Shown: positions 1-64,000 of the stretch, piece by piece
How the letters are laid out: each line of letters begins with the position of its first letter
How positions within the stretch are numbered: position 1 is the stretch's first letter
Assembly: GCA_016868035.1 (NCBI GenBank)
Contig: VGID01000001.1
Location: 64,289 to 128,288, forward strand
DNA length: 64,000 nucleotides
Direction of reading: 5' to 3'
Source of the DNA: Betaproteobacteria bacterium
GTDB lineage: Bacteria > Pseudomonadota > Gammaproteobacteria > Burkholderiales > SG8-41
Made by a program: the position numbers and the translations under genes
Notes under the pieces: generated by a model
Database searches by the model: none
What the model was told of the DNA's origin: nothing
What the model saw: only the letters and a program-made list of their open reading frames with translations

Positions 1-581
1 TCGACGTGGAACATGCCGTACAGCGCTTCCAGCAGATCCGGGCGCTCTTCGCGCAACACATTGTGTATGGTGAGCGCGCTCACGAGCTTGCTCGCGCCAC
101 CGGACTTTGCGGCGCGCAGGCAGAACAGCCCGAGCACGTCCACGGGCAGCATGTCGGTGTGGAAATCCATGCGCTCGTTGGTCTGGTATCCGCGGGCGCT
201 CGGGTCGGCGTGGATGCGGCCCTCGTCGCGCACGTGGCCCAGCAGGTGGCCGCGCGCGTTCTGCGACACCGGAGTGCCGAGATGCGCGCCGAGACCCCAG
301 TAGAGCAGCTCGCAGTGCGCGTCGGTGTAGCGCGCGCGCGGAACGCCGCGCACCAGCACGAACCCTCGCCCGCGCTCGATCTCGTCCAGAATGTTGTCGA
401 GCTCCGCGGCAAAGCACGGCAGGGGAAAGACCTCCGCCGTGAACGGAATCCTCGCGCCCGCGCGCGTTACGTGCGCGAGCGCGGCATCGATCTCCTCGAT
501 GGCCGCCGCGTCCAGGCGATGGATCCAGGATTCGTCACGCTGGATTTCCGATCCGATCCAGGCGCCGGGGCCCGTGATCAT
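1..581 (-). CDS. TauD/TfdA-family Fe(II)/2-oxoglutarate dioxygenase (N-terminal part; 3' end runs off the window start)
   Basis: Hand translation of the minus strand from ATG 581-579 gives MITGPGAWIGSEIQRDESWIHRLD...GYQTNERMDFHTDMLPVDVLGLFCLRAAKSGGASKLVS... and stays open to position 1. HxD iron motif (FHTD) present. Missing from the ORF track because there is no stop in the window. The + ORF 6..890 is its antisense shadow. Confidence 0.8.
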   Translation of the reverse strand, partial: MITGPGAWIGSEIQRDESWIHRLDAAAIEEIDAALAHVTRAGARIPFTAEVFPLPCFAAELDNILDEIERGRGFVLVRGVPRARYTDAHCELLYWGLGAHLGTPVSQNARGHLLGHVRDEGRIHADPSARGYQTNERMDFHTDMLPVDVLGLFCLRAAKSGGASKLVSALTIHNVLREERPDLLEALYGMFHV

Positions 582-729
582 GCCGCGTGGTTGGCCGGCC
601 AAGGCATTCCTCGCATCTGCTTTCTCGCCTTGTCCGAAAGCACCGGGCTGGCGTCCCGATCGCCTCGAAATTGCCACTTCGGTTTCTCCCGAAAACAGCG
701 CGAACCGGGGTCTGAGCCCGCCTGCCCGC

Positions 730-999
730 TTACGGCGTATTGCGCTTGCGAGGCCTCTGGTGGAACTTCCTCGGCGGTCTCTTGCCGTGGCGCGGCCCGC
801 CGCCGGGATTGGGACGATCGCCGGGTGCGGTGCCGCTCGACCGACCGCTCTGCGCCGGTGCGCCCGGCCGATTTCCGGCGGCCAGCATGATCTCCAGCTC
901 ATTGAGCTCATCCCACTCGGCGTCGGTGCGCTGTCTCTCTGGAATCGACAGCAGCGCCTGCAGGCGGGCTCGGGGGGAATTCAGTTCTGGTCCATTCAT
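730..999 (-). CDS. small hypothetical protein (acidic helical N-terminus, Pro/Arg/Lys-rich basic tail)
   Basis: ORF track, 89 aa: MNGPELNSPRARLQALLSIPERQRTDAEWDELNELEIML... Sits 148 bp upstream of and co-directional with the TauD-like gene. No family recognised. Confidence 0.45.
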   Translation of the reverse strand: MNGPELNSPRARLQALLSIPERQRTDAEWDELNELEIMLAAGNRPGAPAQSGRSSGTAPGDRPNPGGGPRHGKRPPRKFHQRPRKRNTP

Positions 1000-1083
1000 G
1001 GCCGTATTATCTCATTCCCGGTCCCGGGTTGGAGGAGCGCGTTCGAACGGCCCGGCCTGGCGATGGAAGGGGGCAATGGGCTC

Positions 1084-1162
1084 GAAGTTCAAGGCTTGAC
1101 GTTTTGAGGTTAAGGGTCGCGCCCCCTACACTCCAAACTTTGAAATCGGAGCTTTGAAAAGG
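1084..1162. repeat. weak heptamer-type region (GTTCAAG / CTTTGAA units)
   Basis: GAAGTTC AAGGCTT GACGTTT TGAGGTT AAGGG ... CTCCAAA CTTTGAA ATCGGAG CTTTGAA. Degenerate. Confidence 0.35.
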
Positions 1163-2374
1163 ATGTCCGTCACCCTTCCCTCGTCACTCATCACCGGGGT
1201 CAGGACGTTCCTGCCCGCGCTGGTGCTCGTCCTCGCCCTTCCCGCGGCGGCGGCGGAGTTCGCGGCGTGCCTCGGCAAGCTCCGCGGCGAGGCGGCGGCG
1301 CAAGGCATCACCCGGCAGACGTTCGACGCCGCGCTGGCCGGCGTCACGCCCGACAAGAGCGTGCTCGCCGCGATGGACTTCCAGCCCGAATTCGTCACGC
1401 CGGTCTGGGACTACCTCGCAGGCCTGGTGGACGAGCAGCGCATCATTGACGGCAAGGCGAAGCTCGACGAATGGGCCGCGGTGCTCGCCGAAGTGGAGCG
1501 GCGCTTCGGCGTGGACCGCCACGTCGTCGTCGCGCTGTGGGGCGTCGAGACCGATTACGGGCGGCTCACGGGCAAGCGCCCGCTGATGAGCTCGCTCGCG
1601 ACGACCGCGTGCATGGGCCGCCGCCAGCCGTTCTTCCGCGGCGAGCTCCTCGCGGCGCTGCGCATCCTGCAGGACGGGGACGTGCGTTCCGAGGCGCTGG
1701 TCGGCTCGTGGGCCGGCGCGTTCGGCCAGACCCAGTTCATGCCCTCGACCTTTCTCCGGCTCGCGGTAGACATGGACGGGGACGGGCGGCGCGACGTCGT
1801 CGGCTCCGTGCCCGACGCGCTTGGCTCCGCCGCGAACTACCTGCGCAACGCCGGCTACGCGAGCGGAGAGCCGTGGGGCTACGAGGTGCGCCTGCCGCAG
1901 GATTACCGCGGCCCGTCCGGGCGCCGCGAGCGGCGTGCGCTCGAGGAATGGGGCCGGCTCAAGATCCGCAAGGCCGATGGCGGCGCGCTTACCGGAAGCG
2001 GGCGTGCGGCGCTCCTCCTGCCCGCCGGGCGCGAGGGCCCGGCGCTGCTCATATTCCGCAACTTCGAGGCGATCCGCTCCTACAACCCGTCCGATTCCTA
2101 CGCGCTCGCGATCGCGCACCTCTCCGACCGGCTGCGCGGCGCCAGCCCGTTGCAGGCCGCGTGGCCGACCGACGACCCGGGGCTCTCGCGCGCCGAGCGC
2201 CGCGAGGTGCAGGAGCGGCTCGCCGCGCGCGGCTACGACGTGGGCGAGCCCGACGGGATCATCGGCTCGCGCACCCGCGCGGCGATCGAGGCGTTCCAGA
2301 AGACCGCCGGCCTTCCGGTGGACGGGCGTGCGGGCCGGCGGATGCTCAGCACGCTGCGGAATGCATCGCGCTGA
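1163..2374 (+). CDS. lytic murein transglycosylase (MltB/SLT_2 type) with C-terminal peptidoglycan-binding domain
   Basis: ORF 1154..2374. Signal peptide present, VALWGVETDYG and GQTQFMPSTF motifs, C-terminal PG_binding_1-like LSRAERREVQERLAARGYDVGEPDGIIGSRTRAAIEAFQ. ATG at 1163 preferred over TTG at 1154. Confidence 0.9.
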   Translation: MSVTLPSSLITGVRTFLPALVLVLALPAAAAEFAACLGKLRGEAAAQGITRQTFDAALAGVTPDKSVLAAMDFQPEFVTPVWDYLAGLVDEQRIIDGKAKLDEWAAVLAEVERRFGVDRHVVVALWGVETDYGRLTGKRPLMSSLATTACMGRRQPFFRGELLAALRILQDGDVRSEALVGSWAGAFGQTQFMPSTFLRLAVDMDGDGRRDVVGSVPDALGSAANYLRNAGYASGEPWGYEVRLPQDYRGPSGRRERRALEEWGRLKIRKADGGALTGSGRAALLLPAGREGPALLIFRNFEAIRSYNPSDSYALAIAHLSDRLRGASPLQAAWPTDDPGLSRAERREVQERLAARGYDVGEPDGIIGSRTRAAIEAFQKTAGLPVDGRAGRRMLSTLRNASR

Positions 2375-2382
2375 GCGCTGTC

Positions 2383-2468
2383 CCGGGTTCAAAGTTCAAG
2401 GTTCAAGGTTCAATTTTCAAGGCTTTAGACGAAAGACTTTGAACTTGGAACCTTGAACATTGAACCGG
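2383..2468. repeat. palindromic heptamer array, GGTTCAA type
   Basis: GGGTTCA AAGTTCA AGGTTCA AGGTTCA ATTTTCA, a 13-nt loop, then ACTTTGA ACTTGGA ACCTTGA ACATTGA ACCGG. Sits directly after the transglycosylase stop. Confidence 0.9.
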
Positions 2469-2676
2469 CCGCCCGCCGTCGCCCAGATGCCACCGCTGGG
2501 CCCCTGCTTGACGGCCGGGCGCCACGGGACCATGCTTTTCGCGGCAACGGACCAGGTGGACCGGCCACTGTAACAGCGACGCGTACCGGTCCCATAAGAA
2601 AAACAACACCGTTGCACCGCAACGCGGCATCGGCGCGTTTGGAAAACGCAATATCAACCCAACACGGGAGGACCTC

Positions 2677-3282
2677 ATGAAACGCTTGTTTGCTTCCATC
2701 GCGGCGCTGCTGGTCATCGTATTCACCGCTTTCGGCTGCGCCACCCCGGGCGGCCCCGGTTGGGACACGCTGATTGACGGCGAAAAAGGCATGGAAAACT
2801 GGAACAAGGTCGGCGACGCCAACTGGCGAGCGGAGGGCGGCGCAATCGTCGGCGACAAGGGCAAGGGCGGCTTTCTCATGTCGAAGAAATCCTACAAGGA
2901 TTTCGAGCTCTACATCGAGTTCTGGCCAGACCACACAGCCAACAGCGGCATCTACATGCGCTGTGCCGATGGCAATAACCCCACCGACAGGACCTGCTAC
3001 GAGGCGAACATCTTTGACCAGCGGGCCGATCAGAGCTACGCCACCGGCGGTATCGTCCACCGCGCCGTGGTGAATCCTGCACCTAAGGCCGGCGGCAAGT
3101 GGAATACCTACGAGATCCACATGAAGGGCACGCAATTGACCGTCAAGCTGAACGGCGTGGTCACCGCTTTCATGGAGGACAAGGATTTGCCGTCCGGGCC
3201 GTTCGGACTCCAGTTCGGCAACCGCGGCAAGGAACCAGGCGGCGCCATCAAGTTTCGAAAAGTAATGATCCGGGAACTGTGA
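2677..3282 (+). CDS. DUF1080 (3-keto-disaccharide hydrolase-like) lipoprotein
   Basis: ORF track, 201 aa. Lipobox FTAFGC, motifs DFELYIEFW..NSGIYMR and GPFGLQ, SD GGGAGG before the ATG. Confidence 0.85.
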   Translation: MKRLFASIAALLVIVFTAFGCATPGGPGWDTLIDGEKGMENWNKVGDANWRAEGGAIVGDKGKGGFLMSKKSYKDFELYIEFWPDHTANSGIYMRCADGNNPTDRTCYEANIFDQRADQSYATGGIVHRAVVNPAPKAGGKWNTYEIHMKGTQLTVKLNGVVTAFMEDKDLPSGPFGLQFGNRGKEPGGAIKFRKVMIREL

Positions 3283-3333
3283 GCGCTCGCGCCATGTAGC
3301 AACAAGCAGGGTCGAGGCTCGACGTCTTGCGGG

Positions 3334-3361
3334 AAAACGCCGCACCGTGCGCGGCGTTTTT
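3334..3361 (+). terminator. rho-independent terminator after the DUF1080 gene
   Basis: Perfect 10-bp stem AAAACGCCGC / GCGGCGTTTT (3334-3343 and 3351-3360), 7-nt loop, T-run to 3361. A-run on the other side makes it potentially bidirectional. Confidence 0.8.
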
Positions 3362-3406
3362 ACTTACATCGCTCCTCATTCGTCACCCGTCCCCGGGTAT
3401 CATCCC

Positions 3407-3455
3407 CTTTTGCCTTTTGCCTTTTGCCTTTTGCCTTCTGCCTTCTGCCTTCTGC
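3407..3455. repeat. tandem heptamers CTTTTGC x4 + CTTCTGC x3
   Basis: Seven perfect head-to-tail units, counted base by base. Confidence 0.95.
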
Positions 3456-3530
3456 CTCAGGCTCTCCCCATCACCCGTCATCCTTGCGCGTCACCGGTGA
3501 CCTGTTGTATCAAACGAAGGAAAGCGAAGC

Positions 3531-4448
3531 ATGCCCGCTGTGAACGATCTGCCCGAAGTGCTGGAGACAACCGAAGCCGAGCGCCTCGCGACCGGTTACG
3601 TCTTCACCGAGGGCCCGCTCTGGCACCCGGACGGTTACTGGTACTTCGTCGACATCCGCCAGAACAAGCTCTACCGCATGACGCCCGGGCGGGCGCCGGA
3701 GCTCGTCAGGGAAACCGCAGGCGGCAACGGCACGACCTTCGACCTGCAGGGGCATCTCATCCTGTGCGAAGGCACGGCCCGGCGCGTCGTGCGCATCGGC
3801 TCCGACGGAAAGCTCGAGACGCTTGCCGCGCGCTACAAGGGCGGGCGCTTCAACCGCCCCAACGACGTGGTGTGCCGCTCGGACGGCAGCCTCTACTTCA
3901 CCGACCCGGACAAGCGCGTGCCCTACACCGAGCGGGAAATTCCGCCACCCGCCGGCGTCGACAATCTCTGGGACGGCGCGGCGGTGTACCGTTTGATGGC
4001 CGACGGGACGATCAGCGTGCTCGCGCTATGCGAGTATCCGAACGGCCTCGCGTTCTCGCCCGACGAGCGCACGCTCTACGTCGCGAACACCCGCTCCTCG
4101 AAATACATCCACGCGATCGAGCTCGACGCAGGCGGCAACATGGCGCGGCGGCGCATCTTTGCCGACATGAACGAGGGTGATTTGCCCGGCATCCCCGACG
4201 GATTGAAAGTGGACAGCCAGGGGCGCGTTTTCTGCACCGGACCGGGCGGAATCTGGGTATTCACCCCCGGCGGCGAGTGCGTCGGGATCATCCGGTTTCC
4301 CGAGCAGGCGGTGAACTTCGCGTTCGGCGGGCCGGACCTGCGGACGTTGTTGTGCCGCGCGCACACCTCCGTCTACGCGCTGCGGGTCAAGGTGCCGGGG
4401 CAGCCGCATCCATGGTACCGGGAAAAAGGGATGAAGGGCCGGGGATGA
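3531..4448 (+). CDS. SMP-30/gluconolactonase/LRE-family lactonase
   Basis: ORF track, 305 aa. Motifs TEGPLWHPDG, NRPNDVVCRSDGSLYFTDP, PNGLAFSPDERTLYVA, PDGLKVDSQGRVF. Confidence 0.9.
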   Translation: MPAVNDLPEVLETTEAERLATGYVFTEGPLWHPDGYWYFVDIRQNKLYRMTPGRAPELVRETAGGNGTTFDLQGHLILCEGTARRVVRIGSDGKLETLAARYKGGRFNRPNDVVCRSDGSLYFTDPDKRVPYTEREIPPPAGVDNLWDGAAVYRLMADGTISVLALCEYPNGLAFSPDERTLYVANTRSSKYIHAIELDAGGNMARRRIFADMNEGDLPGIPDGLKVDSQGRVFCTGPGGIWVFTPGGECVGIIRFPEQAVNFAFGGPDLRTLLCRAHTSVYALRVKVPGQPHPWYREKGMKGRG

Positions 4449-4484
4449 GCGCGGAATACGTTGACAACCTGGAGAGGTAACAAG

Positions 4485-5723
4485 ATGGCGTACGATCTCA
4501 TCGTTCGGAATGCGCGGCTCGCGGACGGCGATGCGGCGCGCGCAACAGTGGACATCGCCGTCGCAGACGGACGGATCGCTGCGGTCGGGCCCGGCATCTC
4601 GGGCGACGGCGAGACGGTCGATGCCGGCGGGCGTCTCGTATCGCCGGGCCTGGTGGAGAGCCATTTCCATCTCGACAAGACGAGGATCCTCGACCGCTGC
4701 GCGCCGCCGAAGGACCGGCGCTCGACCGACCACATGAAGCGGACCTCCGCGATCAAGCACACGTTCACGGTCGAGGACGTCTACGCGCGCGCGCGCGATA
4801 CGCTCGAGCAGTGCCTGCTGAACGGCGTCGGCCACATGCGGACCCACGTCGAGGTCGATCCCAACGTCGGCCTGCGCGGCTACGAAGCGATCGAGCGCCT
4901 CGCCAAGGATTACGCGTGGGCGATCGACCTGCAGTTGTGCGTCTTTCTGCAGGAAGGCTGGACCAACGTTACGGGCGCCGAGGCAAACGTCGTCCAGGCG
5001 CTGAAACGCGGCGCGACGGTGGTCGGGGGCGCGCCGCGGTACGACGACGACGGCCCGAAGCAGATCGAGCGCATCTTCGCGCTCGCGAAGGATTTCAACG
5101 TGGACGTCGACATACACCTCGACGGCGGCCACACCACCGACGACATGGCCATCTATCAGGTTTGCGACCTCACCGACCGGATCGGCTGGGGCGGGCGCGT
5201 GGCGATCGGCCACGGCTCGAAATATTCGTGCCTGCCGCCGGCGGAGCTGGAGGCGCTTGGCCGGCGGCTCGCCGGTTCCGGCGTCGCCGTGACGGTGCTT
5301 CCGGCGACCGACATGTTCACCACGGCGCGCCATATGGAGCACAGCGTCATCCGCGGCGTCGCGGACGCCAATGCGCTGATCGCCCGCGGCGCGAACTGCT
5401 CGATCTCGACCAACAACGTGATGAATCCGTTCACGCCGTATGGCGACTGCTCGCTGGTGCGGATCGCGAACCTGTACGCGAACGTCGTGCAGCGATCCAC
5501 GGAAGAGGAGCTGACCGAGTGCTTCGCGATGCTGACCAGCCGCCCGGCGCGGATCCTGCGCAGGAGCGACTACGGCATCGCGGCCGGCAATCCCGCCGAT
5601 CTCGTCGTGTGGAACGCGAAAACGCCGGCCGAGGTCATCGCGACCGTAGCGCCGCCGCTGATGGGCTTCAAGCGCGGCCGGCGCGTATTCACGCGCGAGA
5701 TGCCGACGCTGCACCGGCCCTGA
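4485..5723 (+). CDS. amidohydrolase-superfamily protein (cytosine deaminase-like)
   Basis: ORF 4461..5723. ATG at 4485 is preceded by GGAGAGG. HxH metal motif VESHFHLDK, later HLDG and GHG motifs. Confidence 0.85.
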   Translation: MAYDLIVRNARLADGDAARATVDIAVADGRIAAVGPGISGDGETVDAGGRLVSPGLVESHFHLDKTRILDRCAPPKDRRSTDHMKRTSAIKHTFTVEDVYARARDTLEQCLLNGVGHMRTHVEVDPNVGLRGYEAIERLAKDYAWAIDLQLCVFLQEGWTNVTGAEANVVQALKRGATVVGGAPRYDDDGPKQIERIFALAKDFNVDVDIHLDGGHTTDDMAIYQVCDLTDRIGWGGRVAIGHGSKYSCLPPAELEALGRRLAGSGVAVTVLPATDMFTTARHMEHSVIRGVADANALIARGANCSISTNNVMNPFTPYGDCSLVRIANLYANVVQRSTEEELTECFAMLTSRPARILRRSDYGIAAGNPADLVVWNAKTPAEVIATVAPPLMGFKRGRRVFTREMPTLHRP

Positions 5724-5842
5724 CGCCGGTCTCACGGGCGCGATATACTTCCGTATCCGCTGTTCCGATACGATGGTTGGCGTGTTTTCTTGAGTCGGAC
5801 GGAGGTCGGCAGGTTCTCGTTCATCATCTAGCCGGAGGTACC

Positions 5843-6829
5843 ATGTCCCGCAACAGTCTTATCCATCATCGCTTGTGGTTACTCATGATGTTGCTGGTGG
5901 GCGCATCGGCACCGGTACCGGTGCTCGCGCAGGAGTTTCCGGCGAAGCCCATCCGCTGGATCATTCCGTACCCGCCCGGAGGAACGTCGGATTTCCTGGC
6001 GCGGCTCATCGGGCAGAAGATCACGGATTCGTGGAAGCAGATCGTGATCATCGACAACCGCTCGGGCGCCAACGGCAACATCGGTACCGAAGCCGCGGCA
6101 AAGGCGCCCGCAGACGGCTACACGATGCTGCTCGTGGCGAGCACGTTCGCGATGAATCCGGCCGTCTACCCCAATCTGCCTTTCGACTCGGAAAAGGATT
6201 TCGCGGCGGTGACGATCATCCTCTGGCAGCCGTATCTGCTGTCGGTGCATCCGTCGTTGCCGGTGAAATCCGTGAAGGAACTCATCGCGCTTGCGAAGGC
6301 CCGGCCCGGCGCGATCGACTATGGCTCGGGCGGGGTTGGAAACGCCGTCCATATCGCGGCCGAGCGCTTCGCGAAGATGGCCGGGGTGAAGCTCAATCAT
6401 GTGCCCTACCGCGGCGTCGGGTTTGCAATCCCGGCGCTGCTAGCCGGAGAGGTTCAGCTGATGATGGCCTCGGCCGTGGCGGTACAGCCGTATGTGACGT
6501 CCGGAAAGATGAGAGTACTTGGGGTCACTGGCCCCAGGCGCGTTCCCGGGCTGCCCGATGTGCCGACCGTATCCGAAGCCGGACTCCCCGGTTTCGAAGA
6601 AGGCAACTGGCAGGCGGTGCTGGTCCCGTCGCGCACTCCCCGGCCCATCGTGACCCGGCTCAACCAGGAACTGGTGCGGATCGTGAAGACGCCCGATGTG
6701 AGCGCGCAGATCCTGCGCGTCGGTGCGGACGTCATCGGAAACACGCCTGATGATGCTACCGCGATCGTGCGAAATGACCTGAAAAAATACGGCGAGATCA
6801 TCCGGGCCCTGAATATCCGGCCCGAATGA
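5843..6829 (+). CDS. Bug/TTT-family (tripartite tricarboxylate transporter) periplasmic substrate-binding protein
   Basis: In-frame part of ORF 4811..6829. ATG 5843 preceded by GGAGG. Signal peptide, then FPAKPIRWIIPYPPGGTSD hallmark. Confidence 0.9.
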   Translation: MSRNSLIHHRLWLLMMLLVGASAPVPVLAQEFPAKPIRWIIPYPPGGTSDFLARLIGQKITDSWKQIVIIDNRSGANGNIGTEAAAKAPADGYTMLLVASTFAMNPAVYPNLPFDSEKDFAAVTIILWQPYLLSVHPSLPVKSVKELIALAKARPGAIDYGSGGVGNAVHIAAERFAKMAGVKLNHVPYRGVGFAIPALLAGEVQLMMASAVAVQPYVTSGKMRVLGVTGPRRVPGLPDVPTVSEAGLPGFEEGNWQAVLVPSRTPRPIVTRLNQELVRIVKTPDVSAQILRVGADVIGNTPDDATAIVRNDLKKYGEIIRALNIRPE

Positions 6830-6869
6830 GCCGCCGATCGCTGATGCACCAGGTTGCAGGGGTTGCGTG

Positions 6870-8258
6870 ATGCTGCCGTCCGCCGGGAACAATGACAAAA
6901 CCACGCCCCCTCCGTACCTGATCGAGATCAGCCGCTTCCTCTGCAACACGCGATTCGAGGACCTTCCGCCCGAAGTCGTCGATCGTTGCAAGCGCCTGAT
7001 CGCCGATTGCTTTGCGGTGGTCACCGCGGGCAACCAGACCGCCGAGCTGAAAGCGCTGGCGGCAAGCTACCTCAAGGATGCGCGGCCGGGGAACAGCTGG
7101 GTGATCGGAACCCCGCATCGCGCCGCCGCGCGCGACGCGGGTTTTCTGAACGGCATCGCGAGCACCTGGCACGATTTCGACGAGGGCAACACGGTCGGCT
7201 ATTCGCATCCGGGGAGCCAGATGGTCCCGGCGGCGATCGCGGCGGCGCAGGAGCTCGGCGCGTCGGGGCGCAACTTCCTGCTCGCGGTGGTCATGGGCTA
7301 TGAGGCGTGCGCACGCGTCGGCATGGCCTCGAAGATGCGCGTCTCGGTGCCGCAGCATGGAAACTGCGGCACGATCGGCTCCGCGGTGGCCGTCGCGCGC
7401 ATGAAGGGTTTCGACGAGGCCCGCATGCGCCACGTCATCAATGCCTCCGCGACGATGGCGATCACGGCGAACCGCCAGGCGATGCTCGACGAAGCGACCG
7501 TGCGCAACGTCTATTCCGGGCACTGCGCGCTCGCCGGGCTGAACGCGGTGACGCTGGTGGAAGCGGGCTTGACCGGACAGCGCGACGGGATCGGCTTCAC
7601 CTACGGCACCGTCATCGCCGACGGCTTCGACCCGCAGCGCATGGTGGCGGGGCTCGGGAAAGACTGGCTGACAACGAAAGGGTATTTCAAGCTGTATCCG
7701 GCGGGGCGCTTTTCGCACGCGGCGATCGACGCGCTGCGGGCGGCGCTTGCCACGGTGCCCGGGGGCAGGCTCGACGTCGCGGACATCGGGCGCATCGAGG
7801 TCAAGGCATTTCAACTGGCGGCGCTGCTCTCGGGCAAGAACATCAAGACCAGTTTCGGCACCAAGTTCTCGATTCCGTTTGCGCTGGCCACGATACTCGT
7901 TCACGGCCGTTGGGGCATCGACTGCTTCGAGATCGAAGCGGTTCGCAATCCCCACGTGCGCTCGTTGATGGATAAAGTGGACGTCAGCGAAGAGCCCGCG
8001 TATACCGCAGCGTACCCCGGCAAGCACCTGTGCGACGTGGTGATCCATCTCAACGACGGGCGCGCGATCCGCGGCCGCTGCGAAATCATGAAAGGCGAGC
8101 CGGGCAATCCGCACCGGCCCGAGGAGATCGAGAAAAAATTCTTCGACCTGACGGTGCCGGTCTGGAGTGCCGCGCGCGCGAACAAGCTTTACCAGGCGAT
8201 CATGGGGCTTGAGGGCACGGCGGATTTCCGCAAGTTCGGAGACGGGTTCGCGTTGTAA
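6870..8258 (+). CDS. MmgE/PrpD-family protein (2-methylcitrate dehydratase-like)
   Basis: ORF 6867..8258, 463 aa. N-terminal FLCNTRFEDLPPEVVDRCKRLIADC pattern typical of MmgE/PrpD. Confidence 0.88.
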   Translation: MLPSAGNNDKTTPPPYLIEISRFLCNTRFEDLPPEVVDRCKRLIADCFAVVTAGNQTAELKALAASYLKDARPGNSWVIGTPHRAAARDAGFLNGIASTWHDFDEGNTVGYSHPGSQMVPAAIAAAQELGASGRNFLLAVVMGYEACARVGMASKMRVSVPQHGNCGTIGSAVAVARMKGFDEARMRHVINASATMAITANRQAMLDEATVRNVYSGHCALAGLNAVTLVEAGLTGQRDGIGFTYGTVIADGFDPQRMVAGLGKDWLTTKGYFKLYPAGRFSHAAIDALRAALATVPGGRLDVADIGRIEVKAFQLAALLSGKNIKTSFGTKFSIPFALATILVHGRWGIDCFEIEAVRNPHVRSLMDKVDVSEEPAYTAAYPGKHLCDVVIHLNDGRAIRGRCEIMKGEPGNPHRPEEIEKKFFDLTVPVWSAARANKLYQAIMGLEGTADFRKFGDGFAL

Positions 8259-8291
8259 CCAGGCTCATCGAGCAAGAAAAGGAGGACTGTC

Positions 8292-8657
8292 ATGGCGAGC
8301 AAGAGGACCGGGCTGGGCGCGGCGCGTCATTTCTTGATGGTGACTTTCGAGATCGCGCCCGAGGATGAGGCGGAGTTCAACGAAATCTACGATAACGAGC
8401 ACGTACCCAACATCCTGCGCGTGAAAGGCGTGCACGGGGTCATCCGGTTCAAGGACGCGGCGCCGAACGCGGCCGGCTGGCTCGTCTACTCCGCGCTCTA
8501 TCTCCTCGAGCGGGCCGACCTGCCCGATACCCCGGAGTGGAAGGCCGCGTCCGACACCGGGCGCTGGGCGCCGGTCATGCGCCCGCGCCTGAAGTCGCGG
8601 CAGCGCCGGCTCGGGCCGGTGGTCGCCGCCGCGCTCCCCGTGGCGTCCATGAAGTGA
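8292..8657 (+). CDS. small hypothetical protein (DUF4286/EthD-like by pattern, tentative)
   Basis: ORF track, 121 aa. Strong [43 protein letters not shown]. Family assignment is from memory only. Confidence 0.6.
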   Translation: MASKRTGLGAARHFLMVTFEIAPEDEAEFNEIYDNEHVPNILRVKGVHGVIRFKDAAPNAAGWLVYSALYLLERADLPDTPEWKAASDTGRWAPVMRPRLKSRQRRLGPVVAAALPVASMK

Positions 8658-8674
8658 CGGGGGCCTTGTTGAGC

Positions 8675-8746
8675 GATCAAGGTTCAAGGTCACGACGTCA
8701 CACCCCGAACATTGAGCCCGGAACGTTGAACGTCAACCCGTGAACG
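8675..8746. repeat. degenerate palindromic heptamer array (GTTCAAG / GTTGAAC)
   Basis: GATCAAG GTTCAAG GTCACGA CGTCACA CCCCGAA CATTGAG CCCGGAA CGTTGAA CGTCAAC CCGTGAA. Confidence 0.7.
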
Positions 8747-8772
8747 GGGCTGGCGTCCGTGCGCCGGCCGTT

Positions 8773-9426
8773 CTAAATGCCGCGGCGGCGCTGCTCGCGC
8801 AAATACTCCTCGATTTTCCGGACGATATCCTGCACGCTGGCGAGGTTCGGATTCACCGCGAGCGCGCGCCGGAAGTACTCGAGGGCCTTCCCGTATTCTT
8901 CGAGTCGAAGGTAGATCAACCCGTAGCCCGAGAGCGCGCCGAAGTGCTGCGGGTTTCTCTTCAACACCTCGTCGCAGTCGGCGAGTGACTTGTGCATGTC
9001 TCCGGCCAGGTACCAGGCGGTCGCGCGCTTGTTCCAGCCCTCCGCGAGGTCCGGCTTGCGCCCGATGACCTTGCTGAAGAACTCGACCGCCCGCGAATAG
9101 CGGCCCGCGCCCATTTCCGCAACGCCGCTTTCCATCAACCGGTCGGTTTCCTCGTCGCCCGAGCGGCCCCAAACGAGCCACACGGCCTGTCCGGCCACGT
9201 CACGCACGACGGGATTTTCGTCGGAGAGGCGTTTCACCAGCAGCGGCCCGTCCGCCGCGAGGCCGTTGCGCCCGAAATAGACGACGCCCGCGAGGCGGAT
9301 GCGGGCGTCGGGATCCTCGAGCGCCGCGAGCGCGGCGGACCGCGTCATGATCTCGGGGTATGGCGGCTCGGCCGAGGCGGTCAGCGCGAGGAGCGCAGCA
9401 AGCAGGAGCGCGGAGAACCGCGGCAT
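8773..9426 (-). CDS. secreted TPR (plus HEAT-like) repeat protein
   Basis: ORF 8773..9468. Start at MPRFSALLLAALLALTASA (signal peptide). TPR-like AEGWNKRATAWYLAGDMHKSLADCDEVLKRNPQHFGALSGYGLIYLRLEEYGKALEYFRRALAVNP. Confidence 0.75.
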   Translation of the reverse strand: MPRFSALLLAALLALTASAEPPYPEIMTRSAALAALEDPDARIRLAGVVYFGRNGLAADGPLLVKRLSDENPVVRDVAGQAVWLVWGRSGDEETDRLMESGVAEMGAGRYSRAVEFFSKVIGRKPDLAEGWNKRATAWYLAGDMHKSLADCDEVLKRNPQHFGALSGYGLIYLRLEEYGKALEYFRRALAVNPNLASVQDIVRKIEEYLREQRRRGI

Positions 9427-9684
9427 CGTCGCGCCTAGCCTCGATTGCGACCCGTGCAGTTTGTCCATGATCGGGAAGGCGGTCCATCGCGACTTGCGAG
9501 CCGTGATTCGACCCCTTCGTCCCTCCGCTTACATACCAGAACCTATTTCATATATAGGCACGTGCGCGACGGCGGCGATGTGGGATGCAGTTCAAGGAGG
9601 AGGGCCCGAAGGAATATGTCGATATTTCGAGGGTCCCCGACGAAGAAATGCGCGCGGATCGCCCCGTCCCTGCGGGTTGCGCGT

Positions 9685-10065
9685 TCACACGGTCGCGATC
9701 GCCTCGATTTCGACGCGCGCGCCCGCGACCAGCCCCGCCGCCTGAAAAGTCGTCCGCGCCGGCGGGTCCTTCGGAAAGTATTCGTTGAACACCTCGTTCA
9801 TCGCCATGAGCTCGCCGAGGTCGGCGAGATAGATCGTCACCTTCACGACCCTGCCGAGCGAGGACCCGCCCGCCTCCAGCACGGCCTTGAGGTTCTCGCA
9901 CACCTGCCGCGTCTCTGCCTTGATCCCGCCCTCGGCCAGGCGACCGGTCCGCGGGTCGTTCCCGAGCTGGCCGGACGCGAAGACCCAGTCGCCCGCCCTG
10001 ATCGCCTGCGAAAGCGGAACCCTTGCAGGCGGCACCCTGTTCGTGTGTACGACGCTTCGCTTCAT
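9685..10065 (-). CDS. RidA/YjgF-family reactive-intermediate deaminase
   Basis: ORF track, 126 aa. SQAIRAGDWVFASGQLG and VKVTIYL motifs. SD AGGGAGGAAGAGG. Confidence 0.9.
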   Translation of the reverse strand: MKRSVVHTNRVPPARVPLSQAIRAGDWVFASGQLGNDPRTGRLAEGGIKAETRQVCENLKAVLEAGGSSLGRVVKVTIYLADLGELMAMNEVFNEYFPKDPPARTTFQAAGLVAGARVEIEAIATV

Positions 10066-10088
10066 ATCCTCTTCCTCCCTGCGTTAAC

Positions 10089-10116
10089 GATGATATGGGT
10101 GATGGGTGATGGGAGC
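10089..10116. repeat. heptamer run, TGGGTGA type
   Basis: GATGATA TGGGTGA TGGGTGA TGGGAGC, between the divergent ridA and hydrolase genes. Confidence 0.7.
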
Positions 10117-10264
10117 ATACAAGGATGAATGCGAGAGGAGAAAGAAGACACCCGCCATGTCGGGTTCCTCTCGCCTCTCGTGACTCATATGCCGTAAGAT
10201 AGCGGCCCCGGGATCGGGCAAGACCGGCCCCGGCACGGACAGTTTTCCTGAAGGAGACGGCACG

Positions 10265-11128
10265 ATGACCACCGCTTACAACCCCGCGAACCGCTACGAG
10301 ATCGAGGTCCGGGAAACCGAGTTCCGGCGCGCGGAGAAGCGCGCGCTGATGGCCCGCATCTACCAGCCGCAGGGCGCGGGACCGTTCCCGGTCCTGCTCG
10401 ACCTGCACGGCGGCGCCTGGAACAACAAGGACCGCACGGCGAACGTGCCGATGGACGAGGCGGTCGCGAAGAGCGGCATCCTCGTCGTGGCGGTCGATCT
10501 CACGCTCGCGCCCGGGGCGCCGTACCCGGCTTCGGTCCAGGATGCGAACTACGGCGTGCGCTGGCTCAAGTCGAAAGCCCGGGAATGGAACGGCGATCCC
10601 ACGCACCTCGGCGTGCTCGGCAGCTCGAGCGGCGGCCACATCGCGCAATTGCTCGCCATGCGCCCGCGCGATGCGCGCTACAGCGCGATTCCCCTGCCCG
10701 GGGCTCCAAGCGTGGACGCGACGCTCGCGTACGTCGCAACGCGCTCGCCGATCAGCGACCCGTACGCGCGCTTCCAGCAGGCGGAGAAAATGAAGCGCGA
10801 CGAGATGATGCAGAAGAGCAAGACGTACTTCAACCCGTGGGAGCTGGTCCACGAAGGCAACCCGCAGCAGATCCTCGACCGGCGCGAGCCGGTTTCACTG
10901 CCACCGATGCTGATCATGCAGGGCGGCGCGGACGACAACGTGCTGCCGGCGCTGCAGGAGAAATTCGCCGCGACCTACCGGGCGGCGGGCGGCGAGTGCC
11001 AGCTGGAAATCTTCGACGGCTGCGAGCACGAATGGGTCGCGCATCCGGGACCGCAGACCGACCGCGCGCACGAGATGGTGAAGAGCTTCATCGCGCGCCA
11101 GCTGAGGGCGCTGCGCCGTGCGGCCTAG
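10265..11128 (+). CDS. alpha/beta hydrolase (esterase/lipase fold-3 type)
   Basis: ORF track, 287 aa. Oxyanion HGGAW, nucleophile elbow GSSSGGH, late D and H. Confidence 0.88.
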   Translation: MTTAYNPANRYEIEVRETEFRRAEKRALMARIYQPQGAGPFPVLLDLHGGAWNNKDRTANVPMDEAVAKSGILVVAVDLTLAPGAPYPASVQDANYGVRWLKSKAREWNGDPTHLGVLGSSSGGHIAQLLAMRPRDARYSAIPLPGAPSVDATLAYVATRSPISDPYARFQQAEKMKRDEMMQKSKTYFNPWELVHEGNPQQILDRREPVSLPPMLIMQGGADDNVLPALQEKFAATYRAAGGECQLEIFDGCEHEWVAHPGPQTDRAHEMVKSFIARQLRALRRAA

Positions 11129-11133
11129 CGGCG

Positions 11134-11265
11134 GTGGCTCGTGACTCGTGACGGGTAAGCGGTAAGCGGCGAGCCGGAAAATCGCGAACCAGCCCGGAAC
11201 TCCGAACCCGGAACCCTGAACAGCGATCCCGGAACGCGAATTGCGCCCCGGGATTCGCGGTCCGT
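11134..11265. repeat. about 19 degenerate heptamers filling the whole hydrolase-peroxiredoxin spacer
   Basis: GTGGCTC GTGACTC GTGACGG GTAAGCG GTAAGCG GCGAGCC ... GAACTCC GAACCCG GAACCCT GAACAGC GATCCCG GAACGCG ... Also contains the hairpin GAACGCGAAT/ATTCGCGGTC. Confidence 0.75.
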
Positions 11266-11727
11266 TCAGAGCTTGCGCAGCTGCTCCAGCATCTCCGCGC
11301 TTTCGGGGATCTTGCCCGGCTCGTAGATCCTCGCGTAGCGGACCACGCCCTTGGCGTCGAGCACGTAGGCCGCGCGCTTGTCCGAGCCGCGCTCCTCGTT
11401 GAAGATGCCGTAGGCCTTGCCGACCGCGCCGTGCGGCCAGTAGTCCGAGAGCAGCGGGAAAGGCACGCCGCCCAGCTTCTCGGCCCACCCCTTGAGGCTG
11501 GCAACCGGGTCGGCGCTGATGTTGAGGATCTCGACGTTCAGCTTCTTGAATTCTTCGTAGTTCGCACGGAACCCGTTGACCTGGTTCGTTCACCCGGGGG
11601 TGAACGCGAACGGCATGAAGGCGACCACGACCGGCCGGCCCTTGAAGCTCGCGAGGGACACCTTCTGGTCGCTGTTGTGCGCGGCGAGCGTGAAATCAGG
11701 CGCGGCTGCGCCGGTCTGGATTTCCAT
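11266..11727 (-). CDS. AhpE/Bcp-type peroxiredoxin with in-frame UGA (probable selenocysteine) at the peroxidatic position
   Basis: Hand translation from ATG 11727 (SD GGGGAG): MEIQTGAAAPDFTLAAHNSDQKVSLASFKGRPVVVAFMPFAFTPG-[TGA 11592-11590]-TNQVNGFRANYEEFKKLNVEILNISADPVASLKGWAEKLGGVPFPLLSDYWPHGAVGKAYGIFNEERGS...LRKL. The length of 462 nt is divisible by 3. The ORF track shows only the 66-aa tail (11266..11466). Confidence 0.72.
11559..11589 (-). other. candidate SECIS region directly 3' of the UGA
   Basis: mRNA after UGA reads ACGAACC AGGUCAACG GGUUCCGU (7-bp stem with one bulge; the loop contains GGUC). An alternative is GGUUC CGUGC GAACU (5-bp stem; loop GU about 26-27 nt from the UGA). 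Folded by eye only. Confidence 0.45.
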
Positions 11728-11782
11728 GCGTTTTCTCCCCTGAATATGCGAAAAAACGGGGCCCGAAACCCCGTCTTTCCGC

Positions 11783-11822
11783 GGTGACTCCGTGACTCGG
11801 TGATTCAGCGACTGAGCGATTG
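11783..11822. repeat. octamer run, GTGACTCN type
   Basis: GGTGACTC CGTGACTC GGTGATTC AGCGACTG AGCGATTG. Confidence 0.75.
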
Positions 11823-11839
11823 CGGCCTTGCGAACCCTT

Positions 11840-12361
11840 TCAATGTAGCTGGATCACGCCGCAGGCGATGCGCGCCCCGGCGTTGCCGGTCGGCTGGGAC
11901 TTGTAGTCGTCGGGGTCGGTGTGGACGATGACGCCGCGGCCGACGATGTTCCCGGGCCCGGGCCGCAGCGTGATCTGGTCGAGCTCGATCCGGATGTTGG
12001 CGAACCCCTTCTTGTCAGCCTTGAGGTTGGGCAGGTCGCCGGCGTGGCGCTCCGCGCTGCCGTAATGCGCGTGCGGCTTGTTGAACGGATTGAAATGGCC
12101 CTTGGTGCTCATGCCGTCGCCCGAGCTGCAGTCGCCGACCTCGTGGATGTGGAAGCCGTGCTCCTGCCCCGGCTTGAGGTTCTGGAGGAACGCGACGACG
12201 AGCACCTTGTCGCCCACCTGCTCGAAAGTCGCCTCACCGAACGTCTTGCTGCCCTTGGTCGGCTGCAGCGCCGCCGACGCCACGAGCGGCGTGTCGGTGG
12301 GCACCGTCTCGCAGGCGGTGAGCAGAATCGTCGCGGCGACAGCGGCAAATGCTGTTTTCAT
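11840..12361 (-). CDS. sodC: periplasmic Cu,Zn superoxide dismutase (lipoprotein)
   Basis: ORF track, 173 aa. Lipobox LLTAC, metal ligands HGFHIHEVGDC, GHFNP, HAGDLPN, ARIACGVI. SD GAGGAGG. Confidence 0.92.
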   Translation of the reverse strand: MKTAFAAVAATILLTACETVPTDTPLVASAALQPTKGSKTFGEATFEQVGDKVLVVAFLQNLKPGQEHGFHIHEVGDCSSGDGMSTKGHFNPFNKPHAHYGSAERHAGDLPNLKADKKGFANIRIELDQITLRPGPGNIVGRGVIVHTDPDDYKSQPTGNAGARIACGVIQLH

Positions 12362-12577
12362 AATAGCCTCCTCGTTGAGAACCCCAATCTACTCAAATCC
12401 CCCGCGGCTTGGAAGCCCCTTTCGTCAAGGATGATCCACATTGTGTCCGCGCCCGGAATGCGCGCAATACGCACTCGCGGCCTGCTTCCTTTTTGGACAG
12501 GTAAACCGATAGGGACGTTGCAACTCTAACTTCTTGATTTTACGGCAACGCTGCGATCGGGAGCGGGGCCTCATCCT

Positions 12578-13240
12578 TCAGCGCTCGTCCGGGCCGCCGG
12601 GCTCCTGCGCCTCGTCTTCCCAGTCGTAGCGCTTGCGCGGCGGGATGTCCAGGCGCCGCAGCACGATCGCAAGCACGAGGCCGATCAGCGCGGCCGCTAG
12701 GTGGGTCTCCCAGGACACGCCGGGCCGGATCGGCAATACCCCCCACACCATGGTGCCGTAGAGGAAGTACACCAGCAAGGACGCGGCGATCGCGCGCCGG
12801 TCGCGCCGGATCAGGCCGGCCACGAAAATGTAGATGACGAGACCGTAGACGAGTCCGCTGGCGCCGACGTGGACGGTGGATGCCCTGGCGAACAGGAATA
12901 CCGCAACGCCGGGTCCGAGGTAGGCCGCCGGGATCACCTTGAGCGCGGAATTCGGGTAGAGATACAGCATCCCCGTGCCGAGCACCAGCAGCGGCAGGGA
13001 GTTCGCGAACAGGTGAGCGAAGTTGCCGTGCAGCAGGGGCGCGAGCACGATGCCGGGCAGCCCCGCGAACTCGCGCGGGCGCACTCCGAGCCGCTCCAGC
13101 CCCAGCTCCAGCCCCCAGTTCAGCACGTGTATCGCCCAGATCAGCGCGACGAAGCCTGCCGCGAGCTTCACGGCGAGACGGAAATTCGCCTGCGCGCGCT
13201 CGGAGGTCGTGTACTCCGAATCCGGAACGTGGAATTGCAT
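12578..13240 (-). CDS. rhomboid-family intramembrane serine protease
   Basis: ORF 12578..13243. Multi-TM, catalytic GASGLVYG (GxSG), downstream His in THLAAALIG. ATG 13240 preferred. Confidence 0.87.
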   Translation of the reverse strand: MQFHVPDSEYTTSERAQANFRLAVKLAAGFVALIWAIHVLNWGLELGLERLGVRPREFAGLPGIVLAPLLHGNFAHLFANSLPLLVLGTGMLYLYPNSALKVIPAAYLGPGVAVFLFARASTVHVGASGLVYGLVIYIFVAGLIRRDRRAIAASLLVYFLYGTMVWGVLPIRPGVSWETHLAAALIGLVLAIVLRRLDIPPRKRYDWEDEAQEPGGPDER

Positions 13241-13270
13241 CACCCGCCACCATACCAGACGGGCGCGATC

Positions 13271-13382
13271 TGCGTTCCGCGTTCGGGGTTCGGAGTTCGG
13301 GGTTCGGCTTCCAGTCCAGCGAACTTGAGCCTTCGAACCGACCGTATTTACCGCGTCACTTCATCAGTCGTCAGTCGTCACG
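13271..13382. repeat. 16-unit heptamer tract (GTTCGGG type changing to CAGTCGT type) overlapping a gene 3' end
   Basis: TGCGTTC CGCGTTC GGGGTTC GGAGTTC GGGGTTC GGCTTCC ... GTCACTT CATCAGT CGTCAGT CGTCACG. The last units encode R-D-D-stop of the 13371..14369 gene. Confidence 0.85.
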
Positions 13383-14369
13383 CTTGTTTGCGTTCAGCGC
13401 TTCCGGATTGACCAAGAATTCCCGGCCCGGGGTCTCGCCGTCGAGCACGCGCAGGAGGTTGCGCGTAGTGGTGAGCGCCTTGCGGTCGAGCGATTCGCGC
13501 GAGTTGCCGGCCATGTGCGGGGCGACGATCACGTTGGGCAGCGTGAACAGGGGATTGTCCGTGATCGGCGGCTCCGGCGAGAAGACGTCGATGCCCGCGC
13601 CCGCGAGCTTGCCCGCCGCGAGCGCGGCGTAGAGCGCCGCCTCGTCCACGATGCCGCCGCGCGCGGTGTTGATGAGCCGCGCACCGGGCTTCATGCGTGC
13701 GATCCGCGCAGCATCGAACATTCCCGCGGTCTCCTTCGTCTTGGGGCAGTGCAGGGTGACGAAGTCGGCGCGAGCGAGCGCCGCGTCGAGGTCGGTGGCA
13801 GGCTCGCATCCCGCCGCGCGCACCGCCTCCGCCGGGACATAGGGATCGTAAACCTCGACGGTCATGTCCATCGGCAGGCAGCGCCTGGCGACGCGCGTGC
13901 CGATGCGCCCGAAACCGACGATGAGCAGCCTTTTTCCGAGCAGCTCGGTGGGAAGCGCCGCGTAGCGCTCGGACCAGCGGCCCTGGCGCGGGATGGCATC
14001 CATCGCCGCGCCACCCTTGCACAGCGCGAGCATCATGAACAACGCATATTCCGCCACGGTGGGCGAGTTGTCGGTATGGCACGTCATCAGCGGTATACCG
14101 CGGCGGGTGAGCGCCGCCACGTCCACCGCGTCGAAGCCCACGCCGATGCGGCCCACCGCGCGCAGCCGCGGCGCGGCCTCGATGTCCTCCGCGCGCAACG
14201 GCGTGGACGTGAGCGCGACGCCGTCCACGTCGGCGAGCAGGCGCTGGAATTCCGGCCCCTTGATGCCCGGGGAAAATCCGATGGCCTCCACGTCCGCGCG
14301 GCTCTTCGCGTAATCCCAGCCGGTGCGCGCCATCGTGTCCGGCAGCAGCAGTCTCTTTTTCGTCGTCAT
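13371..14369 (-). CDS. D-isomer-specific 2-hydroxyacid dehydrogenase (PGDH-like)
   Basis: ORF track, 332 aa. NAD fold GFGRIGTRVARR, TARGGIVDE, catalytic HMAGNS. The last codons (RDD-stop) lie in a heptamer array. Confidence 0.9.
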   Translation of the reverse strand: MTTKKRLLLPDTMARTGWDYAKSRADVEAIGFSPGIKGPEFQRLLADVDGVALTSTPLRAEDIEAAPRLRAVGRIGVGFDAVDVAALTRRGIPLMTCHTDNSPTVAEYALFMMLALCKGGAAMDAIPRQGRWSERYAALPTELLGKRLLIVGFGRIGTRVARRCLPMDMTVEVYDPYVPAEAVRAAGCEPATDLDAALARADFVTLHCPKTKETAGMFDAARIARMKPGARLINTARGGIVDEAALYAALAAGKLAGAGIDVFSPEPPITDNPLFTLPNVIVAPHMAGNSRESLDRKALTTTRNLLRVLDGETPGREFLVNPEALNANKRDD

Positions 14370-14427
14370 CGTCTCATCCGAAACATTTCCGAATTCACGT
14401 ACTCACCGTGCCACCATAGCGCGCCGC

Positions 14428-14514
14428 AGTGACTCAGTGATTGAGTGATACAGTGATCAAGAAAGAGCCACCTGAGGTCGCCGATCGCTTAGTCATTTAA
14501 TCACTCAGTCACCT
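14428..14514. repeat. palindromic octamer array, AGTGAYNN type
   Basis: AGTGACTC AGTGATTG AGTGATAC AGTGATCA ... inverse arm CTTAGTCATTTAATCACTCAGTCACCT. Confidence 0.8.
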
Positions 14515-14515
14515 A

Positions 14516-14675
14516 GAGCGCGTAACGAAATCAAGAAATATTAACCGCAGATAAACGCCGATACCCGCCGACGAAAACATAAAACCCTTTGGCTGTTCAT
14601 GGGGTTGTTGTTATCTGTGTTCATCGGCGTTCATCGGCGGTTTCAAGTTTTTTGGGTCTTTTTGATACGAGTTCT
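14516..14675 (+). mobile_element. 160-bp MITE-like element, copy A (no coding capacity)
   Basis: Gapless hand alignment to the reverse complement of 57461..57620 gives 135/160 identical. Internal decamer arms CGCAGATAAA/CGCCGATACC and inverse GTTCATCGGC x2. Bracketed by TA on both sides. Confidence 0.65.
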
Positions 14676-14701
14676 TAGTCACTGCGTCAGCCACTACCGG
14701 C

Positions 14702-15811
14702 CTATAGTCGGATGCCAAGCAGCCTCGCGGCCGTTCCGCCAAGCATTGCGATTCTCTCCTCGTCGCTGAAGCCCGGTGCATTGAGGATGTGGTCCACCGA
14801 CTCGCTCTGCCACGGGATCGGGTGGTCGGTGCCGATCACCAGCCGGCTCGAGCCCACTTCCGCGGCGAGGTGCCGCAGTGCTTCCGAAGTGAACACGAGC
14901 GTGTCGTAATACATGTCTCTCAGGTACTCGGTCGGTTTTTTCTTCAGCTTGACGCCGGTGTCCATCTCCGGCGCGACGCGCAGGCAATTGTCCGACCGCG
15001 GCGCGTAGGAGGGCAAAAAGCCGCCGCCGTGGGCCGAGCAGATCTTGAGCCCCGGGAAGCGGTCGAGCGTGCCCTCGAAGATGAGATGCGAGAGCGCGAT
15101 CGTGGTATCGAGCGGGTTGCCGATGGTGTTCGCAAGCCAGCCGTTGCCCTTGAACCGGCTCGCGAGCTGCGGCGTGCTCTGCGGATGGATGAAGATCAGG
15201 ATGCCGAGCTCTTCCGCCTTCGCCCAGAACGGGTGGAACCGGGGATCCGAGAACTCCGCCCCGGCGACGCTGGCGCCGACCGCGGCCCCTCGCAGCCCGA
15301 GCTTCTTCACTCCGTGCACGAGCTGCTGCACCGCCAGATCCGGAAACTGCAGCGCAACCGACGCGAAGGCGACGAAGCGCTCGGGGTAGGTCGCGCAGAA
15401 CCCGGCGAGCTTCTCGTTCTGGATCTGGATGACCTTTTCCGCGACGTCGCGCCCGGCGCCATACCACTGCGGGTTGATGCTGAGCGCCTCGACATCGATG
15501 CCCTGCTCGTCCATCTCGCGGATGCGCCGCTCGCCGACTTCGCCGAGGCCCGGCCCGCGCTGGTCCTCGAGCTTCAGCCCGAGCAGGTCGAGGGCCTCCG
15601 GGATCACGCAGTGCGCGTGCACGTCGATCGTCTTCACGCGGCGGCCGGCCACCACGACCTCGCGGCGGCGCCCGGCGGGCTTCGTTCGCGCTTTCCCCGG
15701 CGCGGCCGCCTGCGCCTGCGCTTGCGCGGCGCCCAGCAGCTCGCAGCCGGTAAAGGCAATGCCGGGCATTGCGCTCCCCGCATTTCCCGCGACGTCTCTG
15801 TGTGTGTGCAT
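14702..15811 (-). CDS. amidohydrolase_2 (ACMSD-like metal-dependent hydrolase/decarboxylase)
   Basis: ORF track, 369 aa. KTIDVHAHCVIPE, SAHGGG, IGTDHP motifs. SD GAGGGAG before ATG 15811. Unusual Ala/Arg-rich 60-aa N-terminal extension. Confidence 0.85.
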   Translation of the reverse strand: MHTHRDVAGNAGSAMPGIAFTGCELLGAAQAQAQAAAPGKARTKPAGRRREVVVAGRRVKTIDVHAHCVIPEALDLLGLKLEDQRGPGLGEVGERRIREMDEQGIDVEALSINPQWYGAGRDVAEKVIQIQNEKLAGFCATYPERFVAFASVALQFPDLAVQQLVHGVKKLGLRGAAVGASVAGAEFSDPRFHPFWAKAEELGILIFIHPQSTPQLASRFKGNGWLANTIGNPLDTTIALSHLIFEGTLDRFPGLKICSAHGGGFLPSYAPRSDNCLRVAPEMDTGVKLKKKPTEYLRDMYYDTLVFTSEALRHLAAEVGSSRLVIGTDHPIPWQSESVDHILNAPGFSDEERIAMLGGTAARLLGIRL

Positions 15812-16106
15812 TTTTTTCTCCCTCGTTAACCGCCAAATGCGGCGAAGACCCCGATGCTTGCGGGGTCAGATTGCGAAACGGGACGGCGGCCGACGACGAG
15901 CACCCCGGAGCGCGCCAACCGCAGACGAACGCGGCGAGCCGCGGATCAACCCGAACCCAAATCAACAACCGCGCATGATAACCCAACATGGACTGGTGCG
16001 GTTTGCGCCGCGCACGCGAACACAACCCGCCGCACACGTGCATATAATGCGCCGGGCTGCTGGCCGCCCACGGCCAACCCCGAAAAAAAACGACTCGAGG
16101 AGTCCC

Positions 16107-16772
16107 ATGATCACGATCGAATTCCGGAAGACCGCGCCGGTCGCGGCGCTGTTACTGTTGCTCGCTGGGGGCGGTGCCGCGTTGGCGCAGCAATCGAACA
16201 TGACTTTCTTTATCACGAGCGTCGGCGCCGGCAAGGGCGCCGACTTCGGCGGCCTGGAGGGCGCCGACCGGCACTGCCAGAACCTCGCAGCGGCGGCGGG
16301 TGCCGGCAAGCGCACGTGGCGCGCTTATCTGAGCACGAGCGCCGCCGACGGCAAGCCCGCCGTCCACGCGCGCGACCGCATCGGCAAGGGGCCGTGGCAC
16401 AACGCCGAAGGCAGGCTCATCGCGCGCAATATCCAGGAGTTGCACGGCATCAACAACATTAACCACGTCACCGCATTGACCGAGAAGAGGGAACGTGTCA
16501 AGGGCAACGGCGATACCCCCAATATGCACGATATCCTGACCGGCTCGCAGCCGGACGGCACGGCGTTCGCGGGCAGCGACGACCGCACGTGCGGAAACTG
16601 GACGAAGAGCGGCGAAGGCGCTGCGATGGTCGGCCATCACGACCGCAGAGGCCTGCGCGACGACGAGGCAACCCGGTCGTGGAATTCCTCGCATCCCTCG
16701 CGCGGCTGCAGCCTCGACGACCTGAGAATGTCGGGCGGCGCGGGACTGATCTACTGCTTCGCGGCAAAGTGA
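16107..16772 (+). CDS. secreted Cys-containing hypothetical protein (DUF1554-like N-terminal pattern, tentative)
   Basis: In-frame part of ORF 15429..16772. ATG 16107 preceded by GAGGAG. Signal peptide AALLLLLAGGGALAQ, then FFITSVGAGKGADFGGLEGADRHCQ. Confidence 0.6.
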   Translation: MITIEFRKTAPVAALLLLLAGGGAALAQQSNMTFFITSVGAGKGADFGGLEGADRHCQNLAAAAGAGKRTWRAYLSTSAADGKPAVHARDRIGKGPWHNAEGRLIARNIQELHGINNINHVTALTEKRERVKGNGDTPNMHDILTGSQPDGTAFAGSDDRTCGNWTKSGEGAAMVGHHDRRGLRDDEATRSWNSSHPSRGCSLDDLRMSGGAGLIYCFAAK

Positions 16773-16809
16773 CGCGCCCGTCGCGTGCCCTGCGCGCGAC
16801 GGACCGCGG

Positions 16810-17796
16810 TCATTGCACGCGGATCTCCGCCCGCTTCGCAACCTCGCGCCACTTCTGCACGTCGACGCGGATCATCTTGCGGAACTCGGCCGGCGTGATG
16901 GTCTGCACCTCGGCTGCTTCGGCCGCGAGCCGTTTTTGCGTCTCGGACTCCCCAAGTATGGCCGCGAGCTCGCGGCGCAGCTTCTCCTGCACGCCGCGCG
17001 GCGTGCCCGCTGGCGCGACGACGCCCCACCAGACGTAGACTTCGTAGCCGGGAAAGCCGGACTCCGCGACGGTCGGTATGTCGGGCAGCGCCGCGGCGCG
17101 CCTGGCCGCGCCGACCGCGAGCATCTTGATCCTGCCGCTGCGCACGTGCGGCAGCACCTGTGTGACCGAGGTGAACATCACCGGCATTTGTCCCGCCATC
17201 ACGTCCACCATCGCGGGCCCGCCGCCTTTGTACGGCACGTGGACCATGTCGATGCCGGCGAGCTTCTTGAACAGCTCCCCGCCGAAGTGGTTGAAGCCCC
17301 CGACGCCGGTCGAGGCGTAGCTGATGGCCCCCGGCTTCGCCCGCGCGCGCTCGACGAGCTCGCCGAGCGAGGCGAGCCCCAGTCCCGGGAAGACCACGAT
17401 CGAGTTCGGGGACGAACCGATCATCGAGATCGGGTCGAACGACTTCTCCACGTCGTACGGCAGCGTCCGCACCGCGGCGTTCATCACGAACGACGTGGAC
17501 ACCATGAGCACGGTATAGCCGTCGGCGGGCGCGTTGGCGGCGAGCTCGGTGCCGATGATGCCGTTTGCCCCGCCGCGGTTGTCGATCACGAACTGCTGGC
17601 CGAGCCGGTCGCTCAACCTCGCGCCAAGGTAGCGGCCCAGCATGTCGTTGCTGCCCCCCGGCGGAAACGGGATGATCCAGCGCACGGATTTGGTCGGGAA
17701 CTCGGGGTTTCGCGCCCGCTCGGCCGCGTGCGCCGGCAACGCGCCAGCGAGCAAGAACAGTACGGAGAACACGGAAGCGGTGCAGTGCGCCTTCAT
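16810..17796 (-). CDS. Bug/TTT-family periplasmic substrate-binding protein
   Basis: ORF 16810..17886. ATG 17796 preceded by GAGGAGGGG. Signal peptide, then FPTKSVRWIIPFPPGGSND. Confidence 0.9.
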   Translation of the reverse strand: MKAHCTASVFSVLFLLAGALPAHAAERARNPEFPTKSVRWIIPFPPGGSNDMLGRYLGARLSDRLGQQFVIDNRGGANGIIGTELAANAPADGYTVLMVSTSFVMNAAVRTLPYDVEKSFDPISMIGSSPNSIVVFPGLGLASLGELVERARAKPGAISYASTGVGGFNHFGGELFKKLAGIDMVHVPYKGGGPAMVDVMAGQMPVMFTSVTQVLPHVRSGRIKMLAVGAARRAAALPDIPTVAESGFPGYEVYVWWGVVAPAGTPRGVQEKLRRELAAILGESETQKRLAAEAAEVQTITPAEFRKMIRVDVQKWREVAKRAEIRVQ

Positions 17797-18085
17797 GCTC
17801 AGCCCCTCCTCGTTGTCGCCCGCGACCGCGGCGGACGGATTCTGACAAAAAGTATAGTCCGCATTATGGTCGAGCCCAAGCCGCAAAACGAGCGCCCTCG
17901 CGAGCGGATCTGCACCCCTGGAGACTGGAATAAGTCAGGAGAATCAAGGCACAAGTATTGCCTCGTGCGGCAACGAAGCGCGCCACGGGCAAGACGGCCC
18001 GGGGACGTAAAGGGCCGCTCGAGGAGGTACCCGATTGGGGGGCGGCCACGAAGCCACGGCCGCGCGGCGCGACCGCCGCAGTCGC

Positions 18086-19309
18086 TCAGTCCGGCGTACC
18101 GGTGCCCGCCGGCGCCGCCTTCTTGCCGAGCCGCCGCAGGACCTTCACGCGCTGCACGGTGTCGCCCGCGAGGTGCGTCCACACCATCGCGTCGCGCACG
18201 AGCTTGTCCACGCGCGCGTGCATGATGCCGCCCTCGGCGCCGTGGATCTCCATGTTCAGGCGCGTGACGCGCTGTATGACGTCAGTGGAATAGTTCATGA
18301 CCAGGCCGGCGTTCGCGGAGTGCTGCCCGCGATCGTGCAGCCACGCCACGCGCATGACGTAGGAGCGCAGCGCTTCCGTGAGCGCGTGCATCTCGTTCAC
18401 CTTGAGCTGGACCAGCTGGTGCTCCATCAGATACTTGCCCGCGCGCTTGTGCTCCCTCGCGTAGCCGAGCGCCATCTCGCACGCGTCATCGCACACGCCG
18501 AGCGCGTTGGCCGCGAGCTCCAGGTCCCCGAACAGGTCGCCGCCGGTGGTGTCGCCCCGGCCGGCCTTCACAGAGCCGGTGCCCACCTCGCCCACGACGT
18601 TCGCGTGCGGCACCCGCGCGTTCTCGAAGATGAGCTCGGCGTTCTGGTAGAAGCGCCAGCCGCGCTTGTTGAAGATCTTGCCGACGCGGAAGCCCGGCGT
18701 GGTTTTCGGCACCATGAACAGCGTGCCGCCGTGCTTGATGTTGACGTCCGGGTTGGTGCGCGCGTCCACGAAGAACAGCGAGCCCACGCTCCCGTTCGCG
18801 ATGAAGCACTTCTCGCCGTTCAGGATCCACTCGTCGCCCTCGCGCACCGCCCGCAGCCGGTAGCCCGCCTTCGGGTCGTCCTCCGGCGGCATGCGGTTGT
18901 CGGATCCGGCGTTGGGCTCGGTGATCCCGCGGCCCATCACGTAGCGGTGGTCCGCGAGAAAGGGCTTGAGGAAGCGCTCCTTCTGGTCCGGATTGCACGC
19001 GATCGCGATCAGGTGGCTCCACTTCCAGTTCTGGCTGAAGGCCTTGGAAATGGCGCTGTCCCCGCGGGCGAGCTCGGCCATCACCACGGCCTGCGTCACG
19101 AAATCGGCGCCGGGACCGCCCCACTCCTTGGGCACCGCGAGCGTGCGGAAGCCGAGCTTCGAGCCCTTCTCGATGATCCCCCAGTCCCACGGCTCGAAAC
19201 CGCCCTCGATCTGGTCGCGCTCCATCGAGATCGGGCGGATCTCGTCCTCCGCGAACTTGCGCGCCTCGTTCTGCCAGTGGCGCTGCTCTTCGTTCAGCGA
19301 AAAATCCAT
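18086..19309 (-). CDS. acyl-CoA dehydrogenase family protein
   Basis: ORF 18086..19321. ATG 19309 (MDFSLNEEQRHW...) preceded by GGGAG. ACAD N, middle and C-terminal layout, GITEPNAGSD motif. Confidence 0.9.
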   Translation of the reverse strand: MDFSLNEEQRHWQNEARKFAEDEIRPISMERDQIEGGFEPWDWGIIEKGSKLGFRTLAVPKEWGGPGADFVTQAVVMAELARGDSAISKAFSQNWKWSHLIAIACNPDQKERFLKPFLADHRYVMGRGITEPNAGSDNRMPPEDDPKAGYRLRAVREGDEWILNGEKCFIANGSVGSLFFVDARTNPDVNIKHGGTLFMVPKTTPGFRVGKIFNKRGWRFYQNAELIFENARVPHANVVGEVGTGSVKAGRGDTTGGDLFGDLELAANALGVCDDACEMALGYAREHKRAGKYLMEHQLVQLKVNEMHALTEALRSYVMRVAWLHDRGQHSANAGLVMNYSTDVIQRVTRLNMEIHGAEGGIMHARVDKLVRDAMVWTHLAGDTVQRVKVLRRLGKKAAPAGTGTPD

Positions 19310-19324
19310 TTTCACTCCCAAAAT

Positions 19325-19430
19325 GCGTGATGACTGACGAGTGACGGCTGACAGCTAAAGACCGGCGCCCTTGTCATCTGCGCCGGGTTCATCGGTGTTC
19401 CTCACTCATCAGTCGTCAGTCGTCACCGCC
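19325..19430. repeat. palindromic heptamer array, GACTGAC / CAGTCGT type
   Basis: GCGTGAT GACTGAC GAGTGAC GGCTGAC AGC ... CTCACTCA TCAGTCG TCAGTCG TCACCGC. Spacer between the two ACAD genes. Confidence 0.82.
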
Positions 19431-19431
19431 A

Positions 19432-20664
19432 CTACGCGGCGAGCGGGCGCTGGTAGCCGGCGATCGCTTCCGCAATCCCAAGCTTGGTCGCGTCGTCGGC
19501 GTCCTCGGCGTGCAGGAACACCATCGCATCGTGCACGTATTTCTGCAGCGGCATGTCGCGCATGACGCCCATGGCGCCGAAGCACTCGGCCGCAAGCAGG
19601 GCAACCTGGTTGACCGCCTCCGCGGTATAGACGCGCGCCATCGTGTGCAGCGGCAGTGCGGCTTCCTCGCCGCCGGCCGCCGCCTCGGGATGATCCAGCG
19701 CCCACGCTGCCTTCCAGATCATGTTGCGCGCGAGTTCCAGCCGGATCGCGCAGTCGGCGAGCTTGAGCCCGATCGAATGGTGCTCGATGATGCTGTGGCC
19801 GCCTTGCCGGCGCAGCTTCGAATACTCCACCGCAGCCTGGTAAGCCGCACTTCCCACGCCGAGGTTGATCGCCGCCGTGAGTGGCACGCTGCGCACTGCG
19901 TCGGCTCCGCCCGCAAGCGCGCTTTGGCCTTCCCTTCCGAGCAGGTGGTCCTCCGGCACACGGCAGTCCTTGAACACCACCGCGGCGCCGGACCCGTGGT
20001 GCCAGCGGATCGCTTCGCCAACGGCTTTCGACGGCTCCCGGACCGAGAGACCCGCCGCATCGCGCGGCACGAGCAGCGTGCTCACGCCGCCAGCACCGGC
20101 CTTCTTCGGATCCGTCCTCACCTGGACCACGTAGAGCTTCGCGAGCGGCGCGTTCGCGACGAAGCTGACGGCACCGTTGATCACCCAATGGCCGCCCTGC
20201 CTGACCGCGGCCGGTTCGGCCGCGCTGTCGGGACGGTGATAGCGCCATCCGATCCCGGCGCCGGGCTCGCGCCCCGCAAAGGCAAGGTGGCAGTCCTCGT
20301 CTTCGAGGAATTTCGGAAGCCAGCGCGCGCGCTGCGCGTCCGTCATCAACCGGTCGAAGAGAACGTGGGCGAGCACCGCCGTGTGCCCCAGGACCGCCGC
20401 AATGTCCACGTCGCCCGCCGCCAGCTCTTCCATCACGATGCACGAGGTGAGGCAGTCGGCGCCTGCGCCGCCCGCTTCCTCCGAGAGCGCCAGCGTACGC
20501 AATCCCATCCGCGATGCCTTGTCCAGCAGGTCCGCGAGCAGCGGTTTCTCGAACGGCTCCAGACGGCCCGGGTGCCGCGCCGCGGGCTTCACCTCGCTCT
20601 CGACAAAATCCCGCACCGTTTCACGGAACTCGAGTTGCTCAGGGGTCAGCGTGAGGTCGTACAT
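19432..20664 (-). CDS. acyl-CoA dehydrogenase family protein
   Basis: ORF track, 410 aa. MYDLTLTPEQLEFRETVRDF..., ACAD architecture. Confidence 0.88.
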   Translation of the reverse strand: MYDLTLTPEQLEFRETVRDFVESEVKPAARHPGRLEPFEKPLLADLLDKASRMGLRTLALSEEAGGAGADCLTSCIVMEELAAGDVDIAAVLGHTAVLAHVLFDRLMTDAQRARWLPKFLEDEDCHLAFAGREPGAGIGWRYHRPDSAAEPAAVRQGGHWVINGAVSFVANAPLAKLYVVQVRTDPKKAGAGGVSTLLVPRDAAGLSVREPSKAVGEAIRWHHGSGAAVVFKDCRVPEDHLLGREGQSALAGGADAVRSVPLTAAINLGVGSAAYQAAVEYSKLRRQGGHSIIEHHSIGLKLADCAIRLELARNMIWKAAWALDHPEAAAGGEEAALPLHTMARVYTAEAVNQVALLAAECFGAMGVMRDMPLQKYVHDAMVFLHAEDADDATKLGIAEAIAGYQRPLAA

Positions 20665-20673
20665 GTCAGCGTC

Positions 20674-20705
20674 CCGGGGTCAAGGTTCAAAGTTCAAGGT
20701 CAGCG
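20674..20705. repeat. heptamer run, GGTTCAA type
   Basis: GGGGTCA AGGTTCA AAGTTCA AGGTCAG, 10 nt upstream of the ACAD ATG (20664). Confidence 0.8.
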
Positions 20706-20783
20706 AGCCGGCATCTTACCAGCCGCGGACGCGGGAAAGGACTCGGTGTCAGCATGTGGAACGCCGGGCAGGCGCCGAGGCGC

Positions 20784-20889
20784 CGTTCCGGGTTCCGGGT
20801 TCAACGTTCAGGGTTCAACGTTCGGAATACAGGGCTCTGGCGCCTCTCACCTCTCACCTCTCGCCTCTCTTCTCTCGTCGCTCGTCAGG
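20784..20889. repeat. 15-unit heptamer tract (GGTTCCG/GGTTCAA changing to CTCTCAC/CTCGTCG) ending on a stop codon
   Basis: CGTTCCG GGTTCCG GGTTCAA CGTTCAG GGTTCAA CGTTCGG ... GCGCCTC TCACCTC TCACCTC TCGCCTC TCTTCTC TCGTCGC TCGTCAG. TCA 20885-20887 is the Ldh2 stop. Confidence 0.85.
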
Positions 20890-21892
20890 CTTTGGCGCGC
20901 GCGAGCGCCTTGAGCTCCTTGTAGATCCCGTCGGAGAGCTCGACACCGTCCGCGCGCGCCTGCGCGGTGGCGAGCTGGCGGCGTGCTCCGGGCAACCGCA
21001 CTCCGTCGTCCGCGAGCATTCGGGTGATGAATTCCTCGAGGCGCGCGTAATAAGACTCTGCCCCGGCCAGGGCCTCCGGATCGATCGCGACGATCGCGTG
21101 GCCGATGCGCGGCTTGCCGCCCGGCTCGAAGTACGAATCGTTCTCGTAGGCGAACGCCGCACCGGTGAGAGCGACGCACAAGAGCTCGACGATCAGCGCG
21201 AGCATCGTGCCCTTCATCCCGCCGACCGCCGTGAGGCTCCCCGTGAGCGCCGCCTGCGCATCCGTGGTGGAATTGCCGTCCTTGTCGAGCGCCCAGCCCT
21301 CGGGGATCGGCTTTCCTTCCTTGGCGTAGAGCATGATCTTGCCGCGCACGACCTCGGTGAGGGAGAGGTCCACCACGACGGGAGCTGCGCCGCGCCGCGG
21401 AAAGATCGCTGCGACCGGGTTGGTTCCGTAGAGCGGCTTCCTGCCGCCCCACGCATTGATCGCCGCGGGCGAGTTCGTGAATGCGAGCCCGGCGAGTCCC
21501 GCCTCCGCGACCGGCGCAAGATGGTAGGCCGCGGCGCCGAAGTGATGGCTGTTCACCACCCCGACGAATGCGACGCCGTAGCGCTTCGCGCGCTTCACCG
21601 CCTCCTTTGCGGCGAGCGCCGCAGCGGGAATCGCGAGCCCGCCGCCGGCATCGATTAGGCAGGTTCCACCCTTTTTCTTTACTACCTTAGGCCGCGCCGA
21701 GCCATCGGCGCGGCCTTCGCGCAGGTGCTGCGCGTAGAGCGCGACGCGCGAGAGCCCGTGTCCGCCGAGCCCTTCCGTCTCCGCTGCGACGAGCGCCTGC
21801 GCGGTCGCGCGCGCGGCGGCGCTCGAGGCGCCGGCCCGCGTCAGCGCCCGCGCCGCGAGCCGCGTTGCATCGTCAATGGACAGTTTGGGCAC
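20885..21892 (-). CDS. Ldh2-family (malate/L-sulfolactate ComC-type) NAD(P)H-dependent dehydrogenase
   Basis: ORF 20885..22045. The upstream Bug gene ends at 21927, so the GTG at 21892 (VPKLSIDDATRLAARAL...) is proposed. GLGGHGLSRV and HHFGAAAYH motifs of Ldh_2. The start is uncertain. Confidence 0.82.
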   Translation of the reverse strand: MPKLSIDDATRLAARALTRAGASSAAARATAQALVAAETEGLGGHGLSRVALYAQHLREGRADGSARPKVVKKKGGTCLIDAGGGLAIPAAALAAKEAVKRAKRYGVAFVGVVNSHHFGAAAYHLAPVAEAGLAGLAFTNSPAAINAWGGRKPLYGTNPVAAIFPRRGAAPVVVDLSLTEVVRGKIMLYAKEGKPIPEGWALDKDGNSTTDAQAALTGSLTAVGGMKGTMLALIVELLCVALTGAAFAYENDSYFEPGGKPRIGHAIVAIDPEALAGAESYYARLEEFITRMLADDGVRLPGARRQLATAQARADGVELSDGIYKELKALARAKA

Positions 21893-21926
21893 GGCGCCAG
21901 AACCGGAAAAACCCTGATCTGCGGTT

Positions 21927-22895
21927 TCAATCGAGCCGGGTGCCGGAGCGCTTCGCGACGTCCGCCCACTTCTCGGCTTCCGCGCGGAAGTACGCGCCGA
22001 ACTCGGCGGGCGAGTTGCCCACGGCGACCGCTCCTTCCGCATCAAAGCGCTGCCTGAGCTCCGGCGAGGTCACGGCCTTCGCCATCTCGGCGTGGAGCAA
22101 ATCGAGGATCGCCTGCGGCGTGCGCGCCGGCGCGAACAGCCCGTTCCATTGCACCGCCTCGTGACCCTGGATACCGGCCTCCGTCATGGTCGGCGTATCC
22201 GGAATGACCGCCGAGCGCGTCGGCGAAGCGACGCCCAGCCCGCGCAGCTTCCCGGCCTTGACCTGGGGCCCCGCCACCGGCACTACGATGAAGGCAGCCG
22301 GCGCTTCCCCCGCCAGCACGGCGACCAGCACCGGGGCGGCCCCCTTGTACGGCAGGTGTCCGACCTTGATGCCGGTCCGCAGCCGCAGCAGCTCCATCGC
22401 CAGGTGCGACATGGTCCCGGCGCCCGCCGATGCGTAGTCGAGCTCGCCTGGTCTTGCTTTCGCCAGGGCGACGAGCTCGCGCACGTTGCGCACCGGCAGC
22501 GACGGATGCGCCACCAGAACGAAGGGGTAGGACGAGGCCATCGAGATCGGCACCAGGTCCTTGACCGGGTCGTAGTTGAGTTTGCTGAATACCGCCGGGC
22601 TGATCGAGAGCGACGAGTTCCCGAAGAGGAGTGTGTATCCGTCGGGTGCCGCCTTCGCCGCGATTTCCGCCGCGATGTTGGCGCTCGCGCCGGGACGGTT
22701 TTCCACCACCACCGGCTGCCCGAGCGCGGCGGTGAGCTTCTGGGCAACGAGCCGCGCGATGAGATCGGTGCCCCCTCCCGGCGGGAAGCCCACGAGCAAC
22801 CGCACGGATTTCACGGGATATTTCTGCGCCCACACCGCGCCCGGTAGCGCCGCCCCTATTGCGATCAACGCTACCGACAAGATCAGACGCTTCAT
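21927..22895 (-). CDS. Bug/TTT-family periplasmic substrate-binding protein
   Basis: ORF 21927..22940. ATG 22895 (MKRLILSVALIAIGAALPGAVWA). YPVKSVRLLVGFPPGGGTD. Confidence 0.9.
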   Translation of the reverse strand: MKRLILSVALIAIGAALPGAVWAQKYPVKSVRLLVGFPPGGGTDLIARLVAQKLTAALGQPVVVENRPGASANIAAEIAAKAAPDGYTLLFGNSSLSISPAVFSKLNYDPVKDLVPISMASSYPFVLVAHPSLPVRNVRELVALAKARPGELDYASAGAGTMSHLAMELLRLRTGIKVGHLPYKGAAPVLVAVLAGEAPAAFIVVPVAGPQVKAGKLRGLGVASPTRSAVIPDTPTMTEAGIQGHEAVQWNGLFAPARTPQAILDLLHAEMAKAVTSPELRQRFDAEGAVAVGNSPAEFGAYFRAEAEKWADVAKRSGTRLD

Positions 22896-22910
22896 GGTCA
22901 TCCCCCTTTT

Positions 22911-23022
22911 GTGGTTCCGGGTTCCGGGTTCAGTGTTCAAGGCTCAGGGTTCAACGTTCAACGTTCGAGCATCGGGTATCAATCATCAAACTTTGAACTC
23001 GGAACTTTGAACCTCGAACCGG
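22911..23022. repeat. palindromic heptamer array, GGTTCCG/GGTTCAA type
   Basis: TGGTTCC GGGTTCC GGGTTCA GTGTTCA AGGCTCA GGGTTCA ACGTTCA ACGTTCG, loop, then AACTTTG AACTCGG AACTTTG AACCTCG AACCGG. Confidence 0.9.
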
Positions 23023-23061
23023 TCTGCCGTCACCGCGTCAATGCGCGGCGGCACGCGCCCA

Positions 23062-24807
23062 TCAGCAGGAAATGTCGGCATACACTGCGCCCGCCGTTTC
23101 CCCGAGCAGGCTCTCGCCCGGCCTCACCCGTGTGAACTCCACGGGACGCGTCGTGATGCCGAAACGCCCGTCGTGTAAGGTGACGCACGTGTAGCGCGAG
23201 TTGGCAAGGTCGCGCACTTCCGGGAAGTCGGCGCGATAGTGCGCGCCGCGCGAATCCTCGCGCGCCATCGCGGCGAAACGGATCGATTTCGAAACCAGGA
23301 CCAGATTCTTGAGGTTCAGCCAGTCGTGCCAGGTCAGGTTGAACGCGAGGTTGCCCGCGTGAACGCCCGCCGCGTCGAGCCTCGCGTCGAGCTCGTCGAG
23401 CGCGCTTTCCGCGCGCTTCAAGCTCGCCGCGTCGCGCAGGATGCCCGCGTCCTCCCACATGACCTCGTAAAGGCGCTCGCGGATCGCGTTCAGATCGGCC
23501 GCCGGCCGTCCGAGCGGCGCGCGGCAGGTGGCGACCGCCGCCGCGAGCGCGGATTCGTCGGGCTCGTGCAGGACCCCGTTCCGGCCGACCCACGGCGCCA
23601 TCGCGTCACCTGCGATGCCGCCGAAAACAGTGGAGTTGGCGACGCCATTGCCGCCGAGGCGGTTCGCCCCGTGCACGCCTCCCGAGTCCTCGCCGGCGAC
23701 GAAGAACCCCGGCAGCTCGGTCGAGCAGTCGGCCCGGAACACCACCCCGCCCATCATGTAATGCGCGGTTGGCACGACGTCCACCAGTCCGGACACGAGA
23801 TCGAAGCCGCAGTCGGCGCAGCGCTCGACCATGCCCTTGAACTGCTTGCGCACCATCGCGGGATCGAGGTGGCGCATCGTGATGTAGAGCCCGCCGCGCG
23901 GACCGACCTTGCCCCGACGCATCTGGTCGAACATCGCCCGGCTCACGATGTCGCGCGTCGCGCGCTCACCGCGCGGGTCGTACTCGCGCATGAAGCGCTC
24001 GCTCGCGCCGTTGAGCAGGTGCCCGCCCGCGCCGCGCAGCCCCTCCTCGATGATGGTGCCGGTGATGCGCGTGTCCGGCCCGGCGATGAGGCCGGTCGGG
24101 TGGAACTGCACCATCTCCATGTCGCGCAGCGTCAAACCCGCCCGCAGCGCCATTGCCATGCCGTCGCAGCTCTTGTCCCCGGAGGGCGTGTGGTACTTGT
24201 ACATCGTCGGGCCGCCGCCGGTCGCGAGCAGCACCGCCTTTGCCTGCACGAACGCGAATTCCCCGGTGCGCATGTCGATCATCAGCACGCCGGCGAGCGC
24301 GTCGCCCGCCTTGTTCTTCACCAGCTCGACCGCGCGATGCTCCTCGAGCCGACGGATGCCGCGCGCCCACACCTGCTCGGCGAGGCGGTTGACGATCTCG
24401 ATGCCCGTGAGATCGCCCTTGTGCACGGTGCGGTCAAATGTCTGCCCCGCGAACGCCTTCTGGTGGATGGTGCCGTCGGGATTGCGGTCGAAGAAGCAGC
24501 CGAGCTCGTTCTCGAGCTCGCGGATGCGCTCGACCGCGACCGAGACCAGCGTCCACGCGAGCTCCTGGTCCGGCAGCCAGCTGCCGCCCTCGATGGTGTC
24601 CATGAAGTGGCGCTCGACGGAGTCGCCCTGCGCGAGCGCGACGTTGTAGCCGCCCTGAACCATGCGCGTGCAGCCGCACTTGCCGAGCAGCCCTTTGACC
24701 GCCACGGTGATCGACAGGCGCGGGTCGGCCTGCTGCGCGTGCAGCGCGGCGAACAGCCCGGCGCCGCCCGAGCCGAGGATCAGGATGTCGGTCTTGATTC
24801 GTCTCAT
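23062..24807 (-). CDS. FAD-dependent Sdh/Frd-type flavoprotein subunit homologue (no covalent-FAD histidine)
   Basis: ORF track, 581 aa. Dinucleotide fold DILILGSGGAGL, FHPTG, AHYMMGG, GANRLGGN. The SdhA/FrdA S-H-T-x-x-A-x-GG site reads GCTRMVQGG here. Confidence 0.87.
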   Translation of the reverse strand: MRRIKTDILILGSGGAGLFAALHAQQADPRLSITVAVKGLLGKCGCTRMVQGGYNVALAQGDSVERHFMDTIEGGSWLPDQELAWTLVSVAVERIRELENELGCFFDRNPDGTIHQKAFAGQTFDRTVHKGDLTGIEIVNRLAEQVWARGIRRLEEHRAVELVKNKAGDALAGVLMIDMRTGEFAFVQAKAVLLATGGGPTMYKYHTPSGDKSCDGMAMALRAGLTLRDMEMVQFHPTGLIAGPDTRITGTIIEEGLRGAGGHLLNGASERFMREYDPRGERATRDIVSRAMFDQMRRGKVGPRGGLYITMRHLDPAMVRKQFKGMVERCADCGFDLVSGLVDVVPTAHYMMGGVVFRADCSTELPGFFVAGEDSGGVHGANRLGGNGVANSTVFGGIAGDAMAPWVGRNGVLHEPDESALAAAVATCRAPLGRPAADLNAIRERLYEVMWEDAGILRDAASLKRAESALDELDARLDAAGVHAGNLAFNLTWHDWLNLKNLVLVSKSIRFAAMAREDSRGAHYRADFPEVRDLANSRYTCVTLHDGRFGITTRPVEFTRVRPGESLLGETAGAVYADISC

Positions 24808-24810
24808 TGG

Positions 24811-24900
24811 AAACCGCCGATGAACGCCGATGAACGCAGATGAGGCCCTACGGAGCCCGGCAGCGGAGGTATCGGCGTTTATCTGCGTTTATCTGCGGTT
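24811..24900. repeat. short decamer-arm hairpin element (related to the core of the 160-bp element)
   Basis: AAACCGCCGATGAACGCCGATGAACGCAGATGAG ... ATCGGCGTTTATCTGCGTTTATCTGCGGTT. It shares the GAAACCGCCGATGAACGC and ATCGGCGTTTATCTG-GGTT ends with 57491-57592. It fills the whole spacer between the hydro-lyase beta stop and the flavoprotein ATG. Confidence 0.8.
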
Positions 24901-24904
24901 GTGT

Positions 24905-25519
24905 TCAGCTGTTCTTGACGCCGAGGGAGGCGAGCGCGGCGGCGCGCTTCTCGCGCGCGGCCTTGTTGACCTGCGTGTAGATGCTGCCGCCGCGGCTGTC
25001 CATGGACACGAGCAGCGGGCCGAAGCCCTTCACGCGGAACTTCCACAGCGACTCGGGGTTGAGGTCGTCGAGATCCACGTCCTCGATTGCCTCGACCCAG
25101 GTGGTCTCGAGCGCCGCCGCGCCCCCGACGATCGCGAGGTAGGCGCCGCCCAAGTCCTTGAACGCGGAGAGCGAGCCCTCGGCGAGGCCGCCCTTGCCAA
25201 TGATGACGCGCACGCCGTACTGCTCCATGAGCGGGCGCGAAAAGCGCTCCATGCGCGCGCTGGTCGTGGTCCCGATACACAGCGGCGCATAGCCCGTCGG
25301 GTGCGCCTTGGACTTCTCGACCTTCCTGACGTTGGGAGCGGTGTGGATCACGGCGTGCCCGCTCATGTCGAAGCGCGTCTTGCGGCCGCGGTCGAACATG
25401 TGGATGTGGGTTCCGTCGCGGATGCCGTAGAGCGTGCCGTTCAGCGTGACGGTGTCGCCGATGCGCCATTCGCGCACCTGCTCCGCGGTGACCGGCATGT
25501 TGATGTCGTGATGCGCCAT
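24905..25519 (-). CDS. Fe-S hydro-lyase beta subunit (class I fumarate/tartrate dehydratase C-terminal type)
   Basis: ORF track, 204 aa. LRIGDTVTLNGTLYGIRD and VIIGKGG motifs. No SD before ATG 25519. Confidence 0.86.
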   Translation of the reverse strand: MAHHDINMPVTAEQVREWRIGDTVTLNGTLYGIRDGTHIHMFDRGRKTRFDMSGHAVIHTAPNVRKVEKSKAHPTGYAPLCIGTTTSARMERFSRPLMEQYGVRVIIGKGGLAEGSLSAFKDLGGAYLAIVGGAAALETTWVEAIEDVDLDDLNPESLWKFRVKGFGPLLVSMDSRGGSIYTQVNKAAREKRAAALASLGVKNS

Positions 25520-25567
25520 TCAGAATCCGTGAATGGTGAATGGTGAAACGTGAATCGAGAAAAACAT
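25520..25567 (-). CDS. candidate 15-codon coupling mini-ORF (MFFSIHVSPFTIHGF) inside the inverted heptamer array
   Basis: Strong SD AGGGAGGAG (25580-25572), ATG 25567-25565, and a TGA stop (25522-25520) that directly abuts the beta-subunit ATG (25519-25517). Hand translated. Confidence 0.3.
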   Translation of the reverse strand: MFFSIHVSPFTIHGF

Positions 25568-25616
25568 CGTGCTCCTCCCTTACGATTTGCGATTCACGAT
25601 TTACGATTAACGCTTT
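25520..25616. repeat. inverted heptamer arrays (GTGAATN / ACGATTT) filling the alpha-beta intercistronic spacer
   Basis: TCAGAAT CCGTGAA TGGTGAA TGGTGAA ACGTGAA TCGAGAA ... CTTACGA TTTGCGA TTCACGA TTTACGA TTAACGC. Confidence 0.85.
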
Positions 25617-26492
25617 TCAGAAGCCGTAGGTCACGCCCTTGGGCGTGAACGTCGCCGATGCCCGGCGCGCGGCGTGGCACTGCATGTTCACCGCCACCGG
25701 GTTCATGGTGATGTGTGTCGCGGCGAGCTCCACGTGCACCGCGAACGCGGTGGAGTCCCCGCCCAGGCCCTGCGGCCCGACGCCGAGATCGTTCACCGCG
25801 CGCGTGAGCTCTTGTTCGAGCTTCGCGCCCTCGGAATCCGCGCAGCGCGTGCCGAGCGCGCGCGTCGCCGCAACCTTCGAGAGGTACATGCACAGGTCCG
25901 CGCTGCCGCCCACGCCCACGCCCACGATGGTCGGCGGACAGGTTTTGCCTCCGGCGTCGAGCACGCAATCGATCACGAACGCCTTGATCGCGTCCACCCC
26001 CTCGGCGGGAATCGCCATCCGCAGCCAGGAATTGTTCTCCGAGCCGCTGCCCTTCGGGATCATCTGTATGGTCAGCTCCTCCGGCTGGTCGGAAAAGCCG
26101 ACGTGTATCGCCGGAATCCGGATGCCGCAGGAAGTGTGGTCGTTCACGCGCGTGATCGGATGCACCACTGAGGAACGCAGCGGATGCTCGTTGGTGGCCC
26201 GCGCGCACCCGCGGGTGATCGCCGCCTCGAGGTCGCAGCCGTCCACCTCGACCTTGCGCCCGATCGTCACGTTGTAGATCGGCACCCCGGTGTCCTGGCA
26301 CGTGAGGTTGTCGGTTTCCTCCGCCACCGAGATGTTCCTGATCATGGTGCCGAGGACCTTCTTCGCGAGCGGGTTGCTCTCCGCGGCGTCGAGCCGGGCG
26401 AAGCCCTGCTTCACGTCGGGCGGCAGGATCTTGAGGGCGCGGATGTAGAGCTCTTTCGCCGCGTCCTCGACCTTCTTCAGATCAACTTTCAT
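25617..26492 (-). CDS. Fe-S hydro-lyase alpha subunit (class I fumarate/tartrate dehydratase N-terminal type)
   Basis: ORF 25617..26534. Start at MKVDLKKVEDAAKELY (26492). NLTCQDTGVPIY Cys-ligand motif. Confidence 0.86.
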   Translation of the reverse strand: MKVDLKKVEDAAKELYIRALKILPPDVKQGFARLDAAESNPLAKKVLGTMIRNISVAEETDNLTCQDTGVPIYNVTIGRKVEVDGCDLEAAITRGCARATNEHPLRSSVVHPITRVNDHTSCGIRIPAIHVGFSDQPEELTIQMIPKGSGSENNSWLRMAIPAEGVDAIKAFVIDCVLDAGGKTCPPTIVGVGVGGSADLCMYLSKVAATRALGTRCADSEGAKLEQELTRAVNDLGVGPQGLGGDSTAFAVHVELAATHITMNPVAVNMQCHAARRASATFTPKGVTYGF

Positions 26493-26530
26493 GTCTAACC
26501 CGCACCGGTGGCCGCGCCAGGCGGCTTGAC

Positions 26531-26586
26531 CCACTCAATCCTCAGTCCTCAGTCCTCAATCCTCGATGCTCAGCCCTGCCGTCAAT
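26531..26586. repeat. heptamer run, TCCTCAG type, overlapping a stop codon
   Basis: CCACTCA ATCCTCA GTCCTCA GTCCTCA ATCCTCG ATGCTCA GCCCTGC CGTCAAT. TCA 26582-26584 is the Bug gene stop. Confidence 0.85.
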
Positions 26587-27544
26587 TAATGGCGAGCTTG
26601 CGCTCCCGGATGATGACCGCCCAGCGCGCGGATTCTTCCTTCATCGCCTTGCCGAACGCGGCCGGCGTATTGCCCACCGGGACCATCCCCAGTTCATCGA
26701 AGCGCCGCTTGATGTCGGCGCTCTGCAGCACCTTGACCAGGTCGGCATAGATCTTGTCGAGTATCGCCTTCGGCGTGCCGGCGGGAGCGACGAGCCCGAA
26801 CCAGCCCAAGTTCTCGAAGCCCGGCAGCGTTTCCGCGACCGTCGGCACGTTCGGCAGCTGTGGCGTGCGCTGCCTGCTCGTGACGCCGAGCGCCCGGATC
26901 CGGCCCTGGTTGATGAAGCCGATCGAGGCGGCGAGGTTGGGCGTGAGCACCTGGATCTGCCCGCCGACGAGATCGGTGAGCGCCGGGCCCTCGCCCTTGT
27001 ACGGCACGTGCGTCGCGTCGATGCGCGCCGTGTAGAGGAAGTTCTCCGCGGCGAGATGCGTCTGCGTGCCGATGCCCGCCGAGCCGATCGTGACGGCGCC
27101 CGGCTTCGACTTGGCAAGCGCGATCAGGTCCTTGATCGTCTTCGCTGCAACCGCGTTCGCGACCGCGACTACCTGCGGGCCGCTCGCGACGTTGGTGATC
27201 GGCACGAAGTCCTTCTCGGGGTCGTAACCGAGCTTCTTGTACATGTGCTGGTTCGCCGTCATCACCGAGCCCGACGGCATGAACAGCGTGTAGCCATCCG
27301 GCGTCGCTTTCGCCGCAAGATCGGCACCGATGTTGCCGCCGGCGCCCCCACGGTTGTCCACGACGATGCTCTGGCCCCACATTTCGGTGAGCGGCTGGGC
27401 GACCACGCGGGTGACGATGTCGGTCGCGCCTCCGGGTGCGAACGGCACGATGATGCGCACCGGCCGGTTGGGATAGCTCTGGGCCCAGCTGCCCGCCGCA
27501 ACGAGCAGCGCAGCTGCCGCAAGTAACAGCTTTGCAACGCGCAT
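26582..27544 (-). CDS. Bug/TTT-family periplasmic substrate-binding protein
   Basis: ORF track, 320 aa. SD AGGAGG. Signal peptide, then YPNRPVRIIVPFAPGGATD. Confidence 0.9.
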   Translation of the reverse strand: MRVAKLLLAAAALLVAAGSWAQSYPNRPVRIIVPFAPGGATDIVTRVVAQPLTEMWGQSIVVDNRGGAGGNIGADLAAKATPDGYTLFMPSGSVMTANQHMYKKLGYDPEKDFVPITNVASGPQVVAVANAVAAKTIKDLIALAKSKPGAVTIGSAGIGTQTHLAAENFLYTARIDATHVPYKGEGPALTDLVGGQIQVLTPNLAASIGFINQGRIRALGVTSRQRTPQLPNVPTVAETLPGFENLGWFGLVAPAGTPKAILDKIYADLVKVLQSADIKRRFDELGMVPVGNTPAAFGKAMKEESARWAVIIRERKLAIN

Positions 27545-27633
27545 GGCTTCCTCCTAATTGTTGGTTTGAATCAAGGCCTTCTTCGGACCTACCTTACCCG
27601 ATAGTCGCTAGCGCGGCAAGGCGCAGCCGCGCT

Positions 27634-29016
27634 CTACAAACCCAACGCCTCGGCCACGAGCTCCCGCAACTCGCGCTCGAGCTTCTTGCGCAGCGAACGA
27701 TAGGCGGGACGCCGGATCACGTTACGGATCTCGTACGGATCCTTGTCGAGATCGTAGAGCTCGTCGAGTTCGCCGGAGCGCCCGCGGTTCACCCAATGGA
27801 TGTACTTGTAGCGGTCGGTGCGCACCGCCTTGTAGGTCATGCCGACGAGCCACGGCATCGCGTTCTCCGACCAGTACTCGACGAGGAAGGACTTGCGCCA
27901 GCCCGCGCGCTTGCCGGCGAGCAGCGGCAGCAACGAGCGTCCCTGTATCTGCGGCCCCGGCTTCCCGCCCGCGAGCTCGATCAGCGTGGGCGCGATGTCC
28001 TGGCAGATGACGAGCTCGCGCAATCGCGAGCCGGCCTTGATGCGCTTCGGGTAGCGCGCGACGAACGGCGAGCGGATACCCTCCTCGTACGCAAAGCGCC
28101 GGTCCGGGCCCAGCCCGTGCTCGCCGAAGAAGAACCCGTTGTCGCCGAAGAACAGGATGAACGTGTCGTCGAGCTGCCCGGTGCGCTCGAGCGCCTCGAA
28201 CAACATGCCCACCCCCTCGTCCACCGCGGCCATCATGCACGCACGGCGCCGGATCTCCTCCTGCGTGCCCGACTGCAGCGCCTCGAGGATCGACTTCGAC
28301 TGCGGCGTCTGCCGCAGCTCGAACGCTTCCGCCCACGCCGGCTTCTGCTTGACCACCTCGGCCGCAGTAAGCATGTTGGGCCTCTTCGGGAACACGCGGC
28401 CCTTGTAGAGGTTACGATGCCGCTCGGCGACGAGGTAGCCGCCGTCCTTGACGACGAAAGTGCCGTCGCCGGCCTGCTCGGCATCCGGGTGCACGGCCTT
28501 GTGCGCGAAGAAGAGCGACCACGGCTTCTCGTGCTTCTTCTCGACGAACTCCACCGCCATTCGGTTCATGATGTCGGTGATGTAGCCGCTGTGCTGCACG
28601 TACTCGCCGTTCTCGTTCAGACGCGGGTCGGAGAGTCGCCCGTGGCCGTCGTAGCTTACCCACTGGTCGTAGCCCGGCCGCGGCTTGCCGTCGTTGCCCA
28701 TGTGCCACTTGCCGATGTGGGCGGTCTCGTAGCCCAGGCGCTGCAGCTCGAGATGGTAGTTCGGGAGCCGGTGGCTCGCGGCGTCGCGCGCGACATTGTC
28801 GATGATGCCGTGGCGGCTCGCGTACTGGCCGGTCACGACCGAGGCGCGGTTGGGCGAGCAGATCGGCGTGGTGTGGAACGCGCGCTCGAACAGCGCGCCC
28901 TCGTGCGCGATGCGGTCCGTGTGCGGCGTCTTCATGTACGGATGGCCGCCCGCGCCGAATTCATCGTAGCGCAGGTCGTCGATCAGGATGATGAGAAAGT
29001 TGGGTCTGCGGGGCAC
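27634..29016 (-). CDS. Cys-type sulfatase (arylsulfatase family), no signal peptide
   Basis: ORF track, 460 aa. GTG start preceded by GAGGAGG. NFLIILIDDLRYD. Formylglycine motif C-S-P-N-R in TTPICSPNRASVVTGQY. GKWH. Confidence 0.9.
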   Translation of the reverse strand: MPRRPNFLIILIDDLRYDEFGAGGHPYMKTPHTDRIAHEGALFERAFHTTPICSPNRASVVTGQYASRHGIIDNVARDAASHRLPNYHLELQRLGYETAHIGKWHMGNDGKPRPGYDQWVSYDGHGRLSDPRLNENGEYVQHSGYITDIMNRMAVEFVEKKHEKPWSLFFAHKAVHPDAEQAGDGTFVVKDGGYLVAERHRNLYKGRVFPKRPNMLTAAEVVKQKPAWAEAFELRQTPQSKSILEALQSGTQEEIRRRACMMAAVDEGVGMLFEALERTGQLDDTFILFFGDNGFFFGEHGLGPDRRFAYEEGIRSPFVARYPKRIKAGSRLRELVICQDIAPTLIELAGGKPGPQIQGRSLLPLLAGKRAGWRKSFLVEYWSENAMPWLVGMTYKAVRTDRYKYIHWVNRGRSGELDELYDLDKDPYEIRNVIRRPAYRSLRKKLERELRELVAEALGL

Positions 29017-29038
29017 GGCGCCTCCTCGTGTGTTGTTG

Positions 29039-29857
29039 TTATGATTCGCGCGCGCCGCGCCGCTTCAGCTTCGGACCCACCACGCCCAGGCCCACGCGCA
29101 ACGCTTCGGTCTCCATGATGTCCTGCGGCATGACGTTGGCGAGATTGACGTCGGGCCCGAATTCCTCGACCAGGAATTTCTTCATGTCCTCCGCCGCCGC
29201 GAGCGTTACGCCCTTGATCCACGGTCCCGGCAGCTCGATCAGCACTCTCGACATGTCGATCCCACGCCGCAGTCCGGCGATGAGCTTCGTCTTGGGTCTG
29301 CCGCGCTCGATCAACTCGGCCGCCTCCACCAGCACCAGCTCCGCGCCCGCCGCGAAGCAAGTCTCGGCCTGGCGCAGCAGTGCTCGCGCGTCGTTCTTCA
29401 TGTCCTTCGAGCCCACCTCGCCGAACACGGCGAGACCGCAATCGCACGCGAGGCGGATCTGCTGGCGCCGCTCCTTGTCCGAGAGCGGCACGCAGTTGTC
29501 GGAAATCTCCACCACGTCGAAGCCGACCCGCTTCGCCTCGATGAGAAACCGGCGCAGGGCACCGGCCCCGTAGGTCGCGTACACGTACTCCTGGAACTGG
29601 CCTCCGACGAACGGGCGGACGCGGTTCTTCTTGTAGAGGGCGAGCTTGCGGCGCAGGTACGCCGTGTCGTAGAGGCGGGAAGTGCCCACCGCGATCTTTG
29701 CGAGATCGATGTAGGGCCCCGCCATCTCCACCACGTCCCGCGCCTGGCCGTACGGAAGCCCGAAGTCGACCATCATGGTGAGTCCCGAGCGGCGTGGCTT
29801 GCGCTGGGTGCGCGCCCGCGGCAGCTCGACAAAGGAAAAAGGTGCTGCGCGTTTCAT
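29039..29857 (-). CDS. ComA-family (phosphosulfolactate synthase-like) protein
   Basis: In-frame part of ORF 29039..30286. ATG 29857 preceded by GAGGAA. GLTMMVDFGLP, IDLAKIAVGTSRLY, FDVVEISDN and FGEVGSKD resemble the ComA family. Confidence 0.82.
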   Translation of the reverse strand: MKRAAPFSFVELPRARTQRKPRRSGLTMMVDFGLPYGQARDVVEMAGPYIDLAKIAVGTSRLYDTAYLRRKLALYKKNRVRPFVGGQFQEYVYATYGAGALRRFLIEAKRVGFDVVEISDNCVPLSDKERRQQIRLACDCGLAVFGEVGSKDMKNDARALLRQAETCFAAGAELVLVEAAELIERGRPKTKLIAGLRRGIDMSRVLIELPGPWIKGVTLAAAEDMKKFLVEEFGPDVNLANVMPQDIMETEALRVGLGVVGPKLKRRGARES

Positions 29858-29898
29858 GTGTTCCTCACGATTGCGATGCGGCCGCCGCCCGGATCGAC

Positions 29899-30249
29899 TC
29901 AAAAAAACAGGTTCAGCGCGAAACCCAGTGCCGCCGCGATGCTCACGCCGGCAGCGGCCGCGAGCAGGCTCTTCTCCCAGTCGCGCCAGGCCAGGAATTC
30001 CAGCGCGAGCAGGCGCGCCCCGCCCGCCATGTGCGCCGACAGGAGCAGCACCAGCACGATCTCGGAGAGCTTCACCAGCGGCTGCTCGCTCCAGCGCAGG
30101 AAGGCGTCGAGCGCGGCCTCGCCCTGCAGCGCCTGGCCCAGCGCCCAGAAATGCACCGGCAGGAAGGCTGCGAGCCCCACACCCGAGATCCGGTGCATGA
30201 TGAACGCCCAGTACGCGGGGTGGTTGCGTGCGCGGAAGTCGCTTCTCAT
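29899..30249 (-). CDS. small integral-membrane protein, SdhC/FrdC-like anchor candidate
   Basis: ORF track, 116 aa. Three predicted TM helices. HRISGVGLAAFLPVHF His-containing helix. Position next to the Fe-S subunit cluster. Confidence 0.6.
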   Translation of the reverse strand: MRSDFRARNHPAYWAFIMHRISGVGLAAFLPVHFWALGQALQGEAALDAFLRWSEQPLVKLSEIVLVLLLSAHMAGGARLLALEFLAWRDWEKSLLAAAAGVSIAAALGFALNLFF

Positions 30250-30260
30250 ATGTCAGCTGC

Positions 30261-30436
30261 AATCGCCGATGAACGCCGATACACACCGATCGCCTTCGTG
30301 AAACGTGAATCGTGAATCGTGAATCGCGAAACCACCGGATCGATCGGGAAAGTCCGGGTGATCCTTCTGCGCATTACCCATTCCCCATGACCGGTTTCCA
30401 TCCGCGTTCATCGGCGTTCATCGGCGGTTTCAAATG
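30261..30436. repeat. composite repeat: decamer arm + GTGAATC heptamers + inverted decamer arm
   Basis: Left arm AATCGCCGATGAACGCCGATACACACCGAT. Then GTGAAAC GTGAATC GTGAATC GTGAATC GCGAAAC. Right arm GCGTTCATCGGCGTTCATCGGCGGTTTCA, whose TCA is the stop codon of the 30430..30786 gene. Confidence 0.8.
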
Positions 30437-30786
30437 AAGACGGCGTAGACGGCGCGAAAGCCGAGAACCGCGAGCACGATGCCGATCATCAGCACGGTCG
30501 CCTCCAGCGCCCGCCCGCGCCACTGGAACGTCTCCGAAAGCACCGTGCGCAGACCGATCGGCGCGTGGATCGCAACCGCCGCCACGAACAGCGCGTAGAA
30601 CGCGGCCCAGCCCACGCTGCCCCGGGTGCGCGAGAGGATCTCCGCGGCGGTGAGCCCACCCTGCACGGCGTAGATCATGGTGAGCAGATGCACGAGCACG
30701 CACGCGGCCAGAACCGCCGCGCTCGCCCGCTGCGCCGTCCACAGCAGAACCTGCGCGCGGACGCTGAGCTCTCCGTCACTCGTCAC
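30430..30786 (-). CDS. small integral-membrane protein, SdhD/FrdD-like anchor candidate
   Basis: ORF track, 118 aa. Three TM helices. GTG start and first codons lie inside a CGTCACT array 11 nt after the Fe-S subunit stop. Confidence 0.55.
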   Translation of the reverse strand: MTSDGELSVRAQVLLWTAQRASAAVLAACVLVHLLTMIYAVQGGLTAAEILSRTRGSVGWAAFYALFVAAVAIHAPIGLRTVLSETFQWRGRALEATVLMIGIVLAVLGFRAVYAVFI

Positions 30787-30808
30787 TCGTCACTCCGTCA
30801 CTCCGTTA
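30771..30808. repeat. CGTCACT heptamer array spanning a stop / SD / start junction
   Basis: CTC CGTCACT CGTCACT CGTCACT CCGTCACT CCGTTAC. It contains the Fe-S subunit stop (30798-30800) and the GTG start (30786-30784) of the next gene. Confidence 0.9.
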
Positions 30809-31523
30809 CCGCGAGCTCGCCGCGCAACGCGGCGAGCGCGGTGGCGCGCTTGAGCCCCGCGATCGAGGCGGTCGGAGCGAGGCCCTTGGGGCAGCGCTCG
30901 GTGCAATTCATGTGCGTGTGACACGCGTGGCATCCCGCGTCCCCGGCGACCGCCGCGAGGCGCGCCCGCCCGTCCGCGTCGCGCACGTCATTCAGCAGCG
31001 TCCACGCGCGGTTCAGCGCCGCGGGGCCGAGGTAATCGGGGTTCCATGCGACCACGTCGCACGAGCTGTAGCACACGCCGCACCCGATGCATTCGATCCC
31101 CGCATCCGCGAGCCGGCGCTGCTCCGTATCCGGGGAAACCCGCGCGAAATCGTCCTTGCGCGTGCGCGTGCCCTGGAACCGGCCGCGCGCGCGCGCCCAT
31201 TTGTCGAAGAAGGGCGTCATGTCGGCAACCAGGTCCTTGATGACGGGCAGGTTGGCGAGGGGCGCGAGCTCGAGCAAGCCGCCGGTGGCGACCTTCGCGA
31301 CGTGCGTGCGGCAAGTCCAGCGCGCGCGGCCGTTCACCGTCATCGCGCACGAGCCGCACATTCCGACTCGGCAGGCAAAGCGGTAGGAGAGCGTGGGGTC
31401 GAGGCTGCGCTGAATGTAAGTGACGACGTCGAGCACCGTCTGGCTCTCCAGCCGCGGCACGTCGAATGCCTGGAAACTTCCCTCTTCCCCGCCGCGCCAG
31501 ATCCGAACGTGGAGCGTGCTCAT
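30798..31523 (-). CDS. Sdh/Frd-type iron-sulfur subunit homologue
   Basis: C-terminal 241 codons of ORF 30798..32354, from ATG 31523 (MSTLHVRIWRG...). Cluster motifs CRVGMCGSCAM, CIGCGVCYSSC, CHACHTHMNCTERCP. Confidence 0.88.
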   Translation of the reverse strand: MSTLHVRIWRGGEEGSFQAFDVPRLESQTVLDVVTYIQRSLDPTLSYRFACRVGMCGSCAMTVNGRARWTCRTHVAKVATGGLLELAPLANLPVIKDLVADMTPFFDKWARARGRFQGTRTRKDDFARVSPDTEQRRLADAGIECIGCGVCYSSCDVVAWNPDYLGPAALNRAWTLLNDVRDADGRARLAAVAGDAGCHACHTHMNCTERCPKGLAPTASIAGLKRATALAALRGELAVTE

Positions 31524-31534
31524 GCTCGCGTTAC

Positions 31535-33244
31535 TCAATGCGCCGGGGCAGCGGCCGCGGCGGAGCCGCGCGCCACGATCGGCGCCGCGACGCGCTCGGT
31601 GAGCACGTTCACGCAAGCGGGGCGCCCCGATGTGCGCGCACGCTCGAGCGCGGCGGTCAGGTCGGCGGCGTGTGGCACGAATTCGCCGTGTGCGCCGAGC
31701 CCGGCCGCGACCTGGTCGTAGCGGGTGGGCAGCAGCTCGCAGCCGTGCGCCCGGCCGGGGCCGTAGTTGCGCAGCTGGATCTGGTGCTCCGCATTCCAGC
31801 ACGCGTCGTTGCCGACGACCGCGACGAAATCGAGATTCTCGCGCACCGCCGTGTCGAATTCGGCCAGGTGAAATCCGAAGGCGCCGTCGCCGCTCATCGC
31901 CACCACCGTTGCATCCGGGCGCGCCATGCGTGCGGCGAGCGCAAACGGCAGTGCGCTGCCGATCGAGCCGCCCTGGCCGTTGATCACGCGCGAGGGCGCG
32001 TGCACGCACGCCTGCGCCCATTGCCCGAACTCCCCGCCGTCGGAAACCAGCACGGCGTCGCGCGATCGGTCGATGAGCTGCTGCACCGCGCGTCCCACGG
32101 CGACCGGGTGCGCAGGACCCGTGCTGCCCGCGGCGAGCTTGTTCCAGGCTTCCGGCCGGAAGCGCACTGCGGCGTCCACTTCGCGCGCCCATTCGCCATG
32201 CTTCGGGCCCGCGCCGGCTGCACGCCTGGCCAGGGTTTGCGCGGCAGCAATGGTATCGGCGGCGACCGCGAGCGCGACGCGCTGCGGATCGCCCAGCGTG
32301 CGCTGCGCTCGCGCGAGCGCCTCCGCATCGGGATCGATGACGGCGAAACGGCAACCCGGAGCGACCGCGGGAGCTTGCGCAAAGCGCAGAGTGAAATCGG
32401 GTTGCTTGCCGAGAAGCAGGATGAAATCGGCCTGCGCCAGGACTTCGGCGAAGGCCCCGAGCGCAGGATCATTCACGCCGCGCGGGCTTTCCATGCACAG
32501 GACGGGGGCCGCGATGGCGGCGGCGAGGCGCTCGCGCAGCTCGCGCCCGTTCGCGTTTGCAAGCTGCGGACCGGTCAGCACCAGCGGGCGGCGCGCGCGC
32601 TTCAGCGCGGCGAGCACCGCGTCGGCGGCATCGCCTGCGAGCGCAACGGGTTGCGCCCGGAAGGCGGTTGACGGAGGCAATGCGCCCGCGCCATCCGCCA
32701 GCCTGGCCTCGAGCAGATCGAACGGAAGGCTCACGTGCACCGGACCCGGACGGCCTGATGTCGCGACACGTATGGCGCTAGCCATATCCTCGCCGAGCGC
32801 CGCGGCACTCTTCGCCGTCCACGACGCCTTGGCCACCGGGGCCGCCATGTCCGCCTGGCGCATTTCCTGGAATGATCCGAGGCCGAGCTCGGCGAGCGGC
32901 GCATGCCCGGAGAGCATGACCACCGGCGAATCCGCGGCGAGCGCCGTGTAGAGCGCGCCGACGCCGTTGGCATGGCCGGGTCCGCCCGTCAGGAGCACGA
33001 TACCCGGCTCGCCGGTGAGCCGCGCCCACGCATCCGCCATGTGCACTGCGGCGCCCTCGTGCCGGGTATGGATGATCCTTAACCGCGCATCGAGTGCCGC
33101 GTCGTAGACCGGCATCACGTGATTGCCGGACAGGGAAAAGAGATTTCGCACGCCGGCGGCCGCCAGCGCGCGCGCGAGCAGGTCGGCACCTCTCAGCGCA
33201 GCCATGTCTTTTCGGCGCAAGAGTGGCGCAACCGCGTGCGCCAC
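31535..33244 (-). CDS. thiamine-diphosphate-dependent enzyme (acetolactate synthase / oxalyl-CoA decarboxylase / Xsc superfamily)
   Basis: ORF track, 569 aa. GADLLARALAAAGV, TGGPGHANG, GSFQEM, GDGAFGF TPP-binding motif. An alternative start is ATG 33205. Confidence 0.87.
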   Translation of the reverse strand: MAHAVAPLLRRKDMAALRGADLLARALAAAGVRNLFSLSGNHVMPVYDAALDARLRIIHTRHEGAAVHMADAWARLTGEPGIVLLTGGPGHANGVGALYTALAADSPVVMLSGHAPLAELGLGSFQEMRQADMAAPVAKASWTAKSAAALGEDMASAIRVATSGRPGPVHVSLPFDLLEARLADGAGALPPSTAFRAQPVALAGDAADAVLAALKRARRPLVLTGPQLANANGRELRERLAAAIAAPVLCMESPRGVNDPALGAFAEVLAQADFILLLGKQPDFTLRFAQAPAVAPGCRFAVIDPDAEALARAQRTLGDPQRVALAVAADTIAAAQTLARRAAGAGPKHGEWAREVDAAVRFRPEAWNKLAAGSTGPAHPVAVGRAVQQLIDRSRDAVLVSDGGEFGQWAQACVHAPSRVINGQGGSIGSALPFALAARMARPDATVVAMSGDGAFGFHLAEFDTAVRENLDFVAVVGNDACWNAEHQIQLRNYGPGRAHGCELLPTRYDQVAAGLGAHGEFVPHAADLTAALERARTSGRPACVNVLTERVAAPIVARGSAAAAAPAH

Positions 33245-33259
33245 CGCGCGCCGCTTGCC

Positions 33260-34429
33260 TCAGGCACTTTCGTAGAGGCGTGTCAGCACGAACTCGCGGT
33301 GCCCGAGCGCTTCGGCGCAGGTGAGCCGGCCGTTGCACGTGCGCATCATCGCCTCGAGCAGCTCGTCGCCGCACTGGTCCATGTTCTTCTCCCGCTGCAG
33401 CAGTCCGGACACGTCGAGATCGACGTGCTCGCCCATCGTGCGGGCGGTGCGCGGATTGGCCGTCAACTTGATCACCGGCAGGATCGGGTTGCCGATCACG
33501 TTGCCCTGCCCCGTGGGGAAGAAGTGGACGACGAAGCCGGAGGCCGCGCACAGCGTCACCATCTCGGCGGCGGCGGAGGAGGAATCCATGAACCACAGGC
33601 CGGGCGCGGTCGGGGTCTCCGCCTTGTCGAGTACGCCGATCACCTTGCACTTCTTGCCGATTTTCTGGATGTTGCCGAGCGCCTTTTCCTCGATCGTGGT
33701 GAGCCCGCCGGCGATGTTGCCTTTGGTGGGCTGCGACTCCGAGAGGTCGTCGGTCTTGTGCCGCTCGACCACTTCCTGATAGCGGTTGAACATGGACATG
33801 AAGCGGTCGCGCACCTCCTGCGTCGCGCAACGATCCGCCACGATCTGCTCGCCACCCGTGATCTCGGTGGTCTCGCCGAAGCACAGCGTGACGCCCAGCG
33901 GCTCGAGCTTGTCGAACGCATTGCCAACGGTGGGATTGGAGCCGCACCCCGAGGTCGTGTCCGACTCGCCGCACTTGGTGGACACCCACAGCTCGCTCAT
34001 CGCGCACTCCTCGCGCCGCAGCTCCGAGGCCCACTGCACGTACTCCTTGGCGACCTGGGAGGCGCGCCGGATCGTATCGTGGTCGCCGTGGCCCTCGATG
34101 CCGAAGCCGGTGACGGGCTTGCCGGTCTTGGCGATCCCGTCCACCACGCGCTTGGTCCAGCCTTCCTCGATGCCGATCACCACCACCGCCGCCACGTTGG
34201 GGTTCGAGCCGGCGCCGATCAGCGTGCGGAAATGCAGGTCCAGGTCCGCGCCGAACTGCAGCCGCCCGTACGGATGCGGGATCGCCATCGCGCCCTTGAT
34301 GTTGTGCGCGACTCCCTCGCAGGCGGCGTTCGAAAGATCGTCCACCGGAAGGATGATGACGTGGTTGCGCACGCCCACGCGCCCGTTCTCGCGCCGGTAG
34401 CCCGAAAATGTCGTCTTGGCCGTAATCAT
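33260..34429 (-). CDS. UxaA-family dehydratase large subunit (SuyB-like)
   Basis: ORF 33260..34504. ATG 34429 ([23 protein letters not shown]) preceded by GAGG. Altronate-dehydratase C-terminal-type sequence. Confidence 0.87.
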
Positions 34430-34440
34430 TGCAATGCCTC

Positions 34441-34475
34441 GTGATGAATAGTGGGTAATGGGTGATCCATGACGG
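34441..34475. repeat. degenerate heptamers, GTGATGN type
   Basis: GTGATGA ATAGTGG GTAATGG GTGATCC ATGACGG, between the SAF and UxaA genes. Confidence 0.55.
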
Positions 34476-34511
34476 GCACGCGTGGCTCTGCCGCGCGTGC
34501 GCACGCGTCCG

Positions 34512-34793
34512 TTACCACCGCTTGGTCTTGATGTTGTGCACGTGCGCGTGCTCGCCGAGCCTGATGTCGGCGACCGCCCGCCCGATGTCGTGGCCGTACT
34601 TGATCACGGTGTCGCCTTTCTTGATCTCCTTGGTGGCGAGCTTGTGGCCGATCGGAACGTCGTTCAACGCCTTCACCTTGATGGTCGCGTCGCCTTCCAT
34701 CACCCAGCCGGTGAGCTCCTGCCCGGCCTTGACGCCCTCGACGACGACGACGCCGACGGTATCTTTCTTGTCGTGAACCAGAACGTGGATCAT
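34512..34793 (-). CDS. SAF-domain small subunit (UxaA N-terminal / SuyA-like)
   Basis: ORF 34512..34817. ATG 34793 ([18 protein letters not shown]...) preceded by [34 protein letters not shown] pattern. Confidence 0.8.
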
Positions 34794-34886
34794 CTCCTCT
34801 CCTCGCAGCAAAAACACCCGCAGCGGCGGTGCCTGACGAAGCTCGACGCCGAAGAACTGCAGGCGGGTTGGTCCAGGGAAGGCCTA

Positions 34887-36551
34887 TTATAGCTTCGCAA
34901 GCTCGCGCCGTGCGAGTTCGAGCTGGGCGGCGTCCTTGGAATTGCGCAGCAGCCACTGGAACTGGGCCCGCGCGTCCTCCCTGTAGCCCGCGCGGGCGAG
35001 ACTGAGAGCGGCCGCGAGCCGCGCCTGCAGCTCCAGCGCATCCGGGACGCGCGACTCGTTGAGCAGGGCCGAGCGCATATAGTAGTCCGCCGCGAACGGG
35101 AACTGTCCCGTTGCCTGCGCGATGCGCCCGAGCGCGAGCAGGATCTCGCGCCGGTGGGCCGTCGCGGCGAGCGGCAGCAGGACTTCGAGCGCTGCATCCG
35201 CGTGATCGAGCCGCCCCGCACCGAGCATCTCCTGGGCGAGGACGACGGCCCGTTGCATGGCCTCGGTCGCGAGCATCCGGCGTCCTTCCGCGGCGCGGCG
35301 CAACGCGACCATCGCCGCCTTCGCGTTGCCCGCGCGCCAGTGCACGGTGGCGAGCCGCACCTGCCATTCGTCGGCGGCGGCTCCAGCGGGCTCGGGCAAC
35401 CCCTCCCAGAACCGGGCGGCCAGCGCCGGCTCCGCGCGTGCTTCGGCCATCGCGCCCAGCCGATAGCGGGCCTGCGCCCCGAGCGCGTCGGGATCGATCC
35501 GCCCGTGCTCGAACAGGCGCACGGCTGCGAGATCGAGCTTCGCCTTCTCGAGCGAGAACGCGAGCTGCAGCTGCGCGTTCTCGCGCGTCGCGGGAATCAT
35601 CCCCCGCTGCGCGACATGCGCGAAGAAACCGCGTGCGAGCGCCGGCTCGGTGGCGAGACGCCGCGCGCCGAACTCGTACCACGCCGCGTCGTCCCCCGTC
35701 AGCAGCTGGTTCTGGTTGGCCGCGTCCTGCGCGCCGGCGAAGTAGCCCAGCCACAGCTCGCGCGCGCGGCTCTCCGCCTGCGCGCCGGGCGCCGCGAGCT
35801 GCAGCAGCTGCTCCATCGCCTCGATGCGCACGGGCGCGTTGCCCGTGCGCGCCGCGGCCTCAACGATAACGCGCCAGTGCCCGCGGGCGCCGCCCTTCGC
35901 GAGCTGCGCGCGCGCGTGGGCGATGGCTGTTTCCGGGGCGAGCAGATTGGCATGCAACAGCAGGAGCTGCTTCGCCGGGCTCCCGTCCTCCAGGTTCGAG
36001 AGCCAGCTCGCCGCCTCGCGCGCCATGCCGAGCTCGATGAGCGCCTCGACGAAGCGCGCGGCGAGCGCGCGCTCCAGAGGCGCGTAGTCCTGCGCGTAGC
36101 GCAGCATCGCGCGGAAGACCGCGTCGCCGTTGCGGTCCGCCATGTAGGCTTCGATGACGAGCAGGCGCAAAGCGCGCACCTCCTCCGGCGAGGAGTCAAG
36201 CTGCCACAGCGCCCGCGCGGCATGCGCGCGCGCCGCCGCCCCCTGCCCGAGCGCGATCCCGGCGCGCGCGGCGAACGCCAGCGATTCGCGCAGTTCCAGA
36301 ACCGGCATTTCCGCCGGCAGCGCGGCCGCGCGCGCGAGCACCTCGCGCTCGCGCCCGAGCGCGAGCAGCAGCTTCAACCGCAAGGCTTCCCACGCTGGCC
36401 AGCGCGGGTCCTTCGGCTCGCGCGGCTGCAGCTGTTCGACGCGGTTCAGCGCGAGCCGGACCGCGCCGCCCTGCTCGAGCTGGCGCGCGGTCTCCAGCGC
36501 CGAGGCGACACCGGCGCACGCCAGACAGATCAGCACGAGCAATATCCGCAT
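34887..36551 (-). CDS. secreted Ala/Leu/Arg-rich all-helical (TPR-like) hypothetical protein
   Basis: ORF track, 554 aa. Signal peptide MRILLVLICLACAGVASA. No family recognised. Confidence 0.6.
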   Translation of the reverse strand: MRILLVLICLACAGVASALETARQLEQGGAVRLALNRVEQLQPREPKDPRWPAWEALRLKLLLALGREREVLARAAALPAEMPVLELRESLAFAARAGIALGQGAAARAHAARALWQLDSSPEEVRALRLLVIEAYMADRNGDAVFRAMLRYAQDYAPLERALAARFVEALIELGMAREAASWLSNLEDGSPAKQLLLLHANLLAPETAIAHARAQLAKGGARGHWRVIVEAAARTGNAPVRIEAMEQLLQLAAPGAQAESRARELWLGYFAGAQDAANQNQLLTGDDAAWYEFGARRLATEPALARGFFAHVAQRGMIPATRENAQLQLAFSLEKAKLDLAAVRLFEHGRIDPDALGAQARYRLGAMAEARAEPALAARFWEGLPEPAGAAADEWQVRLATVHWRAGNAKAAMVALRRAAEGRRMLATEAMQRAVVLAQEMLGAGRLDHADAALEVLLPLAATAHRREILLALGRIAQATGQFPFAADYYMRSALLNESRVPDALELQARLAAALSLARAGYREDARAQFQWLLRNSKDAAQLELARRELAKL

Positions 36552-36621
36552 CGCGTAATTCTAGCTCCGACTGGCGCCGCCTGAGGAAACGAGCGCCAAC
36601 CGGAGAAAAAAGGCGGGCGGC

Positions 36622-36648
36622 ATAAAAAAAGGCGGCATGCGCCGCCTT
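36622..36648 (-). terminator. rho-independent terminator after rplS
   Basis: Minus strand reads GAAGGCGGC GCAU GCCGCCUU UUUUUA. 8-bp GC-rich stem (36629-36636 and 36641-36648), 4-nt loop, U-run (plus-strand A-run 36624-36630). Confidence 0.85.
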
Positions 36649-36668
36649 CTTCCATTCACCGCGCCGGG

Positions 36669-37061
36669 TTATTCGTCCGCCGGCGCTTGTCCGCCCTCTG
36701 CGGCGGCGAGCTTCTCGCGGATGCGCGCGGCCTTGCCGGTGCGCTGGCGCAGGTAATAGAGCTTGGCGCGGCCAACGTCGCCGCGGCGCTTCACCTCGAT
36801 GCTCGCGATGAGCGGCGAATAGGTCTGGAACGTGCGTTCCACCCCTTCGCCCGAGGAAATCTTGCGCACGGTGAAGGAGGAATTGAGCCCGCGGTTGCGC
36901 CTGGCGACCACCACGCCTTCGTAGGCCTGTGCGCGCTTGCGCTCGCCTTCGACCACGACGACGTTGACGATCACCGTGTCTCCCGTGGAGAACTCCGGTA
37001 TGTTCTTGGCGAGCCGCTTCATCTCATCGGCTTCGAGCTGCTGGATGATGTCCATGTTCAC
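36669..37061 (-). CDS. rplS: 50S ribosomal protein L19
   Basis: ORF track, 130 aa. [12 protein letters not shown]...[46 protein letters not shown]. Last gene of the rpsP operon. Confidence 0.95.
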
Positions 37062-37873
37062 GTCCCTTGCGCTTGGCTGCGGCGCGGCCCCGGGGGGCTC
37101 GCCTGCAATGAAACTTCGTTACGCTCGTTTTCCCTCTTGTACTCTTCCAGCAGCGCGCGCTCCTCGTCGCTCAACGCGCGCCCCGCCAGCAGATCCGGTC
37201 GCCGCCGCCACGTGCGCCCCAGCGCCTGCTTCAGGCGCCAGCGCGCGATCTCGGCGTGGTTGCCCGAGAGCAGCACCTGCGGCACCGCCTCGCCCTCGTA
37301 CACCTCCGGGCGGGTGTAGTGCGGACAGTCGAGCAGGCCGTTCACGAACGAGTCCTGCGCCGCCGATTCCGCATCGCCCAGCACGCCCGGCATCTGGCGC
37401 ACGATGCAGTCCATCAACACCATCGCCGCGAGCTCTCCGCCCGAGAGCACGTAGTCGCCGATCGAGACCTCTTCTCCGCCCAGGCGCCGGAGCAGGCGCT
37501 CGTCCACGCCCTCGTAGCGCCCCGCCAGCAGCACCAGCCCCCCGCCCGAAGCGAGCGCCATCACCATCCGGTGATCGAGCAGGCGCCCCTGCGGCGAGAG
37601 GTACACCGCCCGCGGCTCTGCAATCCCCGCGTCCTGCTGGCGCTTGCGCGCGGCAGTGATCGCTTTTTCCAGCGGCTCGGCCATCATCACCATGCCCGGC
37701 CCCCCGCCGTAGGGCCGGTCGTCCACCGTGCGGTAGGTGTCGGACGCAAAATCGCGCGGGTTCCACAGCTCGAGCCGGTAGAGGCCCTTCTCCCGCGCGC
37801 GCCCGGTGATCCCGTTTTCGGTCACCGCGTCGAACATTTGCGGGAACAGCGTAATGACGTCGAACTGGAACAT
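37058..37873 (-). CDS. trmD: tRNA (guanine37-N1)-methyltransferase
   Basis: ORF 37058..37903. ATG 37873 ([14 protein letters not shown]). [11 protein letters not shown] motif. ATGA overlap with rplS. Confidence 0.93.
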
Positions 37874-37884
37874 CACAGCCCGCG

Positions 37885-38397
37885 TTAGTACTCCGCGTCC
37901 CAATCCACCCGGACCACGCCGCGTTCGAGGTCCACGTCCCGCACCACATCCTGGATGAACGGGATCAGCCGCTCGCGCTCGCCGTCCACCACCAGCACAT
38001 CGTTGGCGCCCGTCTGCAGGATACTCGTCACGAGCCCGTAATCCTGCCCCGCGCCGTTCACCACCTTCATGCCGATGAGATCGGCCCAGTAATACACGTC
38101 GGGCGGCGGCGGCGGCAGCTGCGCCCGCGGCACCGCGACCGAGCCACCCCGCAATGCGGCCGCCATTTCGCGGCTATCGCAGCCTTCCAGCCGGGCGACG
38201 ACGGTGCGCCCCTGGACCCGGGCCGCCCCGACGACGCGCTCCTGCCATTCGCCGTCGCGGCCGACCCACCATATCGGATAGGCAAGCAGGTTCTGCGTTG
38301 CCGCGGTATAGGGCCGGATCTTGATCCAGCCCTTGACGCCAAACGGGGCGAGAATCCGCCCCATCACTACCGGTTTCTCAGGCGGATTTCTTCTCAC
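37885..38397 (-). CDS. rimM: 16S rRNA processing protein RimM
   Basis: ORF track, 170 aa. [17 protein letters not shown]. The start is ambiguous (38397 overlaps rpsP by 20 nt; the alternative is ATG 38364). Confidence 0.88.
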
Positions 38398-38632
38398 TAA
38401 ATTGCTTGATGAGCCGCGCTACCGTGGGCGAGATCTGCGCGCCCTTGGCTTTCCAGTGCGTCAGCCGCTCCGTGTCGAGGCGCAGCTGTTCGTGCCCTTT
38501 GGGCGCGCACGGATTGTAGAAGCCGAGGCGCTCGACGAAGCGCCCGTTCCGGGCGCGGCGCGAATCCGCCACCACCAGATGGAAAAACGGGCGCTTTTTA
38601 GCGCCGCCGCGAGCCAAGCGTATGACGACCAT
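38378..38632 (-). CDS. rpsP: 30S ribosomal protein S16
   Basis: ORF track, 84 aa. [41 protein letters not shown]. Confidence 0.95.
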
Positions 38633-38828
38633 GTCTTGCCAACCCGGAAATCGGAAAGGGCGTGATTCTACGCTAGTTTTCGCCGCCCGGGCAAGGCGCG
38701 CTCGCGGGCGGGAACCACGGCGCGCAGGTCCCGGGGCCTGGAGCTAACGCCATGATCCTGCTGCAGAACGCGAGCGCGCTCCGCAGCCGCTGCGCTAACA
38801 TGCCCGCTGCCGCCGCAAAGGAGCCAGG

Positions 38829-39677
38829 ATGACACGCAACGACGACACCCGCGCACGCATCGAGCGCGCCGTGGCCGGGCGCTACGGATCCGCAATCGCC
38901 ATCCCGCCCGGGTGCCCGGGCCTGGAGGAATTCGCGCGCATCGCTGAGCACCGCTCGCACCGCAACTTTCTGCCGCGTCCGGTCGCGCCGGAATTGCTGC
39001 GGCTGCTCTTCGCGTGCGCCTTTTCCGCGCCCTCCAAAAGCGACCTGCAGCAGGCGGACATCGTGCACGTCGCCAACGCCGAAAAACGAAAAACCATCGC
39101 AGACACCATACCGGAGATGCCGTGGGTCGCGGGCGCGCCGGTGTTTCTCGTGTTCTGCGCGAACAACCGGCGCATCCGCGCGATCGGCGAATGGCGCGGC
39201 AAGCCGTTCGTGAACGAGCATCTCGATCACTTCATGAACGCGGCGGTGGACGCGGCGCTCGTCATGATGAGCTTCATCCGCGCAGCGGAAGCCGCGGGCC
39301 TCGGCACGTGCCCGGTGAGCGCCGTGCGCAACCGCCCGGATGTCGTCAGCCGCGTGCTGGAGCTGCCCGCGGGCGTGTTTCCGGTCGCGGGGCTGTGCGT
39401 GGGCTACCCCGCCGAGGAAGGCCGTATCAGCCCGCGCCTGCCGCTTGATGTGACCGTGCACGCGGACCGCTACGACGAAAACGGACTGAAGGAGAGAATC
39501 GAGACCTACGACCGGCGCCGCCATGCGCTCGCGCCCTATCGCAGGCAGCGCTACGCCGACCGTTACGCCGCCGTCGAATTCTACGGCTGGTCCGAGGACA
39601 AGGCGCGGCAGTACTCGGTGCCCGAGCGCGCGGATTTCGGCACGTTCATCCGCAGCCGGGGTTTCAGCCTGAAATAG
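38829..39677 (+). CDS. NfsA-like NADPH nitroreductase family protein
   Basis: ORF track, 282 aa. [21 protein letters not shown], and the SAPSKSDLQQ pattern of the nitroreductase fold. Confidence 0.86.
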   Translation: MTRNDDTRARIERAVAGRYGSAIAIPPGCPGLEEFARIAEHRSHRNFLPRPVAPELLRLLFACAFSAPSKSDLQQADIVHVANAEKRKTIADTIPEMPWVAGAPVFLVFCANNRRIRAIGEWRGKPFVNEHLDHFMNAAVDAALVMMSFIRAAEAAGLGTCPVSAVRNRPDVVSRVLELPAGVFPVAGLCVGYPAEEGRISPRLPLDVTVHADRYDENGLKERIETYDRRRHALAPYRRQRYADRYAAVEFYGWSEDKARQYSVPERADFGTFIRSRGFSLK

Positions 39678-39679
39678 CG

Positions 39680-40414
39680 ATGCGATCTCCCGCACGGAGC
39701 GCCGCCGCCATGAGCGCAACCCGCGCCCTGCTACTTGTCGCGAGCGCCGTGCTCGCGCAGGCGTGCGCGCCCCCTACGCCTACGCCGGAACAGGTCTACG
39801 AGGAGGCCTCCCGCAGCGTCGCGATGGTCTACGCCGCCGAGCCGTCCGGGAGGATCGTGGGGCGCGGCAGCGGCGTGTTCCTGGACCGCGAGCTGCTGGT
39901 CACGAGCTGTCACGTCATCGCCCGCGGGAAGACGTTCCTCGTGGGACACCGCCAGAAGCGCTCGCACGCGCGCCTCGTGGGCTACGACGCTGAAAGGGAT
40001 CTCTGCGCGCTGCACGTCGCGGGGCTCGATGCGGTGGCTGCGCGCATCGGTGACGCCGCGGCCGTGCGGGTCGGGCAGCGCGTCTACGCAATCGGCACTC
40101 CCGAGGGTTTCGAGCTCACGTTGAGCGAGGGCCTGGTCTCCGGCCTGCGCGAGTCGCCCGCGGGCCCTTACATCCAGACCACGGCCGCCCTGTCCGAGGG
40201 CTCGAGCGGCGGCGGGCTGTTCGACCGCGAGGGGCGGCTGATCGGAATCACTTCCTTCGTGTATTCCTCCGGCCAGAACCTGAACTTCGCGGCGCCGGTG
40301 AATTGGGCCGCTGCCCTCGCAGTGAAGGCCTCGGGCGCGGCGAGCACCGCCGCGCCGGAAGTCGAGCTGCCGCCGGAGCTCGCCACGCAGTGGCGCCATC
40401 CAGTGCTCAGATGA
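39680..40414 (+). CDS. trypsin-like (S1C) serine protease, probable lipoprotein
   Basis: ORF track, 244 aa. Lipobox LAQAC. Catalytic triad contexts TSCHV, DLCALHV, SEGSSGGGLF. An alternative start is ATG 39710. Confidence 0.85.
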   Translation: MRSPARSAAAMSATRALLLVASAVLAQACAPPTPTPEQVYEEASRSVAMVYAAEPSGRIVGRGSGVFLDRELLVTSCHVIARGKTFLVGHRQKRSHARLVGYDAERDLCALHVAGLDAVAARIGDAAAVRVGQRVYAIGTPEGFELTLSEGLVSGLRESPAGPYIQTTAALSEGSSGGGLFDREGRLIGITSFVYSSGQNLNFAAPVNWAAALAVKASGAASTAAPEVELPPELATQWRHPVLR

Positions 40415-40475
40415 TGCGGCGTGACAGGCGAGGCGTGACGCGATGAGGCGTGACCGGCGAATCACGATTCACGGG
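40412..40475. repeat. 14-nt (2 x 7) repeat carrying GGCGTGAC, then a CACGATT pair
   Basis: GCGGCGTGACAG GCGAGGCGTGACGC GATGAGGCGTGACC GGCGAATCACGATTCACGG. Confidence 0.6.
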
Positions 40476-40497
40476 TCGCGATCCCCGCGGCATGTTA

Positions 40498-41850
<1,353 letters not shown>

Positions 41851-41878
41851 GGGTTAGGGTTGGTGTAGACTCGGGAGC

Positions 41879-42709
41879 GTGCCGGAAATTCTACCGTATC
41901 TCGCCAACGCGCTGCTCTACGGAGCGCTCGCGCTGTACTTCTGGCGCACGCGCTGGGCCCCCGCCGCGCACGCGCAGCCCGCGGAGCGCGCTCCCGGCGG
42001 GCCCGAGCACTACGCGGTGCTCGTGCCGCTCGCGCTGCACACGGTGCTCCTCGCGCGCGACGTCTTCGCGCACGACGGCCTGCGCCTCGGCGTGGGCAGC
42101 GCGGTCTCGGCGATCCTGTGGCTCACCGTGCTCATCTACTGGCTCGGCAACTTCTTCTACCGCCTCGAGGGGCTCCAGTCGCTGGTGCTGCCGGCCGCCG
42201 CCGCCGCCGCGCTGCTTCCGGGACTTGCCCCGGCGGTGGGCCCGCTGCCCAACACGGGCCTGCTCGTGTTCAAGATGCACCTGCTGATCGCGATGCTCGC
42301 ATACAGCCTGTTCACGATCGCCTCGCTGCACGTGCTGCTGATGGCGATCGTAGAGCGCCGCCTGCACGGCGGGACGCTGTCGCGCGTGCTGCAACAGCTG
42401 CCCCCGCTGCTGGCGATGGAGACGCTGCTCTTCCGCATCATCTGGGCCGGATTCATCCTGCTCACCGCGACGATAGTGACTGGCGTCGTGTTCTCGGAGG
42501 AGCTCTTCGGGCGCGCGGCGCAGTTCAATCACAAGACCGTGTTCGGCGTGTCCTCGTGGCTCATCTTCGCCGCGTTGCTCGGCGGCAGGCAGGTCTACGG
42601 CTGGCGCGGCCGCGTCGCCGTGCGCTGGACGCTCGCGGGATTCTTCACGCTGGTGCTCGCCTACATCGGCAGCAAATTCGTCCTCGAAGTGATCCTCGGC
42701 AGGGCCTAG
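41879..42709 (+). CDS. cytochrome c assembly family inner-membrane protein (CcsA/YpjD-like)
   Basis: ORF track, 276 aa, polytopic. Divergent from ffh, as in many proteobacteria. Confidence 0.82.
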   Translation: MPEILPYLANALLYGALALYFWRTRWAPAAHAQPAERAPGGPEHYAVLVPLALHTVLLARDVFAHDGLRLGVGSAVSAILWLTVLIYWLGNFFYRLEGLQSLVLPAAAAAALLPGLAPAVGPLPNTGLLVFKMHLLIAMLAYSLFTIASLHVLLMAIVERRLHGGTLSRVLQQLPPLLAMETLLFRIIWAGFILLTATIVTGVVFSEELFGRAAQFNHKTVFGVSSWLIFAALLGGRQVYGWRGRVAVRWTLAGFFTLVLAYIGSKFVLEVILGRA

Positions 42710-42851
42710 GGCCGGGAATTGAGCGGGAAGGATCGAGCACAGCCAGCGCGCTGCGCTCCCGATCCTGATTTCGCATTTCCCGGCCGTCCTTGACACTCCC
42801 AGGGACGCCTCCGATACTGGAATTTCCCTCCACTACCGCACGGCACCGCCC

Positions 42852-44120
42852 TTGGATGCGATTCCCCTATCTACCCTGTTCATAGTGCTCGCCATCCTGC
42901 TCGCGGGCTCGGGATTCTTCTCGATCTCGGAGACCAGCATGATGGCGCTCAACCGCTACCGCCTGCGCCATCTCGCGCGCAGCGGGCACCGGGGCGCGAG
43001 GCTCGCCACGCAGCTGCTCGCCGCGACCGACAAGTTTCTGAGCATGGTGCTCGTTGGCAACAACCTGCTCAACGTCGCGGCCGCGCTGCTTGTCGGGGAG
43101 ATTGCGTTGCGCTATGTCGGGCACAGCCAATATGCGCTGCTGGTTGCGACCGGAGCGGCCACCTTTGCGATCCTCGTATTCAGCGAAATCACACCGAAGG
43201 TGATCGGCGCGACGCATCCGGCGAAGATCGCGCTGCCGGCGAGTTATCTGCTCGCTCCGCTGCTGCGCATCACGCAGCCGGTGGTGTGGGTCGTGAACCT
43301 CTTCGTGCGGGCGCTGCTGTGGGCGCTGCGGCTCAAGCCCGCCGCGGCCGGCGTCGAGCACAAGCTCTCGGTCGAGGAGCTGCGCACGCTGGTGCTGGAA
43401 ACGGGCTATCTCCCGCACAAGCATCAGAGCATCCTGGTGAACCTCTTCGACCTCGAGGCGATCACGGTGGACGACGTGATGGTTCCGCGCAGCCAGATCG
43501 AGGCCGTGGACATCGAGGCGCCGCTGGAGGCGATACGCGAGCAGGTGGCAACCGCCTACCACCGCCGCCTCGTCGTGTACCGCGGCCATCTCGAGGAGGT
43601 CCTCGGAACGCTGCGCGTGAGGAATTTCCTCAACGTGGCGCAGAACGAGGAGCTGACCAAGGAGCGCCTGCGTACGATCATCCGCGAGCCCTACTTCGTG
43701 CCGGCCGGCACCCCGCTCTTCTCCCAGCTGCACAACTTCCAGGAGCACCAGGACCGCATGGGCCTGGTGGTGGACGAATACGGCGAGCTGATGGGTCTGG
43801 TGACGCTGGAGGATATCGTGGAGGAAATCATCGGCGAGTTCACGACCCAGTCGCCGCTGCAGGCCGGCGGCTTCGTCAAGCAGTCCGACGGCAGTTACCT
43901 GGTGGAGGGCGCGACCCCGCTGCGCGAGTTGAACCGCAAGCTCGGCTTCGTGTTTCCGCTGGAAGGTCCCAAGACGCTGAACGGATTGATCCTCGAATAC
44001 CTGCAGGACATACCGGAACCCGGCACCAGCGTGAAGATTGGCGGCCATCCGCTCGAGATCGTGCAGACCCAGGACCGGGTGGTGAAGGCGGTCCGGCTGC
44101 GCCCGCCAGCGGATGACTAA
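42852..44120 (+). CDS. HlyC/CorC (CNNM) family transporter: DUF21 membrane domain + CBS pair + CorC_HlyC
   Basis: ORF track, 422 aa. N-terminal TM block, central CBS region, C-terminal GHPLEIVQTQDRVVKAVRL. Confidence 0.9.
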   Translation: MDAIPLSTLFIVLAILLAGSGFFSISETSMMALNRYRLRHLARSGHRGARLATQLLAATDKFLSMVLVGNNLLNVAAALLVGEIALRYVGHSQYALLVATGAATFAILVFSEITPKVIGATHPAKIALPASYLLAPLLRITQPVVWVVNLFVRALLWALRLKPAAAGVEHKLSVEELRTLVLETGYLPHKHQSILVNLFDLEAITVDDVMVPRSQIEAVDIEAPLEAIREQVATAYHRRLVVYRGHLEEVLGTLRVRNFLNVAQNEELTKERLRTIIREPYFVPAGTPLFSQLHNFQEHQDRMGLVVDEYGELMGLVTLEDIVEEIIGEFTTQSPLQAGGFVKQSDGSYLVEGATPLRELNRKLGFVFPLEGPKTLNGLILEYLQDIPEPGTSVKIGGHPLEIVQTQDRVVKAVRLRPPADD

Positions 44121-44239
44121 GGCGGTATCGGGACCATGGCGTGGCAAATTAGGCTTTACAAAGGGGCGCAACAAGTGCATCATTTTGTGAACAAGCGTTC
44201 CTAACCTATTGGTTCATTGGGGCAAACGGGAGTTCTGCG

Positions 44240-45466
44240 ATGGCGACAGCGGCAGCGGCAGCGAGAAAGCCGGACGTCAAGGAATTCAATTTCACCTGGA
44301 CCGGCCAGGACAAGACCGGAAAGACCGTGCGCGGGGAGATGCGCGCCACCGGGGAAGCGCAGGTCAACGCGACGCTGCGCCGCCAGGGCATCAAGGTCGC
44401 CGGCGTCAAGAAACAGCGGCTGCGCGGAGGCAAAATCACGGAGAAGGACATCTCGCTGTTCACGCGCCAGCTCGCGACCATGATGAAGTCGGGCGTGCCG
44501 CTGCTGCAGGCCTTCGACATCGTGGGCAAGGGCCACAGCAACGCGGCCGTCGCCAAGCTCCTGCTCGACATCAAGACCGAGGTGGAAACGGGCTCGAGCC
44601 TCAAGCAGGCGTTCGAGAAGCACCCGCTCTACTTCGATGCGCTGTTCTGCAACCTGGTCGGCGCAGGCGAGGCGGCCGGTATCCTGGACTCGCTCCTCGA
44701 CCGGCTGGCCACCTACAAGGAGAAGATCCTCGCGATCAAGAGCAAGATCAAATCGGCGCTGTTCTACCCGATTTCGATCGTCGTCGTGGCGTTCGTGATC
44801 ACCGCGATCATCATGATCTTCGTGATTCCCTCGTTCAAGCAGGTGTTCGCGAGCTTTGGCGCCGACCTGCCCGGCCCGACGCTGATGGTGATGGCGATGT
44901 CGGACTTCTTCGTCGAGTACTGGTACGCGATCTTCGGCGGCATCGCGGCCGGTTTTTACGCCTTCTTCTGGACCTGGAAGCGCTCGCTGAAGATGCAGAT
45001 CATCATGGACCGGGTGTTGCTGCGGGTGCCGATCTTCGGCGATCTGGTGCGCAAGTCGGCGATCGCGCGCTGGTCGCGCACGCTCTCCACGATGTTCGCC
45101 GCCGGCGTGCCGCTGGTGGAAGCCCTCGACTCCGTAGCGGGCGCCGCCGGCAACTACGAGTACTACGCCGCGACCAAGAAGATCCAGGCCGAAGTGCAGA
45201 CCGGATCGAGCCTGACCTCCTCGATGCAGGGCACCGAAATGTTCCCGCCCATGGTGCTGCAGATGGTGGCGATCGGCGAGGAGGCCGGCTCGCTCGATGC
45301 CATGCTCTCCAAGGTCGCCGACTTCTTCGAGCAGGAAGTGGACGACGCGGTGGAGGCGCTCTCGAGCCTGATGGAGCCGATGATCATGGTCGTGCTGGGC
45401 ACGCTGATCGGCGGGCTCGTCATCGCGATGTATCTGCCCATCTTCAAGATGGGCCAGGCCGTCTGA
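44240..45466 (+). CDS. pilC: type IV pilus assembly platform protein PilC (T2SS-F family)
   Basis: ORF track, 408 aa. Duplicated T2SSF domains (FTRQLATMMKSGVPLLQA and WSRTLSTMFAAGVPLVEA). SD GGGAG. Confidence 0.9.
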   Translation: MATAAAAARKPDVKEFNFTWTGQDKTGKTVRGEMRATGEAQVNATLRRQGIKVAGVKKQRLRGGKITEKDISLFTRQLATMMKSGVPLLQAFDIVGKGHSNAAVAKLLLDIKTEVETGSSLKQAFEKHPLYFDALFCNLVGAGEAAGILDSLLDRLATYKEKILAIKSKIKSALFYPISIVVVAFVITAIIMIFVIPSFKQVFASFGADLPGPTLMVMAMSDFFVEYWYAIFGGIAAGFYAFFWTWKRSLKMQIIMDRVLLRVPIFGDLVRKSAIARWSRTLSTMFAAGVPLVEALDSVAGAAGNYEYYAATKKIQAEVQTGSSLTSSMQGTEMFPPMVLQMVAIGEEAGSLDAMLSKVADFFEQEVDDAVEALSSLMEPMIMVVLGTLIGGLVIAMYLPIFKMGQAV

Positions 45467-45529
45467 AGAAGTTTCGCGTTCCGGGTTTCGGGTTTCGAGT
45501 TCATCGACGGCTCGGAACCTGAGACCCGC
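45467..45529. repeat. heptamer run, CGGGTTT type, filling the pilC-pilD spacer
   Basis: GAAGTTT CGCGTTC CGGGTTT CGGGTTT CGAGTTC ATCGACG GCTCGGA ACCTGAG ACCCGC-ATG. Confidence 0.7.
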
Positions 45530-46390
45530 ATGTCCGTCCTGCAGGTATTCCAGACGACGCCCTGGCTGTTCGTCGCCGCTGCCGTCCTCATCGGCCTGGC
45601 GATCGGCAGCTTCCTGAACGTCGTCATCCACCGGCTGCCCGGGATGCTCGAGCGGCGGTGGCGCGCCGAGTGCGCGGAGCTCAACGGAAACGAGGCTCCG
45701 CAGGCGGAGACCTACAACCTGTTCACCCCGCGCTCGCGCTGCCCCCGCTGCGGCCACCGCATCACCGCGCTCGAGAACGTACCGGTCGTGAGCTATCTCG
45801 CGCTCGGCGGAAAATGTTCGGCGTGCAAGGCGCCGATTTCGGCACGCTACCCCGTTGTCGAGCTGCTCTCCGCGGCGCTCGCAGGCTACATCGCCTGGCG
45901 CTACGGCCCGGGCCTCGCCATGCTCGGGGCGCTGATCTTCGCGTGGGCGATGATCGCGCTCGCCTTCATCGATCTCGACACGTTCTACCTGCCGGACAAC
46001 ATCACGCTCCCGCTGCTGTGGGCCGGGCTGCTGTTCAACCTCGGAGGCGTCTTCACCGACATCGGCTCGGCGGTGATCGGCGCCGCCGCGGGCTATTTCA
46101 TCCTGTGGACGGTGTTCTGGGCCTACAAGCTCGCGACCGGCAAGGATGGCATGGGCTACGGCGACTTCAAGCTGCTTGCGGCGATCGGCGCCTGGCTCGG
46201 CTGGACGATGCTGCCGCTGGTGATCCTGCTCTCCTCCTTCGTCGGCGCGATCATCGGCGTCGCGCTCATCGTGTTCGCGCGCCACGGGCGCAACGTTCCG
46301 ATCCCGTTCGGCCCCTATCTCGCGATGGGCGGGCTCGTCGCGCTGTTCTACGGCGAGCAGCTCACCACGCGCTACCTGCAGCTGCTCTGA
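45530..46390 (+). CDS. pilD: prepilin peptidase / N-methyltransferase PilD (A24 family)
   Basis: ORF track, 286 aa. Cys cluster CPRCGH...CSACK. Catalytic Asp contexts FIDLDT and GYGDFKL. Confidence 0.92.
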   Translation: MSVLQVFQTTPWLFVAAAVLIGLAIGSFLNVVIHRLPGMLERRWRAECAELNGNEAPQAETYNLFTPRSRCPRCGHRITALENVPVVSYLALGGKCSACKAPISARYPVVELLSAALAGYIAWRYGPGLAMLGALIFAWAMIALAFIDLDTFYLPDNITLPLLWAGLLFNLGGVFTDIGSAVIGAAAGYFILWTVFWAYKLATGKDGMGYGDFKLLAAIGAWLGWTMLPLVILLSSFVGAIIGVALIVFARHGRNVPIPFGPYLAMGGLVALFYGEQLTTRYLQLL

Positions 46391-46992
46391 TGCCGTTCTG
46401 TGTCGGGATCACCGGCGGAATCGGATCGGGAAAATCGAGCGCGGCCGAAATGTTCGCGGCCCTCGGCGCCGCGGTCGTGGACACGGATGCGATTGCGCGC
46501 GAGTTGACGCAGCCCGGGGGGGGCGCGCTCACCGCCATCCGCGACGCGTTTGGCGCTGAATGCATCGCGCCCGACGGCGGGCTCGAACGGGCCGCGATGC
46601 GCCGGCTCGTGTTCCGCGATCCCGCCGCGAAAGCAAGGCTCGAGGCGATCCTCCATCCCCTGATCCGCGCCGAATCGCGCGCGCGCCTCGCGGCCGCCCG
46701 CGAGCCCTACGTCATCGTGGTAGTGCCGCTGCTGTTCGAGACCGGCGCTTACGAGGACATCGTGGACCGCGTGCTGGTCGTGGATTGCTCCGAGGACGAG
46801 CAGATCCGCCGGACCATCGGGCGCAGCGGCCTGCAAGAAGAAGAGGTGCGCGCCATCATGGCCGCGCAGTTGCCGCGCGCTGCGCGCCTGGAGCGGGCAG
46901 ACGACGTGCTGCATAATGACAAGGGCATGGAAGCCCTGCGCGAGCAGGTGCTCGAACTCCACGCGAAATACCTCACGCTCGCGCGCCCGTGA
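46390..46992 (+). CDS. coaE: dephospho-CoA kinase
   Basis: In-frame tail of ORF 45658..46992. The ATG overlaps the pilD stop (TGATG). P-loop GITGGIGSGKS. Confidence 0.92.
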   Translation: MPFCVGITGGIGSGKSSAAEMFAALGAAVVDTDAIARELTQPGGGALTAIRDAFGAECIAPDGGLERAAMRRLVFRDPAAKARLEAILHPLIRAESRARLAAAREPYVIVVVPLLFETGAYEDIVDRVLVVDCSEDEQIRRTIGRSGLQEEEVRAIMAAQLPRAARLERADDVLHNDKGMEALREQVLELHAKYLTLARP

Positions 46993-47127
46993 CCGCCCCC
47001 GCGCCCCCGCCCCGGGCCGCTAAACCTCCCAGAAATACAGGTTTAAAGTCTTTATTTTTTTCGGTTTTTGATGAATACTTGACTGCAGCGCCGGTCGTTT
47101 GACCGAATTCGAGGGGTCTCACCCGCC

Positions 47128-47883
47128 GTGATCAGTTATGAGTACCCGCTGAGCGAGCGCGTGCGCACGTTGTTGCGCCTGGACGACCTGTTCGAGCGCG
47201 TCGAATACTTTCTGCACAAGAACGACCGGCACGAGCACCACGTCGCGCTGCTCTTCATCTTCGAGATCCTCGAGGTGTCGGGCCGCGCCGACCTCAAATC
47301 CGACCTGCTTCAGGAACTGGAGCGCCAGAAGCAGGCGCTGGAAGTGCTGCGCGAGAATCCCGACGTCTCGCAGGAAGCGCTCGACAGCGTGCTGTGGCAG
47401 ATCGACCAAGCCTCCTCGAAGCTGCTCCAGGCCCCGGGCAAGATCGGCCAGGAGTTGCGCGAGAACGAATGGCTGATGAGCATACGCCAGCGTACCAACA
47501 TCCCGGGCGGCGTGTGCGAGTTCGACCTGCCCTCGTATCACTTCTGGCTGCAGCAGGACCCGGAGCAGCACCGCCACGACCTGCAGCGCTGGCTCGCGCC
47601 CTTCCTGCCGATGCGCGACGGGATCGCGATCGTGCTGCGGCTGCTGCGCGAGAGCGGCAAGACCACTTCGCAGGTCGCCTACCAGGGCGTCTACCAGCAG
47701 ATGATGGCCGGGCGCATGGCGCAGATGCTGCGCATCCGCCTGAAGCGGGAGTACGACTGCGTGCCGGAAATCAGTGCCAACAAGTACGCGCTCAACATCC
47801 GCTTCACGAAGCAGGAGGGCATGCACCGGCCCAAGGCTTCGGAGACCGACGTCGAGTTCGAGTTGACCTTCTGCAATCTCTAG
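47128..47883 (+). CDS. zapD: cell division protein ZapD
   Basis: ORF track, 251 aa. ISYEYPLSERVRTLLRLDDLFERV. Conserved coaE-zapD-yacG order. Confidence 0.87.
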   Translation: MISYEYPLSERVRTLLRLDDLFERVEYFLHKNDRHEHHVALLFIFEILEVSGRADLKSDLLQELERQKQALEVLRENPDVSQEALDSVLWQIDQASSKLLQAPGKIGQELRENEWLMSIRQRTNIPGGVCEFDLPSYHFWLQQDPEQHRHDLQRWLAPFLPMRDGIAIVLRLLRESGKTTSQVAYQGVYQQMMAGRMAQMLRIRLKREYDCVPEISANKYALNIRFTKQEGMHRPKASETDVEFELTFCNL

Positions 47884-47928
47884 AACTCTGCCGGGCCCGC
47901 GTCCGGCAAATTCCTTATTGAGCAGGAC

Positions 47929-48150
47929 ATGGATTCAAAGCCACGCGTCGTAAACTGTCCGACCTGTGGCAAGGCCGCGTCATGGACGCCAGGCAATGTC
48001 TGGCGTCCATTCTGCTCCGAGCGCTGCAAGATGATCGACCTCGGCGCGTGGGCGGACGAGAGGTACCGCGTCCCGGTGGCCGAGGACAAGGACCAGCTGG
48101 AGGTCCAGAGCCCCGATGCGGCGCCGACGGACGCCGCTGGACGCCGATAG
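47929..48150 (+). CDS. yacG: DNA gyrase inhibitor YacG (zinc finger)
   Basis: ORF track, 73 aa. CPTCGK...[14 protein letters not shown]. Confidence 0.9.
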
Positions 48151-48177
48151 GAACCGGCGTCGAGCCGCCAACGCGCC

Positions 48178-48250
48178 AAGATGAACACGGATGGCGCCGC
48201 AGATGAGCGCAGATATGACTCAACCTTCTGCCTGCCGCCTTCCGCCTCGC
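48178..48250. repeat. half-site of the decamer family followed by a CTGCC-type heptamer run
   Basis: AAGATGAACA CGGATGGCGC CGCAGATGAG CGCAGATATG, then TTCTGCC TGCCGCC TTCCGCC TCGCGG. Confidence 0.5.
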
Positions 48251-48299
48251 GGTGTGCCCACGAGTAGGTCAAAGGCGCTGTCCGCAGTATTCCAGATGC

Positions 48300-49031
48300 T
48301 CAGTTGAGCGTGGCCGCGATTTTCCGGATCTCGTCCGGCGTGCGCTCGCCTGCCAGTGGCGTTCGCGGGACCAGATGCTTGCCCATCGCGAGGCCCCCGA
48401 TCAGCACCGGCTCGTAGCCGATATCGCGGATCAGGCCCGACGCGATCGCGATCGCTTTCGGATCGTCGCTAGCGATCGGCATTCCGGCACGCTCCTGGCG
48501 CTGCGCAGCTTCCGCCATCCTCGTGTAACCGACCGCATTGAACGCGCGGACAATGCGCGCCCCGGGCAGCAGCTCCGCCGAGGCGAGGCCGGCGCCTTTT
48601 TCCCGCGCCCAGACCCCGACATCGCCATCGCGCTCGGCAAAAGGATTGCAGGTGTCGATCACCACTTTGCCTTTGATCAAGTCCCTCAGCTCTTTCCCCA
48701 CCTGCGGCAGCGCGTGGTACGGCACCGAGATCAGCACCACATCGCCGAATGCGGCGGCCTCGCGCGGCGTTCCGGCCCGGGCGTTGGCCCCGACGCTGGC
48801 GGCGAGCGCCTTGTCGTGTTCGAGATCGAGCGACGAGAACATCACTGCGTGCCCGGCCTTCGCCCAAACGCGGCCGAGCGTCCCGCCGACTCTGCCCGAA
48901 CCGACGATTCCGATTTTCATTTTTCCGGTTGCCGCGTATGCGGCAAACGGCAGGCTGCTCAGGGCAAACGTCGCCGCGGCAGCCTGGAGAAATCCGCGGC
49001 GGTTTTTCCTCGTGGAGTGGCCTGCTCTCAT
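48300..49031 (-). CDS. NAD(P)-binding oxidoreductase (F420-dependent NADP reductase / ProC-like fold) with twin-arginine signal
   Basis: ORF 48300..49118. ATG 49031 preceded by AGGAG. Tat motif NRRGFLQAAAATFALSSLPFAAYA, then Rossmann KIGIVGSGRVGG. Confidence 0.8.
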   Translation of the reverse strand: MRAGHSTRKNRRGFLQAAAATFALSSLPFAAYAATGKMKIGIVGSGRVGGTLGRVWAKAGHAVMFSSLDLEHDKALAASVGANARAGTPREAAAFGDVVLISVPYHALPQVGKELRDLIKGKVVIDTCNPFAERDGDVGVWAREKGAGLASAELLPGARIVRAFNAVGYTRMAEAAQRQERAGMPIASDDPKAIAIASGLIRDIGYEPVLIGGLAMGKHLVPRTPLAGERTPDEIRKIAATLN

Positions 49032-49294
49032 CACAAATCTCCTGACGGTTATCGCTAAGAAACCCACCGGACCCGGCACTGCTGCCAATACGTTACGCGG
49101 GCAACGGGTTCCCGGCAATGCCGAACCAGAAGCGAACGTCCGCTGTTGGCCGCTTGGGGGCCGAATGACGCCAGCGAAAAAAGAAGAAATGGCGCCCGCA
49201 GCCGCAGGGCCGTGTTTTCAGGCGCGCCGCTAGCGCAAATGCCGGGAGCTGGCGGAGGCGGAGCCGTGCTGGTGGAGGTCGTGCAAATACCCGG

Positions 49295-49699
49295 CTACTT
49301 GGTGCCGACCCAGCCGTGTTCGGAGAGGTCGATCGTCACGCCGTCCGGCCCCGTGAACTTGACCTCGATGTTTCCTCGCTTCGCCATCTCCTCCGTTCCC
49401 GGATAGGGACGGTGCACGGCGCCCGCCTTCTCGATTCGCGCCCGCGCCCGCACCATGTCCTCGACTTCGACGCCGAAGTGATGGACGCCAGTGTACTTGG
49501 GCGCGCCCTCCGTAGTGGCGGGGTCGTCGTTCCTGAACTTCAGGATCGCGAGGTTTACGTGGCCGTCGCTCAGGTAGTAGCCCTCGGCGGTTGCAGAGTT
49601 GACCCTTCCGACTTCCTTCAAACCGAGGCCTTCGATGTAGAACCGCGCCGTTGCCTCCGGGTGCCGCGTACCGATCGCGATGTGCCGAATCCTCGCCAT
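49295..49699 (-). CDS. VOC (glyoxalase/bleomycin-resistance/dioxygenase) family protein
   Basis: C-terminal 134 codons of ORF 49295..49957. ATG 49699 preceded by GGAGG. MARIRHIAIGTRHPEATARFY...HHFGVEVED. Confidence 0.85.
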   Translation of the reverse strand: MARIRHIAIGTRHPEATARFYIEGLGLKEVGRVNSATAEGYYLSDGHVNLAILKFRNDDPATTEGAPKYTGVHHFGVEVEDMVRARARIEKAGAVHRPYPGTEEMAKRGNIEVKFTGPDGVTIDLSEHGWVGTK

Positions 49700-49857
49700 T
49701 GTCGCCTCCGTGTTCCGGGTGATAAGAAGCTCGACTCGCCTGCTGCGCGCAGTGCGCAAAGGGCACTGCGCAAAATCATGCGCTCGACAGGCAAAACGGG
49801 TCAAGGACCAGCGCGCGGAGAGGGGTGCCGGTTGACCGGTCAACATGCCGGTCGAGC

Positions 49858-50310
49858 CTACCCGTGCGGTACGAAGCTCATGCGGGCAAGTTCCGCGCGG
49901 AGCCGCTCTTGGTTGGCCAGGTCCGGTAGCTCGATGTCCAGCCGCTGGATGATCCATATTCCGGCCTTGGGTAGTGGCGGGTTTTGAAGCGCGCCCTCGG
50001 GGCGCAAATATCGAATTTCGCCCAGCGTCACTCTGCCGCCGTGCCGGGCGGCGAATCTTGAGATCGAGTTGATGCGGTCTTGGAGTTGCTGCTTGGCATG
50101 GAGTGCATCCGGGCTGCGCGTTTCCACGGTTCCGGAGAAGAGGAGACGTGGAGCTTGATCGCCGGGTGTGCTGGCCCGCGCGGACACTTCGGGAATTATT
50201 GGAGCCGACAACCCGGTGGAAACGCGCGTGACGGACCTGCCAAGGGCCCCGCCGATGATGACCGCGATCAAAAGTATCGCTACCGTGATCCAGATGCGTG
50301 TGTTGGTCAT
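49858..50310 (-). CDS. membrane-anchored hypothetical protein downstream of tetR
   Basis: ORF 49858..50358. ATG 50310 preceded by AGGAG. N-terminal TM helix RIWITVAILLIAVIIGGAL. No family recognised. Confidence 0.55.
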   Translation of the reverse strand: MTNTRIWITVAILLIAVIIGGALGRSVTRVSTGLSAPIIPEVSARASTPGDQAPRLLFSGTVETRSPDALHAKQQLQDRINSISRFAARHGGRVTLGEIRYLRPEGALQNPPLPKAGIWIIQRLDIELPDLANQERLRAELARMSFVPHG

Positions 50311-50332
50311 TGTCGCTACTCCTGCATAAAAA

Positions 50333-50346
50333 AGACCGAACGGTCT
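50333..50346. promoter_or_regulatory. TetR-type operator candidate 2: AGACCG-AA-CGGTCT
   Basis: Perfect 6+6 inverted repeat between the tetR stop (50368) and the downstream gene start (50310). Same core as 50975..50988. Confidence 0.6.
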
Positions 50347-50367
50347 GTAAAAGTCCAAAAAAAATTC

Positions 50368-50961
50368 CTACGTTTTCAATTCACCGTTCACGTAGTCCAC
50401 CAGGCGCGCGATGACCCGGCGCAGGTGCACGGGATCCTTGTACAGGTTGCTCATCATCACGGCGCCCTCGAGCGAGGTGATGAACAACGTCGCCTCCGTA
50501 TCCGGGTGCACGTGGGGACGAATCTCGCCGCGGGAGATGCCCTTGGCGATAATGCGCACGAACATGTCCCGCCACTGGTCCATCGCCTGGCGCGCCCGCG
50601 CGCGCAGCACCGGACTGGTGTCGTCGCTCTCAATCGCGCAGTTCATCAGCGGGCATCCCCCGGCGAACGGCGCATCTCCTTCGTACACTTCGAACAGGGT
50701 GATCACCGCGACCAGGCGATCCACCGCATGCTCCTTGCCTTCCAGCGCCGCGCGGTACTTTTCTGCGATGCGCTCGACGGCATAGTCGAACGCCTGAACC
50801 GCCAAGTCTTCCTTGCTCTTGAAGTGGTTGTAGATGCCGCCTTTCTGCATCCCGGTCGCCTCCATGATCTCGGAGACGGACGAGCTCAGGAAGCCGCGCT
50901 GATTCAGGAGCTGCGCGGCACGCTCGAGTATGCGTTTCCGCGTTTGCTCACCTTTACTCAT
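50368..50961 (-). CDS. TetR/AcrR-family transcriptional regulator
   Basis: ORF 50368..50997. ATG 50961 (MSKGEQTRKRILERAAQ) preferred, because the TTG at 50997 is the TTGACA -35 box. HTH SVSEIMEATGMQKGGIYNHFKSKEDL. Confidence 0.9.
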   Translation of the reverse strand: MSKGEQTRKRILERAAQLLNQRGFLSSSVSEIMEATGMQKGGIYNHFKSKEDLAVQAFDYAVERIAEKYRAALEGKEHAVDRLVAVITLFEVYEGDAPFAGGCPLMNCAIESDDTSPVLRARARQAMDQWRDMFVRIIAKGISRGEIRPHVHPDTEATLFITSLEGAVMMSNLYKDPVHLRRVIARLVDYVNGELKT

Positions 50962-50968
50962 GCTGATT

Positions 50969-50997
50969 ATTTTAAGACCGTTCGGTCTTTTTGTCAA
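50969..50997 (-). promoter_or_regulatory. tetR promoter with embedded operator 1 (AGACCG-TT-CGGTCT at 50975..50988)
   Basis: Minus strand reads TTGACA-aaaagaccgaacggtct-TAAAAT-aatcagc-ATG. Near-consensus -35 and -10 boxes with a 17-nt spacer that is almost entirely the palindrome. Only 7 nt separate the -10 box from the ATG. Confidence 0.65.
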
Positions 50998-51083
50998 TTT
51001 ACATGGTCTGCGGGATCGCGGGTGGCCGCGATGTGGATCACATCAGGCAACTGAATTATCTGTATTTCCACAGAAAAACGTGG

Positions 51084-52076
51084 CTAGGCTGCCCAAGCGG
51101 CGCGCATCATGCTGATGCCGTGCGCGCCGGACCGCCACGCGGTTTCCAGGTCCGGCGGATTGAGCCCCCCGAGCGCATACACCGGCAACGGATAGTCGCG
51201 CACCATCGCGGCGAACCGCTTCCACCCCATGCCCCGCGCTTCCGGATGGCTGGGCGTGGGCAGGACCGGGCCCAGCACCACGAGATCCACACCGAGCGCC
51301 GCTGCGCGCGCGAGTTCCTCCGCGTCATGACACGAAGCGCCGACGAGCTCGAGCTCCGGCCTCGCCCCGATCCGCGCAAGCTGCGCGGCGGTGAGATGCA
51401 CGCCGTCCGCGCCCACCCGCTGCGCGAGCGCCGCATCGGCGTTCACCAGCACCCGCGCGCCGCTCGCGTGCGCAAGGCGCACGACTTCCGCAGCCAGGCC
51501 GCGCAGCTCGTCCGGGGCGAGGCTCTTTTCGCGCACCTGCAGCAGCTTGAGGCCCCGATCGAGAGCGCGCTGCAGCCGCCGCAGGAGCTCGGTCCGGCCG
51601 AGCGCCGCGGCATTGGTGATGCCATAGACCGGGGGGAGCCTCAGCGCGCGCAATATCGGTGCGTTCGCGGGCAGCAGCGGGCCCACGTCCACCGCCGCCG
51701 GCGACTGCCATACAAAACGCTGGTTTTCCCTGCCGTGGAGCTCGCCGGACCAGCGCATCACGCGGAAGAAGCGCAGCCGCACCGCGGCGTGCGCGTAGTC
51801 GTAATCGCGGGTGAGCCATGGGTGGGCGCTTTTCACCTCGATGCCGAGCTCCTCGTGCAGCTCGCGCGTGAGCGCTGCGAGCGGCGTCTCGTCGGCCTCG
51901 ACCTTGCCGCCGGGAAATTCCCAGTATCCGCCGTAGGGCTTGCCCGCCGGACGCTGCCCGAGCAGGAACGTGCCATCCTCGCGCAGGACGACGGCCGCGG
52001 CGACCTCCACTCTCGAGGGGGATGAATGACGGGCGACGGGTGACGGGTCCGCGGCGGCGTCGAAATTGCTGCTCAT
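51084..52076 (-). CDS. Nudix (MutT-like) hydrolase fused to a thiamine-phosphate-synthase-like (ThiE) domain
   Basis: ORF 51084..52151. Nudix box GGKVEADETPLAALTRELHEELGI. C-terminal TIM-barrel ThiE-like region (GADGVHL, VYALGG). The start is uncertain (GTG 52151, ATG 52076 or GTG 52010). Confidence 0.83.
   Translation of the reverse strand: MSSNFDAAADPSPVARHSSPSRVEVAAAVVLREDGTFLLGQRPAGKPYGGYWEFPGGKVEADETPLAALTRELHEELGIEVKSAHPWLTRDYDYAHAAVRLRFFRVMRWSGELHGRENQRFVWQSPAAVDVGPLLPANAPILRALRLPPVYGITNAAALGRTELLRRLQRALDRGLKLLQVREKSLAPDELRGLAAEVVRLAHASGARVLVNADAALAQRVGADGVHLTAAQLARIGARPELELVGASCHDAEELARAAALGVDLVVLGPVLPTPSHPEARGMGWKRFAAMVRDYPLPVYALGGLNPPDLETAWRSGAHGISMMRAAWAA
52021..52050. repeat. heptamer run, GACGGGT type, inside the annotated 5' end of the Nudix-ThiE gene
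   Basis: GATGAAT GACGGGC GACGGGT GACGGGT. Confidence 0.6.
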
Positions 52077-52170
52077 CGTTCCCGAGTCGCGTTCACGGCG
52101 TGACTTGCGGTTCGCGCGTCGCGTAGCGGCGCGGCTATCCTCAGCCGCCACTCGTCACCCATCGCTGCGG

Positions 52171-53055
52171 TTAACGTTTCTTGCCCCCCGCCTCCAGGGC
52201 ATGTCGCCCCGCCCAGTCGCGCGCGAACTGCCACGCCACGCGCCCGCTGCGCGAGCCGCGCGCGAGCGCCCACTGCAGTGCGGCGCGCTGCACCGTCTCG
52301 TTTTGCTCCGCGGTGGACTTGAAGTGCTCGAGCCAGACGGCGACGATCTTGAGGTAGTCGTCCTGGTCGAACGGGTAGAAGGAGACCCACAGCCCGAAGC
52401 GCTCGGAGAGCGAGACCTTCTCCTCGGAGGTCTCGCTCGGATGGATTTCCTCGCCGAGATGCTTGTACTCGAGGTTCTCGCGCATGAACTCCGGCATCAG
52501 GTGGCGCCGGTTGGACGTGGCGTAAATGACGCAGTTATCGGATGCCGCGGCGATCGAGCCGTCGAGCACCACCTTGAGCGCCTTGAACCCCGGCTCGTCG
52601 GCCTCGAAGGAGAGATCGTCGCAGTAGAGGATGAAGCGCTCGGGCCGCTGGTAGATGTGCTCGACGATGTCGGGCAGGTCCACAAGGTCGCGCTTCTCGA
52701 CCTCGATCAGCCTCAAGCCCTTCGCGGCGTACTTGTTGAGCAGCGCCTTGACCAGCGAGGATTTGCCGGTGCCGCGCGCGCCCGTAAGGAGCACGTTGTT
52801 CGCCGGGCATTTCTCCACGAACTGCCGCGTGTTGCGCTCGACCAGCTCCTTCTGCGCGTCGATGCCCTGGAGGTCGCGAAGAGCGATGCGGTGGACCTGG
52901 CGCACCGGTTCGATGTGGCCGCGGCCGTTGCGCTTGCGCCAGCGGAACGCAACCGAGCCTTCCCAGTCGGGAGGGGCGTCGTCCCGCGGGAGCAGCCGCT
53001 CGAGCCGCGCGAGCACTCCTTCCGCCTGCTTGATCAACTTATCCGCACTTGCCAT
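52171..53055 (-). CDS. DUF815-type AAA-like ATP-binding protein
   Basis: ORF track, 294 aa. Walker A GARGTGKSS, Walker B ILYCDDLSF. Confidence 0.86.
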   Translation of the reverse strand: MASADKLIKQAEGVLARLERLLPRDDAPPDWEGSVAFRWRKRNGRGHIEPVRQVHRIALRDLQGIDAQKELVERNTRQFVEKCPANNVLLTGARGTGKSSLVKALLNKYAAKGLRLIEVEKRDLVDLPDIVEHIYQRPERFILYCDDLSFEADEPGFKALKVVLDGSIAAASDNCVIYATSNRRHLMPEFMRENLEYKHLGEEIHPSETSEEKVSLSERFGLWVSFYPFDQDDYLKIVAVWLEHFKSTAEQNETVQRAALQWALARGSRSGRVAWQFARDWAGRHALEAGGKKR

Positions 53056-53081
53056 GCCGGGATTCTAACCGCCAAAGCACC

Positions 53082-53199
53082 GGAGAGGCGATAGAAGAGA
53101 GGGGATAGGCGTCAAACCCGGGCGACTGCATCGATGCCTTGCCCCTCTCTCCTCTCTCCTCTCTCCTCTCTCCTCTCTCCTCTATCGTCTATCGTCAGG
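53082..53199. repeat. purine arm + pyrimidine heptamer array (CCTCTCT x5, CCTCTAT, CGTCTAT, CGTCAGG)
   Basis: Left arm GGAGAGG CGATAGA AGAGAGG GGATAGG. Right arm 53144-53199, counted unit by unit. The last unit contains the argJ stop (53195-53197). Confidence 0.9.
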
Positions 53200-54433
53200 T
53201 ACGGTATTCGGCATTGATGGTGACGTAGTCGTGCGAGAGGTCGCAGGTCCACACGGTGGCGGCCGCCGTCCCGCGGTTCAGCGCGACCCGTATCGTGATC
53301 TCCGGCTGCTTCATCACCCGCTGCCCGTCGGCCTCGCGGTAGCCGGCGTGCCGGCTCCCGTTCTTCGCCACGAGCACGTCATCGAGATAGAGATCCACCT
53401 TCTCGATCGCGAGGTCGGCGACGCCGGCATTGCCCGCCGCGGCGAGGATGCGTCCCAGGTTGGGATCGGAGGCAAAGAAGGCGGTTTTCACCAGGGGCGA
53501 GCGCGCGATCGCGTGCGCGACCCGGCGGCACTCGTCTTCCTTGCGCCCGCCCTCGACGCGGATGGTGATGAATTTCGTCGCACCCTCGCCGTCGCGCACG
53601 ATCGCCTGCGCGAGCTCCGCCGCCACCGCGCTCACCCCGTCCAGCAGCGCCGCGTACTCTGCGCTTCCCGTCTCGGTGATTTCCGGCATGTCGGCGCGCC
53701 CGCTGGCGATCAGCATGAACGCGTCGTTGGTCGAGGTGTCCCCATCCACCGTCACGCAGTTGAAAGAGCGTTGCGCCGCCTGCGCCACCGCGGCGCGCAA
53801 GAGCGGCAGCGACACCCGCGCATCGGTCGCGACGAAAGCGAGCATGGTGGCCATGTTGGGATGGATCATGCCCGCGCCCTTCGCGATGCCGGTTACCGTG
53901 ACGCTCGCCGCGCCGACCGCGACCCGGCGCGAAGCCGCCTTCGGCAGGGTGTCGGTGGTCATGATCGCCTGCGCCGCGGCGAACCAGCGGTCCGCGCCCA
54001 GGTCCGCGAGACAGGCAGGAAGGCCGCCGGCGATCTTCTCGACCGGCAGCGGCTCCATGATGACGCCCGTGGAAAACGGCAGGACCTGGGACGAGGCGCA
54101 ACCGAGCAGCCGCGCGAGCTCGCTGCAGCTCTGGCGCGCGGCCGCCACGCCTTCCTTTCCGGTACCCGCATTGGCGCAGCCGGTATTGACGAGAAGTGCC
54201 CGCATCGAGGCGCCGGGATCGACCATGCTCAAATGCTGGCGCGCCACCACCACGGGTGCGGCGCAGAAGCGGTTCTGCGTGAATACACCCGCCACGCGCG
54301 CGCCCTCTTCGAGCCGGATGACGAGCAGATCGTTGCGGCCGGACTTGCGAATCTGCGCTTCGGCGACGCCCAGGGTCACGCCGGGCACGGGCAGGATGCC
54401 GTTCGGGTCTGGCGGCTTGAGGTTGACGGGCAT
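53195..54433 (-). CDS. argJ: bifunctional glutamate N-acetyltransferase / amino-acid acetyltransferase
   Basis: ORF track, 412 aa. Autocleavage site context [17 protein letters not shown] motif. Confidence 0.95.
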
Positions 54434-54625
54434 TGGTATCCGGATCGGATTCCGGAATGATCGCTTTGGGCAGGGTCGATTATATCGGGACGAGCGAAAT
54501 TTACATGAGAGTTTTCGCGCCCGGAAACCGATAACGCCCCGCGTGCGTGGCGTCCAGGTTCCTATTTCATCAGGCCGCTTCCATATGGCTGGGTCGCCAC
54601 CGGGCTAGCCTGCAATGGACTACCG

Positions 54626-57445
<2,820 letters not shown>

Positions 57446-57460
57446 CCGCGCCGGGCTCTA

Positions 57461-57620
57461 AGAGCGCGTGTCAAAAAGGCCCAAAAAGCTCGAAACCGCC
57501 GATGAACGCAGATACACGCAGATAACAACAAGCCTGTGAACACCCAAAACGCTTTTTGTTTTCGTCGGCGTGTATCGGCGTTTATCTGTGGTTAACATTT
57601 CTTGATTTTGCTACCGGCTC
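57461..57620 (-). mobile_element. 160-bp MITE-like element, copy B (inverted relative to copy A), in the secA leader
   Basis: See copy A. It starts 15 nt upstream of the secA ATG, ends 1 nt from the M23 terminator, and is bracketed by TA dinucleotides. Confidence 0.65.
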
Positions 57621-57621
57621 T

Positions 57622-57654
57622 AAACAAAAAGGGGTGGGGAACCTGCCCCACCCC
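57622..57654 (-). terminator. rho-independent terminator after the M23 peptidase gene
   Basis: Minus strand reads GGGGUGGGG CAGGUU CCCCACCCC UUUUUGUUU. 9-bp G/C stem (57631-57639 and 57646-57654). Confidence 0.88.
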
Positions 57655-57680
57655 CCTTCGGAATTCCTTTCTGTAAACCG

Positions 57681-58598
57681 TCAGCTTGGCAACCGCAGGA
57701 ATTGCGCCGGGTTCACAGGCGCTCCGCGCCTCCTGACTTCGAAGTGCAGATGAGTCCCCGTCGCCCGGCCGGTCCTCCCAACCTCCGCGATCTTGGCGCC
57801 GCGGAGCACCACGTCGCCGACCTTGACTAGCCGCTTGGATGCGTGCGCGTATCGGGAAACGAGTTCGTTGCCGTGATCGATCTCGATCATATTACCATAC
57901 TGCGCATGGAACTCGGAGTAGACGACGACGCCGCCGGCCGCAGCGAGGATCGGCGTGCCCTGTTCGGCGATCACGTCGATGCCCTCGTGAAACGCCCGCT
58001 GGCCGGTGAACGGGTCGATGCGCCATCCATAGTTGGAGGAATACCATCCGCCTTCCACCGGCAGCATGGTGGGGATCAGTTTCTTGCGCGCGCTGTCGAG
58101 CGTGAACAGCGACTCGAGGATGCCGAGCTTGTCGCCGCGATCGTCCATCCTGCGCGTGAGCAGCTCGAGCTGGCGCGTGAAGTCGCCGAGCGAAAGATCG
58201 TATGAAGGCAGGTTCGAGACCGCCCCGCCGCGTCCCGGAGCCTCGCCGAAGAGCAGGTCCTGCGGCTTGAATCCGGCAAGCTTGGCGAGCCGCTCGCCAA
58301 GGGTGTCCAGCCGCATCAGCTGCGCCTGCATCTGGCCGAGGCTTACCGCCATCGCATTGAGGTTCTCGCGCAGGTAAGACTCTTGCTTCTCGTCCCGCTG
58401 TTGCTGGGCGGAGAGAAGGACGGAGCGCACGTAGGGATGATCGCCATCGGCGGCAAAGCGCAGCGTCGCGTAATGCAACGCCACGGCCAGCGCCACCACC
58501 GCGCCCGCCATCCCGAGCATCAGCAATGCGAGATGCGGCAGGCCCAGGGTGATCGTGCGGGCTTTCGCCAGCTTTTCGGAAACTAGAATAATATTCAT
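57681..58598 (-). CDS. M23-family metallopeptidase (membrane-anchored, LytM domain)
   Basis: ORF 57681..58631. ATG 58598 preceded by GGGGAG. HEGIDV and THLHFEVR zinc motifs. Confidence 0.88.
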   Translation of the reverse strand: MNIILVSEKLAKARTITLGLPHLALLMLGMAGAVVALAVALHYATLRFAADGDHPYVRSVLLSAQQQRDEKQESYLRENLNAMAVSLGQMQAQLMRLDTLGERLAKLAGFKPQDLLFGEAPGRGGAVSNLPSYDLSLGDFTRQLELLTRRMDDRGDKLGILESLFTLDSARKKLIPTMLPVEGGWYSSNYGWRIDPFTGQRAFHEGIDVIAEQGTPILAAAGGVVVYSEFHAQYGNMIEIDHGNELVSRYAHASKRLVKVGDVVLRGAKIAEVGRTGRATGTHLHFEVRRRGAPVNPAQFLRLPS

Positions 58599-58619
58599 GT
58601 TCACGCTCCCCGCACCCGC

Positions 58620-59075
58620 ATGCCTGCGCACAAACTAGGCGATCTGCTCGCCAGCTCGGGCGCGCTTCGCGCGCTCTCGCGCGAGGCGCGGCACTTGGCT
58701 CGATTGCAACAGGTGCTGTTTGAAGCCGTTCCTCCCCCGCTCACAACGGCGACCCGGGTCAAGAGTCTCCGGGCAGGAACGCTAATCCTAATTACCGATC
58801 ATGCGGCCGCGGCTGCCAAGCTGCGGCAACTCGCACCGCGTTTGTTATTGCACGTGCAAAAACGGCACACGGAGGTTACTGGAATTAGAATTGAAGTGCA
58901 AGTTCAGACGCAACAAAAATCCGCGCGCGCCGCGCCCGGAAAATCCTGGCTACCCATTGATGCAATTGAACATTTTCGGGCCCTTGCGGAACGTGTGCAG
59001 GATTCCCCACTGCGCTCGGCTCTGACCCGTTTGGTGCGGCGCAACAAGGGAAACCGGAAATCCGGCACACCTTAG
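58620..59075 (+). CDS. DUF721 / DciA-like protein
   Basis: ORF track, 151 aa. LGDLLASSGALRALSREARHLARLQQVLFEAVPPPL and GTLILITDHAAAAAKLRQLAPRLL resemble the DUF721 family. Divergent from the M23 gene, with starts 21 bp apart. Confidence 0.68.
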   Translation: MPAHKLGDLLASSGALRALSREARHLARLQQVLFEAVPPPLTTATRVKSLRAGTLILITDHAAAAAKLRQLAPRLLLHVQKRHTEVTGIRIEVQVQTQQKSARAAPGKSWLPIDAIEHFRALAERVQDSPLRSALTRLVRRNKGNRKSGTP

Positions 59076-59076
59076 C

Positions 59077-59262
59077 TTAGATCACCAGCACCAGGCGCTC
59101 GAGCAGATAGAACACGGCAAAGAGCACCAGGAAGACGAACGCAAACTGGAGGATCCGCCACGCGAACGTGAGATAGCGGCGGTCGCGGGTGAAGAAATAG
59201 ATCGCGAGCGAGCCCGCGATGGACACCAGCACCAGGAGCCCGACCAGCCTGAGAACCAGCAT
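59077..59262 (-). CDS. small two-TM membrane protein (hypothetical)
   Basis: ORF track, 61 aa. MLVLRLVGLLVLVSIAGSLAIYFFTRDRRYLTFAWRILQFAFVFLVLFAVFYLL. Weak SD. Confidence 0.4.
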   Translation of the reverse strand: MLVLRLVGLLVLVSIAGSLAIYFFTRDRRYLTFAWRILQFAFVFLVLFAVFYLLERLVLVI

Positions 59263-59264
59263 TC

Positions 59265-59362
59265 GCCGTTCCGCGTTACGGGTTCAAGGTTCAAGGTTCA
59301 AGGCAGGCAACCAGAACGTCGACCTTGAACTTGGAACCTGGAACGTTCAACCCGGAACCCGG
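59265..59362. repeat. palindromic heptamer array, GGTTCAA type
   Basis: CCGTTCC GCGTTAC GGGTTCA AGGTTCA AGGTTCA AGGC, loop, then ACCTTGA ACTTGGA ACCTGGA ACGTTCA ACCCGGA ACCCGGG. Lies between the lpxC stop and the small membrane ORF. Confidence 0.9.
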
Positions 59363-59380
59363 GCGCTGAAGGCGCGCCGG

Positions 59381-60292
59381 TTAGGCCAGCTGCGGCTGCC
59401 AGGTCAGGAAAGCCGGGGCGTCCTCGATCCGCTCGAAGCTCGCGTATTCCCAGGCTTGCTCGTCCTCGAGCAGGCGCCGCAGCAGATGATTGTTCAGCGC
59501 GTGGCCCGATTTGTGTCCGTGGAACGCGCCGATCAGCGGGTGCCCCAGCAGGTAGAGATCGCCGATCGCGTCGAGGACCTTGTGCTTGACGAACTCGTCC
59601 TGGTAGCGCAGCCCGTCGTTGTTGAGCACGCGGTACTCGTCCATCACGATCGCGTTGTCGAGGCTCCCGCCGAGCGCCAGTCCCTGGGCACGCATCGATT
59701 CGACATCCTGCATGAATCCGAACGTGCGCGCGCGGCTCACTTCCTTGATGTACGAGGTGGTCGAGAAGTCCACGCACACCGACTGGCGCGCCTTTTCGAA
59801 CACGGGGTGATCAAAGTCGATGCTCATCGTGAGCTTGAAGCCGTCGTGCGGCTCGAAGCGCACCCATTTGTCGCCATCGGCCGCCTCGACCGGCTTCACG
59901 ATGCGGATGAAGCGCTTGGGCGCGCCCTGTTCCTCGATGCCCGCCGACTGGAGCAGGAACACGAAAGGCCCCGCGCTGCCATCCATGATGGGCACCTCGG
60001 GGGCGGTGAGATCCACGTACGCGTTGTCTATGCCCAGGCCGGCGAAGGCCGACATGAGATGCTCGACGGTCGAGATGCGCGCGCCATCGCGCTCCAGGCA
60101 CGAGGAGAGCCGTGTGTCGCTCACGGCGTACGGGTTGGCCTTGACCTCGACCGGCTGCGCGAGATCGGTACGGCGAAACACGATGCCCGAGTTGGGCGCC
60201 GCGGGACGTAGCGTGAGGTAGACCTTAACTCCGGTGTGCAGACCCACGCCGGTGGCGCGGATCATGTTTTTCAGCGTGCGCTGCTTGATCAA
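59381..60292 (-). CDS. lpxC: UDP-3-O-acyl-N-acetylglucosamine deacetylase
   Basis: ORF track, 303 aa. (TTG)[28 protein letters not shown] before the TTG start. Confidence 0.96.
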
Positions 60293-60520
60293 CGAAAACT
60301 CCCTGATTTTTCATGTCCTTAAGGCGCGAAGTCTACCACGCCCCGGTATTGCGGCGCAAAAAAATTGTAACGAAGCGTTATTCGCACGGCTCGTTCCCGG
60401 CATACGGCATTTCGCTTTCAGCGATCAGCGGCTGGTGGAGCTGCCGGCGAACGGCGATCGGCCCCTCCGCGGCAAAGCCGCGTGCGGCGGGTCTGTTCGC
60501 TGGCGGCTGCCGGCTGACCG

Positions 60521-61684
<1,164 letters not shown>

Positions 61685-61762
61685 CGAGTACCTCCTTTTC
61701 CTGGTCAACGATCAAAAACGAAAAAAACGAGTGCCCTTCCGTCCACGATGTGTCCGCCGTCC

Positions 61763-63001
61763 CTAGAAATTGCCGGTGAACCACGATTTCATCCTCTCGA
61801 CCGTCTGCTGGACCGGCCCGGCCTGCAGGCGCGCGAGCTCCTTCTGCCGGTGCTGCTGCGTGCCCGCCATGAGCAGTCCGACCCCGGTGGAGTAGCGCGG
61901 GTGGCGCACGTACTCCGAAAGCGCGCCGTTGTAGCTCGAATGCCCGACTCGCACCGGCATGTGCAGGATCTCCTCGCCCAGCTCGACCATGCCGCGCATG
62001 ACGCTCGAGCCGCCGGTGATCACCACGCCCGAAGAGAGCAGCTCCTCGTAGCCACTGCGGCGCAACTCGGCCTGCACCAGCGAGTAGAGCTCCTCCACGC
62101 GCGGCTCGATCACCTCCGCCAGCGTCTTGCGCGAGAGCTGCCGCGTCCCGCGGTCACCGAGCCCCGGCACGTCCACCATCTCCTGCGGATCGGCGAGCTG
62201 CGAGAGCGAGCACCCGTAGCGCTCCTTGATGTCCTCCGCGTCCTTGGTGGGCGTCCTCAACGCCATCGCGATGTCGTTGGTGATCTGGTCGCCCGCGATG
62301 GGGATGACGGCGGTATGCCGGATCGCGCCGTGCGTGAAGACCACGACGTCGGTCGTCCCGCCCCCGACGTCCACCAGCGCCACGCCCAGGTCCTTCTCGT
62401 CTTCCGAGATGACGGCCATGGCGGAGGCGAGCGGCTGCAGCACGAGGTCGCGCACCTCCAGCCCGCAGCGGCGCACGCACTTGACGATGTTCTGCGCGGC
62501 CGAGACGGCCCCGGTCACGATGTGCACCTTGACCTCGAGGCGCACACCGCTCATGCCGAGCGGCTCGCGCACGTCCTCCTGGCCGTCGATGATGAATTCC
62601 TGGTTGAGGATGTGCAGCACCTGCTGGTCGTTCGGAATCTGCACCGCCTTGGCCGTGTCGATCGCGCGCTCGATATCGGTCTGCACGACCTCCTTGTCCT
62701 TGATCGCCACCATGCCCTGGGAGTTGAAGCTCCTGATGTGGCTGCCGGCGATCCCCGTGTAGACTTCGCGGATCTTGCAGTCGGCCATCAACTCCGCTTC
62801 CTCCAGCGCGCGCTGGATCGAGTTGACCGTCGTGTCGATGTTCACGACCACGCCCTTTTTCAGCCCGCGCGAGGGGTGGCTGCCCATGCCGATGATCTCG
62901 AAGCCTCCCTCGGGCTTGATCTCCGCGACGATGGCGGCGATCTTGGAAGTCCCGATGTCGAGACCCACCATCAGTTTCTTGCTGTCTCTGGCCTTGGCCA
63001 T
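61763..63001 (-). CDS. ftsA: cell division protein FtsA
   Basis: C-terminal 412 codons of ORF 61763..63238, from ATG 63001. LMVGLDIGTSKIAAIV, VDVGGGTTD. Confidence 0.96.
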   Translation of the reverse strand: MAKARDSKKLMVGLDIGTSKIAAIVAEIKPEGGFEIIGMGSHPSRGLKKGVVVNIDTTVNSIQRALEEAELMADCKIREVYTGIAGSHIRSFNSQGMVAIKDKEVVQTDIERAIDTAKAVQIPNDQQVLHILNQEFIIDGQEDVREPLGMSGVRLEVKVHIVTGAVSAAQNIVKCVRRCGLEVRDLVLQPLASAMAVISEDEKDLGVALVDVGGGTTDVVVFTHGAIRHTAVIPIAGDQITNDIAMALRTPTKDAEDIKERYGCSLSQLADPQEMVDVPGLGDRGTRQLSRKTLAEVIEPRVEELYSLVQAELRRSGYEELLSSGVVITGGSSVMRGMVELGEEILHMPVRVGHSSYNGALSEYVRHPRYSTGVGLLMAGTQQHRQKELARLQAGPVQQTVERMKSWFTGNF

Positions 63002-63018
63002 GTCCCCGTTCCCGGCTC

Positions 63019-63759
63019 CTATCCCGCGCGCCGCGCCGCCGGCGGCCCGCTTTTCTTGTCGCGCAGTTCCGGAATGCGCACGGCGAAACCGTTCGCGTAG
63101 CGCAGGTCCACGTACTCGAGGCGCCGCTCGAGGCGCGCGAGCGTGCGCTCGTAGACCGCGACGAAGCGCGCGAGACGTGCCTCCATCTGCTCGCGCCCGA
63201 GCTCGATCGTGAGCCCGCTCGCGAGCTTCAGCTGCCACGCGCGGCGAGGCGTGATGCTCAGCTGCACCGGTGTCTCGCCGATCGGCACGAGGCTGCGGCG
63301 GAAGTACTCGAACTGGATCGCGATTTCCTTGGCAGTGCCCGCAGGCCCGATGAACAGCGGCAGCTCGCCCCCGTAGCTCGCCTTGAACACTTCACCATGG
63401 GTGTTCACGAGCGCCACGTCGGCCCAGCGCGCGAGCGGCCGGTGTTCCTCGAACCGGATCTCGAGCCGGTCGGGCCAGTGGCGCCGCACCTCGGCCCGCC
63501 GCACCCAGGGCAGCGTCTGAAACGCAGTGCGCGTTGCGGCGAGGTCGAGCGTGAAGAAGTTGCCCTTGAGCTCGCGCCTAGCAACGGACTCGATCTGCTC
63601 GCGGGTGACATGCGTGAGCTCGCCGTCCACATGCACTTCCTTCAGCGGGAAAGCCGGCGAGTGGATCACGAGCAGGATCGCGGCATAGAGCGCGAGCAGC
63701 GCCGCCGCACCGTAAAGCGCGTTCGCGATGGCGTTCAGCGTGTCCGGTCTATCCCACAT
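63019..63759 (-). CDS. ftsQ: cell division protein FtsQ
   Basis: ORF track, 246 aa. N-terminal TM helix, POTRA-like region. Position ddl-ftsQ-ftsA-ftsZ. Confidence 0.9.
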   Translation of the reverse strand: MWDRPDTLNAIANALYGAAALLALYAAILLVIHSPAFPLKEVHVDGELTHVTREQIESVARRELKGNFFTLDLAATRTAFQTLPWVRRAEVRRHWPDRLEIRFEEHRPLARWADVALVNTHGEVFKASYGGELPLFIGPAGTAKEIAIQFEYFRRSLVPIGETPVQLSITPRRAWQLKLASGLTIELGREQMEARLARFVAVYERTLARLERRLEYVDLRYANGFAVRIPELRDKKSGPPAARRAG

Positions 63760-63773
63760 GGCTACGCCCGCTC

Positions 63774-63800
63774 CGGGTTTCGAGTTCCGGGTTCCGGCTC
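63774..63800. repeat. heptamer run, CCGGGTT type, in the ddl-ftsQ spacer
   Basis: CCGGGTT TCGAGTT CCGGGTT CCGGCTC. Confidence 0.7.
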
Positions 63801-63815
63801 ATCGGTCGAACCCGC

Positions 63816-64000
<185 letters not shown>

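Follow-up and report, generated by a model that had tools for sequence, protein, structure and literature searches.

Heptanucleotide-type tandem arrays and palindromes with tandem-array arms in the spacers of an uncultured Burkholderiales clade

Described systems of short intergenic repeats

In the STRR sequences of heterocystous cyanobacteria, heptamers are repeated in tandem in non-coding DNA, and one genome holds several unit types (defining units CCCCAGT, TTGGTCA and CAACAGT). Each arm of a REP element is a single imperfect palindrome headed by GTAG; the copies are nearly identical, and a RAYT gene is linked to them. The arrays of the window (the whole 64,000-nt stretch analyzed here) had been likened to STRRs in a preliminary description. 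The likeness holds in kind, as both are short tandem heptamers outside coding DNA and both come in several types within a genome, but not in membership: STRR1-3, TAACTGA and GGGAATC/GGGGATT units were not found in tandem in the window, and the phylum and GC content differ. With the REP/BIME/REPIN elements of gamma-proteobacteria, the window elements share intergenic or intercistronic, presumably transcribed positions, hairpin formation, inverted pairs and variable linkers; they differ in having tandem arrays as arms and in lacking GTAG, and a RAYT gene was not seen.

Mrazek, Guo and Shah (2007), as represented in PMC4679880 and PMC4692102, described units of 5-11 nt arranged head to tail, among which 7 nt predominates, and slippage is their proposed origin. 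Heptanucleotide repeats were the commonest class of long SSRs; repeats were intergenic if the unit length was not a multiple of 3, and were enriched in high-GC non-pathogens such as Burkholderia and Xanthomonas, with four Burkholderia and Xanthomonas campestris among the heptamer-richest genomes. As far as those accounts go, the window has the head-to-tail heptamers, intergenic location and GC-rich host in common with these SSRs, but its arrays are far denser than in any one of ca. 160 related loci (2.6 Mb), by about 40-fold, and many are inverted pairs.

Rehm et al. (2015, PMC4692102) described intergenic GGGAATC arrays in Xanthomonas at a mean distance of 28 nt from the upstream ORF; some 70 of them form convergent inverted pairs. 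Intergenic heptamers, inverted pairs and a GC-rich proteobacterial host (for Xanthomonas) are shared with the window, where the median distance to the gene 3' end is 26 nt. Like the Xanthomonas repeats and the Nostoc GGGGAYT repeats, the window arrays keep their position but vary in length from one related species to another. The Xanthomonas arrays employ one G-tract unit that is G-quadruplex-capable, whereas the window has several families, none of them G-rich. The shared architecture was also found in the loci L070 (Luteimonas) and L065. Aklujkar et al. (2009, PMC2700814) reported paired sites in Geobacter metallireducens, each made of 3-5 tandem 7-9-mers and placed on opposite strands. Classes 1-3 resemble the window elements in being strand-opposed pairs at variable distance, multicopy and intergenic, and class 2 (TCTCCGTS) resembles the 8-mer elements (TCTCGGCG/TCTCCGTA) of the related loci L170, L171 and L151; Geobacter belongs to a different phylum, and most of its units are different. 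IHF/HU binding was proposed for the Geobacter sites (PMC2700814), a proposal on which the window arrays have no bearing. The heptamer TAACTGA likewise recurs as tandem direct repeats in the intergenic DNA of distant phyla (marine Beggiatoaceae, cyanobacteria, Bacteroidetes; MacGregor 2015, PMC4679880), comparable to (GGTTCAA)3 and a decamer element that also occur in viral contigs. Its arrays directly precede start codons and are hardly ever inverted, whereas the window arrays are mostly past stop codons and often paired.

The suggestion that such repeats were undescribed in GC-rich proteobacteria is thus incorrect, with precedents in Mrazek 2007 (as represented above), Rehm 2015 and Aklujkar 2009. 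The window, from an uncultured lake betaproteobacterium, is a very dense case of a repeat type known from Burkholderia, Xanthomonas, Geobacter and cyanobacteria.

Extent and catalogue of the arrays

Arrays were detected using TRF and a strict lag score over lags 4-15. The lag-7 self-match of the window's intergenic DNA was 0.341, compared to 0.262 in 200 dinucleotide shuffles (z=15.8), and the excess over the same shuffles persisted at multiples of 7 (lag 14, z=10.1; lag 21, z=6.0). Coding DNA of the window had no lag-7 excess, only a period-3 signal. The strict score returned 11 intergenic arrays at lag 7, three at lag 10, five at lag 14 and none at the remaining lags in this range; one array was in part coding. 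Arrays made up 11% of intergenic bases vs. 0.4% of coding bases, and their GC content (0.54) was below that of other intergenic DNA (0.61) and coding DNA (0.675), in line with the AT-richness originally described. Four independent metagenome assemblies (ENA ERZ27247963, JGI 3300020198, JGI 3300020220 and Logan SRR7990525) differed from the window by 0-2 SNPs, none inside arrays, and by no indels; the arrays are therefore not assembly artefacts. They are genuine, reproducible and nearly restricted to spacers.

Every locus exemplified in the preliminary description carried the unit given for it (TRF and sequence). Drift from one unit type to another inside single tracts was recovered at 3406-3457, 13272-13380 and 20785-20884, and several arrays do end at gene borders, adjoining or overlapping stop codons (13364-13380, 20843-20884, 53144-53196). 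The extent had been overstated: in place of most spacers, or at least 25 of roughly 40, arrays occupied 21 of the 56 spacers of at least 25 nt (TRF), or 19 of the 44 of at least 60 nt after two uncalled coding stretches were corrected, and only seven spacers were at least 40% array. The arrays and elements are as follows.

2386..2466: GGTTCAA x5 and inverted TTGAACC x4, hairpin 11 nt past the SLT_2 stop codon (TRF); inverted repeat I7, 28-nt arms, 89% complementary; MFE -38.0 vs. -20.7 in shuffles, z=-5.6
3406..3457: CCTTTTG x4 then CCTTCTG x3, unpaired, downstream of a canonical terminator at 3336-3363 (TRF score 83, 97% matches)
8680..8745: degenerate GGTTCAA-type inverted pair, convergent spacer (TRF period 14); weak fold, z 0.4 and -1.7
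10095..10113: ATGGGTG x2.7, divergent spacer (TRF, strict score)
11134..11239: GTGACTC, GGTAAGC and CCCGGAA arrays, convergent spacer (TRF, sequence)
11782..11813: period-8 GTGACTCC array between the Sod_Cu stop codon and its terminator (TRF, sequence)
13272..13380: GTTCGGG-type array and inverted partner (13272-13345), followed by TCAGTCG units that overlap the 2-Hacid_dh stop codon (TRF, sequence); weak hairpin, + strand MFE -29.6, z=-1.0
14427..14520: period-8 CAGTGAYT array and inverted complement, hairpin (MFE -39.1 vs. -21.5, z=-6.3)
14543..14642: decamer palindromic element AACCGC(MGATRAACGC)n ... GCGGTT (inverted repeat I4; z=-4.3 and -6.6)
19327..19426: GTGAYGA/TCAGTCG inverted pair filling the ACAD-ACAD spacer (inverted repeat I18; z=-4.9)
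20680..20884: TCAAGGT/TTCAAAG, GTTCCGG/GTTCAAC and CCTCTCA, three arrays in one spacer, the CCTCTCA array adjoining the Ldh_2 stop codon (TRF, sequence)
22913..23030: GGTTCCG/GTTCAAC arrays and inverted AACTTTG array, hairpin (TRF; z=-2.6 and -5.1)
24812..24900: decamer palindromic element filling the FumB-SdhA spacer (TRF; z=-5.0)
25529..25612: GTGAATG/GTGAATC and inverted CGATTYA arrays filling the FumA-FumB spacer (TRF; z=-3.9)
26534..26572: CTCAATC/CTCAGTC x5.6 (sense strand GAGGATT/GAGGACT), 9 nt past the TctC stop codon (TRF)
30253..30437: decamer palindromic element with nested CGTGAAT x5 (30296-30330) (I1, 38-nt arms; z=-3.7)
30771..30806: CGTCACT array, SdhB/SdhC junction (TRF, strict score)
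40418..40460: period-14 GGCGTGAC-type array, convergent spacer (TRF, sequence)
45471..45528: GTTTCGG array and inverted partner filling the PilC-PilD spacer (TRF; + strand MFE -32.9, z=-4.1)
48180..48247: decamer-like half element (AGATGAACAC...) and CCTTCCG array, convergent spacer (TRF, sequence)
53083..53196: CCTCTCT x5.7 and TCTATCG array adjoining the ArgJ stop codon; inverted partner purine-rich, 53083-53113 (TRF score 80; I8; z=-4.1)
57494..57593: decamer palindromic element, spacer of the M23 peptidase gene and SecA (I2; z=-6.2)
59268..59358: GGTTCAA x3.3 and inverted ACCTGGA-type array, hairpin past LpxC (I3, 36-nt arms; z=-4.4 and -4.3)
63772..63797: TCCGGGT x3.7 upstream of FtsQ (TRF)

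Unit families, inverted pairs and relatives

A different unit at each locus had been proposed; clustering instead resolved the 28 period-7 units into a few recurring families. GGTTCAA/GGTTCSG had 13 members, GTGAMTC/GTGACGA seven and CCTCTCW two, and six units were singletons; 44 unit pairs lay within one mismatch, whereas random units gave 7.3 +/- 2.8. The period-10 arrays belong to a single conserved element family, which has AACCGC/GCGGTT termini and 2-3 units in each arm; its loops, 24-110 nt long, are unrelated. The family is present in 4-5 copies in the 64 kb, and also in L169, L170 and at least eight viral contigs; the sequence and termini are the same in distant genomes and viral contigs (GC 0.49-0.64). 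For about one third of the arrays, an inverted partner array lies at a distance of 13-110 nt (14/39 in the window vs. 13/245 in 2.59 Mb of other loci), and the paired arrays form imperfect hairpins of 25-38 bp (z from -4 to -6.6). The preliminary description had overlooked the recurring unit families and the fact that many arrays pair up as the arms of long hairpins.

Strict lag-7 arrays numbered 1.9 per 10 kb in the window, about 0.05 in genome loci (1.5 Mb) and 0.04 in metagenome loci (1.09 Mb). Among relatives, L168 (z=6.1) and L170 (z=5.8) had a lag-7 excess, and the same test gave none in L169. Orthologous arrays started at the same base and differed in length by whole units. The TctC-FumA array (26534..26572), with an identical 5' flank, had about 5.5 units in the window vs. 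10.5 in L168, where it displayed a period-14 superstructure; the TCAAGGT/TTCAAAG array upstream of ACAD1 (20680..20884 spacer) had three units in the window and eight in L168. At the SdhB/SdhC junction, the CGTCACT array of the window was CACTCAT x5 in L168. The FumA-FumB spacers of the window, L168, L170 and L171 each held a different periodic hairpin; in L169 this spacer is 7 nt long. The decamer family was at the position corresponding to the FumB-SdhA spacer in L169. The array-free Sulfatase-TctC spacer was identical at 88 of 89 positions between the window and L168. Elements are thus gained, lost or replaced between close relatives.

Origin and possible roles of the elements

We lean toward the reading that the non-coding DNA of one uncultured Burkholderiales clade has built up heptanucleotide-type SSRs, some with 8- or 10-nt units, and that many of these are arranged as extragenic palindromes with tandem-array arms. 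Slipped-strand mispairing at replication would create and resize the arrays, with the 7-nt preference that Mrazek et al., as represented in the later papers, noted across bacteria. Inverted arms may arise or persist via hairpin-mediated template switching, or by insertion of palindromic units. Indels of 7, 8 and 10 nt would be purged from genes because they shift the reading frame, which would account for the sharp stop of the arrays at gene borders. The unit-number differences from L168 and variant blocks such as CCTTTTG x4/CCTTCTG x3 (3406..3457), which reads as a signature of local duplication, are marks of slippage. The presence of the arrays is explicable without a dedicated function. Purely local slippage does not predict the recurrence of units across unrelated spacers beyond the random level, nor the constancy of the decamer in distant genomes and viral contigs; the decamer class appears nearer to a dispersed REP/BIME-like element than to an in-situ microsatellite. 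The lack of any copy-number difference among the four assemblies, which come from one population, also counts against this reading. Slippage likewise leaves the 7-nt period without explanation, the idea of a polymerase footprint being a proposal.

Recurrence of this kind would be expected if the arrays were dispersed REP/BIME- or MITE-like elements recognized by a protein, either a transposase (such as a RAYT) or a nucleoid-associated protein (as proposed for Geobacter), with the 3-5 tandem units per arm as iterated binding sites that slippage modifies only later. We regard this as possible but doubtful. The few families found at many spacers, the decamer with its constant termini, the ACAGGATTA hairpin family present twice in L168 and the resemblance of the 8-mer elements to G. 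metallireducens class 2 speak for it, as does the 10-nt period, which would align the units along the same face of the DNA helix. However, no arm is palindromic by itself, the REP head is lacking, no target-site duplication was visible at the four decamer copies, and no Y1-transposase/RAYT domain was found among the called genes (ca. 77 kb). The loops are unconserved, leaving no MITE-like copy-and-paste unit, and degenerate unit positions, read by eye, are mostly mismatched between arms. (GGTTCAA)3 occurs in viral contigs, but composition-matched control heptamers form arrays widely too, their triplets having 11-12 occurrences in viral contigs, a frequency well above chance by rough estimate rather than computation; this favors generic heptamer slippage.

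Most elements lie 0-30 nt past stop codons or fill intercistronic gaps, and so would be transcribed and fold as long hairpins. By analogy with REP/BIME/REPIN elements, the likely model for any mRNA effect, their likely effect would be 3'-end protection, processing, or occlusion of the next ribosome-binding site. That they are selected cis-acting RNA or DNA signals (3'-end or intercistronic hairpins for mRNA stability, RNase III processing or translational coupling, and purine-rich arrays as candidate Shine-Dalgarno-like ribosome-holding sites just past stop codons) is nonetheless unlikely. The proximity to gene 3' ends would suit such signals, and elements were borne by 4/5 convergent vs. 1/5 divergent spacers. 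Hairpins exactly fill the FumA-FumB, FumB-SdhA, SdhC-SdhD and PilC-PilD gaps, corresponding spacers of five relatives hold a hairpin despite differing sequences, and GAGG-type arrays are on the sense strand in 4/4 cases. These numbers are small, however, and the hairpins have no U-tract. A terminator scan gave no excess (15 found vs. 12.9 expected), and none of its matches spans one of the long periodic hairpins. No Rfam family was matched. Hairpins were more stable on the transcribed strand in five cases and less stable in seven; in the absence of a consistent bias, an RNA-level role is unsupported by the MFE comparison. Moreover, the FumA-FumB spacer of L169, a more distant relative, is merely 7 nt long, and the orthologous spacers of the closest SecA relatives are without arrays.

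Heptanucleotide repeats serve as a contingency switch in the hmw promoters of Haemophilus influenzae. It is very improbable that the window arrays are such loci, with copy-number changes that switch neighboring genes on or off. Unit numbers do vary between relatives, and a few arrays are upstream of start codons (3406, 10095, 20680), but the majority are downstream of genes or inside operons, and the neighbors are housekeeping or catabolic genes rather than surface antigens. The four assemblies, which are from different samples of one population, agree exactly, with no copy-number difference seen, so on that time scale the arrays are not hypermutable. An artefact of assembly or sequencing, or chance, has a negligible probability, had nothing in its favor and is already refuted by the concordance of the ENA, two JGI and Logan assemblies, the lag-7 z of 15.8 against shuffles, and array lengths shorter than one sequencing read.

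Periodic arrays in the spacers

The gene map was drawn from the called genes and corrected for two uncalled coding stretches. The layout is Burkholderiales-type and includes the end of the dcw cluster (ftsQAZ-lpxC), secA, argJ, pilCD-coaE-zapD, rpsP-rimM-trmD-rplS and ffh, together with a fumarate reductase/fumarase cluster and many TctC genes. Self-matching of the intergenic DNA at lag 7 was 0.341, compared to 0.262 ± 0.005 for dinucleotide-shuffled sequence (z = 15.8), and harmonics were present at lags 14 (z = 10.1) and 21 (z = 6.0). The lag-7 excess for which the preliminary description had proposed a shuffled control was thus confirmed in the window; coding DNA gave a period-3 signal alone in the lag scan. 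Under a strict score applied at lags 4–15, intergenic arrays numbered 11 at lag 7, three at lag 10 and five at lag 14, with the remaining lags empty; one partly coding array was also scored. Twenty-seven of the 32 period-7 TRF rows were intergenic, in spacers that make up only about 13% of the window. Arrays made up 11.3% of the intergenic and 0.38% of the coding sequence, and they were AT-richer than their surroundings, as had been claimed (GC 0.54, compared to 0.61 for other intergenic and 0.675 for coding DNA).

Short heptamer arrays are therefore real in the window, and every example coordinate in the preliminary description was correct, but its counts were overstated: arrays were said to fill at least 25 of roughly 40 spacers, whereas 19–21 of 44–56 spacers carry them and only seven spacers are at least 40% array. 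The claim that each locus has a different unit sequence was refuted. Units recur in families (13 arrays of GGTTCAA/GGTTCSG and seven of GTGAMTC/GTGACGA), and 44 unit pairs lay within one mismatch of each other, compared to 7.3 ± 2.8 for random units.

The window sequence was recovered without indels in JGI 3300020198 and 3300020220, in the Logan assembly of SRR7990525 and in ENA ERZ27247963; the 176-kb contig k141_306781 of the last differed by four mismatches across the stretches compared. The few SNPs among the four assemblies all fell outside the arrays. Because the assemblies agree in this way, an assembly artefact, which the preliminary description had asked to be checked, was excluded. 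No copy-number variation within the sampled population was seen among the four assemblies.

Inverted pairs, hairpins and the decamer element

Inspection of all window spacers revealed a feature overlooked in the preliminary description: many arrays have a second array, built of the reverse-complement unit, 13–110 nt further on, as at the following coordinates.

2386–2466: GGTTCAA x5 with TTGAACC x4
14427–14520: CAGTGAYT with its complement
25529–25612: GTGAATC with GATTCAC
53083–53196: CCTCTCT with a GAGAGG-rich partner

An inverted-repeat search gave arms of 25–38 nt that were 73–89% complementary. In 12 of the regions tested, at least one strand had a fold z value of −3.7 or below relative to folds of shuffled sequences, the best being −5.6 to −6.6. 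Paired arrays amounted to 14 of 39 in the window, compared to 13 of 245 in 2.59 Mb of other loci.

The period-10 arrays all belong to one palindromic element, which consists of AACCGC-(MGATRAACGC)2-3, a loop, and (GCGTTYATCK)2-3-GCGGTT. Four copies and one half copy are in the window; the loops are 24–110 nt long and unrelated in sequence between copies.

14543–14642: decamer element
24812–24900: decamer element
30253–30437: decamer element
57494–57593: decamer element
about 48180–48225: decamer half copy
L169 (syntenic related locus), 9840–10000: decamer element
L170 (syntenic related locus), 9065–9171: decamer element
L172, L174, L180, L182, L189, L193 and L194 (viral contigs): decamer element

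The double unit was found in 25 viral-contig stretches, at least eight of which had both arms and the AACCGC/GCGGTT termini; the GC content of the viral contigs carrying the element was 0.49–0.64. Variants in L170 and in a further syntenic relative, L171, keep these termini but are built of 8-mers. No Rfam family matched the element, and no occurrence of its strings was found in the searchable literature. It is the part of the finding that is most likely new. Compared with a MITE (terminal inverted repeats, conserved interior, target-site duplication), the four loops are unrelated and the flanks carry no duplication. Compared with a REP (an imperfect palindrome of 20–40 nt with a GTAG-type head), the arms are tandem arrays without internal dyad or GTAG. 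The genes called across about 77 kb did not include a RAYT (Y1 transposase).

Periodic elements were located in four of five convergent, 16 of 46 co-directional and one of five divergent spacers, at a median of 26 nt from the gene 3′ end. They fill whole intercistronic gaps in the likely operons FumA-FumB, FumB-SdhA, SdhC-SdhD and PilC-PilD. If transcribed, they would fold into long hairpins that follow stop codons or separate cistrons. A selected role in RNA is quite unlikely. Hairpin stability had no strand bias (transcribed strand stronger in five cases and weaker in seven), a split that is uninformative as to RNA-level selection. Purine-rich, Shine-Dalgarno-like arrays lie on the sense strand 0–10 nt past the stop codon in four of four cases. 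These four arrays are as follows.

26534–26572: GAGGATT
20843–20884: GAGAGGT
53144–53196: GGAGAGA
L293, 15869–15939: AAGGAGC

The arrays were also rejected as canonical terminators. The long periodic hairpins lack the U-tract that follows the GC-rich stem-loop of an intrinsic terminator; a scan of the window gave 15 terminators, no excess over the 12.9 expected, and no hit spanned a complete long periodic hairpin. Three canonical terminators are separate from the arrays.

3336–3363: canonical terminator
11750–11775: canonical terminator
57628–57662: canonical terminator

A covariance-model search with Rfam returned nothing at the gathering score, and the hairpin matches at E ≤ 1 were chance miRNA-precursor matches, so the hairpins were not assigned to any Rfam RNA. 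The idea that a stop triplet in a 7-nt unit supplies stops in three frames was dropped as weak: 18 of 28 period-7 units had a stop on one strand (a hand count), compared to about 44% by a rough composition estimate, and the family structure makes the units non-independent.

A further observation concerns 25519–25573 (minus strand): a strong Shine-Dalgarno motif, GGGAGGAG, and an ATG at 25558 lie in the loop of the FumA-FumB hairpin. This ATG starts a 15-codon ORF across the second repeat arm, and its TGA adjoins the FumB ATG (TGAATG), which may be a translational-coupling arrangement.

Turnover, occurrence and origin of the repeats

Orthologous SecA neighbourhoods were taken from the genomes of 80 species and from 80 metagenome contigs (best SecA identity 74–78%). 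They contained almost no arrays (strict lag-7 arrays at about 0.05 per 10 kb, compared to 1.9 in the window), and therefore they allowed no orthologous array comparison. The exceptions were L070 (Luteimonas) and L065 (a gammaproteobacterial MAG), which have inverted pairs of GGGATTC and AGGGGTT arrays.

Closer, syntenic relatives were obtained via the SdhA-like gene: L168 (90% amino-acid identity), L169 (86%), L170 (84%) and L171 (83%). The comparison of orthologous spacers suggested in the preliminary description was run on these loci. In the Sulfatase-TctC spacer, which has no array, the window and L168 agree at 88 of 89 positions. Past the TctC gene, the GAGGATT array begins at the same base in both, with 5.5 units in the window and 10.5 in L168; for the TTGAACC array that precedes ACAD1, the numbers are three and eight, respectively. 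In L169, FumA and FumB are 7 nt apart; the window, L168, L170 and L171 each have a periodic hairpin in this spacer, and the four hairpins differ. The decamer element occupies FumB-SdhA in the window and L169, and FumA-FumB in L170. An intergenic lag-7 excess was found in L168 (z = 6.1) and L170 (z = 5.8), was weak in L171 and was absent from L169. Together, these data demonstrate whole-unit growth and shrinkage, turnover of elements and a clade-level trait.

Inverted pairs of tandem 7- and 8-mers also occur in distant loci, gammaproteobacterial and other.

L070 (Luteimonas sp. WGS1318), 5499–5665: inverted pair
L065, 9713–9896: inverted pair
L151, 16188–16293 and 19991–20048: inverted pairs

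Their units are GGGATTC, AGGGGTT, CACCAAGA and CACAGAGA/CTCCGTGC, with 10–130 nt between the arms; the last resembles the Geobacter class 2 consensus, TCTCCGTS. Exact (GGTTCAA)3 was found in 42 viral-contig stretches (GC 0.35–0.67, several with a TTGAACC partner) and exact (GTGAATC)3 in 31. Two composition-matched shuffled heptamers, tripled, were found in 12 and 11, compared to fewer than one expected by chance for an exact 21-mer (a rough estimate, not computed); heptamer arrays of arbitrary sequence are thus common. The window's units are only modestly commoner in viral contigs than arbitrary heptamers. Consequently, GGTTCAA and GTGAATC were not regarded as special sequences, the roughly threefold excess being too weak and partly due to redundant phage copies.

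According to Mrazek et al. (2007), as cited in PMC4679880 and PMC4692102, heptanucleotide repeats are the commonest long simple-sequence repeats (SSRs), Burkholderia and Xanthomonas are among the genomes richest in them, and polymerase slippage is their proposed cause. In Xanthomonas, intergenic GGGAATC arrays, about 70 of them as inverted pairs, are found at 28 nt from the preceding ORF; their length differs between species while their position is kept (Rehm et al. 2015, PMC4692102). Geobacter metallireducens has paired sites of three to five tandem 7–9-mers on opposite strands (Aklujkar et al. 2009, PMC2700814). Given these precedents, the kind of repeat is already known, the claim that it was undescribed in GC-rich proteobacteria is incorrect, and the present finding is a dense case of it.

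Membership in the named families was rejected on their defining units. The cyanobacterial units STRR1 (CCCCAGT), STRR2 (TTGGTCA) and STRR3 (CAACAGT) are absent from the window arrays, with zero tandem dimers in any rotation on both strands, and tandem TAACTGA and GGGAATC are likewise absent from the window. The G4 heptamers of Xanthomonas and Nostoc (GGGNATC/GGGGAYT, at least four G-tracts) also had zero tandem dimers; the only window unit with GGG is ATGGGTG, at 2.7 copies. Shared with the Xanthomonas/Nostoc repeats are convergent inverted pairs near the upstream ORF (median 26 nt in the window). As matched by description, the window shares with the G. metallireducens sites three to five tandem 7–9(10)-nt units on opposite strands, variable pair distance, multiple copies and intergenic location.

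The explanation that we favor, as somewhat probable, is that two kinds of sequence have multiplied in a single uncultured Burkholderiales clade: slippage-generated heptanucleotide repeats in spacers, and extragenic palindromes that resemble REPs and have periodic arms. The window arrays belong with the heptanucleotide SSRs of Mrazek et al., defined as near-perfect iterations of 1–11-nt units beyond chance length; units that are not multiples of three are nearly absent from coding DNA; and copy number changes by whole units relative to L168. The frameshifts caused by indels of the slippage repeats would keep these within spacers.

An origin of the arrays in protein recognition or a mobile element is possible, if doubtful; in its favor are unit families that recur and a decamer element that crosses phyla. 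A bolder version, which we consider unlikely, treats the periodic-arm palindromes as intergenic elements of a separate class that spans phyla and is served by machinery of its own, e.g. an unknown transposase or a DNA/RNA-binding protein. Such machinery may read iterated 7–10-nt units, and it, not generic polymerase slippage, may have made the clade's heptamer arrays. The clearest example would be the decamer element, which the window shares with related Burkholderiales MAGs and with viral contigs that are unrelated.

In many bacteria, no long SSRs are commoner than heptamer repeats. This uncultured freshwater clade is an unusually dense natural case, with relatives at 90%, 86%, 84% and 83% marker-protein identity forming a graded distance series. 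Across it, the same spacers can be element-free and 7 nt long or reach about 100 nt with a hairpin filling them, which makes the birth, whole-unit growth, replacement and loss of elements directly observable. The case also offers routes to testing the action of palindromic pairs on mRNA and the mobility or protein binding of the decamer element. For annotation, the case is cautionary: long “hairpins” and “repeats” in spacers of GC-rich MAGs can belong to this ordinary class and not be terminators, sRNAs or CRISPR-like arrays.

Other genes and annotations

Owing to an in-frame TGA at exactly the position of the expected catalytic cysteine (FAFTPG*T), an AhpC/TSA peroxiredoxin gene (11266–11727, minus strand) had been called in two pieces. 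The TGA is the same in all assemblies compared, and with Cys at this position the gene gave a full-length PF00578 match (E = 3.9e-36); judged from its sequence, it probably encodes a selenocysteine peroxiredoxin. The 478-nt “spacer” that separates the M23 peptidase gene from lpxC contains an uncalled 151-aa ORF (58620–59075, plus strand) encoding DciA (PF05258, E = 3.6e-14). The ZapD-YacG “spacer” (47884–48030) appears to encode the N-terminal zinc finger of YacG, so the called YacG start is probably too late. Conversely, a TGACGGG x3 array (52027–52048) lies within the called N-terminus of the NUDIX/TMP-TENI gene, the start of which is thus probably too early. The 98-nt ARAGORN tRNA-His call (18508–18605, minus strand) is probably a false positive, since it is over-long and inside coding sequence (an acyl-CoA dehydrogenase gene). 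Upstream of lpxC, in the lpxC-ftsZ spacer, a sub-threshold match to the Xoo8 sRNA family was recorded at 60220–60497, minus strand (34.5 bits, gathering score 90, E = 3.8e-6).

Follow-up and report, generated by a model that had tools for sequence, protein, structure and literature searches.

A minus-strand gene (11727-11266) in the window, by which we mean the whole 64-kb stretch of DNA analyzed here, very probably encodes a 153-residue cytoplasmic peroxiredoxin of the AhpE type, with selenocysteine at residue 46 (U46) specified by an in-frame UGA together with a downstream RNA element. The gene carries TGA where its homologues have the codon of the catalytic Cys, is under purifying selection on both sides of this codon, and shows constraint at the RNA level immediately past it.

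Gene structure and gene calls

The gene is a single frame of 154 codons, stop counted, from ATG (11727-11725) to a terminal TGA (11268-11266). Its sole internal stop is codon 46, a TGA (11592-11590) flanked as MPFAFTPG-*-TNQVNGF. The frame with its single TGA had been proposed in an initial annotation of the same DNA, and the same frame was found on re-reading. The start Met is shared by the peroxiredoxin orthologues. The unit of the peroxiredoxin gene (prx) is bounded on its 5′ side by a GC-rich, intrinsic-terminator-like hairpin that lies between sodC and prx (Table 1); this hairpin is absent from the calls of a consensus scan.

Table 1. Features of the peroxiredoxin locus and its RNA (positions in the window)
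Feature	Position	Strand	Basis or remarks
AhpE-like peroxiredoxin gene, complete	11266..11727	-	152 sense codons, UGA46 (proposed Sec) and terminal TGA; without Cys codon
In-frame UGA, proposed selenocysteine codon, residue 46	11590..11592	-	Peroxidatic position of PxxxTxxU
True terminal stop (TGA) of the peroxiredoxin gene	11266..11268	-	Read from sequence
Shine-Dalgarno-like GGGGAG	11735..11740	-	7 nt upstream of ATG 11727-11725; read from sequence
GC-rich hairpin with U-run, intrinsic-terminator-like, between sodC and prx	11748..11782	-	-27.6 kcal/mol, z = -2.4
Strong hairpin without U-run directly after the prx stop	11218..11263	-	-39.5 kcal/mol, z = -3.5
16 codons with suppressed synonymous change; zone of SECIS candidates	11542..11589	-	Synonymous identity and dS
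Invariant 15-nt core GGGUUCCGUG(C/A)GAAC	11560..11574	-	Once per locus in 101 betaproteobacterial-type loci
Hairpin B, preferred SECIS candidate: CGGGUUC-[CGUGC]-GAACU(A)CG	11556..11575	-	RNAalifold consensus, 45 unique sequences
Stem-loop D, alternative SECIS candidate: GGGUUC-CGUG-[CGAAC]-UACG-AA-GAAUUC	11548..11574	-	Core of the MFE fold of the window RNA
Hairpin A, proximal: GAACC-[AGGUCAACG]-GGUUC	11569..11587	-	Hairpin noticed in the initial annotation

The initial annotation had also stated that the open reading frame list gives a 66-aa tail in place of the full gene, and that automated annotation would fragment it. Both statements proved right: at this locus the list has no more than a head of 45 aa (11590..11727) and a tail of 66 aa (11266..11466), and gene calls published for the same contigs cut the gene likewise (45 aa and 66 aa), because the internal UGA is taken as a stop. 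Hundreds of database entries of this gene are 45-aa, 66-aa, 86- to 104-aa, or code-4 “Trp” artefacts, and the called starts of the downstream fragment vary among orthologues (91, 104, 86, and 66 aa). None of the NCBIfam selenoprotein models covers this clade of AhpE-like TGA peroxiredoxins.

The host is an uncultured betaproteobacterium of soil or freshwater. Its genetic code is taken as standard because TGA serves as an ordinary stop more often than any other codon, ending 16 of 33 likely genes in the window. A scan of the window for other TGA-interrupted genes found none; one further coding-like candidate (45464-45466) was rejected as a second recoded TGA, since it is where a pilC-like gene normally terminates.

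Peroxidatic position and selection

The predicted protein matched PF00578 (AhpC/TSA) with 124.2 bits (gathering score, 26; E = 3.9e-36; model positions 2-123 of 124) and PF08534 with 82 bits. The nearest solved structure was Mycobacterium tuberculosis AhpE (1XXU/1XVW/4X0X; 113 bits; E = 1e-31), with the next solved peroxiredoxin at 68 bits or less, in agreement with the initial assignment to an AhpE-like peroxiredoxin; the homology to AhpE is unambiguous. The active-site motif, P39-F-A-F-T43-P-G-U46, fits P-x-x-x-T/S-x-x-C(U). When aligned with Cys-containing forms, U46 fell on the Cys of AFTGICQGE in AhpE, which we take to be the peroxidatic Cys, and on Cys in 48 homologous loci, while R118, invariant among homologues in two alignments, fell on the Arg of …IANRGTFVVD in AhpE. 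There are no Cys codons in the window protein, and Cys at residue 64 occurs in part of the orthologues only; having no conserved resolving Cys, the predicted protein fits the AhpE-like type with one catalytic residue. As the mature enzyme would be free of Cys, a “1-Sec” peroxiredoxin mechanism is therefore predicted. The protein scored below the cutoffs of the PrxU equivalog model NF040737 (92.2 bits; cutoff, 270) and of the Prx-SUH model NF045827 (25.6 bits; cutoff, 298), its motif being TxxU rather than CxxU; TGA forms of other phyla reached 67 to 78 bits with the PrxU model.

Codon 46 was TGA in 98 of 98 betaproteobacterial-type copies and TAA or TAG in none. Over 81 homologous loci from several phyla, the same column held TGA (33 loci), TGC (44), or TGT (4), again with no TAA or TAG; such alternation of Cys and TGA among homologues is the classic selenoprotein signature (methods of PMC1088965). 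The terminal stop of the orthologues, fixed at 107 codons past the internal TGA, varied in kind (TGA, 67; TAG, 14; TAA, 7), and the 89 distinct sequences contained no further internal stops. Values of dN/dS were 0.21 upstream of the UGA and 0.13 downstream (0.14 for codons +1 to +16; 0.127 for codons +17 to +105), so the purifying selection past the UGA bears out the earlier remark that the rest of the protein looked intact. The same TGA recurred in independent assemblies from ENA, JGI, Logan, and NCBI (about 100 independent contigs). Judged from these alignments, the interruption of the prx frame by TGA is far beyond chance, and the comparative case for its being translated is strong.

RNA downstream of the UGA

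In the 16 codons past the UGA, dS fell to 0.245, against 0.75 to 1.0 elsewhere in the gene (a 3- to 4-fold drop), and synonymous identity was 0.93 to 0.96 at codons +4 to +15 (0.96 at +4 to +11) over a background of 0.45 to 0.6. The invariant core within this zone includes codons that are rare in this genome, where CGU accounts for 5% of Arg codons and GGG for 22% of Gly codons; a search for the 15-nt core elsewhere, as a guide to further selenoprotein genes, found no other occurrence. It is this conservation, not folding energy, that argues for an RNA element past the UGA, and a SelB-binding SECIS would be its probable cause. The post-UGA region folded no better than shuffled sequence (z = +1.3; z = -0.3), and Rfam searches at gathering and permissive thresholds matched no relevant family.

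Three mutually exclusive folds fit the betaproteobacterial element about equally, each hairpin being weak alone (-4 to -5.5 kcal/mol), and no compensatory change favors one of them. No covariation was found within the betaproteobacterial clade, where the invariance of the element makes the test uninformative. The preferred candidate, hairpin B, has 7 bp, one bulged A, and a loop of 5 nt whose positions 2-3 are G-U; the loop begins 21 nt past the UGA (G-U at +25/+26), the energy is -4.2 kcal/mol, and 314 of 315 cells of its 7 core pairs are paired. The loop of stem-loop D begins 25 nt past the UGA (-5.5 kcal/mol alone), and its lower helix has 12 uncompensated unpaired cells among the orthologues. 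The initial annotation had pointed to hairpins right after the UGA with GGUC or GU in the loop: these can be drawn, but they are not better than shuffles, and the one with GGUC (hairpin A) lies too close to the UGA. Hairpin A is probably not a functional SECIS, because its loop begins only 7 nt past the UGA (model, 16 to 37 nt) and 14 of 45 sequences no longer form the closing pair, the third base of the Thr codon varying freely; better candidates lie 21 to 25 nt downstream of the UGA.

Published bSECIS criteria call for a loop of 3 to 9 nt, G in the first two loop positions, an upper stem of 4 to 16 bp, a spacing of 16 to 37 nt, and an MFE of -7.5 kcal/mol or lower (PMC13188914). The full MFE fold of the window RNA (-9.4 kcal/mol; loop CGAAC; spacing, 25) agrees formally with all four bSECIS criteria, as do 29 of 48 Cys-codon controls, and the energy-threshold test was rejected as a discriminator because it is unspecific. 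Of 11 betaproteobacterial genome loci, 4 miss the -7.5-kcal/mol limit.

TGA forms of the same peroxiredoxin type in Chloroflexota and Acidobacteriota carry strong SECIS elements (-16 to -32 kcal/mol). Their covariation is significant, with 11 doubly changed cells where shuffles averaged 3.4 and none of 500 came up to 11, and the elements of the Chloroflexota sister forms are canonical. In the LAWTP(V/I)-U/C clade, 15 loci (mainly Chloroflexota/Anaerolineae, one Acidobacteriota) encode the peroxiredoxin fused to a glutaredoxin domain; no neighboring gene for a glutaredoxin-like reductant was found in the betaproteobacterial loci.

Search for the selenocysteine machinery

The window and all loci were searched with tblastn using Escherichia coli SelA, SelB, and SelD and Caballeronia SelA and FdnG as probes; the SelA probe was validated on Caballeronia. 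The 64-kb window, the 170 related loci, and their flanks (about 2 Mb) yielded no selA, selB, selD, or tRNA-Sec, and ARAGORN detected no tRNA-Sec in the window and 30 loci. One match to the SelB probe (locus L128) was rejected as selB and is release factor 3, and the single “tRNA-His” that ARAGORN called in the window is probably false, lying within a coding-like stretch called acyl-CoA dehydrogenase on the matching contig. The absence of sel genes from the sampled DNA is a matter of sampling, not of absence from the genome, and the host would be expected to carry selABCD. Among Betaproteobacteria, Sec decoding is a common trait (PMC1794560).

Alternative readings

A pseudogene, or a truncated gene whose product is the 45-aa N-terminal peptide alone or nothing functional, is what the two fragments of the gene callers and the use of TGA as a normal stop in this genome would suggest. 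It is highly improbable in view of a TGA kept in every betaproteobacterial-type copy and never replaced by TAA or TAG, a dN/dS of 0.13 over 89 codons well downstream of the UGA, and 89 distinct sequences that lack extra stops and frameshifts and keep the distance to the terminal stop; these selection, stop, and length data effectively refute it. We give as little credence to a split peroxiredoxin, in which the 45-aa head and a re-initiated C-terminal piece would assemble without a catalytic residue. The hundreds of 86- to 104-aa database “proteins” that begin downstream of the UGA speak for such an arrangement, but the first in-frame start past the UGA in the window is GTG 11466, 42 codons downstream, while strong purifying selection acts on the protein sequence encoded by codons +1 to +16 (dN/dS, 0.14). 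The called starts differ among orthologues as artefacts of gene callers would, and the product would have no peroxidatic residue. An error of sequencing or assembly that turned TGC or TGT into a false TGA has nothing in its favor beyond the general possibility in metagenome assemblies; it is refuted by the recurrence of the codon in about 100 independent contigs, and its probability is negligible.

Somewhat less remote, and still improbable, is that the UGA is read through without selenocysteine (by near-cognate Trp, Cys, or Arg, or as a leaky stop), with the conserved RNA acting as a read-through stimulator. The sampled DNA without Sec machinery would be consistent with this, as would an RNA element that is short, weak, unlike the local fdnG SECIS, and without an Rfam match. 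Against it, the codon lies exactly on the catalytic Cys, where by the established peroxiredoxin mechanism only Cys or Sec sustains peroxidase chemistry; Cys and TGA alternate at this position across phyla; and sister clades with the same TGA have covarying canonical SECIS elements. We know of no comparable case of site-specific UGA recoding to a residue other than Sec at a catalytic Cys in standard-code bacteria.

Proposed mechanism and implications

For the selenocysteine reading, which we prefer, an element within the next ~50 nt would recruit SelB-GTP and Sec-tRNA(Sec), so that the UGA is read as Sec. This element would be centered on the core GGGUUCCGUG(C/A)GAAC, and its likeliest fold would be hairpin B, with the loop G-U ~25 nt past the UGA. 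The U46 selenolate, activated by Thr43 and Arg118, would then attack the hydroperoxide, giving a selenenic acid. Recycling of this acid would need an external thiol reductant that is encoded at another place, probably either a glutaredoxin-like protein or a thiol of low molecular weight. The physiological reductant of AhpE is mycoredoxin-1/mycothiol, a system that to our knowledge does not exist in Proteobacteria.

The AhpE-like, Cys-free “1-Sec” member is new, systematically misannotated, and beyond the curated PrxU and Prx-SUH models. As of 2006, reports of selenoproteins in Betaproteobacteria were confined to the FdhA family (PMC1794560). We found no description of an AhpE-like or betaproteobacterial Sec-peroxiredoxin; later catalogues (BSepDB, supplementary lists) may already list one. 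A bolder proposal, which we offer tentatively and consider rather doubtful, is that the element represents a distinct minimal SECIS class (invariant ~20-nt hairpin, CGUGM loop, sub-threshold energy) for a SelB that otherwise serves only fdhA, and that the gene is the first selenoprotein family other than FdhA in Betaproteobacteria, with a wide distribution among aerobic Burkholderiales of soil and freshwater; under this proposal, the Burkholderiales “1-Sec” peroxiredoxin would have been missed by the gene callers that produced the public calls because no curated model covers it.

A dedicated model would mend annotation in many genomes of Burkholderiales, Chloroflexota, and Acidobacteriota. If confirmed, the gene would extend betaproteobacterial selenium use from formate dehydrogenase to oxidative-stress defense in largely aerobic soil and freshwater lineages, a point relevant to the debate over how oxygen and Sec use are linked (PMC5029168). 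The very short invariant element would serve as a natural minimal SECIS for studies of SelB recognition, and a peroxiredoxin with Sec and without Cys would be a clean system for the benefit of Sec versus Cys, e.g., in resistance to over-oxidation. Current understanding is not overturned, and the enzyme class is already known.

Comparison with known systems

Sec-peroxiredoxins are a known class, the TxxU family “Prx” of PF00578/COG1225 (PMC1088965, PMC5029168, PMC9312934, PMC13188914), for which the motif PxxxTxxU has been published (PMC13188914); that the class is not new had been noted in the initial annotation and is confirmed by PMC13188914, PMC1088965, and PMC9312934. The window protein has in common with this family the AhpC/TSA domain, the (here predicted) Sec at the peroxidatic position of PxxxTxxU, and widespread Cys homologues; the family has an in-coding SECIS immediately 3′ of the UGA, where the window gene has a candidate element. 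PrxU of Eubacterium acidaminophilum, an experimentally shown Sec-peroxiredoxin (Sohling et al. 2001, as cited in PMC9312934), likewise is a peroxiredoxin with Sec in place of the peroxidatic Cys. It differs in size (233 model positions versus 153 residues here) and in host, a strict anaerobe of the Firmicutes, and the window protein is without Cys. Prx-SUH, a thiol peroxidase, is also a selenoprotein with an AhpC/TSA-like fold, with CxxU in place of the TxxU seen here.

The formate dehydrogenase SECIS elements (E. coli fdhF; Caballeronia sp. SBC2 fdnG, locus L171) are, like the candidate element, in-coding hairpins just 3′ of the UGA. That of Caballeronia fdnG has a long strong stem (-28.9 kcal/mol for a 66-nt region) and the loop GGUCU, whereas the candidate folds of the prx element have 7 to 10 bp, -4 to -5.5 kcal/mol, and the loop CGUGC or CGAAC, with no sequence similarity between the two. 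The loop G-U stands at +25/+26 in hairpin B and at +22/+23 in Caballeronia fdnG, i.e., one codon further in prx; a resemblance to the Burkholderiaceae fdnG SECIS was rejected, only the position of the loop G-U being alike. Closest to the window protein among solved structures is AhpE (Rv2238c), which has the same length, the block FPLLSD(F/Y)WPHGAV..AYG(V/I)FNE, the conserved Thr and Arg, and the 1-Cys-type architecture, and which differs in having Cys where the window protein would have Sec.

Gene, product, and annotation

The initial annotation had described the peroxiredoxin gene prx as one frame interrupted by a single TGA and hidden from the ORF track, and this account was accurate; the frame and the TGA position were both reproduced. 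The mechanical ORF list of the window shows prx only as two pieces, a head of 45 aa and a tail of 66 aa. Gene calls on public metagenome contigs carrying the locus, among them one of 176 kb from ENA and one of 19.6 kb from JGI, likewise split it into 45-aa and 66-aa AhpC-TSA fragments. A public protein search returned 409 relatives, most of which were 86- to 104-aa fragments of the post-UGA part only; W stood at the U46 position (the proposed selenocysteine [Sec] encoded by the internal TGA) in most "full-length" matches. Database homologues P0001, P0003 to P0006, and P0008 have Trp in this column and look like TGA=Trp-code gene calls from short metagenome contigs; P0001, P0004, and P0008, in which the terminal TGA is also translated as W, resemble calls made under such a code. 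P0002 has Leu there.

With C put in for the UGA, the product matched Pfam AhpC/TSA PF00578 (E = 3.9e-36; 124 bits; threshold, 26) and Redoxin. The nearest solved structure, by far, was Mycobacterium tuberculosis AhpE (Rv2238c; 1XXU, 1XVW, and 4X0X; E = 1e-31; 113 bits, versus 68 bits for the second-best solved peroxiredoxin), and both proteins have the block FPLLSD(F/Y)WPHGAV..AYG(V/I)FNE. In this alignment the U column is the Cys of AFTGICQGE, AhpE carrying Cys where the window protein has the proposed Sec, and R118 lies opposite Arg. The product contains P39-x-x-x-T43-x-x-U46, and PxxxTxxU is the signature of Sec-peroxiredoxins (PMC13188914). Because the window protein has zero cysteines, it is, as judged from its sequence, an AhpE-kind enzyme with one catalytic residue, in which Sec replaces Cys.

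Features of the prx locus and related loci (window coordinates)
Feature	Location	Strand	Remarks
prx frame	ATG 11727-11725 to TGA 11268-11266	minus	152 sense codons + internal TGA + terminal stop
Internal TGA, codon 46	11592-11590	minus	Context MPFAFTPG-U-TNQVNGF
Ribosome-binding site GGGGAG	11740-11735	minus	5' of prx ATG
Invariant 15-nt core GGGUUCCGUG(C/A)GAAC	11574-11560	minus	Synonymous conservation
Hairpin A	Adjoins UGA		GAACC-[AGGUCAACG]-GGUUC; candidate, spotted in the initial annotation
Hairpin B	Loop start 21 nt past UGA		CGGGUUC-[CGUGC]-GAACU(A)CG; G-U at loop positions 2-3
Stem-loop D	Loop start 25 nt past UGA		GGGUUC-CGUG-[CGAAC]-UACG-AA-GAAUUC; core of window MFE fold
Lipoprotein-type Cu,Zn superoxide dismutase (SOD) gene	11840-12361	minus	Directly upstream of prx; signal-like ...LLTAC
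Strong terminator-like hairpin + U-run	11748-11782	minus	Between SOD gene and prx; ends ~20 nt before prx start
Very stable hairpin without U-run	11218-11263	minus	Directly 3' of prx stop; -39.5 kcal/mol, z = -3.5
Prx-glutaredoxin (Grx) fusion loci	L013-L017, L019-L021, L027, L031-L033, L043, L053, L063		Mostly TGA form; L027 Cys form

Probable decoding of the internal TGA

A one-genome-per-species scan returned 80 prx loci; across the 81 including the window, the catalytic codon was TGA in 33, TGC in 44, TGT in 4, and TAA or TAG in none. The TGA form was present in 11 uncultured Burkholderiales/Betaproteobacteria genomes (60 to 82% identity to the window protein) and, elsewhere, in Chloroflexota, Dehalococcoidia, Acidobacteriota, Dormibacterota, Eisenbacteria, Binatia, and one deltaproteobacterial MAG, with the Cys form in Actinomycetota (classical AhpE), Syntrophaceae, one Anaerolineae, and some archaea. 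Scanning metagenomes yielded 80 more close relatives; over both scans, 98 of 98 betaproteobacterial-type copies had TGA, which excludes an assembly error.

A pseudogene or a split gene is excluded by the conservation of the TGA, by the fixed length to the stop, and by purifying selection past the UGA: among 89 distinct full-length sequences there was no second internal stop, the terminal stop always lay 107 codons past the internal TGA while varying in kind (TGA, 67; TAG, 14; TAA, 7), and dN/dS was 0.21 upstream of the UGA and 0.13 at codons +17 to +105 downstream. A reassigned code is excluded because the genetic code is standard: of the 33 likely window genes, 16 end in TGA, the commonest ordinary stop. 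The comparative pattern at the prx TGA is that of a classical selenoprotein, and prx is very probably a genuine Sec-decoded peroxiredoxin.

RNA element 3' of the UGA

In betaproteobacterial copies, synonymous-codon identity was 0.96 over codons +4 to +11 and 0.93 over +8 to +15, up from ~0.5, and dS was 0.245 across the 16 post-UGA codons versus 0.75 to 1.0 elsewhere in prx. The core occurred once per locus in 101 of 101 loci, with no other exact copy in the window or ~2 Mb of flanks; a 2-mismatch version, GGGTTCCATGCGACC, at window positions 31039-31053 (+) is within chance (at least two matches in 14 of 100 shuffles). Codons rare in this genome are retained in the core (CGU, 5% of Arg codons; GGG, 22% of Gly codons). 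Suppressed synonymous change, the invariant core, and the rare codons together show an RNA-level constraint superimposed on the coding sequence, at the expected place of a bacterial SECIS.

Three mutually exclusive candidate hairpins (A, B, and D) use the same GGUUC strand. They were compared with a SECIS model (loop of 3 to 9 nt, G within the first two positions, upper stem of 4 to 16 bp, spacing of 16 to 37 nt, and MFE of ≤-7.5 kcal/mol; PMC13188914). The post-UGA hairpins proposed in the initial annotation can be drawn, but its GGUC-loop hairpin A is rejected as a SECIS, its spacing being 7 nt and its closing pair missing in 14 of 45 sequences. D, around which the window RNA folds at -9.4 kcal/mol, passes all four model criteria in the window, the energy test being unspecific (29 of 48 Cys-codon controls likewise pass); its lower helix has 12 unpaired cells without compensation among orthologues. 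B, whose G-U loop is canonical, is the RNAalifold consensus, with core pairs intact in 314 of 315 cells and a folding energy of only -4.2 kcal/mol. The candidates folded no better than shuffled sequence, and no compensatory change separating them was found among betaproteobacterial copies, because the element is invariant. Relative to the U of UGA, the loop G-U of B is at +25/+26; in Caballeronia sp. SBC2, the fdnG SECIS has its G-U one codon closer (+22/+23; loop, GGUCU). Given this similarity in position, and since a 17-nt minihelix is enough for E. coli SelB, we prefer B over D as the SECIS, in a choice that is about evenly balanced. The betaproteobacterial candidate would be unusually compact.

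Sister clades and proposed working

TGA forms of Chloroflexota and Acidobacteriota carry an obvious SECIS (-16 to -32 kcal/mol) with a G-initial 5-nt loop ~27 nt past the UGA and compensatory changes at three of four apical pairs. In its two-helix structure, paired cells (86.7% versus 78.9% in shuffles), doubly changed cells (11 versus a shuffled mean of 3.4), and covariation score (0.314 versus 0.179) were values that none of 500 shuffles attained; slid controls gave ≤53%. The AhpE-like Prx type is thus a genuine Sec/Cys family, and the covarying SECIS of these sisters adds weight to the betaproteobacterial Sec reading.

Fusion of Prx to a C-terminal glutaredoxin (PF00462), ~60 to 80 codons past the Prx domain (e.g., positions 10523-10753 of fusion locus L015), was seen in 15 LAWTP(V/I)-U/C-clade loci, mostly from Chloroflexota/Anaerolineae, with one from Acidobacteriota; the glutaredoxin has a CPxC or CSxC motif and is nearest to YruB, mycoredoxin, and NrdH types. 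No NCBIfam model reached its cutoff on the fusion. A Syntrophaceae contig with a Cys-form Prx (L077) encodes an FdnG-like formate dehydrogenase at 15875-18979 (+), 43% identical to Caballeronia FdnG; if that gene has an in-frame TGA, the organism would be a Sec decoder retaining a Cys-form Prx.

At UGA46, SelB-GTP-Sec-tRNA(Sec) bound to the short hairpin would insert Sec. By the Prx mechanism, the U46 selenolate, activated by T43 and R118, would reduce hydroperoxides and become selenenic acid; with no resolving Cys, recycling would need an external thiol. The 15 fusions point to a Grx-like reductant for the AhpE-like type; no glutaredoxin-like gene was found near betaproteobacterial prx copies.

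Sec machinery and neighborhood

No selA, selB, selD, or tRNA-Sec was found in the window or in 170 related loci and their flanks, a small part of any genome. The Prx control of the BLAST database check gave 86 matches, and the SelA probe, checked on a betaproteobacterium, recovered Caballeronia selA beside fdnG-fdxH (54% identity; E = 2e-119). The sole SelB-probe match was rejected as release factor 3. A 98-nt ARAGORN "tRNA-His (gtg)" at 18508-18605 (-) is almost certainly a false positive, nor is it a tRNA-Sec: it is coding-like, lies within an acyl-CoA dehydrogenase gene call on a matching contig, and gave no tRNA in Rfam. Sec decoding is a common trait among Betaproteobacteria, with a selA-selB-selC cluster adjoining fdhA, and as of 2006 FdhA was the sole selenoprotein family known from them (PMC1794560). 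On Caballeronia sp. SBC2 plasmid pSBC2-3 (L171, region 19330-21427), a selA homologue lies 3' of Sec-type fdnG-fdxH; its alignment is confined to E. coli SelA residues 2 to 373, an IS5 transposase gene follows at 20567, and selB and tRNA-Sec were not detected in the 30-kb stretch. The Sec operon of this replicon may be disrupted.

The orthologue on a 4-Mb contig (L085) lacks the SOD-prx pairing. The hairpin 3' of prx may act as a terminator lacking a U-run or belong to a repeat element. At 44240-46390 (+), a pilC/gspF-like gene is followed by a prepilin-peptidase-like ORF and then by an ORF whose downstream part is dephospho-CoA kinase-like (GITGGIGSGKS); TGA 45464-45466, which ends the pilC/gspF-like gene, was considered as a second recoded codon and is an ordinary stop with a coincidental in-frame continuation. 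TctC/Bug-family periplasmic binding protein genes (PF03401) occur at window positions ~1840-22361 (calls from related locus L081) and in L085, with three complete and one partial within 20 kb, consistent with the window coming from Burkholderiales.

Relation to known selenoproteins

In its catalytic-site TGA and the purifying selection past it, window prx fits the definition of the Sec-containing peroxiredoxins (PF00578/COG1225, TxxU). This family is established; PMC9312934 names PrxU of Eubacterium acidaminophilum as one experimentally demonstrated member. A description of an AhpE-type or betaproteobacterial Sec-Prx was not found in the literature, database contents and some supplements being beyond reach, and the other-phylum TGA forms fall below every curated selenoprotein cutoff. 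The window protein is neither a PrxU equivalog (92 bits versus a cutoff of 270) nor Prx-SUH (26 bits versus 298). Window prx is a new, widespread, and systematically misannotated Sec-peroxiredoxin; a Sec-Prx itself will not surprise a specialist, and the additions to the known family are modest, namely a host range that includes Betaproteobacteria, an architecture free of cysteine, and a minimal RNA element.

Follow-up and report, generated by a model that had tools for sequence, protein, structure and literature searches.

A probable foldback-type composite element of 160 bp with tandem-decamer arms in a betaproteobacterial genome, and related hairpins in other phyla

The 64,000-bp DNA stretch analysed here, referred to as the window, includes two inverted copies, named A and B, of a 160-bp sequence that is probably a non-autonomous foldback-type MITE. 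Comparison with orthologous loci indicates that copy B is a recent insertion wanting in a relative of the same species, and the 160-bp element appears to be mobile or to have been so recently. The 160-mer is not a simple unit but a nested composite of a shell and a core. The core, a hairpin with arms of tandem decamers, belongs to a widespread modular family of hairpins that is apparently undescribed.

Structure and location of the two copies

Blastn analysis of the window revealed a single full-length ungapped match between copy A and copy B with 84.375% identity (135/160 positions, E 8.2e-47; coordinates in Table 1), the same figure that had been counted by hand in a previous reading of the sequence alone. 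In a MAFFT alignment including 50-nt flanks the similarity ended within 1-3 nt of the ends listed in Table 1, as that reading had also maintained. That the two sequences resemble each other by chance, or are ancestral spacers duplicated together with their genes, is a vanishingly improbable explanation. It has the low complexity of the decamer repeats in its favor and nothing else, and it is opposed by an E value of 8e-47 between sequences with unrelated flanks, by the existence of empty sites, and by further copies in other contigs and in many genomes. An independent JGI assembly (L136) includes copy A without a single difference, and it is therefore not an assembly artefact.

The junctions, with slashes marking the ends of the element, read ccTA/GAGCGCG...GAGTTCT/TAgt in copy A and, on the minus strand, ttTA/GAGCCGG...CGCGCTCT/TAga in copy B. 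The terminal inverted repeats are imperfect (ends GAGCGCGTAAC and GAACTCGTATC), and when the left arm is compared to the reverse-complemented right arm 49/78 aligned columns match in copy A and 50/78 in copy B. As RNA, both copies fold into one imperfect end-to-end hairpin (-47.4 kcal/mol, z -3.3 for copy A; -52.0 kcal/mol, z -2.6 for copy B), and an end-to-end hairpin is also obtained for copy A with DNA parameters (-27.4, z -3.1). The longest stop-free run in the 160-mer is 43-50 codons and consequently no gene can be located inside it. The bracketing by TA, the loosely inverted ends, the lack of an ORF and the hairpin built of decamers, all described in the sequence-only reading, are thus supported. 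With 160 bp and no coding capacity the repeat has the size (below approximately 400 bp) and the non-coding nature of a bacterial MITE.

Comparison of the whole window to Rfam produced 0 matches at the gathering score, and when the region around copy A was compared at E≤10 nothing above noise appeared. A promoter scan showed no sigma-70-like promoter inside either copy or at its ends. By-eye comparisons to a hammerhead core, a DnaA box, a CtrA box, attC core sites, the LexA site GTTC-N7-GTTC, and the 5′ end of 16S rRNA (GATGAACGC) were dropped on account of spacing or conserved bases.

Table 1. Location of the repeat elements, their arms and flanks, and neighboring features in the window.
Feature	Coordinates	Strand	Evidence or remarks
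CAGTGAT/GTGACT short-tandem-repeat hairpin flanking copy A	14427..14513	+	context
Copy A, left flank CTA	14513-14515
Copy A, 160-bp composite (outer shell and decamer core)	14516..14675	+	end GGCGGTTTCA faces right
Copy A, left decamer arm TTAACCGCAGATAAACGCCGATACCCGCCGAC	14541..14572	+	nhmmer arm profile, E 6.7e-7
Copy A, right decamer arm ATCTGTGTTCATCGGCGTTCATCGGCGGTTTCAA	14612..14646	+	nhmmer arm profile, E 7e-11; TRF period 10
Copy A, right flank TTA	14675-14677		if the element ends at C14674
Core-only decamer hairpin, ~90 bp, without outer shell	24810..24900	-	arm profile, blastn
Decamer hairpin with nested GTGAATC/ATTCACG-type heptamer hairpin	30258..30433	+	arm profile, blastn
Degenerate relic, two decamer arms in the same orientation, no partner arm	48123..48215	+	nhmmer, E 0.0018 and 0.13
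Copy B, right flank TTA	57459-57461
Copy B, composite, 84.4% identical to copy A, inverted	57461..57620	-
Copy B, right decamer arm, on its own strand ...ATCTGCGTTCATCGGCGGTTTCG	57492..57524	-	nhmmer, E 3.7e-10
Copy B, left decamer arm	57564..57593	-	nhmmer, E 5.5e-5
Copy B, left flank TTA	57621-57623
Intrinsic-terminator-like hairpin of the M23 peptidase gene	57636..57656	-	directly upstream of the copy B insertion point; context

The window has the gene order dcw-lpxC-M23-secA-argJ, which is typical of the synteny found in Betaproteobacteria, and its relatives are labelled Betaproteobacteria/Burkholderiales MAGs. Copy A is found in a spacer of 332 bp that separates the genes for an amidohydrolase and a 2-hydroxyacid dehydrogenase, where it sits inside an older CAGTGAT/GTGACT repeat hairpin, and copy B is bordered by the M23 peptidase terminator on one side and by the secA start codon on the other. 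All four flanking genes are on the minus strand and the two copies are oppositely oriented; therefore a strand-specific RNA function is unlikely. Other spacers in the window are full of heptamer-repeat hairpins made of GGTTCAA, GTGAATG, CAGTGAT, CCTCTCT, and related units.

Filled and empty sites

The spacer between the M23 peptidase gene and secA is 235 bp long in the window and 73 bp long in the metagenome contig L123, which is conspecific with the window as judged by 97.5-98% nucleotide identity over 9 kb. Copy B is missing from L123 and also from L124 and L125, two relatives with 84-85% protein identity whose corresponding spacers are short and do not include the element; secA is intact. 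All three empty sites consist of the terminator, then ...CCCCTTTTTGT-TTA-G... (...CT-TTA-A... in L124), then 3 to 14 variable nucleotides and the ATG. The filled site in the window reads ...TTTTTGT-TTA-[GAGCCGG...GCGCTC]-TTA-GAGCCCGGCGCGG-ATG. A single TTA is thus located exactly at the junction in the three empty sites, as opposed to a TTA on both sides when the site is filled, and the terminator-like hairpin of the M23 gene is kept in the relatives with an empty site. Since the two outgroups are empty, an insertion in the lineage of the window is the parsimonious interpretation, following the logic of filled and empty sites and the MITE criteria described before (PMC3184786). The 11 nucleotides between the second TTA and the secA ATG differ from those of L123 at 6 positions, and this tail is different in every relative. 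Therefore either the insertion was not clean or the tail is hypervariable or has been remodelled, and the 6/11 differences weigh against the interpretation as a foldback MITE.

Presence or absence at a given site is not restricted to copy B. The 149-bp pilD-coaE spacer of L124 holds a decamer hairpin and the two genes abut in the window and in L125, while a 70-bp double hairpin in the ftsA-ftsZ spacer of L123 is missing from the window. The sequence-only reading had asked for a comparison to empty sites in relatives, and had named as refuting alternatives a repeat that exists in two copies only, as ancestral spacer, and the absence of any filled-site or empty-site polymorphism. The comparison came out positive, with copy B absent and one TTA/TA at the junction in three relatives, one of them conspecific, and the ancestral-spacer alternative did not hold, the core being present at four sites and empty sites being available.

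Layered structure of the 160-bp element

Four exact occurrences of the 16-mer GTTCATCGGCGGTTTC were counted in the window, and a scan of the window allowing up to 3 mismatches identified 8 sites versus 0.98 expected by chance. An nhmmer search with a profile of 80 arms located exactly 8 arms, forming 4 elements, plus a relic (Table 1), so that the idea of only two copies could not be sustained. The core-only hairpin fills a 97-bp spacer between the gene for the fumarate-hydratase beta subunit and that for an FAD-binding flavoprotein. The fourth element is situated between two Sdh_cyt-type genes, and its end TGAAACC provides the stop codon of the upstream gene. Both possess the decamer hairpin and are missing the outer 35 nucleotides of the 160-mer, and because these two elements have a core without a shell, a two-layer build can be recognized in the 160-mer. 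On the outside there is a shell rich in A/T, GAGCGCGTAACGAAATCAAGAAAT...TTTTTGGGTCTTTTTGATACGAGTTC (GAGC...GCTC), which encloses the core with its tandem-decamer arms. Each imperfect arm of about 70 bp begins with an A/T-rich terminus, GAGCsnGTAnCrAAATCAAGAAA, followed by two or three CGCnGATnnA units in 10-bp phase.

The copy A site is filled in sister species (approximately 87-92% nucleotide identity) with a different interior. In L128 it is occupied by shell, core, and an extra GGTGAAT/TTCACG heptamer hairpin in the loop, and in L129 by a 50-bp shell alone with a CCCC loop replacing the core. Therefore these sites confirm the layering of the 160-mer. Copy A, L128, and L129 represent one old orthologous insertion. 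A locus from another metagenome, L134, has three layers consisting of shell, decamers, and GGATTTACAAGATT heptamers. The 64 kb include two composite copies, and related metagenome contigs contribute another three. A metagenome scan using a 22-nt shell pattern, which was too narrow, gave three matches, and nhmmer profiles of the shell ends, applied to the loci other than L132-L139, matched only copies A and B, L128, and L129.

Target duplication and search for a transposase

The flanks of four to five independent composite insertions were read assuming the symmetric ends GAGC...GCTC. As is the case for MITEs with a direct duplication, TTA (or TA) is found on both sides of copy B and of L129, and a one-base variant of this arrangement is found at copy A (Table 1) and at L128 (TTA on the left, CTA on the right). 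L132, whose left end is missing since the contig ends there, and L133, which is truncated on the left, are followed by TTA on the right. L134 is an exception to TTA/TA, with TGA on the left and TCA on the right, and as one of so few independent insertions it counts against a foldback MITE. Duplication of TA and duplication of TTA both fit all filled and empty junctions; TTA leaves the symmetric ends GAGC...GCTC, and TA the asymmetric ends GAGC...GCTCT. The symmetry of the ends, as read in these sequences, favours a duplication of TTA over one of TA. The transposase would be of the IS5-family/PIF-Harbinger type if TTA is duplicated, whereas duplication of TA would indicate one of the IS630/mariner type. 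PIF-Harbinger/Tourist elements habitually duplicate 3 bp, TWA/TNA, and the IS1031 group of the IS5 family has a three-nucleotide insertion target (PMC2516522).

The sequence-only reading had noted that the TA brackets would fit an IS630/Tc1-mariner-type target duplication or could as well be part of the element. The TA on both sides was found as described, but the family assignment was not established and the ends are symmetric only with TTA. We consider a MITE derived from IS630/Tc1-mariner elements with a 2-bp TA duplication unlikely. It would agree with the TA that brackets copies A and B and follows the right ends of L132 and L133, with its presence once per empty site, and with the existence of bacterial MITEs flanked by TA, such as those of the ERIC type (PMC3184786). 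It does not account for the T before TA that is conserved on both sides in most copies, its ends would be asymmetric, and neither the annotated parts of the window nor the related loci yielded an IS630-family transposase gene or a matching inverted repeat, the companion that had been suggested.

Annotation of the window covered 4.7-25.8 kb and 44.6-64 kb, together with ten ORFs located at 25.6-44.2 kb. These parts include no transposase, and no Y1/HUH or RAYT gene is present among the genes called or scanned in them. No arm pair of the size of an IS was detected in approximately 1.1 Mb, comprising about 75 loci chosen for carrying an arm. Arms located 0.4-3.5 kb apart were considered as the ends of an autonomous IS and rejected, as they flank housekeeping genes (thiolase and FKBP in L039) and no transposase. 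A collection of plasmids gave no match to the 160-mer in a distant blastn search in which the low-complexity filter may have masked the repeats. Four matches in viral contigs were coding chance matches to the peptide AFIGGF and no phage copy was found. The lack of an autonomous partner in the annotated window, the 1.1 Mb of arm-bearing loci, the plasmids, and the phage contigs is a point against the foldback MITE.

If the 160-mer is a foldback MITE, as is probable, a DDE transposase encoded elsewhere and acting in trans would insert it at TTA/TA, and a short TTA/TA target would be left on both sides after insertion. The phased decamers could be subterminal binding sites of this transposase, and the nesting of modules could be produced by hairpins that insert into, or recombine within, one another. 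Inside an operon spacer the element would be co-transcribed in either orientation, adding a long imperfect hairpin, and would often add stop codons in several frames when read from either side. The hairpin in the transcript and the stop codons would then be tolerated side effects and not the reason for the existence of the element.

Distribution of the decamer arms

A scan of 185,579 species genomes for GCGTTCATCGGCGGTTTC, an 18-mer common to all four elements of the window, identified at least 117 loci. Among the matches listed, about 70 are hairpins of the same design and about 40 were discarded as coding chance matches with the peptide AFIGGF. The core arms (AACCGCCGATGAACGC...) recur almost letter for letter in intergenic hairpins of many phyla; the hosts among the matches listed include Planctomycetota, Acidobacteriota, Chloroflexota, Verrucomicrobiota, Armatimonadota, and Binatia as well as Alpha-, Beta-, and Gammaproteobacteria. 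The complete genome of a cultured organism, Lacipirellula limnantheis I41, contributes three of the loci among the matches listed, and a Methanoperedens MAG one solo arm. The complete elements (n=53) are 54-248 bp long. In the library of papers searched, the decamer strings gave primer noise only, and search for the concept gave general MITE/REP reviews and papers on heptamer repeats, nothing describing the decamer family.

For 47 arms on which the search pattern imposed no constraint, the consensus reads AACCGC c GAT ga A CGC n GAT nn A CGC n GAT, where the phased columns GAT, A, and CGC are conserved at 72-100% and the n positions are free. The outer 16 nucleotides are invariant in both arms of 40 elements. 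At the variable arm positions 1.25 of 4 match between partner arms, versus 1.37 ± 0.14 for shuffled partners; in the absence of covariation at the free positions it is therefore the motif that is conserved and not the pairing. The compensatory changes that would keep base pairs in a structured RNA are thus not seen at these positions, and there is no strand bias. The dependable stem consists of the outer 16 bp only, and a motif conserved without pairing is the pattern expected of protein-binding sites.

The gene context of the elements was determined from approximate gene calls requiring GC3>GC1>GC2; calls based on the longest ORF were discarded as shadow ORFs were mis-called in GC-rich DNA. 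Where both neighbors were callable, the elements lie between 21 co-directional, 6 convergent, and 4 divergent gene pairs. Their orientation with respect to transcription is split 10:9, i.e., without strand preference, and this split and the opposite orientation of copies A and B make an RNA gene tied to one strand unlikely. The elements begin at a median of about 25 nucleotides after the upstream stop codon, and the end TGAAACCGCC often supplies that stop codon. Read inward, 26 of the 80 arms close three frames and 27 close two, because GA-TGA-AC is repeated every 10 nucleotides; read outward, 52/80 close no frame.

Eight elements found in one Burkholderiales MAG have only the arms in common and differ in interiors and outer flanks, unlike the uniform copies of classical MITEs, a difference that speaks against the foldback MITE. 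In the Planctomycete copies the decamer hairpin is located inside a nonamer hairpin.

Turnover at orthologous spacers

The spacer between the fumarase and flavoprotein genes, which holds the decamer hairpin in the window, is occupied by a hairpin of AACCGCCAAG nonamers in L137 (95% protein identity), by a hairpin of GGATTTACAAGA/AATCCTGT heptamers in L138 (85%), and by a solo arm of four CGCCAAGGA units in L139, where the spacer is 40 bp long. The AACCGCCAAG nonamer family is also the one by which the decamer hairpins of Planctomycetes are enclosed as an outer layer. In L138 and L139 the spacer between the two Sdh_cyt genes includes an orthologous decamer-type element with one arm decayed. The decamer hairpin is thus one family among genome-wide modular tandem-repeat hairpins, of which some are old residents and others recent arrivals. 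Several of the sites are old, being shared as orthologues between species or between genera, and their modules have been swapped in place; this weighs against the foldback MITE, and transposition alone is insufficient as an explanation.

Such persistence could also indicate a cis element selected by the host, either phased binding sites arrayed for a conserved DNA- or RNA-binding protein or an mRNA hairpin between cistrons with a role in processing, stability, or insulation, that would persist at spacers and evolve in place by repeat slippage and gene conversion, mobility being incidental. The sharing of the copy A site by sister species, the decayed Sdh_cyt element of L138 and L139, and the fumarase-flavoprotein spacer, which is never empty and always holds some repeat hairpin or solo arm, can be understood in this way, and so can the conservation of the motif without pairing and the median position about 25 nucleotides behind stop codons. 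Comparable phased repeats have been interpreted as regulator sites in Geobacter (PMC2700814) and Beggiatoaceae (PMC4679880). However, copy B is missing from the conspecific and two other relatives, and L124 has an insert where other genomes have abutting genes; these empty alleles show that the element is dispensable at the copy B and pilD-coaE sites. Neither an orientation bias nor a promoter-like site was found, and it is implausible that many phyla converged on the same 18-mer in the absence of transfer. On balance, host selection is an improbable origin of the element.

Comparison with known elements

In behaviour the 160-bp element is closest to Correia/NEMIS, RUP, and Nezha, and as a phenomenon it is closest to the heptamer repeats that occur across phyla. 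The Correia/NEMIS elements of Neisseria (about 104-157 bp) share with it the size, the inverted ends, TA at both ends, multiple intergenic copies, a co-transcribed hairpin, the lack of a known dedicated transposase, and a betaproteobacterial host. They duplicate TA and are cleaved by RNase III. Their mobility has been deduced by comparing filled with empty sites (PMC3184786). In sequence they are unrelated to the 160-mer, and Correia/NEMIS elements have fixed 26-bp repeat ends and uniform, genus-restricted copies, whereas the 160-mer has tandem decamers, conservation of the arms only, a modular interior, and a distribution across phyla. RUP, related to IS630-Spn1, and Nezha, related to ISNpu3, are non-coding elements of 107-170 bp with inverted ends and short A/T duplications (PMC3184786). 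Stable predicted hairpins and filled or empty sites in close relatives are further traits they have in common with the 160-mer (PMC3184786), but they are matched by identified ISs with the same ends, and here none was found.

The best architectural match, with a terminal motif, tandem repeats, and a variable center, is provided by the eukaryotic Foldback (FB-like) transposons, whose inverted ends are composite and multi-domain with variable numbers of tandem short repeats, which have hardly any or no middle region, and which are mostly non-autonomous (PMC3169594). Foldback elements differ in being eukaryotic and of kilobase scale, in their 9-bp or other duplications, and in their Mutator- or P-type transposases, and the likeness would be an analogy of design and not homology.

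REP/REPIN elements associated with RAYT resemble the 160-mer as intergenic palindromes that cluster and nest, that form inverted doublets as long hairpins, and whose substrate is likely a single-stranded hairpin. By analogy, the 160-mer could be a REP/REPIN-like hairpin moved as single-stranded DNA by an HUH enzyme of the IS200/IS605 or RAYT type. Integration would take place 3′ of a target TTA, the second TTA would be the cleavage motif of the element's own right end with no duplication involved, and nesting would follow from hairpin loops being the only single-stranded targets in folded DNA. One TTA in the empty site and two in the filled site are equally expected from this mechanism, which also fits the folding of the whole element into one hairpin with DNA parameters and the location of modules exactly at the apices of others: the shell with a CCCC loop in L129, the third inner hairpin in L128 and L134, and the decamer hairpins inside nonamer hairpins in Planctomycetes. 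On the other hand, REPs are 20-40 bp long with a GTAG or CGTC tag (PMC3733652), while the arms here are about 70 bp long and the tag is not conserved, the corresponding sequence being GTAACG in copy A and GGTAGC in copy B, so that GTAG is present in B only. REP/REPIN families are normally lineage-specific and linked to RAYT, whereas the arms are common to many phyla and neither a RAYT nor any other Y1/HUH gene was seen in the annotated parts of the window; in addition, pairing is not kept at the variable arm positions. Transfer as single-stranded DNA is accordingly given little credence here, and insertion as a foldback MITE remains the preferred explanation.

The STRR heptamers of cyanobacteria, the TAACTGA repeats, and the heptanucleotide sites of Geobacter resemble the decamers as tandem units of 7-10 nucleotides located in spacers, frequently as pairs or inverted sets. 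TAACTGA repeats are shared by distant lineages, Beggiatoaceae, Cyanobacteria, and Bacteroidetes, by a mechanism that is not evident (PMC4679880; PMC2700814), and the Geobacter heptanucleotides have been read as 'global regulator sites' (PMC2700814). The decamer element is distinguished from all of these by its 10-nt unit, its own consensus, and a documented insertion with target duplication.

Implications

A plain MITE in an uncultured betaproteobacterium is routine and the insertion event is ordinary MITE biology. What is not ordinary is that the arms are identical across phyla, that they are conserved as a motif and not as pairs, and that modules are nested. Short phased intergenic repeats have been noticed for decades and no mechanism has been attached to them. 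For repeats of this kind, such as STRR, TAACTGA, and the Geobacter sites, copy B represents a clean, datable insertion. The phyla that host the arms diverged billions of years ago, and arms that are identical over 16-18 nucleotides across them and carry a motif in 10-bp phase point to a conserved protein partner.

We suggest, tentatively, that the 160-mer may be the first visible representative of a larger, undescribed super-family of foldback elements built of tandem-repeat modules. Its members might be defined by arms of phased 7-, 9-, and 10-nt units (CGCnGATnnA, CGCCAAGGA, GGATTTACA, GTGAATC, GGTTCAA, and others), a grouping that we put forward with reservation. It is conceivable, though doubtful, that one module generally nests in the loop of another and that modules take each other's place at a given operon spacer. 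Whether one such super-family is shared nearly letter for letter by Planctomycetota, Acidobacteriota, Chloroflexota, Verrucomicrobiota, Armatimonadota, and Proteobacteria is likewise a proposal that we regard as possible rather than probable. If the super-family is real, conservation of the motif and not of the pair, together with the finding of no carrier IS, plasmid, or phage, would imply a trans-acting machinery of broad host range. This machinery could be a transposase or another enzyme that reads or writes repeats and recognizes sites in 10-bp phase.

Modules that nest and are exchanged at an orthologous spacer show that operon spacers in these genomes turn over in a manner that annotation pipelines ignore. 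The hairpins shift stop codons, lengthen the 5′ leaders of essential genes such as secA, and yield spurious ORFs, as exemplified by ...MNADKRG among the ORFs of L039.

Tandem-repeat hairpins in intergenic spacers

The decamer family, whose hairpins have arms of 10-bp-phased CGCnGATnnA repeats, is one member of a genome-wide population of tandem-repeat hairpins. Most intergenic spacers of the window include tandem heptamer repeats, with the units GGTTCAA, GTTCCGG, GTGAATG, CTCAATC, CCTCTCT, and CCTTTTG, usually organized as two inverted arrays that form a hairpin. Across four relatives, the orthologous spacer between the genes for the fumarase beta subunit and a flavoprotein is occupied in four distinct ways.

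Coordinates of repeat features in the window and in contigs of relatives (L137, L138, L139)
Feature	Source	Coordinates	State
Heptamer-repeat spacers	Window	2386-2465, 3406-3457, 13281-13307, 20785-20884, 22913-23012, 25529-25616, 26534-26577, 30771-30806, 53144-53196, 59281-59359	
Fumarase beta-flavoprotein spacer	Window	24810-24900	decamer hairpin
	L137	829-1030	AACCGCCAAG nonamer hairpin
	L138	8071-8166	GGATTTACAAGA heptamer hairpin
	L139	6301-6340	solo nonamer arm
Sdh_cyt stop codon	Window	30431-30433	within TGAAACCGCC
	L138	2571-2573	within TGAAACCGCC
	L139	3229-3231	within TGAAACCGCC

Arms of CGCCAAGGA-type nonamers were found at loci L003, L057, L061, and L067 from Planctomycetota and L105 and L137 from Betaproteobacteria. 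The anchor AACCGCC opens these arms as well as the decamer arms, and in Planctomycetes the nonamer arms are an outer layer that encloses decamer hairpins. The nonamer and decamer units may be variants within one super-family.

The degenerate stretch at 48123-48215 of the window, which includes two decamer arms in the same orientation (GACGCCGCTGGACGCCGATAGG and CGCAGATGAGCGCAGAT) with no partner arm and also a CGCCAAGATGAAC junction, is probably a decayed element. A solo arm of three decamers, ACATCTGCGTTTATCCGCGTTCATCGGCGGTTTC, is located upstream of a gene in an archaeal MAG, Candidatus Methanoperedens, with a GC content of 45% (L042, 6175-6214), and represents either a cross-domain transfer or a mis-binned contig.

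In three genomes, the upstream Sdh_cyt gene takes its stop codon from the conserved element end TGAAACCGCC. Genes adjoining such hairpins vary among relatives in their C-terminal residues.

Other features

The ftsA-ftsZ spacer of the conspecific contig L123 has a 70-bp insert (6786-6855) consisting of two perfect hairpins, GCAGTCTGTCG..CGACAGACTGC and AGGAGTTTGTCGG..CCGACAAACTCCT, that is absent from the window spacer (61759-61763). This insert is a further example of a small hairpin whose presence varies between members of the species.

Gene calling split a peroxiredoxin/BCP-like gene on the minus strand (11266-11727) into two ORFs, of 45 and 66 amino acids, which are a single reading frame interrupted by an in-frame TGA (11590-11592) exactly at the position of the peroxidatic cysteine (..FAFTPG-TGA-TNQ..). 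A GAACC...GGTTC stem-loop follows, and the gene product is probably a peroxiredoxin that contains selenocysteine, with a bacterial SECIS in the gene.

Follow-up and report, generated by a model that had tools for sequence, protein, structure and literature searches.

Translational coupling through overlapping stop and start codons, at ATGA, GTGA or TGATG junctions, is a familiar feature of bacterial operons. An excess of heptanucleotide SSRs is also known from bacteria, and PMC4679880 and PMC4692102, which summarise Mrazek et al. 2007, propose polymerase slippage as its cause and place Burkholderia (Betaproteobacteria) among the genomes richest in such repeats. It is likewise established that these SSRs are intergenic, form inverted pairs and change rapidly in length (PMC4679880, PMC4692102). 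The TAACTGA direct repeats of marine Beggiatoaceae occur in 2–6 copies with stops in all three frames; in 13 cases the repeat overlaps the preceding gene's stop codon, and the downstream start is within a few nt (PMC4679880). In the 5'-UTR of H. influenzae hmw1 and hmw2, 11–63 perfect heptamer units give graded phase variation of an adhesin, a process that needs RNase III (PMC12721329), and in the V. cholerae ctxAB promoter the copy number of heptamer TTTTGAT repeats correlates with promoter activity (bioRxiv 10.1101/2021.05.14.444153).

The locus described here is a heptamer array at an operon junction. It lies in a 64-kb window, by which we mean the whole stretch of DNA that was analysed. 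Its units run head to tail, are in the 5–11-nt size range and make up an array longer than chance would give, as in a heptanucleotide SSR.

The array and its operon junction

Read on the minus strand from 30810 to 30771, the array is GGTAACGGAGTGACGGAGTGACGAGTGACGAGTGACGGAG, 40 nt of imperfect tandem repetition (Table 1). The initial annotation had quoted this string correctly, with coordinates (30771–30808) that fall 2 nt short, and had taken the unit to be a uniform 7 nt, which is not borne out: the units are, in order, GGTAACGGA (degenerate), GTGACGGA, GTGACGA, GTGACGA and GTGACGGAG, with sizes of 8, 8, 7, 7 and 8 nt. TRF gives a period of 7, 4.8 copies, 93% matches, 6% indels and a score of 58, and perfect repetition is confined to about 2.4 copies each of ACGGAGTG and GAGTGAC.

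The unit is an intercistronic signal, a purine-rich SD-like GAG or GGAG followed by overlapping GTG and TGA (GTGA). Since 7 mod 3 = 1, three units in a row offer stops and starts in every frame: TGA is found at 30800, 30792, 30785 and 30778 and GTG at 30801, 30793, 30786 and 30779, covering all three frames in each case. Twenty-five nt of the array fall within two coding sequences, the trait that distinguishes it from the other arrays of the window.

Table 1. Coordinates of the array, its translation signals and the neighbouring genes
Feature	Position	Strand	Evidence
Imperfect tandem array	30771–30810	-	sequence, TRF, excess over shuffles
TGA stop of the SdhB-like Fe-S gene, in the first intact unit	30798–30800	-	sequence, translation
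GGAG, Shine-Dalgarno-like, 6 nt 5' of the GTG, from an 8-nt unit	30793–30796	-	sequence
TGA in the membrane-subunit frame, two codons 5' of the start	30790–30792	-	sequence
GTG start of the 118-aa Sdh_cyt subunit, in the penultimate unit	30784–30786	-	sequence, homologues
Second TGA in the Fe-S frame (TGA CGG AGT GAC GAG TGA)	30783–30785	-	sequence
SdhB-like 2Fe-2S/4Fe-4S subunit gene, 241 aa	30798–31523	-	PF13085, PF13183; TIGR00384, 194 bits
118-aa Sdh_cyt membrane subunit gene	30430–30786	-	PF01127 (weak but significant); 4292 homologues
TPP-dependent enzyme gene, directly 5' of the Fe-S gene	31535–33244	-	PF02776/PF00205/PF02775
Second Sdh_cyt subunit gene, 116 aa	29899–30249	-	PF01127, TIGR02970

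Sequence and translations confirm the earlier proposal that several signals come from the array: the Fe-S stop codon, an SD-like GGAG, and the GTG start and first six codons (M-T-S-D-G-E) of the membrane subunit. The Fe-S protein ends in ...LRGELAVTE-TGA, and the degenerate first unit codes for the last four residues, AVTE. Four codons past this TGA comes a second one, which overlaps the GTG start as GTGA and serves as a back-up stop. The initial annotation had also stated that the membrane subunit has no alternative start, and this holds: between the in-frame TGA at 30792 and the invariant residues R10, Q12 and W16, no ATG, GTG or TTG is present besides the GTG at 30786, and as that TGA closes the frame, the GTG must be the start. 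GC3 phase analysis supports both reading frames at the junction.

The two genes lie on the same strand with a stop-to-start gap of 11 nt and a GGAG near the end of the upstream gene, the layout of a translationally coupled pair; from this geometry alone we infer coupling at the junction. There is no inverted partner of the array within 500 nt, so that it is not a hairpin arm in its present state, and the predicted RNA structure of the 141-nt junction is not significant (z = -0.77). The predicted cost of opening the initiation region ranges from 7.6 to 10.3 kcal/mol over variants of -8 to +14 nt and follows no trend, which is weak evidence either way. An Rfam scan of the whole window returned no family at the gathering score, and no promoter-like or terminator-like sites were found between 29800 and 31700.

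By their Pfam and TIGR matches, the two flanking genes supply the Fe-S subunit and membrane anchor of a succinate:quinone oxidoreductase/fumarate reductase. No SdhA/FrdA-type flavoprotein was found among the nine cluster proteins scanned. The label of a respiratory-type operon, given to the locus at the outset, is only partly apt, because it is a TPP enzyme and not a flavoprotein that lies directly 5' of the Fe-S gene; the Fe-S and membrane subunits fit the label, and the cluster is not a classical respiratory Sdh/Frd operon. The same TPP–Fe-S adjacency is found in two relatives (L088 and L092). Other members of the cluster are a split UxaA/GD_AH dehydratase, a ComA-like phosphosulfolactate synthase homologue, a sulfatase and TctC.

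In the minus-strand cluster at 29039–34817, as in L001, L088 and L092, the SdhB-like protein and two SdhC/D-like proteins directly follow the TPP enzyme, whose best matches, all below the cut-off, are acetolactate synthase, 2-hydroxyacyl-CoA lyase and sulfoacetaldehyde acetyltransferase. The cluster may encode an uncharacterised TPP-enzyme:quinone oxidoreductase in organosulfonate metabolism. Beyond it, an ORF of 554 aa (34887–36551, minus strand) has a GC3 of 0.90, a strong coding signal, an N-terminal signal-peptide-like segment and an alanine/leucine-rich, helical-repeat-like sequence; no Pfam or NCBIfam match was obtained for it. This ORF was considered as a flavoprotein or SdhA substitute and rejected, since without a family match it looks like a secreted helical-repeat protein.

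Heptamer arrays across the window

Period 7 is by far the most frequent TRF period in the window. Against a null model of 30 dinucleotide shuffles of the window, there are 32 period-7 arrays with a score of at least 30, where the shuffles give a mean of 3.8 and a maximum of 8; at a score of at least 40 the counts are 12 and 0.03, and at a score of at least 50 they are 6 and 0. The 40-nt length of the focal array is short, and nothing else suggests that it could be chance low-complexity sequence or an assembly artefact. The first was rejected because no shuffle gave a period-7 array scoring at least 50, and the second because the same array is present in ten contigs from ten samples; with orthologous arrays in about 30 lineages, either explanation can be dismissed almost outright. 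The ten contigs, all from the window's strain (ENA, Logan, JGI), are identical through the array and show 0 mismatches over 0.9–6.4 kb, except for three terminal bases of one contig.

Twenty-three of the 32 arrays do not overlap a crude gene set that spans 78% of the window, a count that is approximate because the crude GC3 gene finder misplaced some starts. More than 20 different heptamer units are used by these arrays. The two-unit motif GTGACGAGTGACG, with at most 2 mismatches, occurs 15 times in the window, a six-fold excess over the 2.5 expected, and none of 100 shuffles reached 15. Matches of this type or of the GTGACGA type lie at other gene ends, at 13369, 19414/19327 and 52146/52033, and also at 11140. 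Numerous arrays sit directly behind stop codons, and numerous arrays form inverted pairs of the form (X)n-loop-(reverse complement of X)n, that is, hairpins. Intergenic heptamer arrays thus make up a genome-wide population, of which the focal array is one example and not a singular device.

Most intergenic heptamer arrays of the window are inverted pairs behind stop codons (2386–2465, 13281–13381, 19327–19426, 25529–25616, 52033–52158 and 53060–53196) and make long hairpins with stems periodic at 7 nt. Several arrays start at a stop codon or within a few nt of one (13364–13381, 19409–19426, 25580–25616, 53181–53196 and 11134–11152), and their units (CGACTGA, ATCGTAA, CGATAGA and GTGACTC) hold a stop triplet on the coding strand, which suggests that stop-codon contexts may commonly seed arrays in this genome.

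A different repeat is also dispersed in the window, a palindromic element with four copies in the 64 kb (14541–14645, 24810–24905, 30253–30437 and 57493–57592), whose arms are tandem decamers, CGCCGATGAA and CGCAGATAAA, and whose conserved termini are GAAACCGCCGATGAACGC...GCGTTCATCGGCGGTTTC. The 180-nt spacer that parts the two Sdh_cyt genes is full of repeats: the copy at 30253–30437 fills it and has a (TCGTGAA)5 array inside. Six short Logan contigs of the window's strain pass through the heptamer array and all break within this decamer element, as expected of a genome-wide repeat.

Junction variation, slippage and its consequences

Orthologous loci were fetched from GTDB genomes (80), from JGI metagenomes (80) and by exact protein look-up (18). 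The JGI metagenome scan returned no relative closer than 77% identity, and the closest ones came from the exact-protein look-ups. Nearly all of the loci are from MAGs of uncultured Betaproteobacteria/Burkholderiales. About 134 junctions could be classified: 33–44 are compact, with a GTGA or ATGA stop/start overlap and an Fe-S protein that ends in ...KGEL* without an array tail; 32–33 are direct TGAYG-type arrays; and 54–56 are long spacers of 40–290 nt, mostly holding inverted heptamer arrays.

The abundance of the last class, together with the inverted pairs elsewhere in the window and the GTGACGA-type arrays at the gene ends listed above, raises the question of whether the focal array is a binding platform for an RNA- or DNA-binding factor (CsrA/S1/Csp-type) at GTGACGR/GGA motifs, or the surviving first arm of a hairpin. 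A post-transcriptional regulator has in fact been proposed for the TAACTGA repeats (PMC4679880). The use of more than 20 different units across the window argues against a single sequence-specific binder, and the lack of an inverted partner within 500 nt argues against a hairpin arm. We consider either role quite improbable.

Both ORFs are intact at all 29 direct-array junctions that were tabulated, with stop and start inside the array. TGA occurs in three frames in 27 of them, the gap between the genes ranges from a 4-nt overlap to 52 nt, and the number of TGA-bearing units ranges from 2 to 12. The units are also visible in the proteins. Among the 120 best homologues, N-termini are either of an array type (MTSDGK.., MSDG.., MSDE.., MRDE..) or short (MN[VIT]R..), and these N-terminal extensions, like the Fe-S tails ..GDG, ..GDE, ..SDE, ..GDAVTK, ..SDAVTE and ..AVTE, are translated units. 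The codon for Ser3 is always AGT, which makes up 2.5% of the Ser codons in the window's genes, so that the apparent peptide conservation is identity of the array at the nucleotide level. With numerous homologues ending in ...KGEL* and starting with MN[VIT]R, the array-coded tails are dispensable.

Some junctions carry a single unit. L035 has CTGTGACGAGC, and L068 has GAAGGATGAAC where L019 and L053 have (GAAGGAT)n. These states resemble precursors and support an origin of the arrays by tandem duplication of the overlap motif.

Three other loci have an AT-rich segment directly 5' of the Sdh_cyt start (at about 2900–3000 in L086, 1–50 in L089 and 1–290 in L090), in which GACAGGATT and AATCCTGTC are repeated and inverted. 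In L086 it follows the Fe-S stop; L089 and L090 are short contigs in which no upstream Fe-S gene was found, and two or three GTGACGR units remain there beside the Sdh_cyt start. The segment looks like a different small inserted element.

The consensus assemblies of the window's strain are all identical at the array, and copy number does vary between related genomes at the same locus. Four contigs of a related species from four JGI samples (L111, L132, L114 and L118), with flanks 96–100% identical, have 6, 7, 8 and 9 perfect GGGATGA units, respectively, while the end of the Fe-S protein (..KGDI*) and the start of the membrane subunit (an ATG in the penultimate unit, giving MRDERLSVR) are unchanged. 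The closest relative of the window (L174/L175), at 95.5–98% nucleotide identity in the flanking coding DNA, has a wholly different, hairpin-type junction: its Fe-S protein ends in ..LKGEL*, a 93-nt spacer with (GATGAAC)/(GTTCATC)4 arms follows, and the next gene starts with ATG AAT ACG. Over 1500 nt downstream, L138 and L142 are identical except for one base; the junction of about 150 nt has about 59 differences, and both of its hairpin arms change unit together, from AATGATG/TCATCAT in one to GGGATGAG/CTCATCC in the other.

The same pattern holds in wider comparisons. Where gene bodies are at least 99% identical, spacer length differs in 8 of 18 pairs, and at 90–95% identity the class of junction differs in 24 of 62. 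Pairs in which both junctions are compact always have the same length among the closest pairs (gene bodies at least 93% identical), and the length differs in 37 of 65 such pairs when all those at 85% identity or more are taken. Intergenic heptamer arrays, the focal one among them, are in excess throughout the lineage and are replaced much more quickly than coding sequence, and the junction is, on these comparisons, a hot spot of variation that is neutral for the proteins.

A 119-nt segment at the window's junction has its best match in L092 (85.7%), to which the remaining gene is 75.8% identical. Recombinational import of the junction was considered and is not relied upon, the segment being mostly low-complexity array and highly conserved codons.

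The consequences of slippage at the focal array were followed by simulating all duplications and deletions between perfect neighbouring units (±7 for GAGTGAC, ±8 for ACGGAGTG, +14 and +16). In every in-register event, the Fe-S protein still ends in ...AVTE* and the membrane protein still starts with MTSDGELSVR, because the first intact unit carries the stop and the penultimate unit carries the start. The only changes are in the gap between them, from 11 nt to 3, 4, 18, 19, 25 or 27 nt, and in the GGAG, which shifts from 6 nt to 7–13 nt before the start. The start is lost only when 8 nt are deleted out of register within the 7-mer part, and slippage does not produce such deletions.

These results bear on the main proposal of the initial annotation, that the array is a potential slipped-strand switch, in which one unit more or less would change the Fe-S gene at its C-terminus or stop and the next gene in its frame or SD–start geometry. 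The effect on SD–start geometry is real, as the gap of 3–27 nt and the moving GGAG show. Simulation and natural variants contradict the effect on stop and frame. In relatives the length of the junction is highly variable, with both ORFs kept in all tabulated arrays.

An on/off contingency switch, driven by slipped-strand mispairing that shifts the Fe-S stop or the frame or start of the membrane subunit, is suggested by an array that spans both coding ends with a period that is not a multiple of 3. However, unit gain or loss does not switch a gene off, either among the in-register products, which all retain both ORFs and their protein sequences, or in natural arrays of 2–12 TGA-bearing units. 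The long perfect tract of phase-variable repeats is also missing, the 8/8/7/7/8-nt units having only about 2.4 perfect copies per type. The ten consensus assemblies of the strain show no variation, and what would be switched is an enzyme of metabolism rather than a surface structure. We regard such a switch as very improbable.

An expression rheostat, the main rival reading, would make use of what slippage does change. Unit number would then tune the ratio of Fe-S to membrane subunit through the stop-to-start distance and the position of the SD, giving graded heritable variation. The range of simulated gaps and GGAG positions is compatible with this, as is the 6/7/8/9-unit series in near-identical contigs of a relative, and there are precedents in hmw, where heptamer SSRs grade expression (PMC12721329), and in ctxAB, where copy number tracks promoter activity (bioRxiv 10.1101/2021.05.14.444153). 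However, the focal array is imperfect and identical in ten assemblies of the strain, an SD-like element in every unit makes the spacing partly self-correcting, and the predicted opening cost varies unsystematically. Close relatives thrive with totally different junction types, and both products are part of the same complex, where a variable ratio of subunits would bring no obvious advantage. Tuning of this kind seems rather unlikely to us.

What the array probably represents is a near-neutral, fast-evolving microsatellite built from the stop/SD/start signal and read by ordinary SD-dependent or coupled initiation. Its origin would be an ancestral stop/start overlap of 4 nt, GTGA, that was duplicated in tandem. 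The Fe-S gene stops at the first in-frame TGA, thereby gaining a four-residue array-coded tail, and the membrane subunit starts at the last GTG without an in-frame TGA downstream, thereby gaining a six-residue array-coded N-terminus. Gain or loss of units between these two anchors changes the length of the spacer only. Translation of the membrane subunit would proceed either by ordinary SD-dependent initiation or by termination–reinitiation coupling, and the array would persist since its design makes slippage nearly neutral, not through switching.

As a counterpoint to near-neutrality, the same type of unit persists at the junction in numerous lineages with proteins only 70–80% identical. The invariable AGT codon at Ser3 shows nucleotide-level constraint or continual homogenisation, and selection for the motif could be involved. 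The copy-number polymorphism in the relative would also be expected of a tuning element, and the array may tune translational coupling.

A more far-reaching idea is that this lineage of uncultured Burkholderiales makes and rapidly replaces its intergenic and intercistronic spacers as heptamer-array cassettes seeded from local stop/SD/start signals. Direct arrays would serve as frame-independent stop–SD–start adaptors, as here, and inverted arrays as hairpins whose two arms change unit together; the driving force would be a mutational mechanism, either dedicated or strongly biased, and selection would set the coupling via copy number. If so, the focal array would be one visible outcome of a system, not described before, by which operon junctions evolve. 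This we think unlikely.

Comparison with known repeat systems

On the reading of a near-neutral microsatellite, a non-triplet repeat across two coding ends is harmless if its unit combines stop, SD and start, with slippage buffered. Contrary to intuition, a repeat of non-triplet length at the boundary of a gene need not be a switch. Odd N-termini that look conserved (MTSDG.., MSDE.., MRDE..) and tails (..GDAVTK, ..SDE) in thousands of metagenomic homologues are accounted for as well: they are array-encoded and not functional peptide motifs. The lineage offers a natural series for the evolution of heptamer microsatellites, from compact overlap to direct array to inverted-array hairpin, along with a 6–9-copy polymorphism, and it would lend itself to testing whether the spacing between cistrons tunes the stoichiometry of the subunits.

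The arrays resemble the intergenic heptanucleotide SSRs, including the cyanobacterial STRR and the Xanthomonas GGGAATC repeats, in their period of 7, their excess, their intergenic position, their inverted pairs and the variation of their length and sequence between close relatives at the same intergenic site. The focal array differs in that it lies in an 11-nt operon junction and overlaps both coding sequences, and in that its unit consists of translation signals. We know of no description of heptamer arrays with more than 20 different units in MAGs of uncultured Burkholderiales.

The hmw arrays also lie in transcribed sequence 5' of a start codon and vary naturally in copy number. They pair with a complementary region as a long hairpin, in which they resemble the hairpin-type junctions of the relatives, whereas the focal array has five imperfect units and no complementary partner. 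Ordinary overlap coupling has the same co-oriented cistrons, the SD inside the end of the upstream gene and the GTGA, and 33–44 of the orthologous junctions are exactly of this kind; in the focal array, by contrast, the coupling motif is tandemly multiplied, which makes the signals redundant in every frame.

Of the specific systems, the TAACTGA repeat comes closest: like the focal array, it is a direct heptamer repeat with stops in three frames that overlaps the upstream stop and adjoins the downstream start. However, the TAACTGA unit has neither start codon nor SD, and this one unit dominates its genome. The focal unit, GTGACG(G)A, holds a GTG (ATG in relatives) and GAG or GGAG, the downstream gene initiates inside the array, and numerous units coexist. 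An excess of heptamer SSRs is already known; what is new here is not a mechanism but a unit that also carries start and SD, with the downstream gene starting inside the array.
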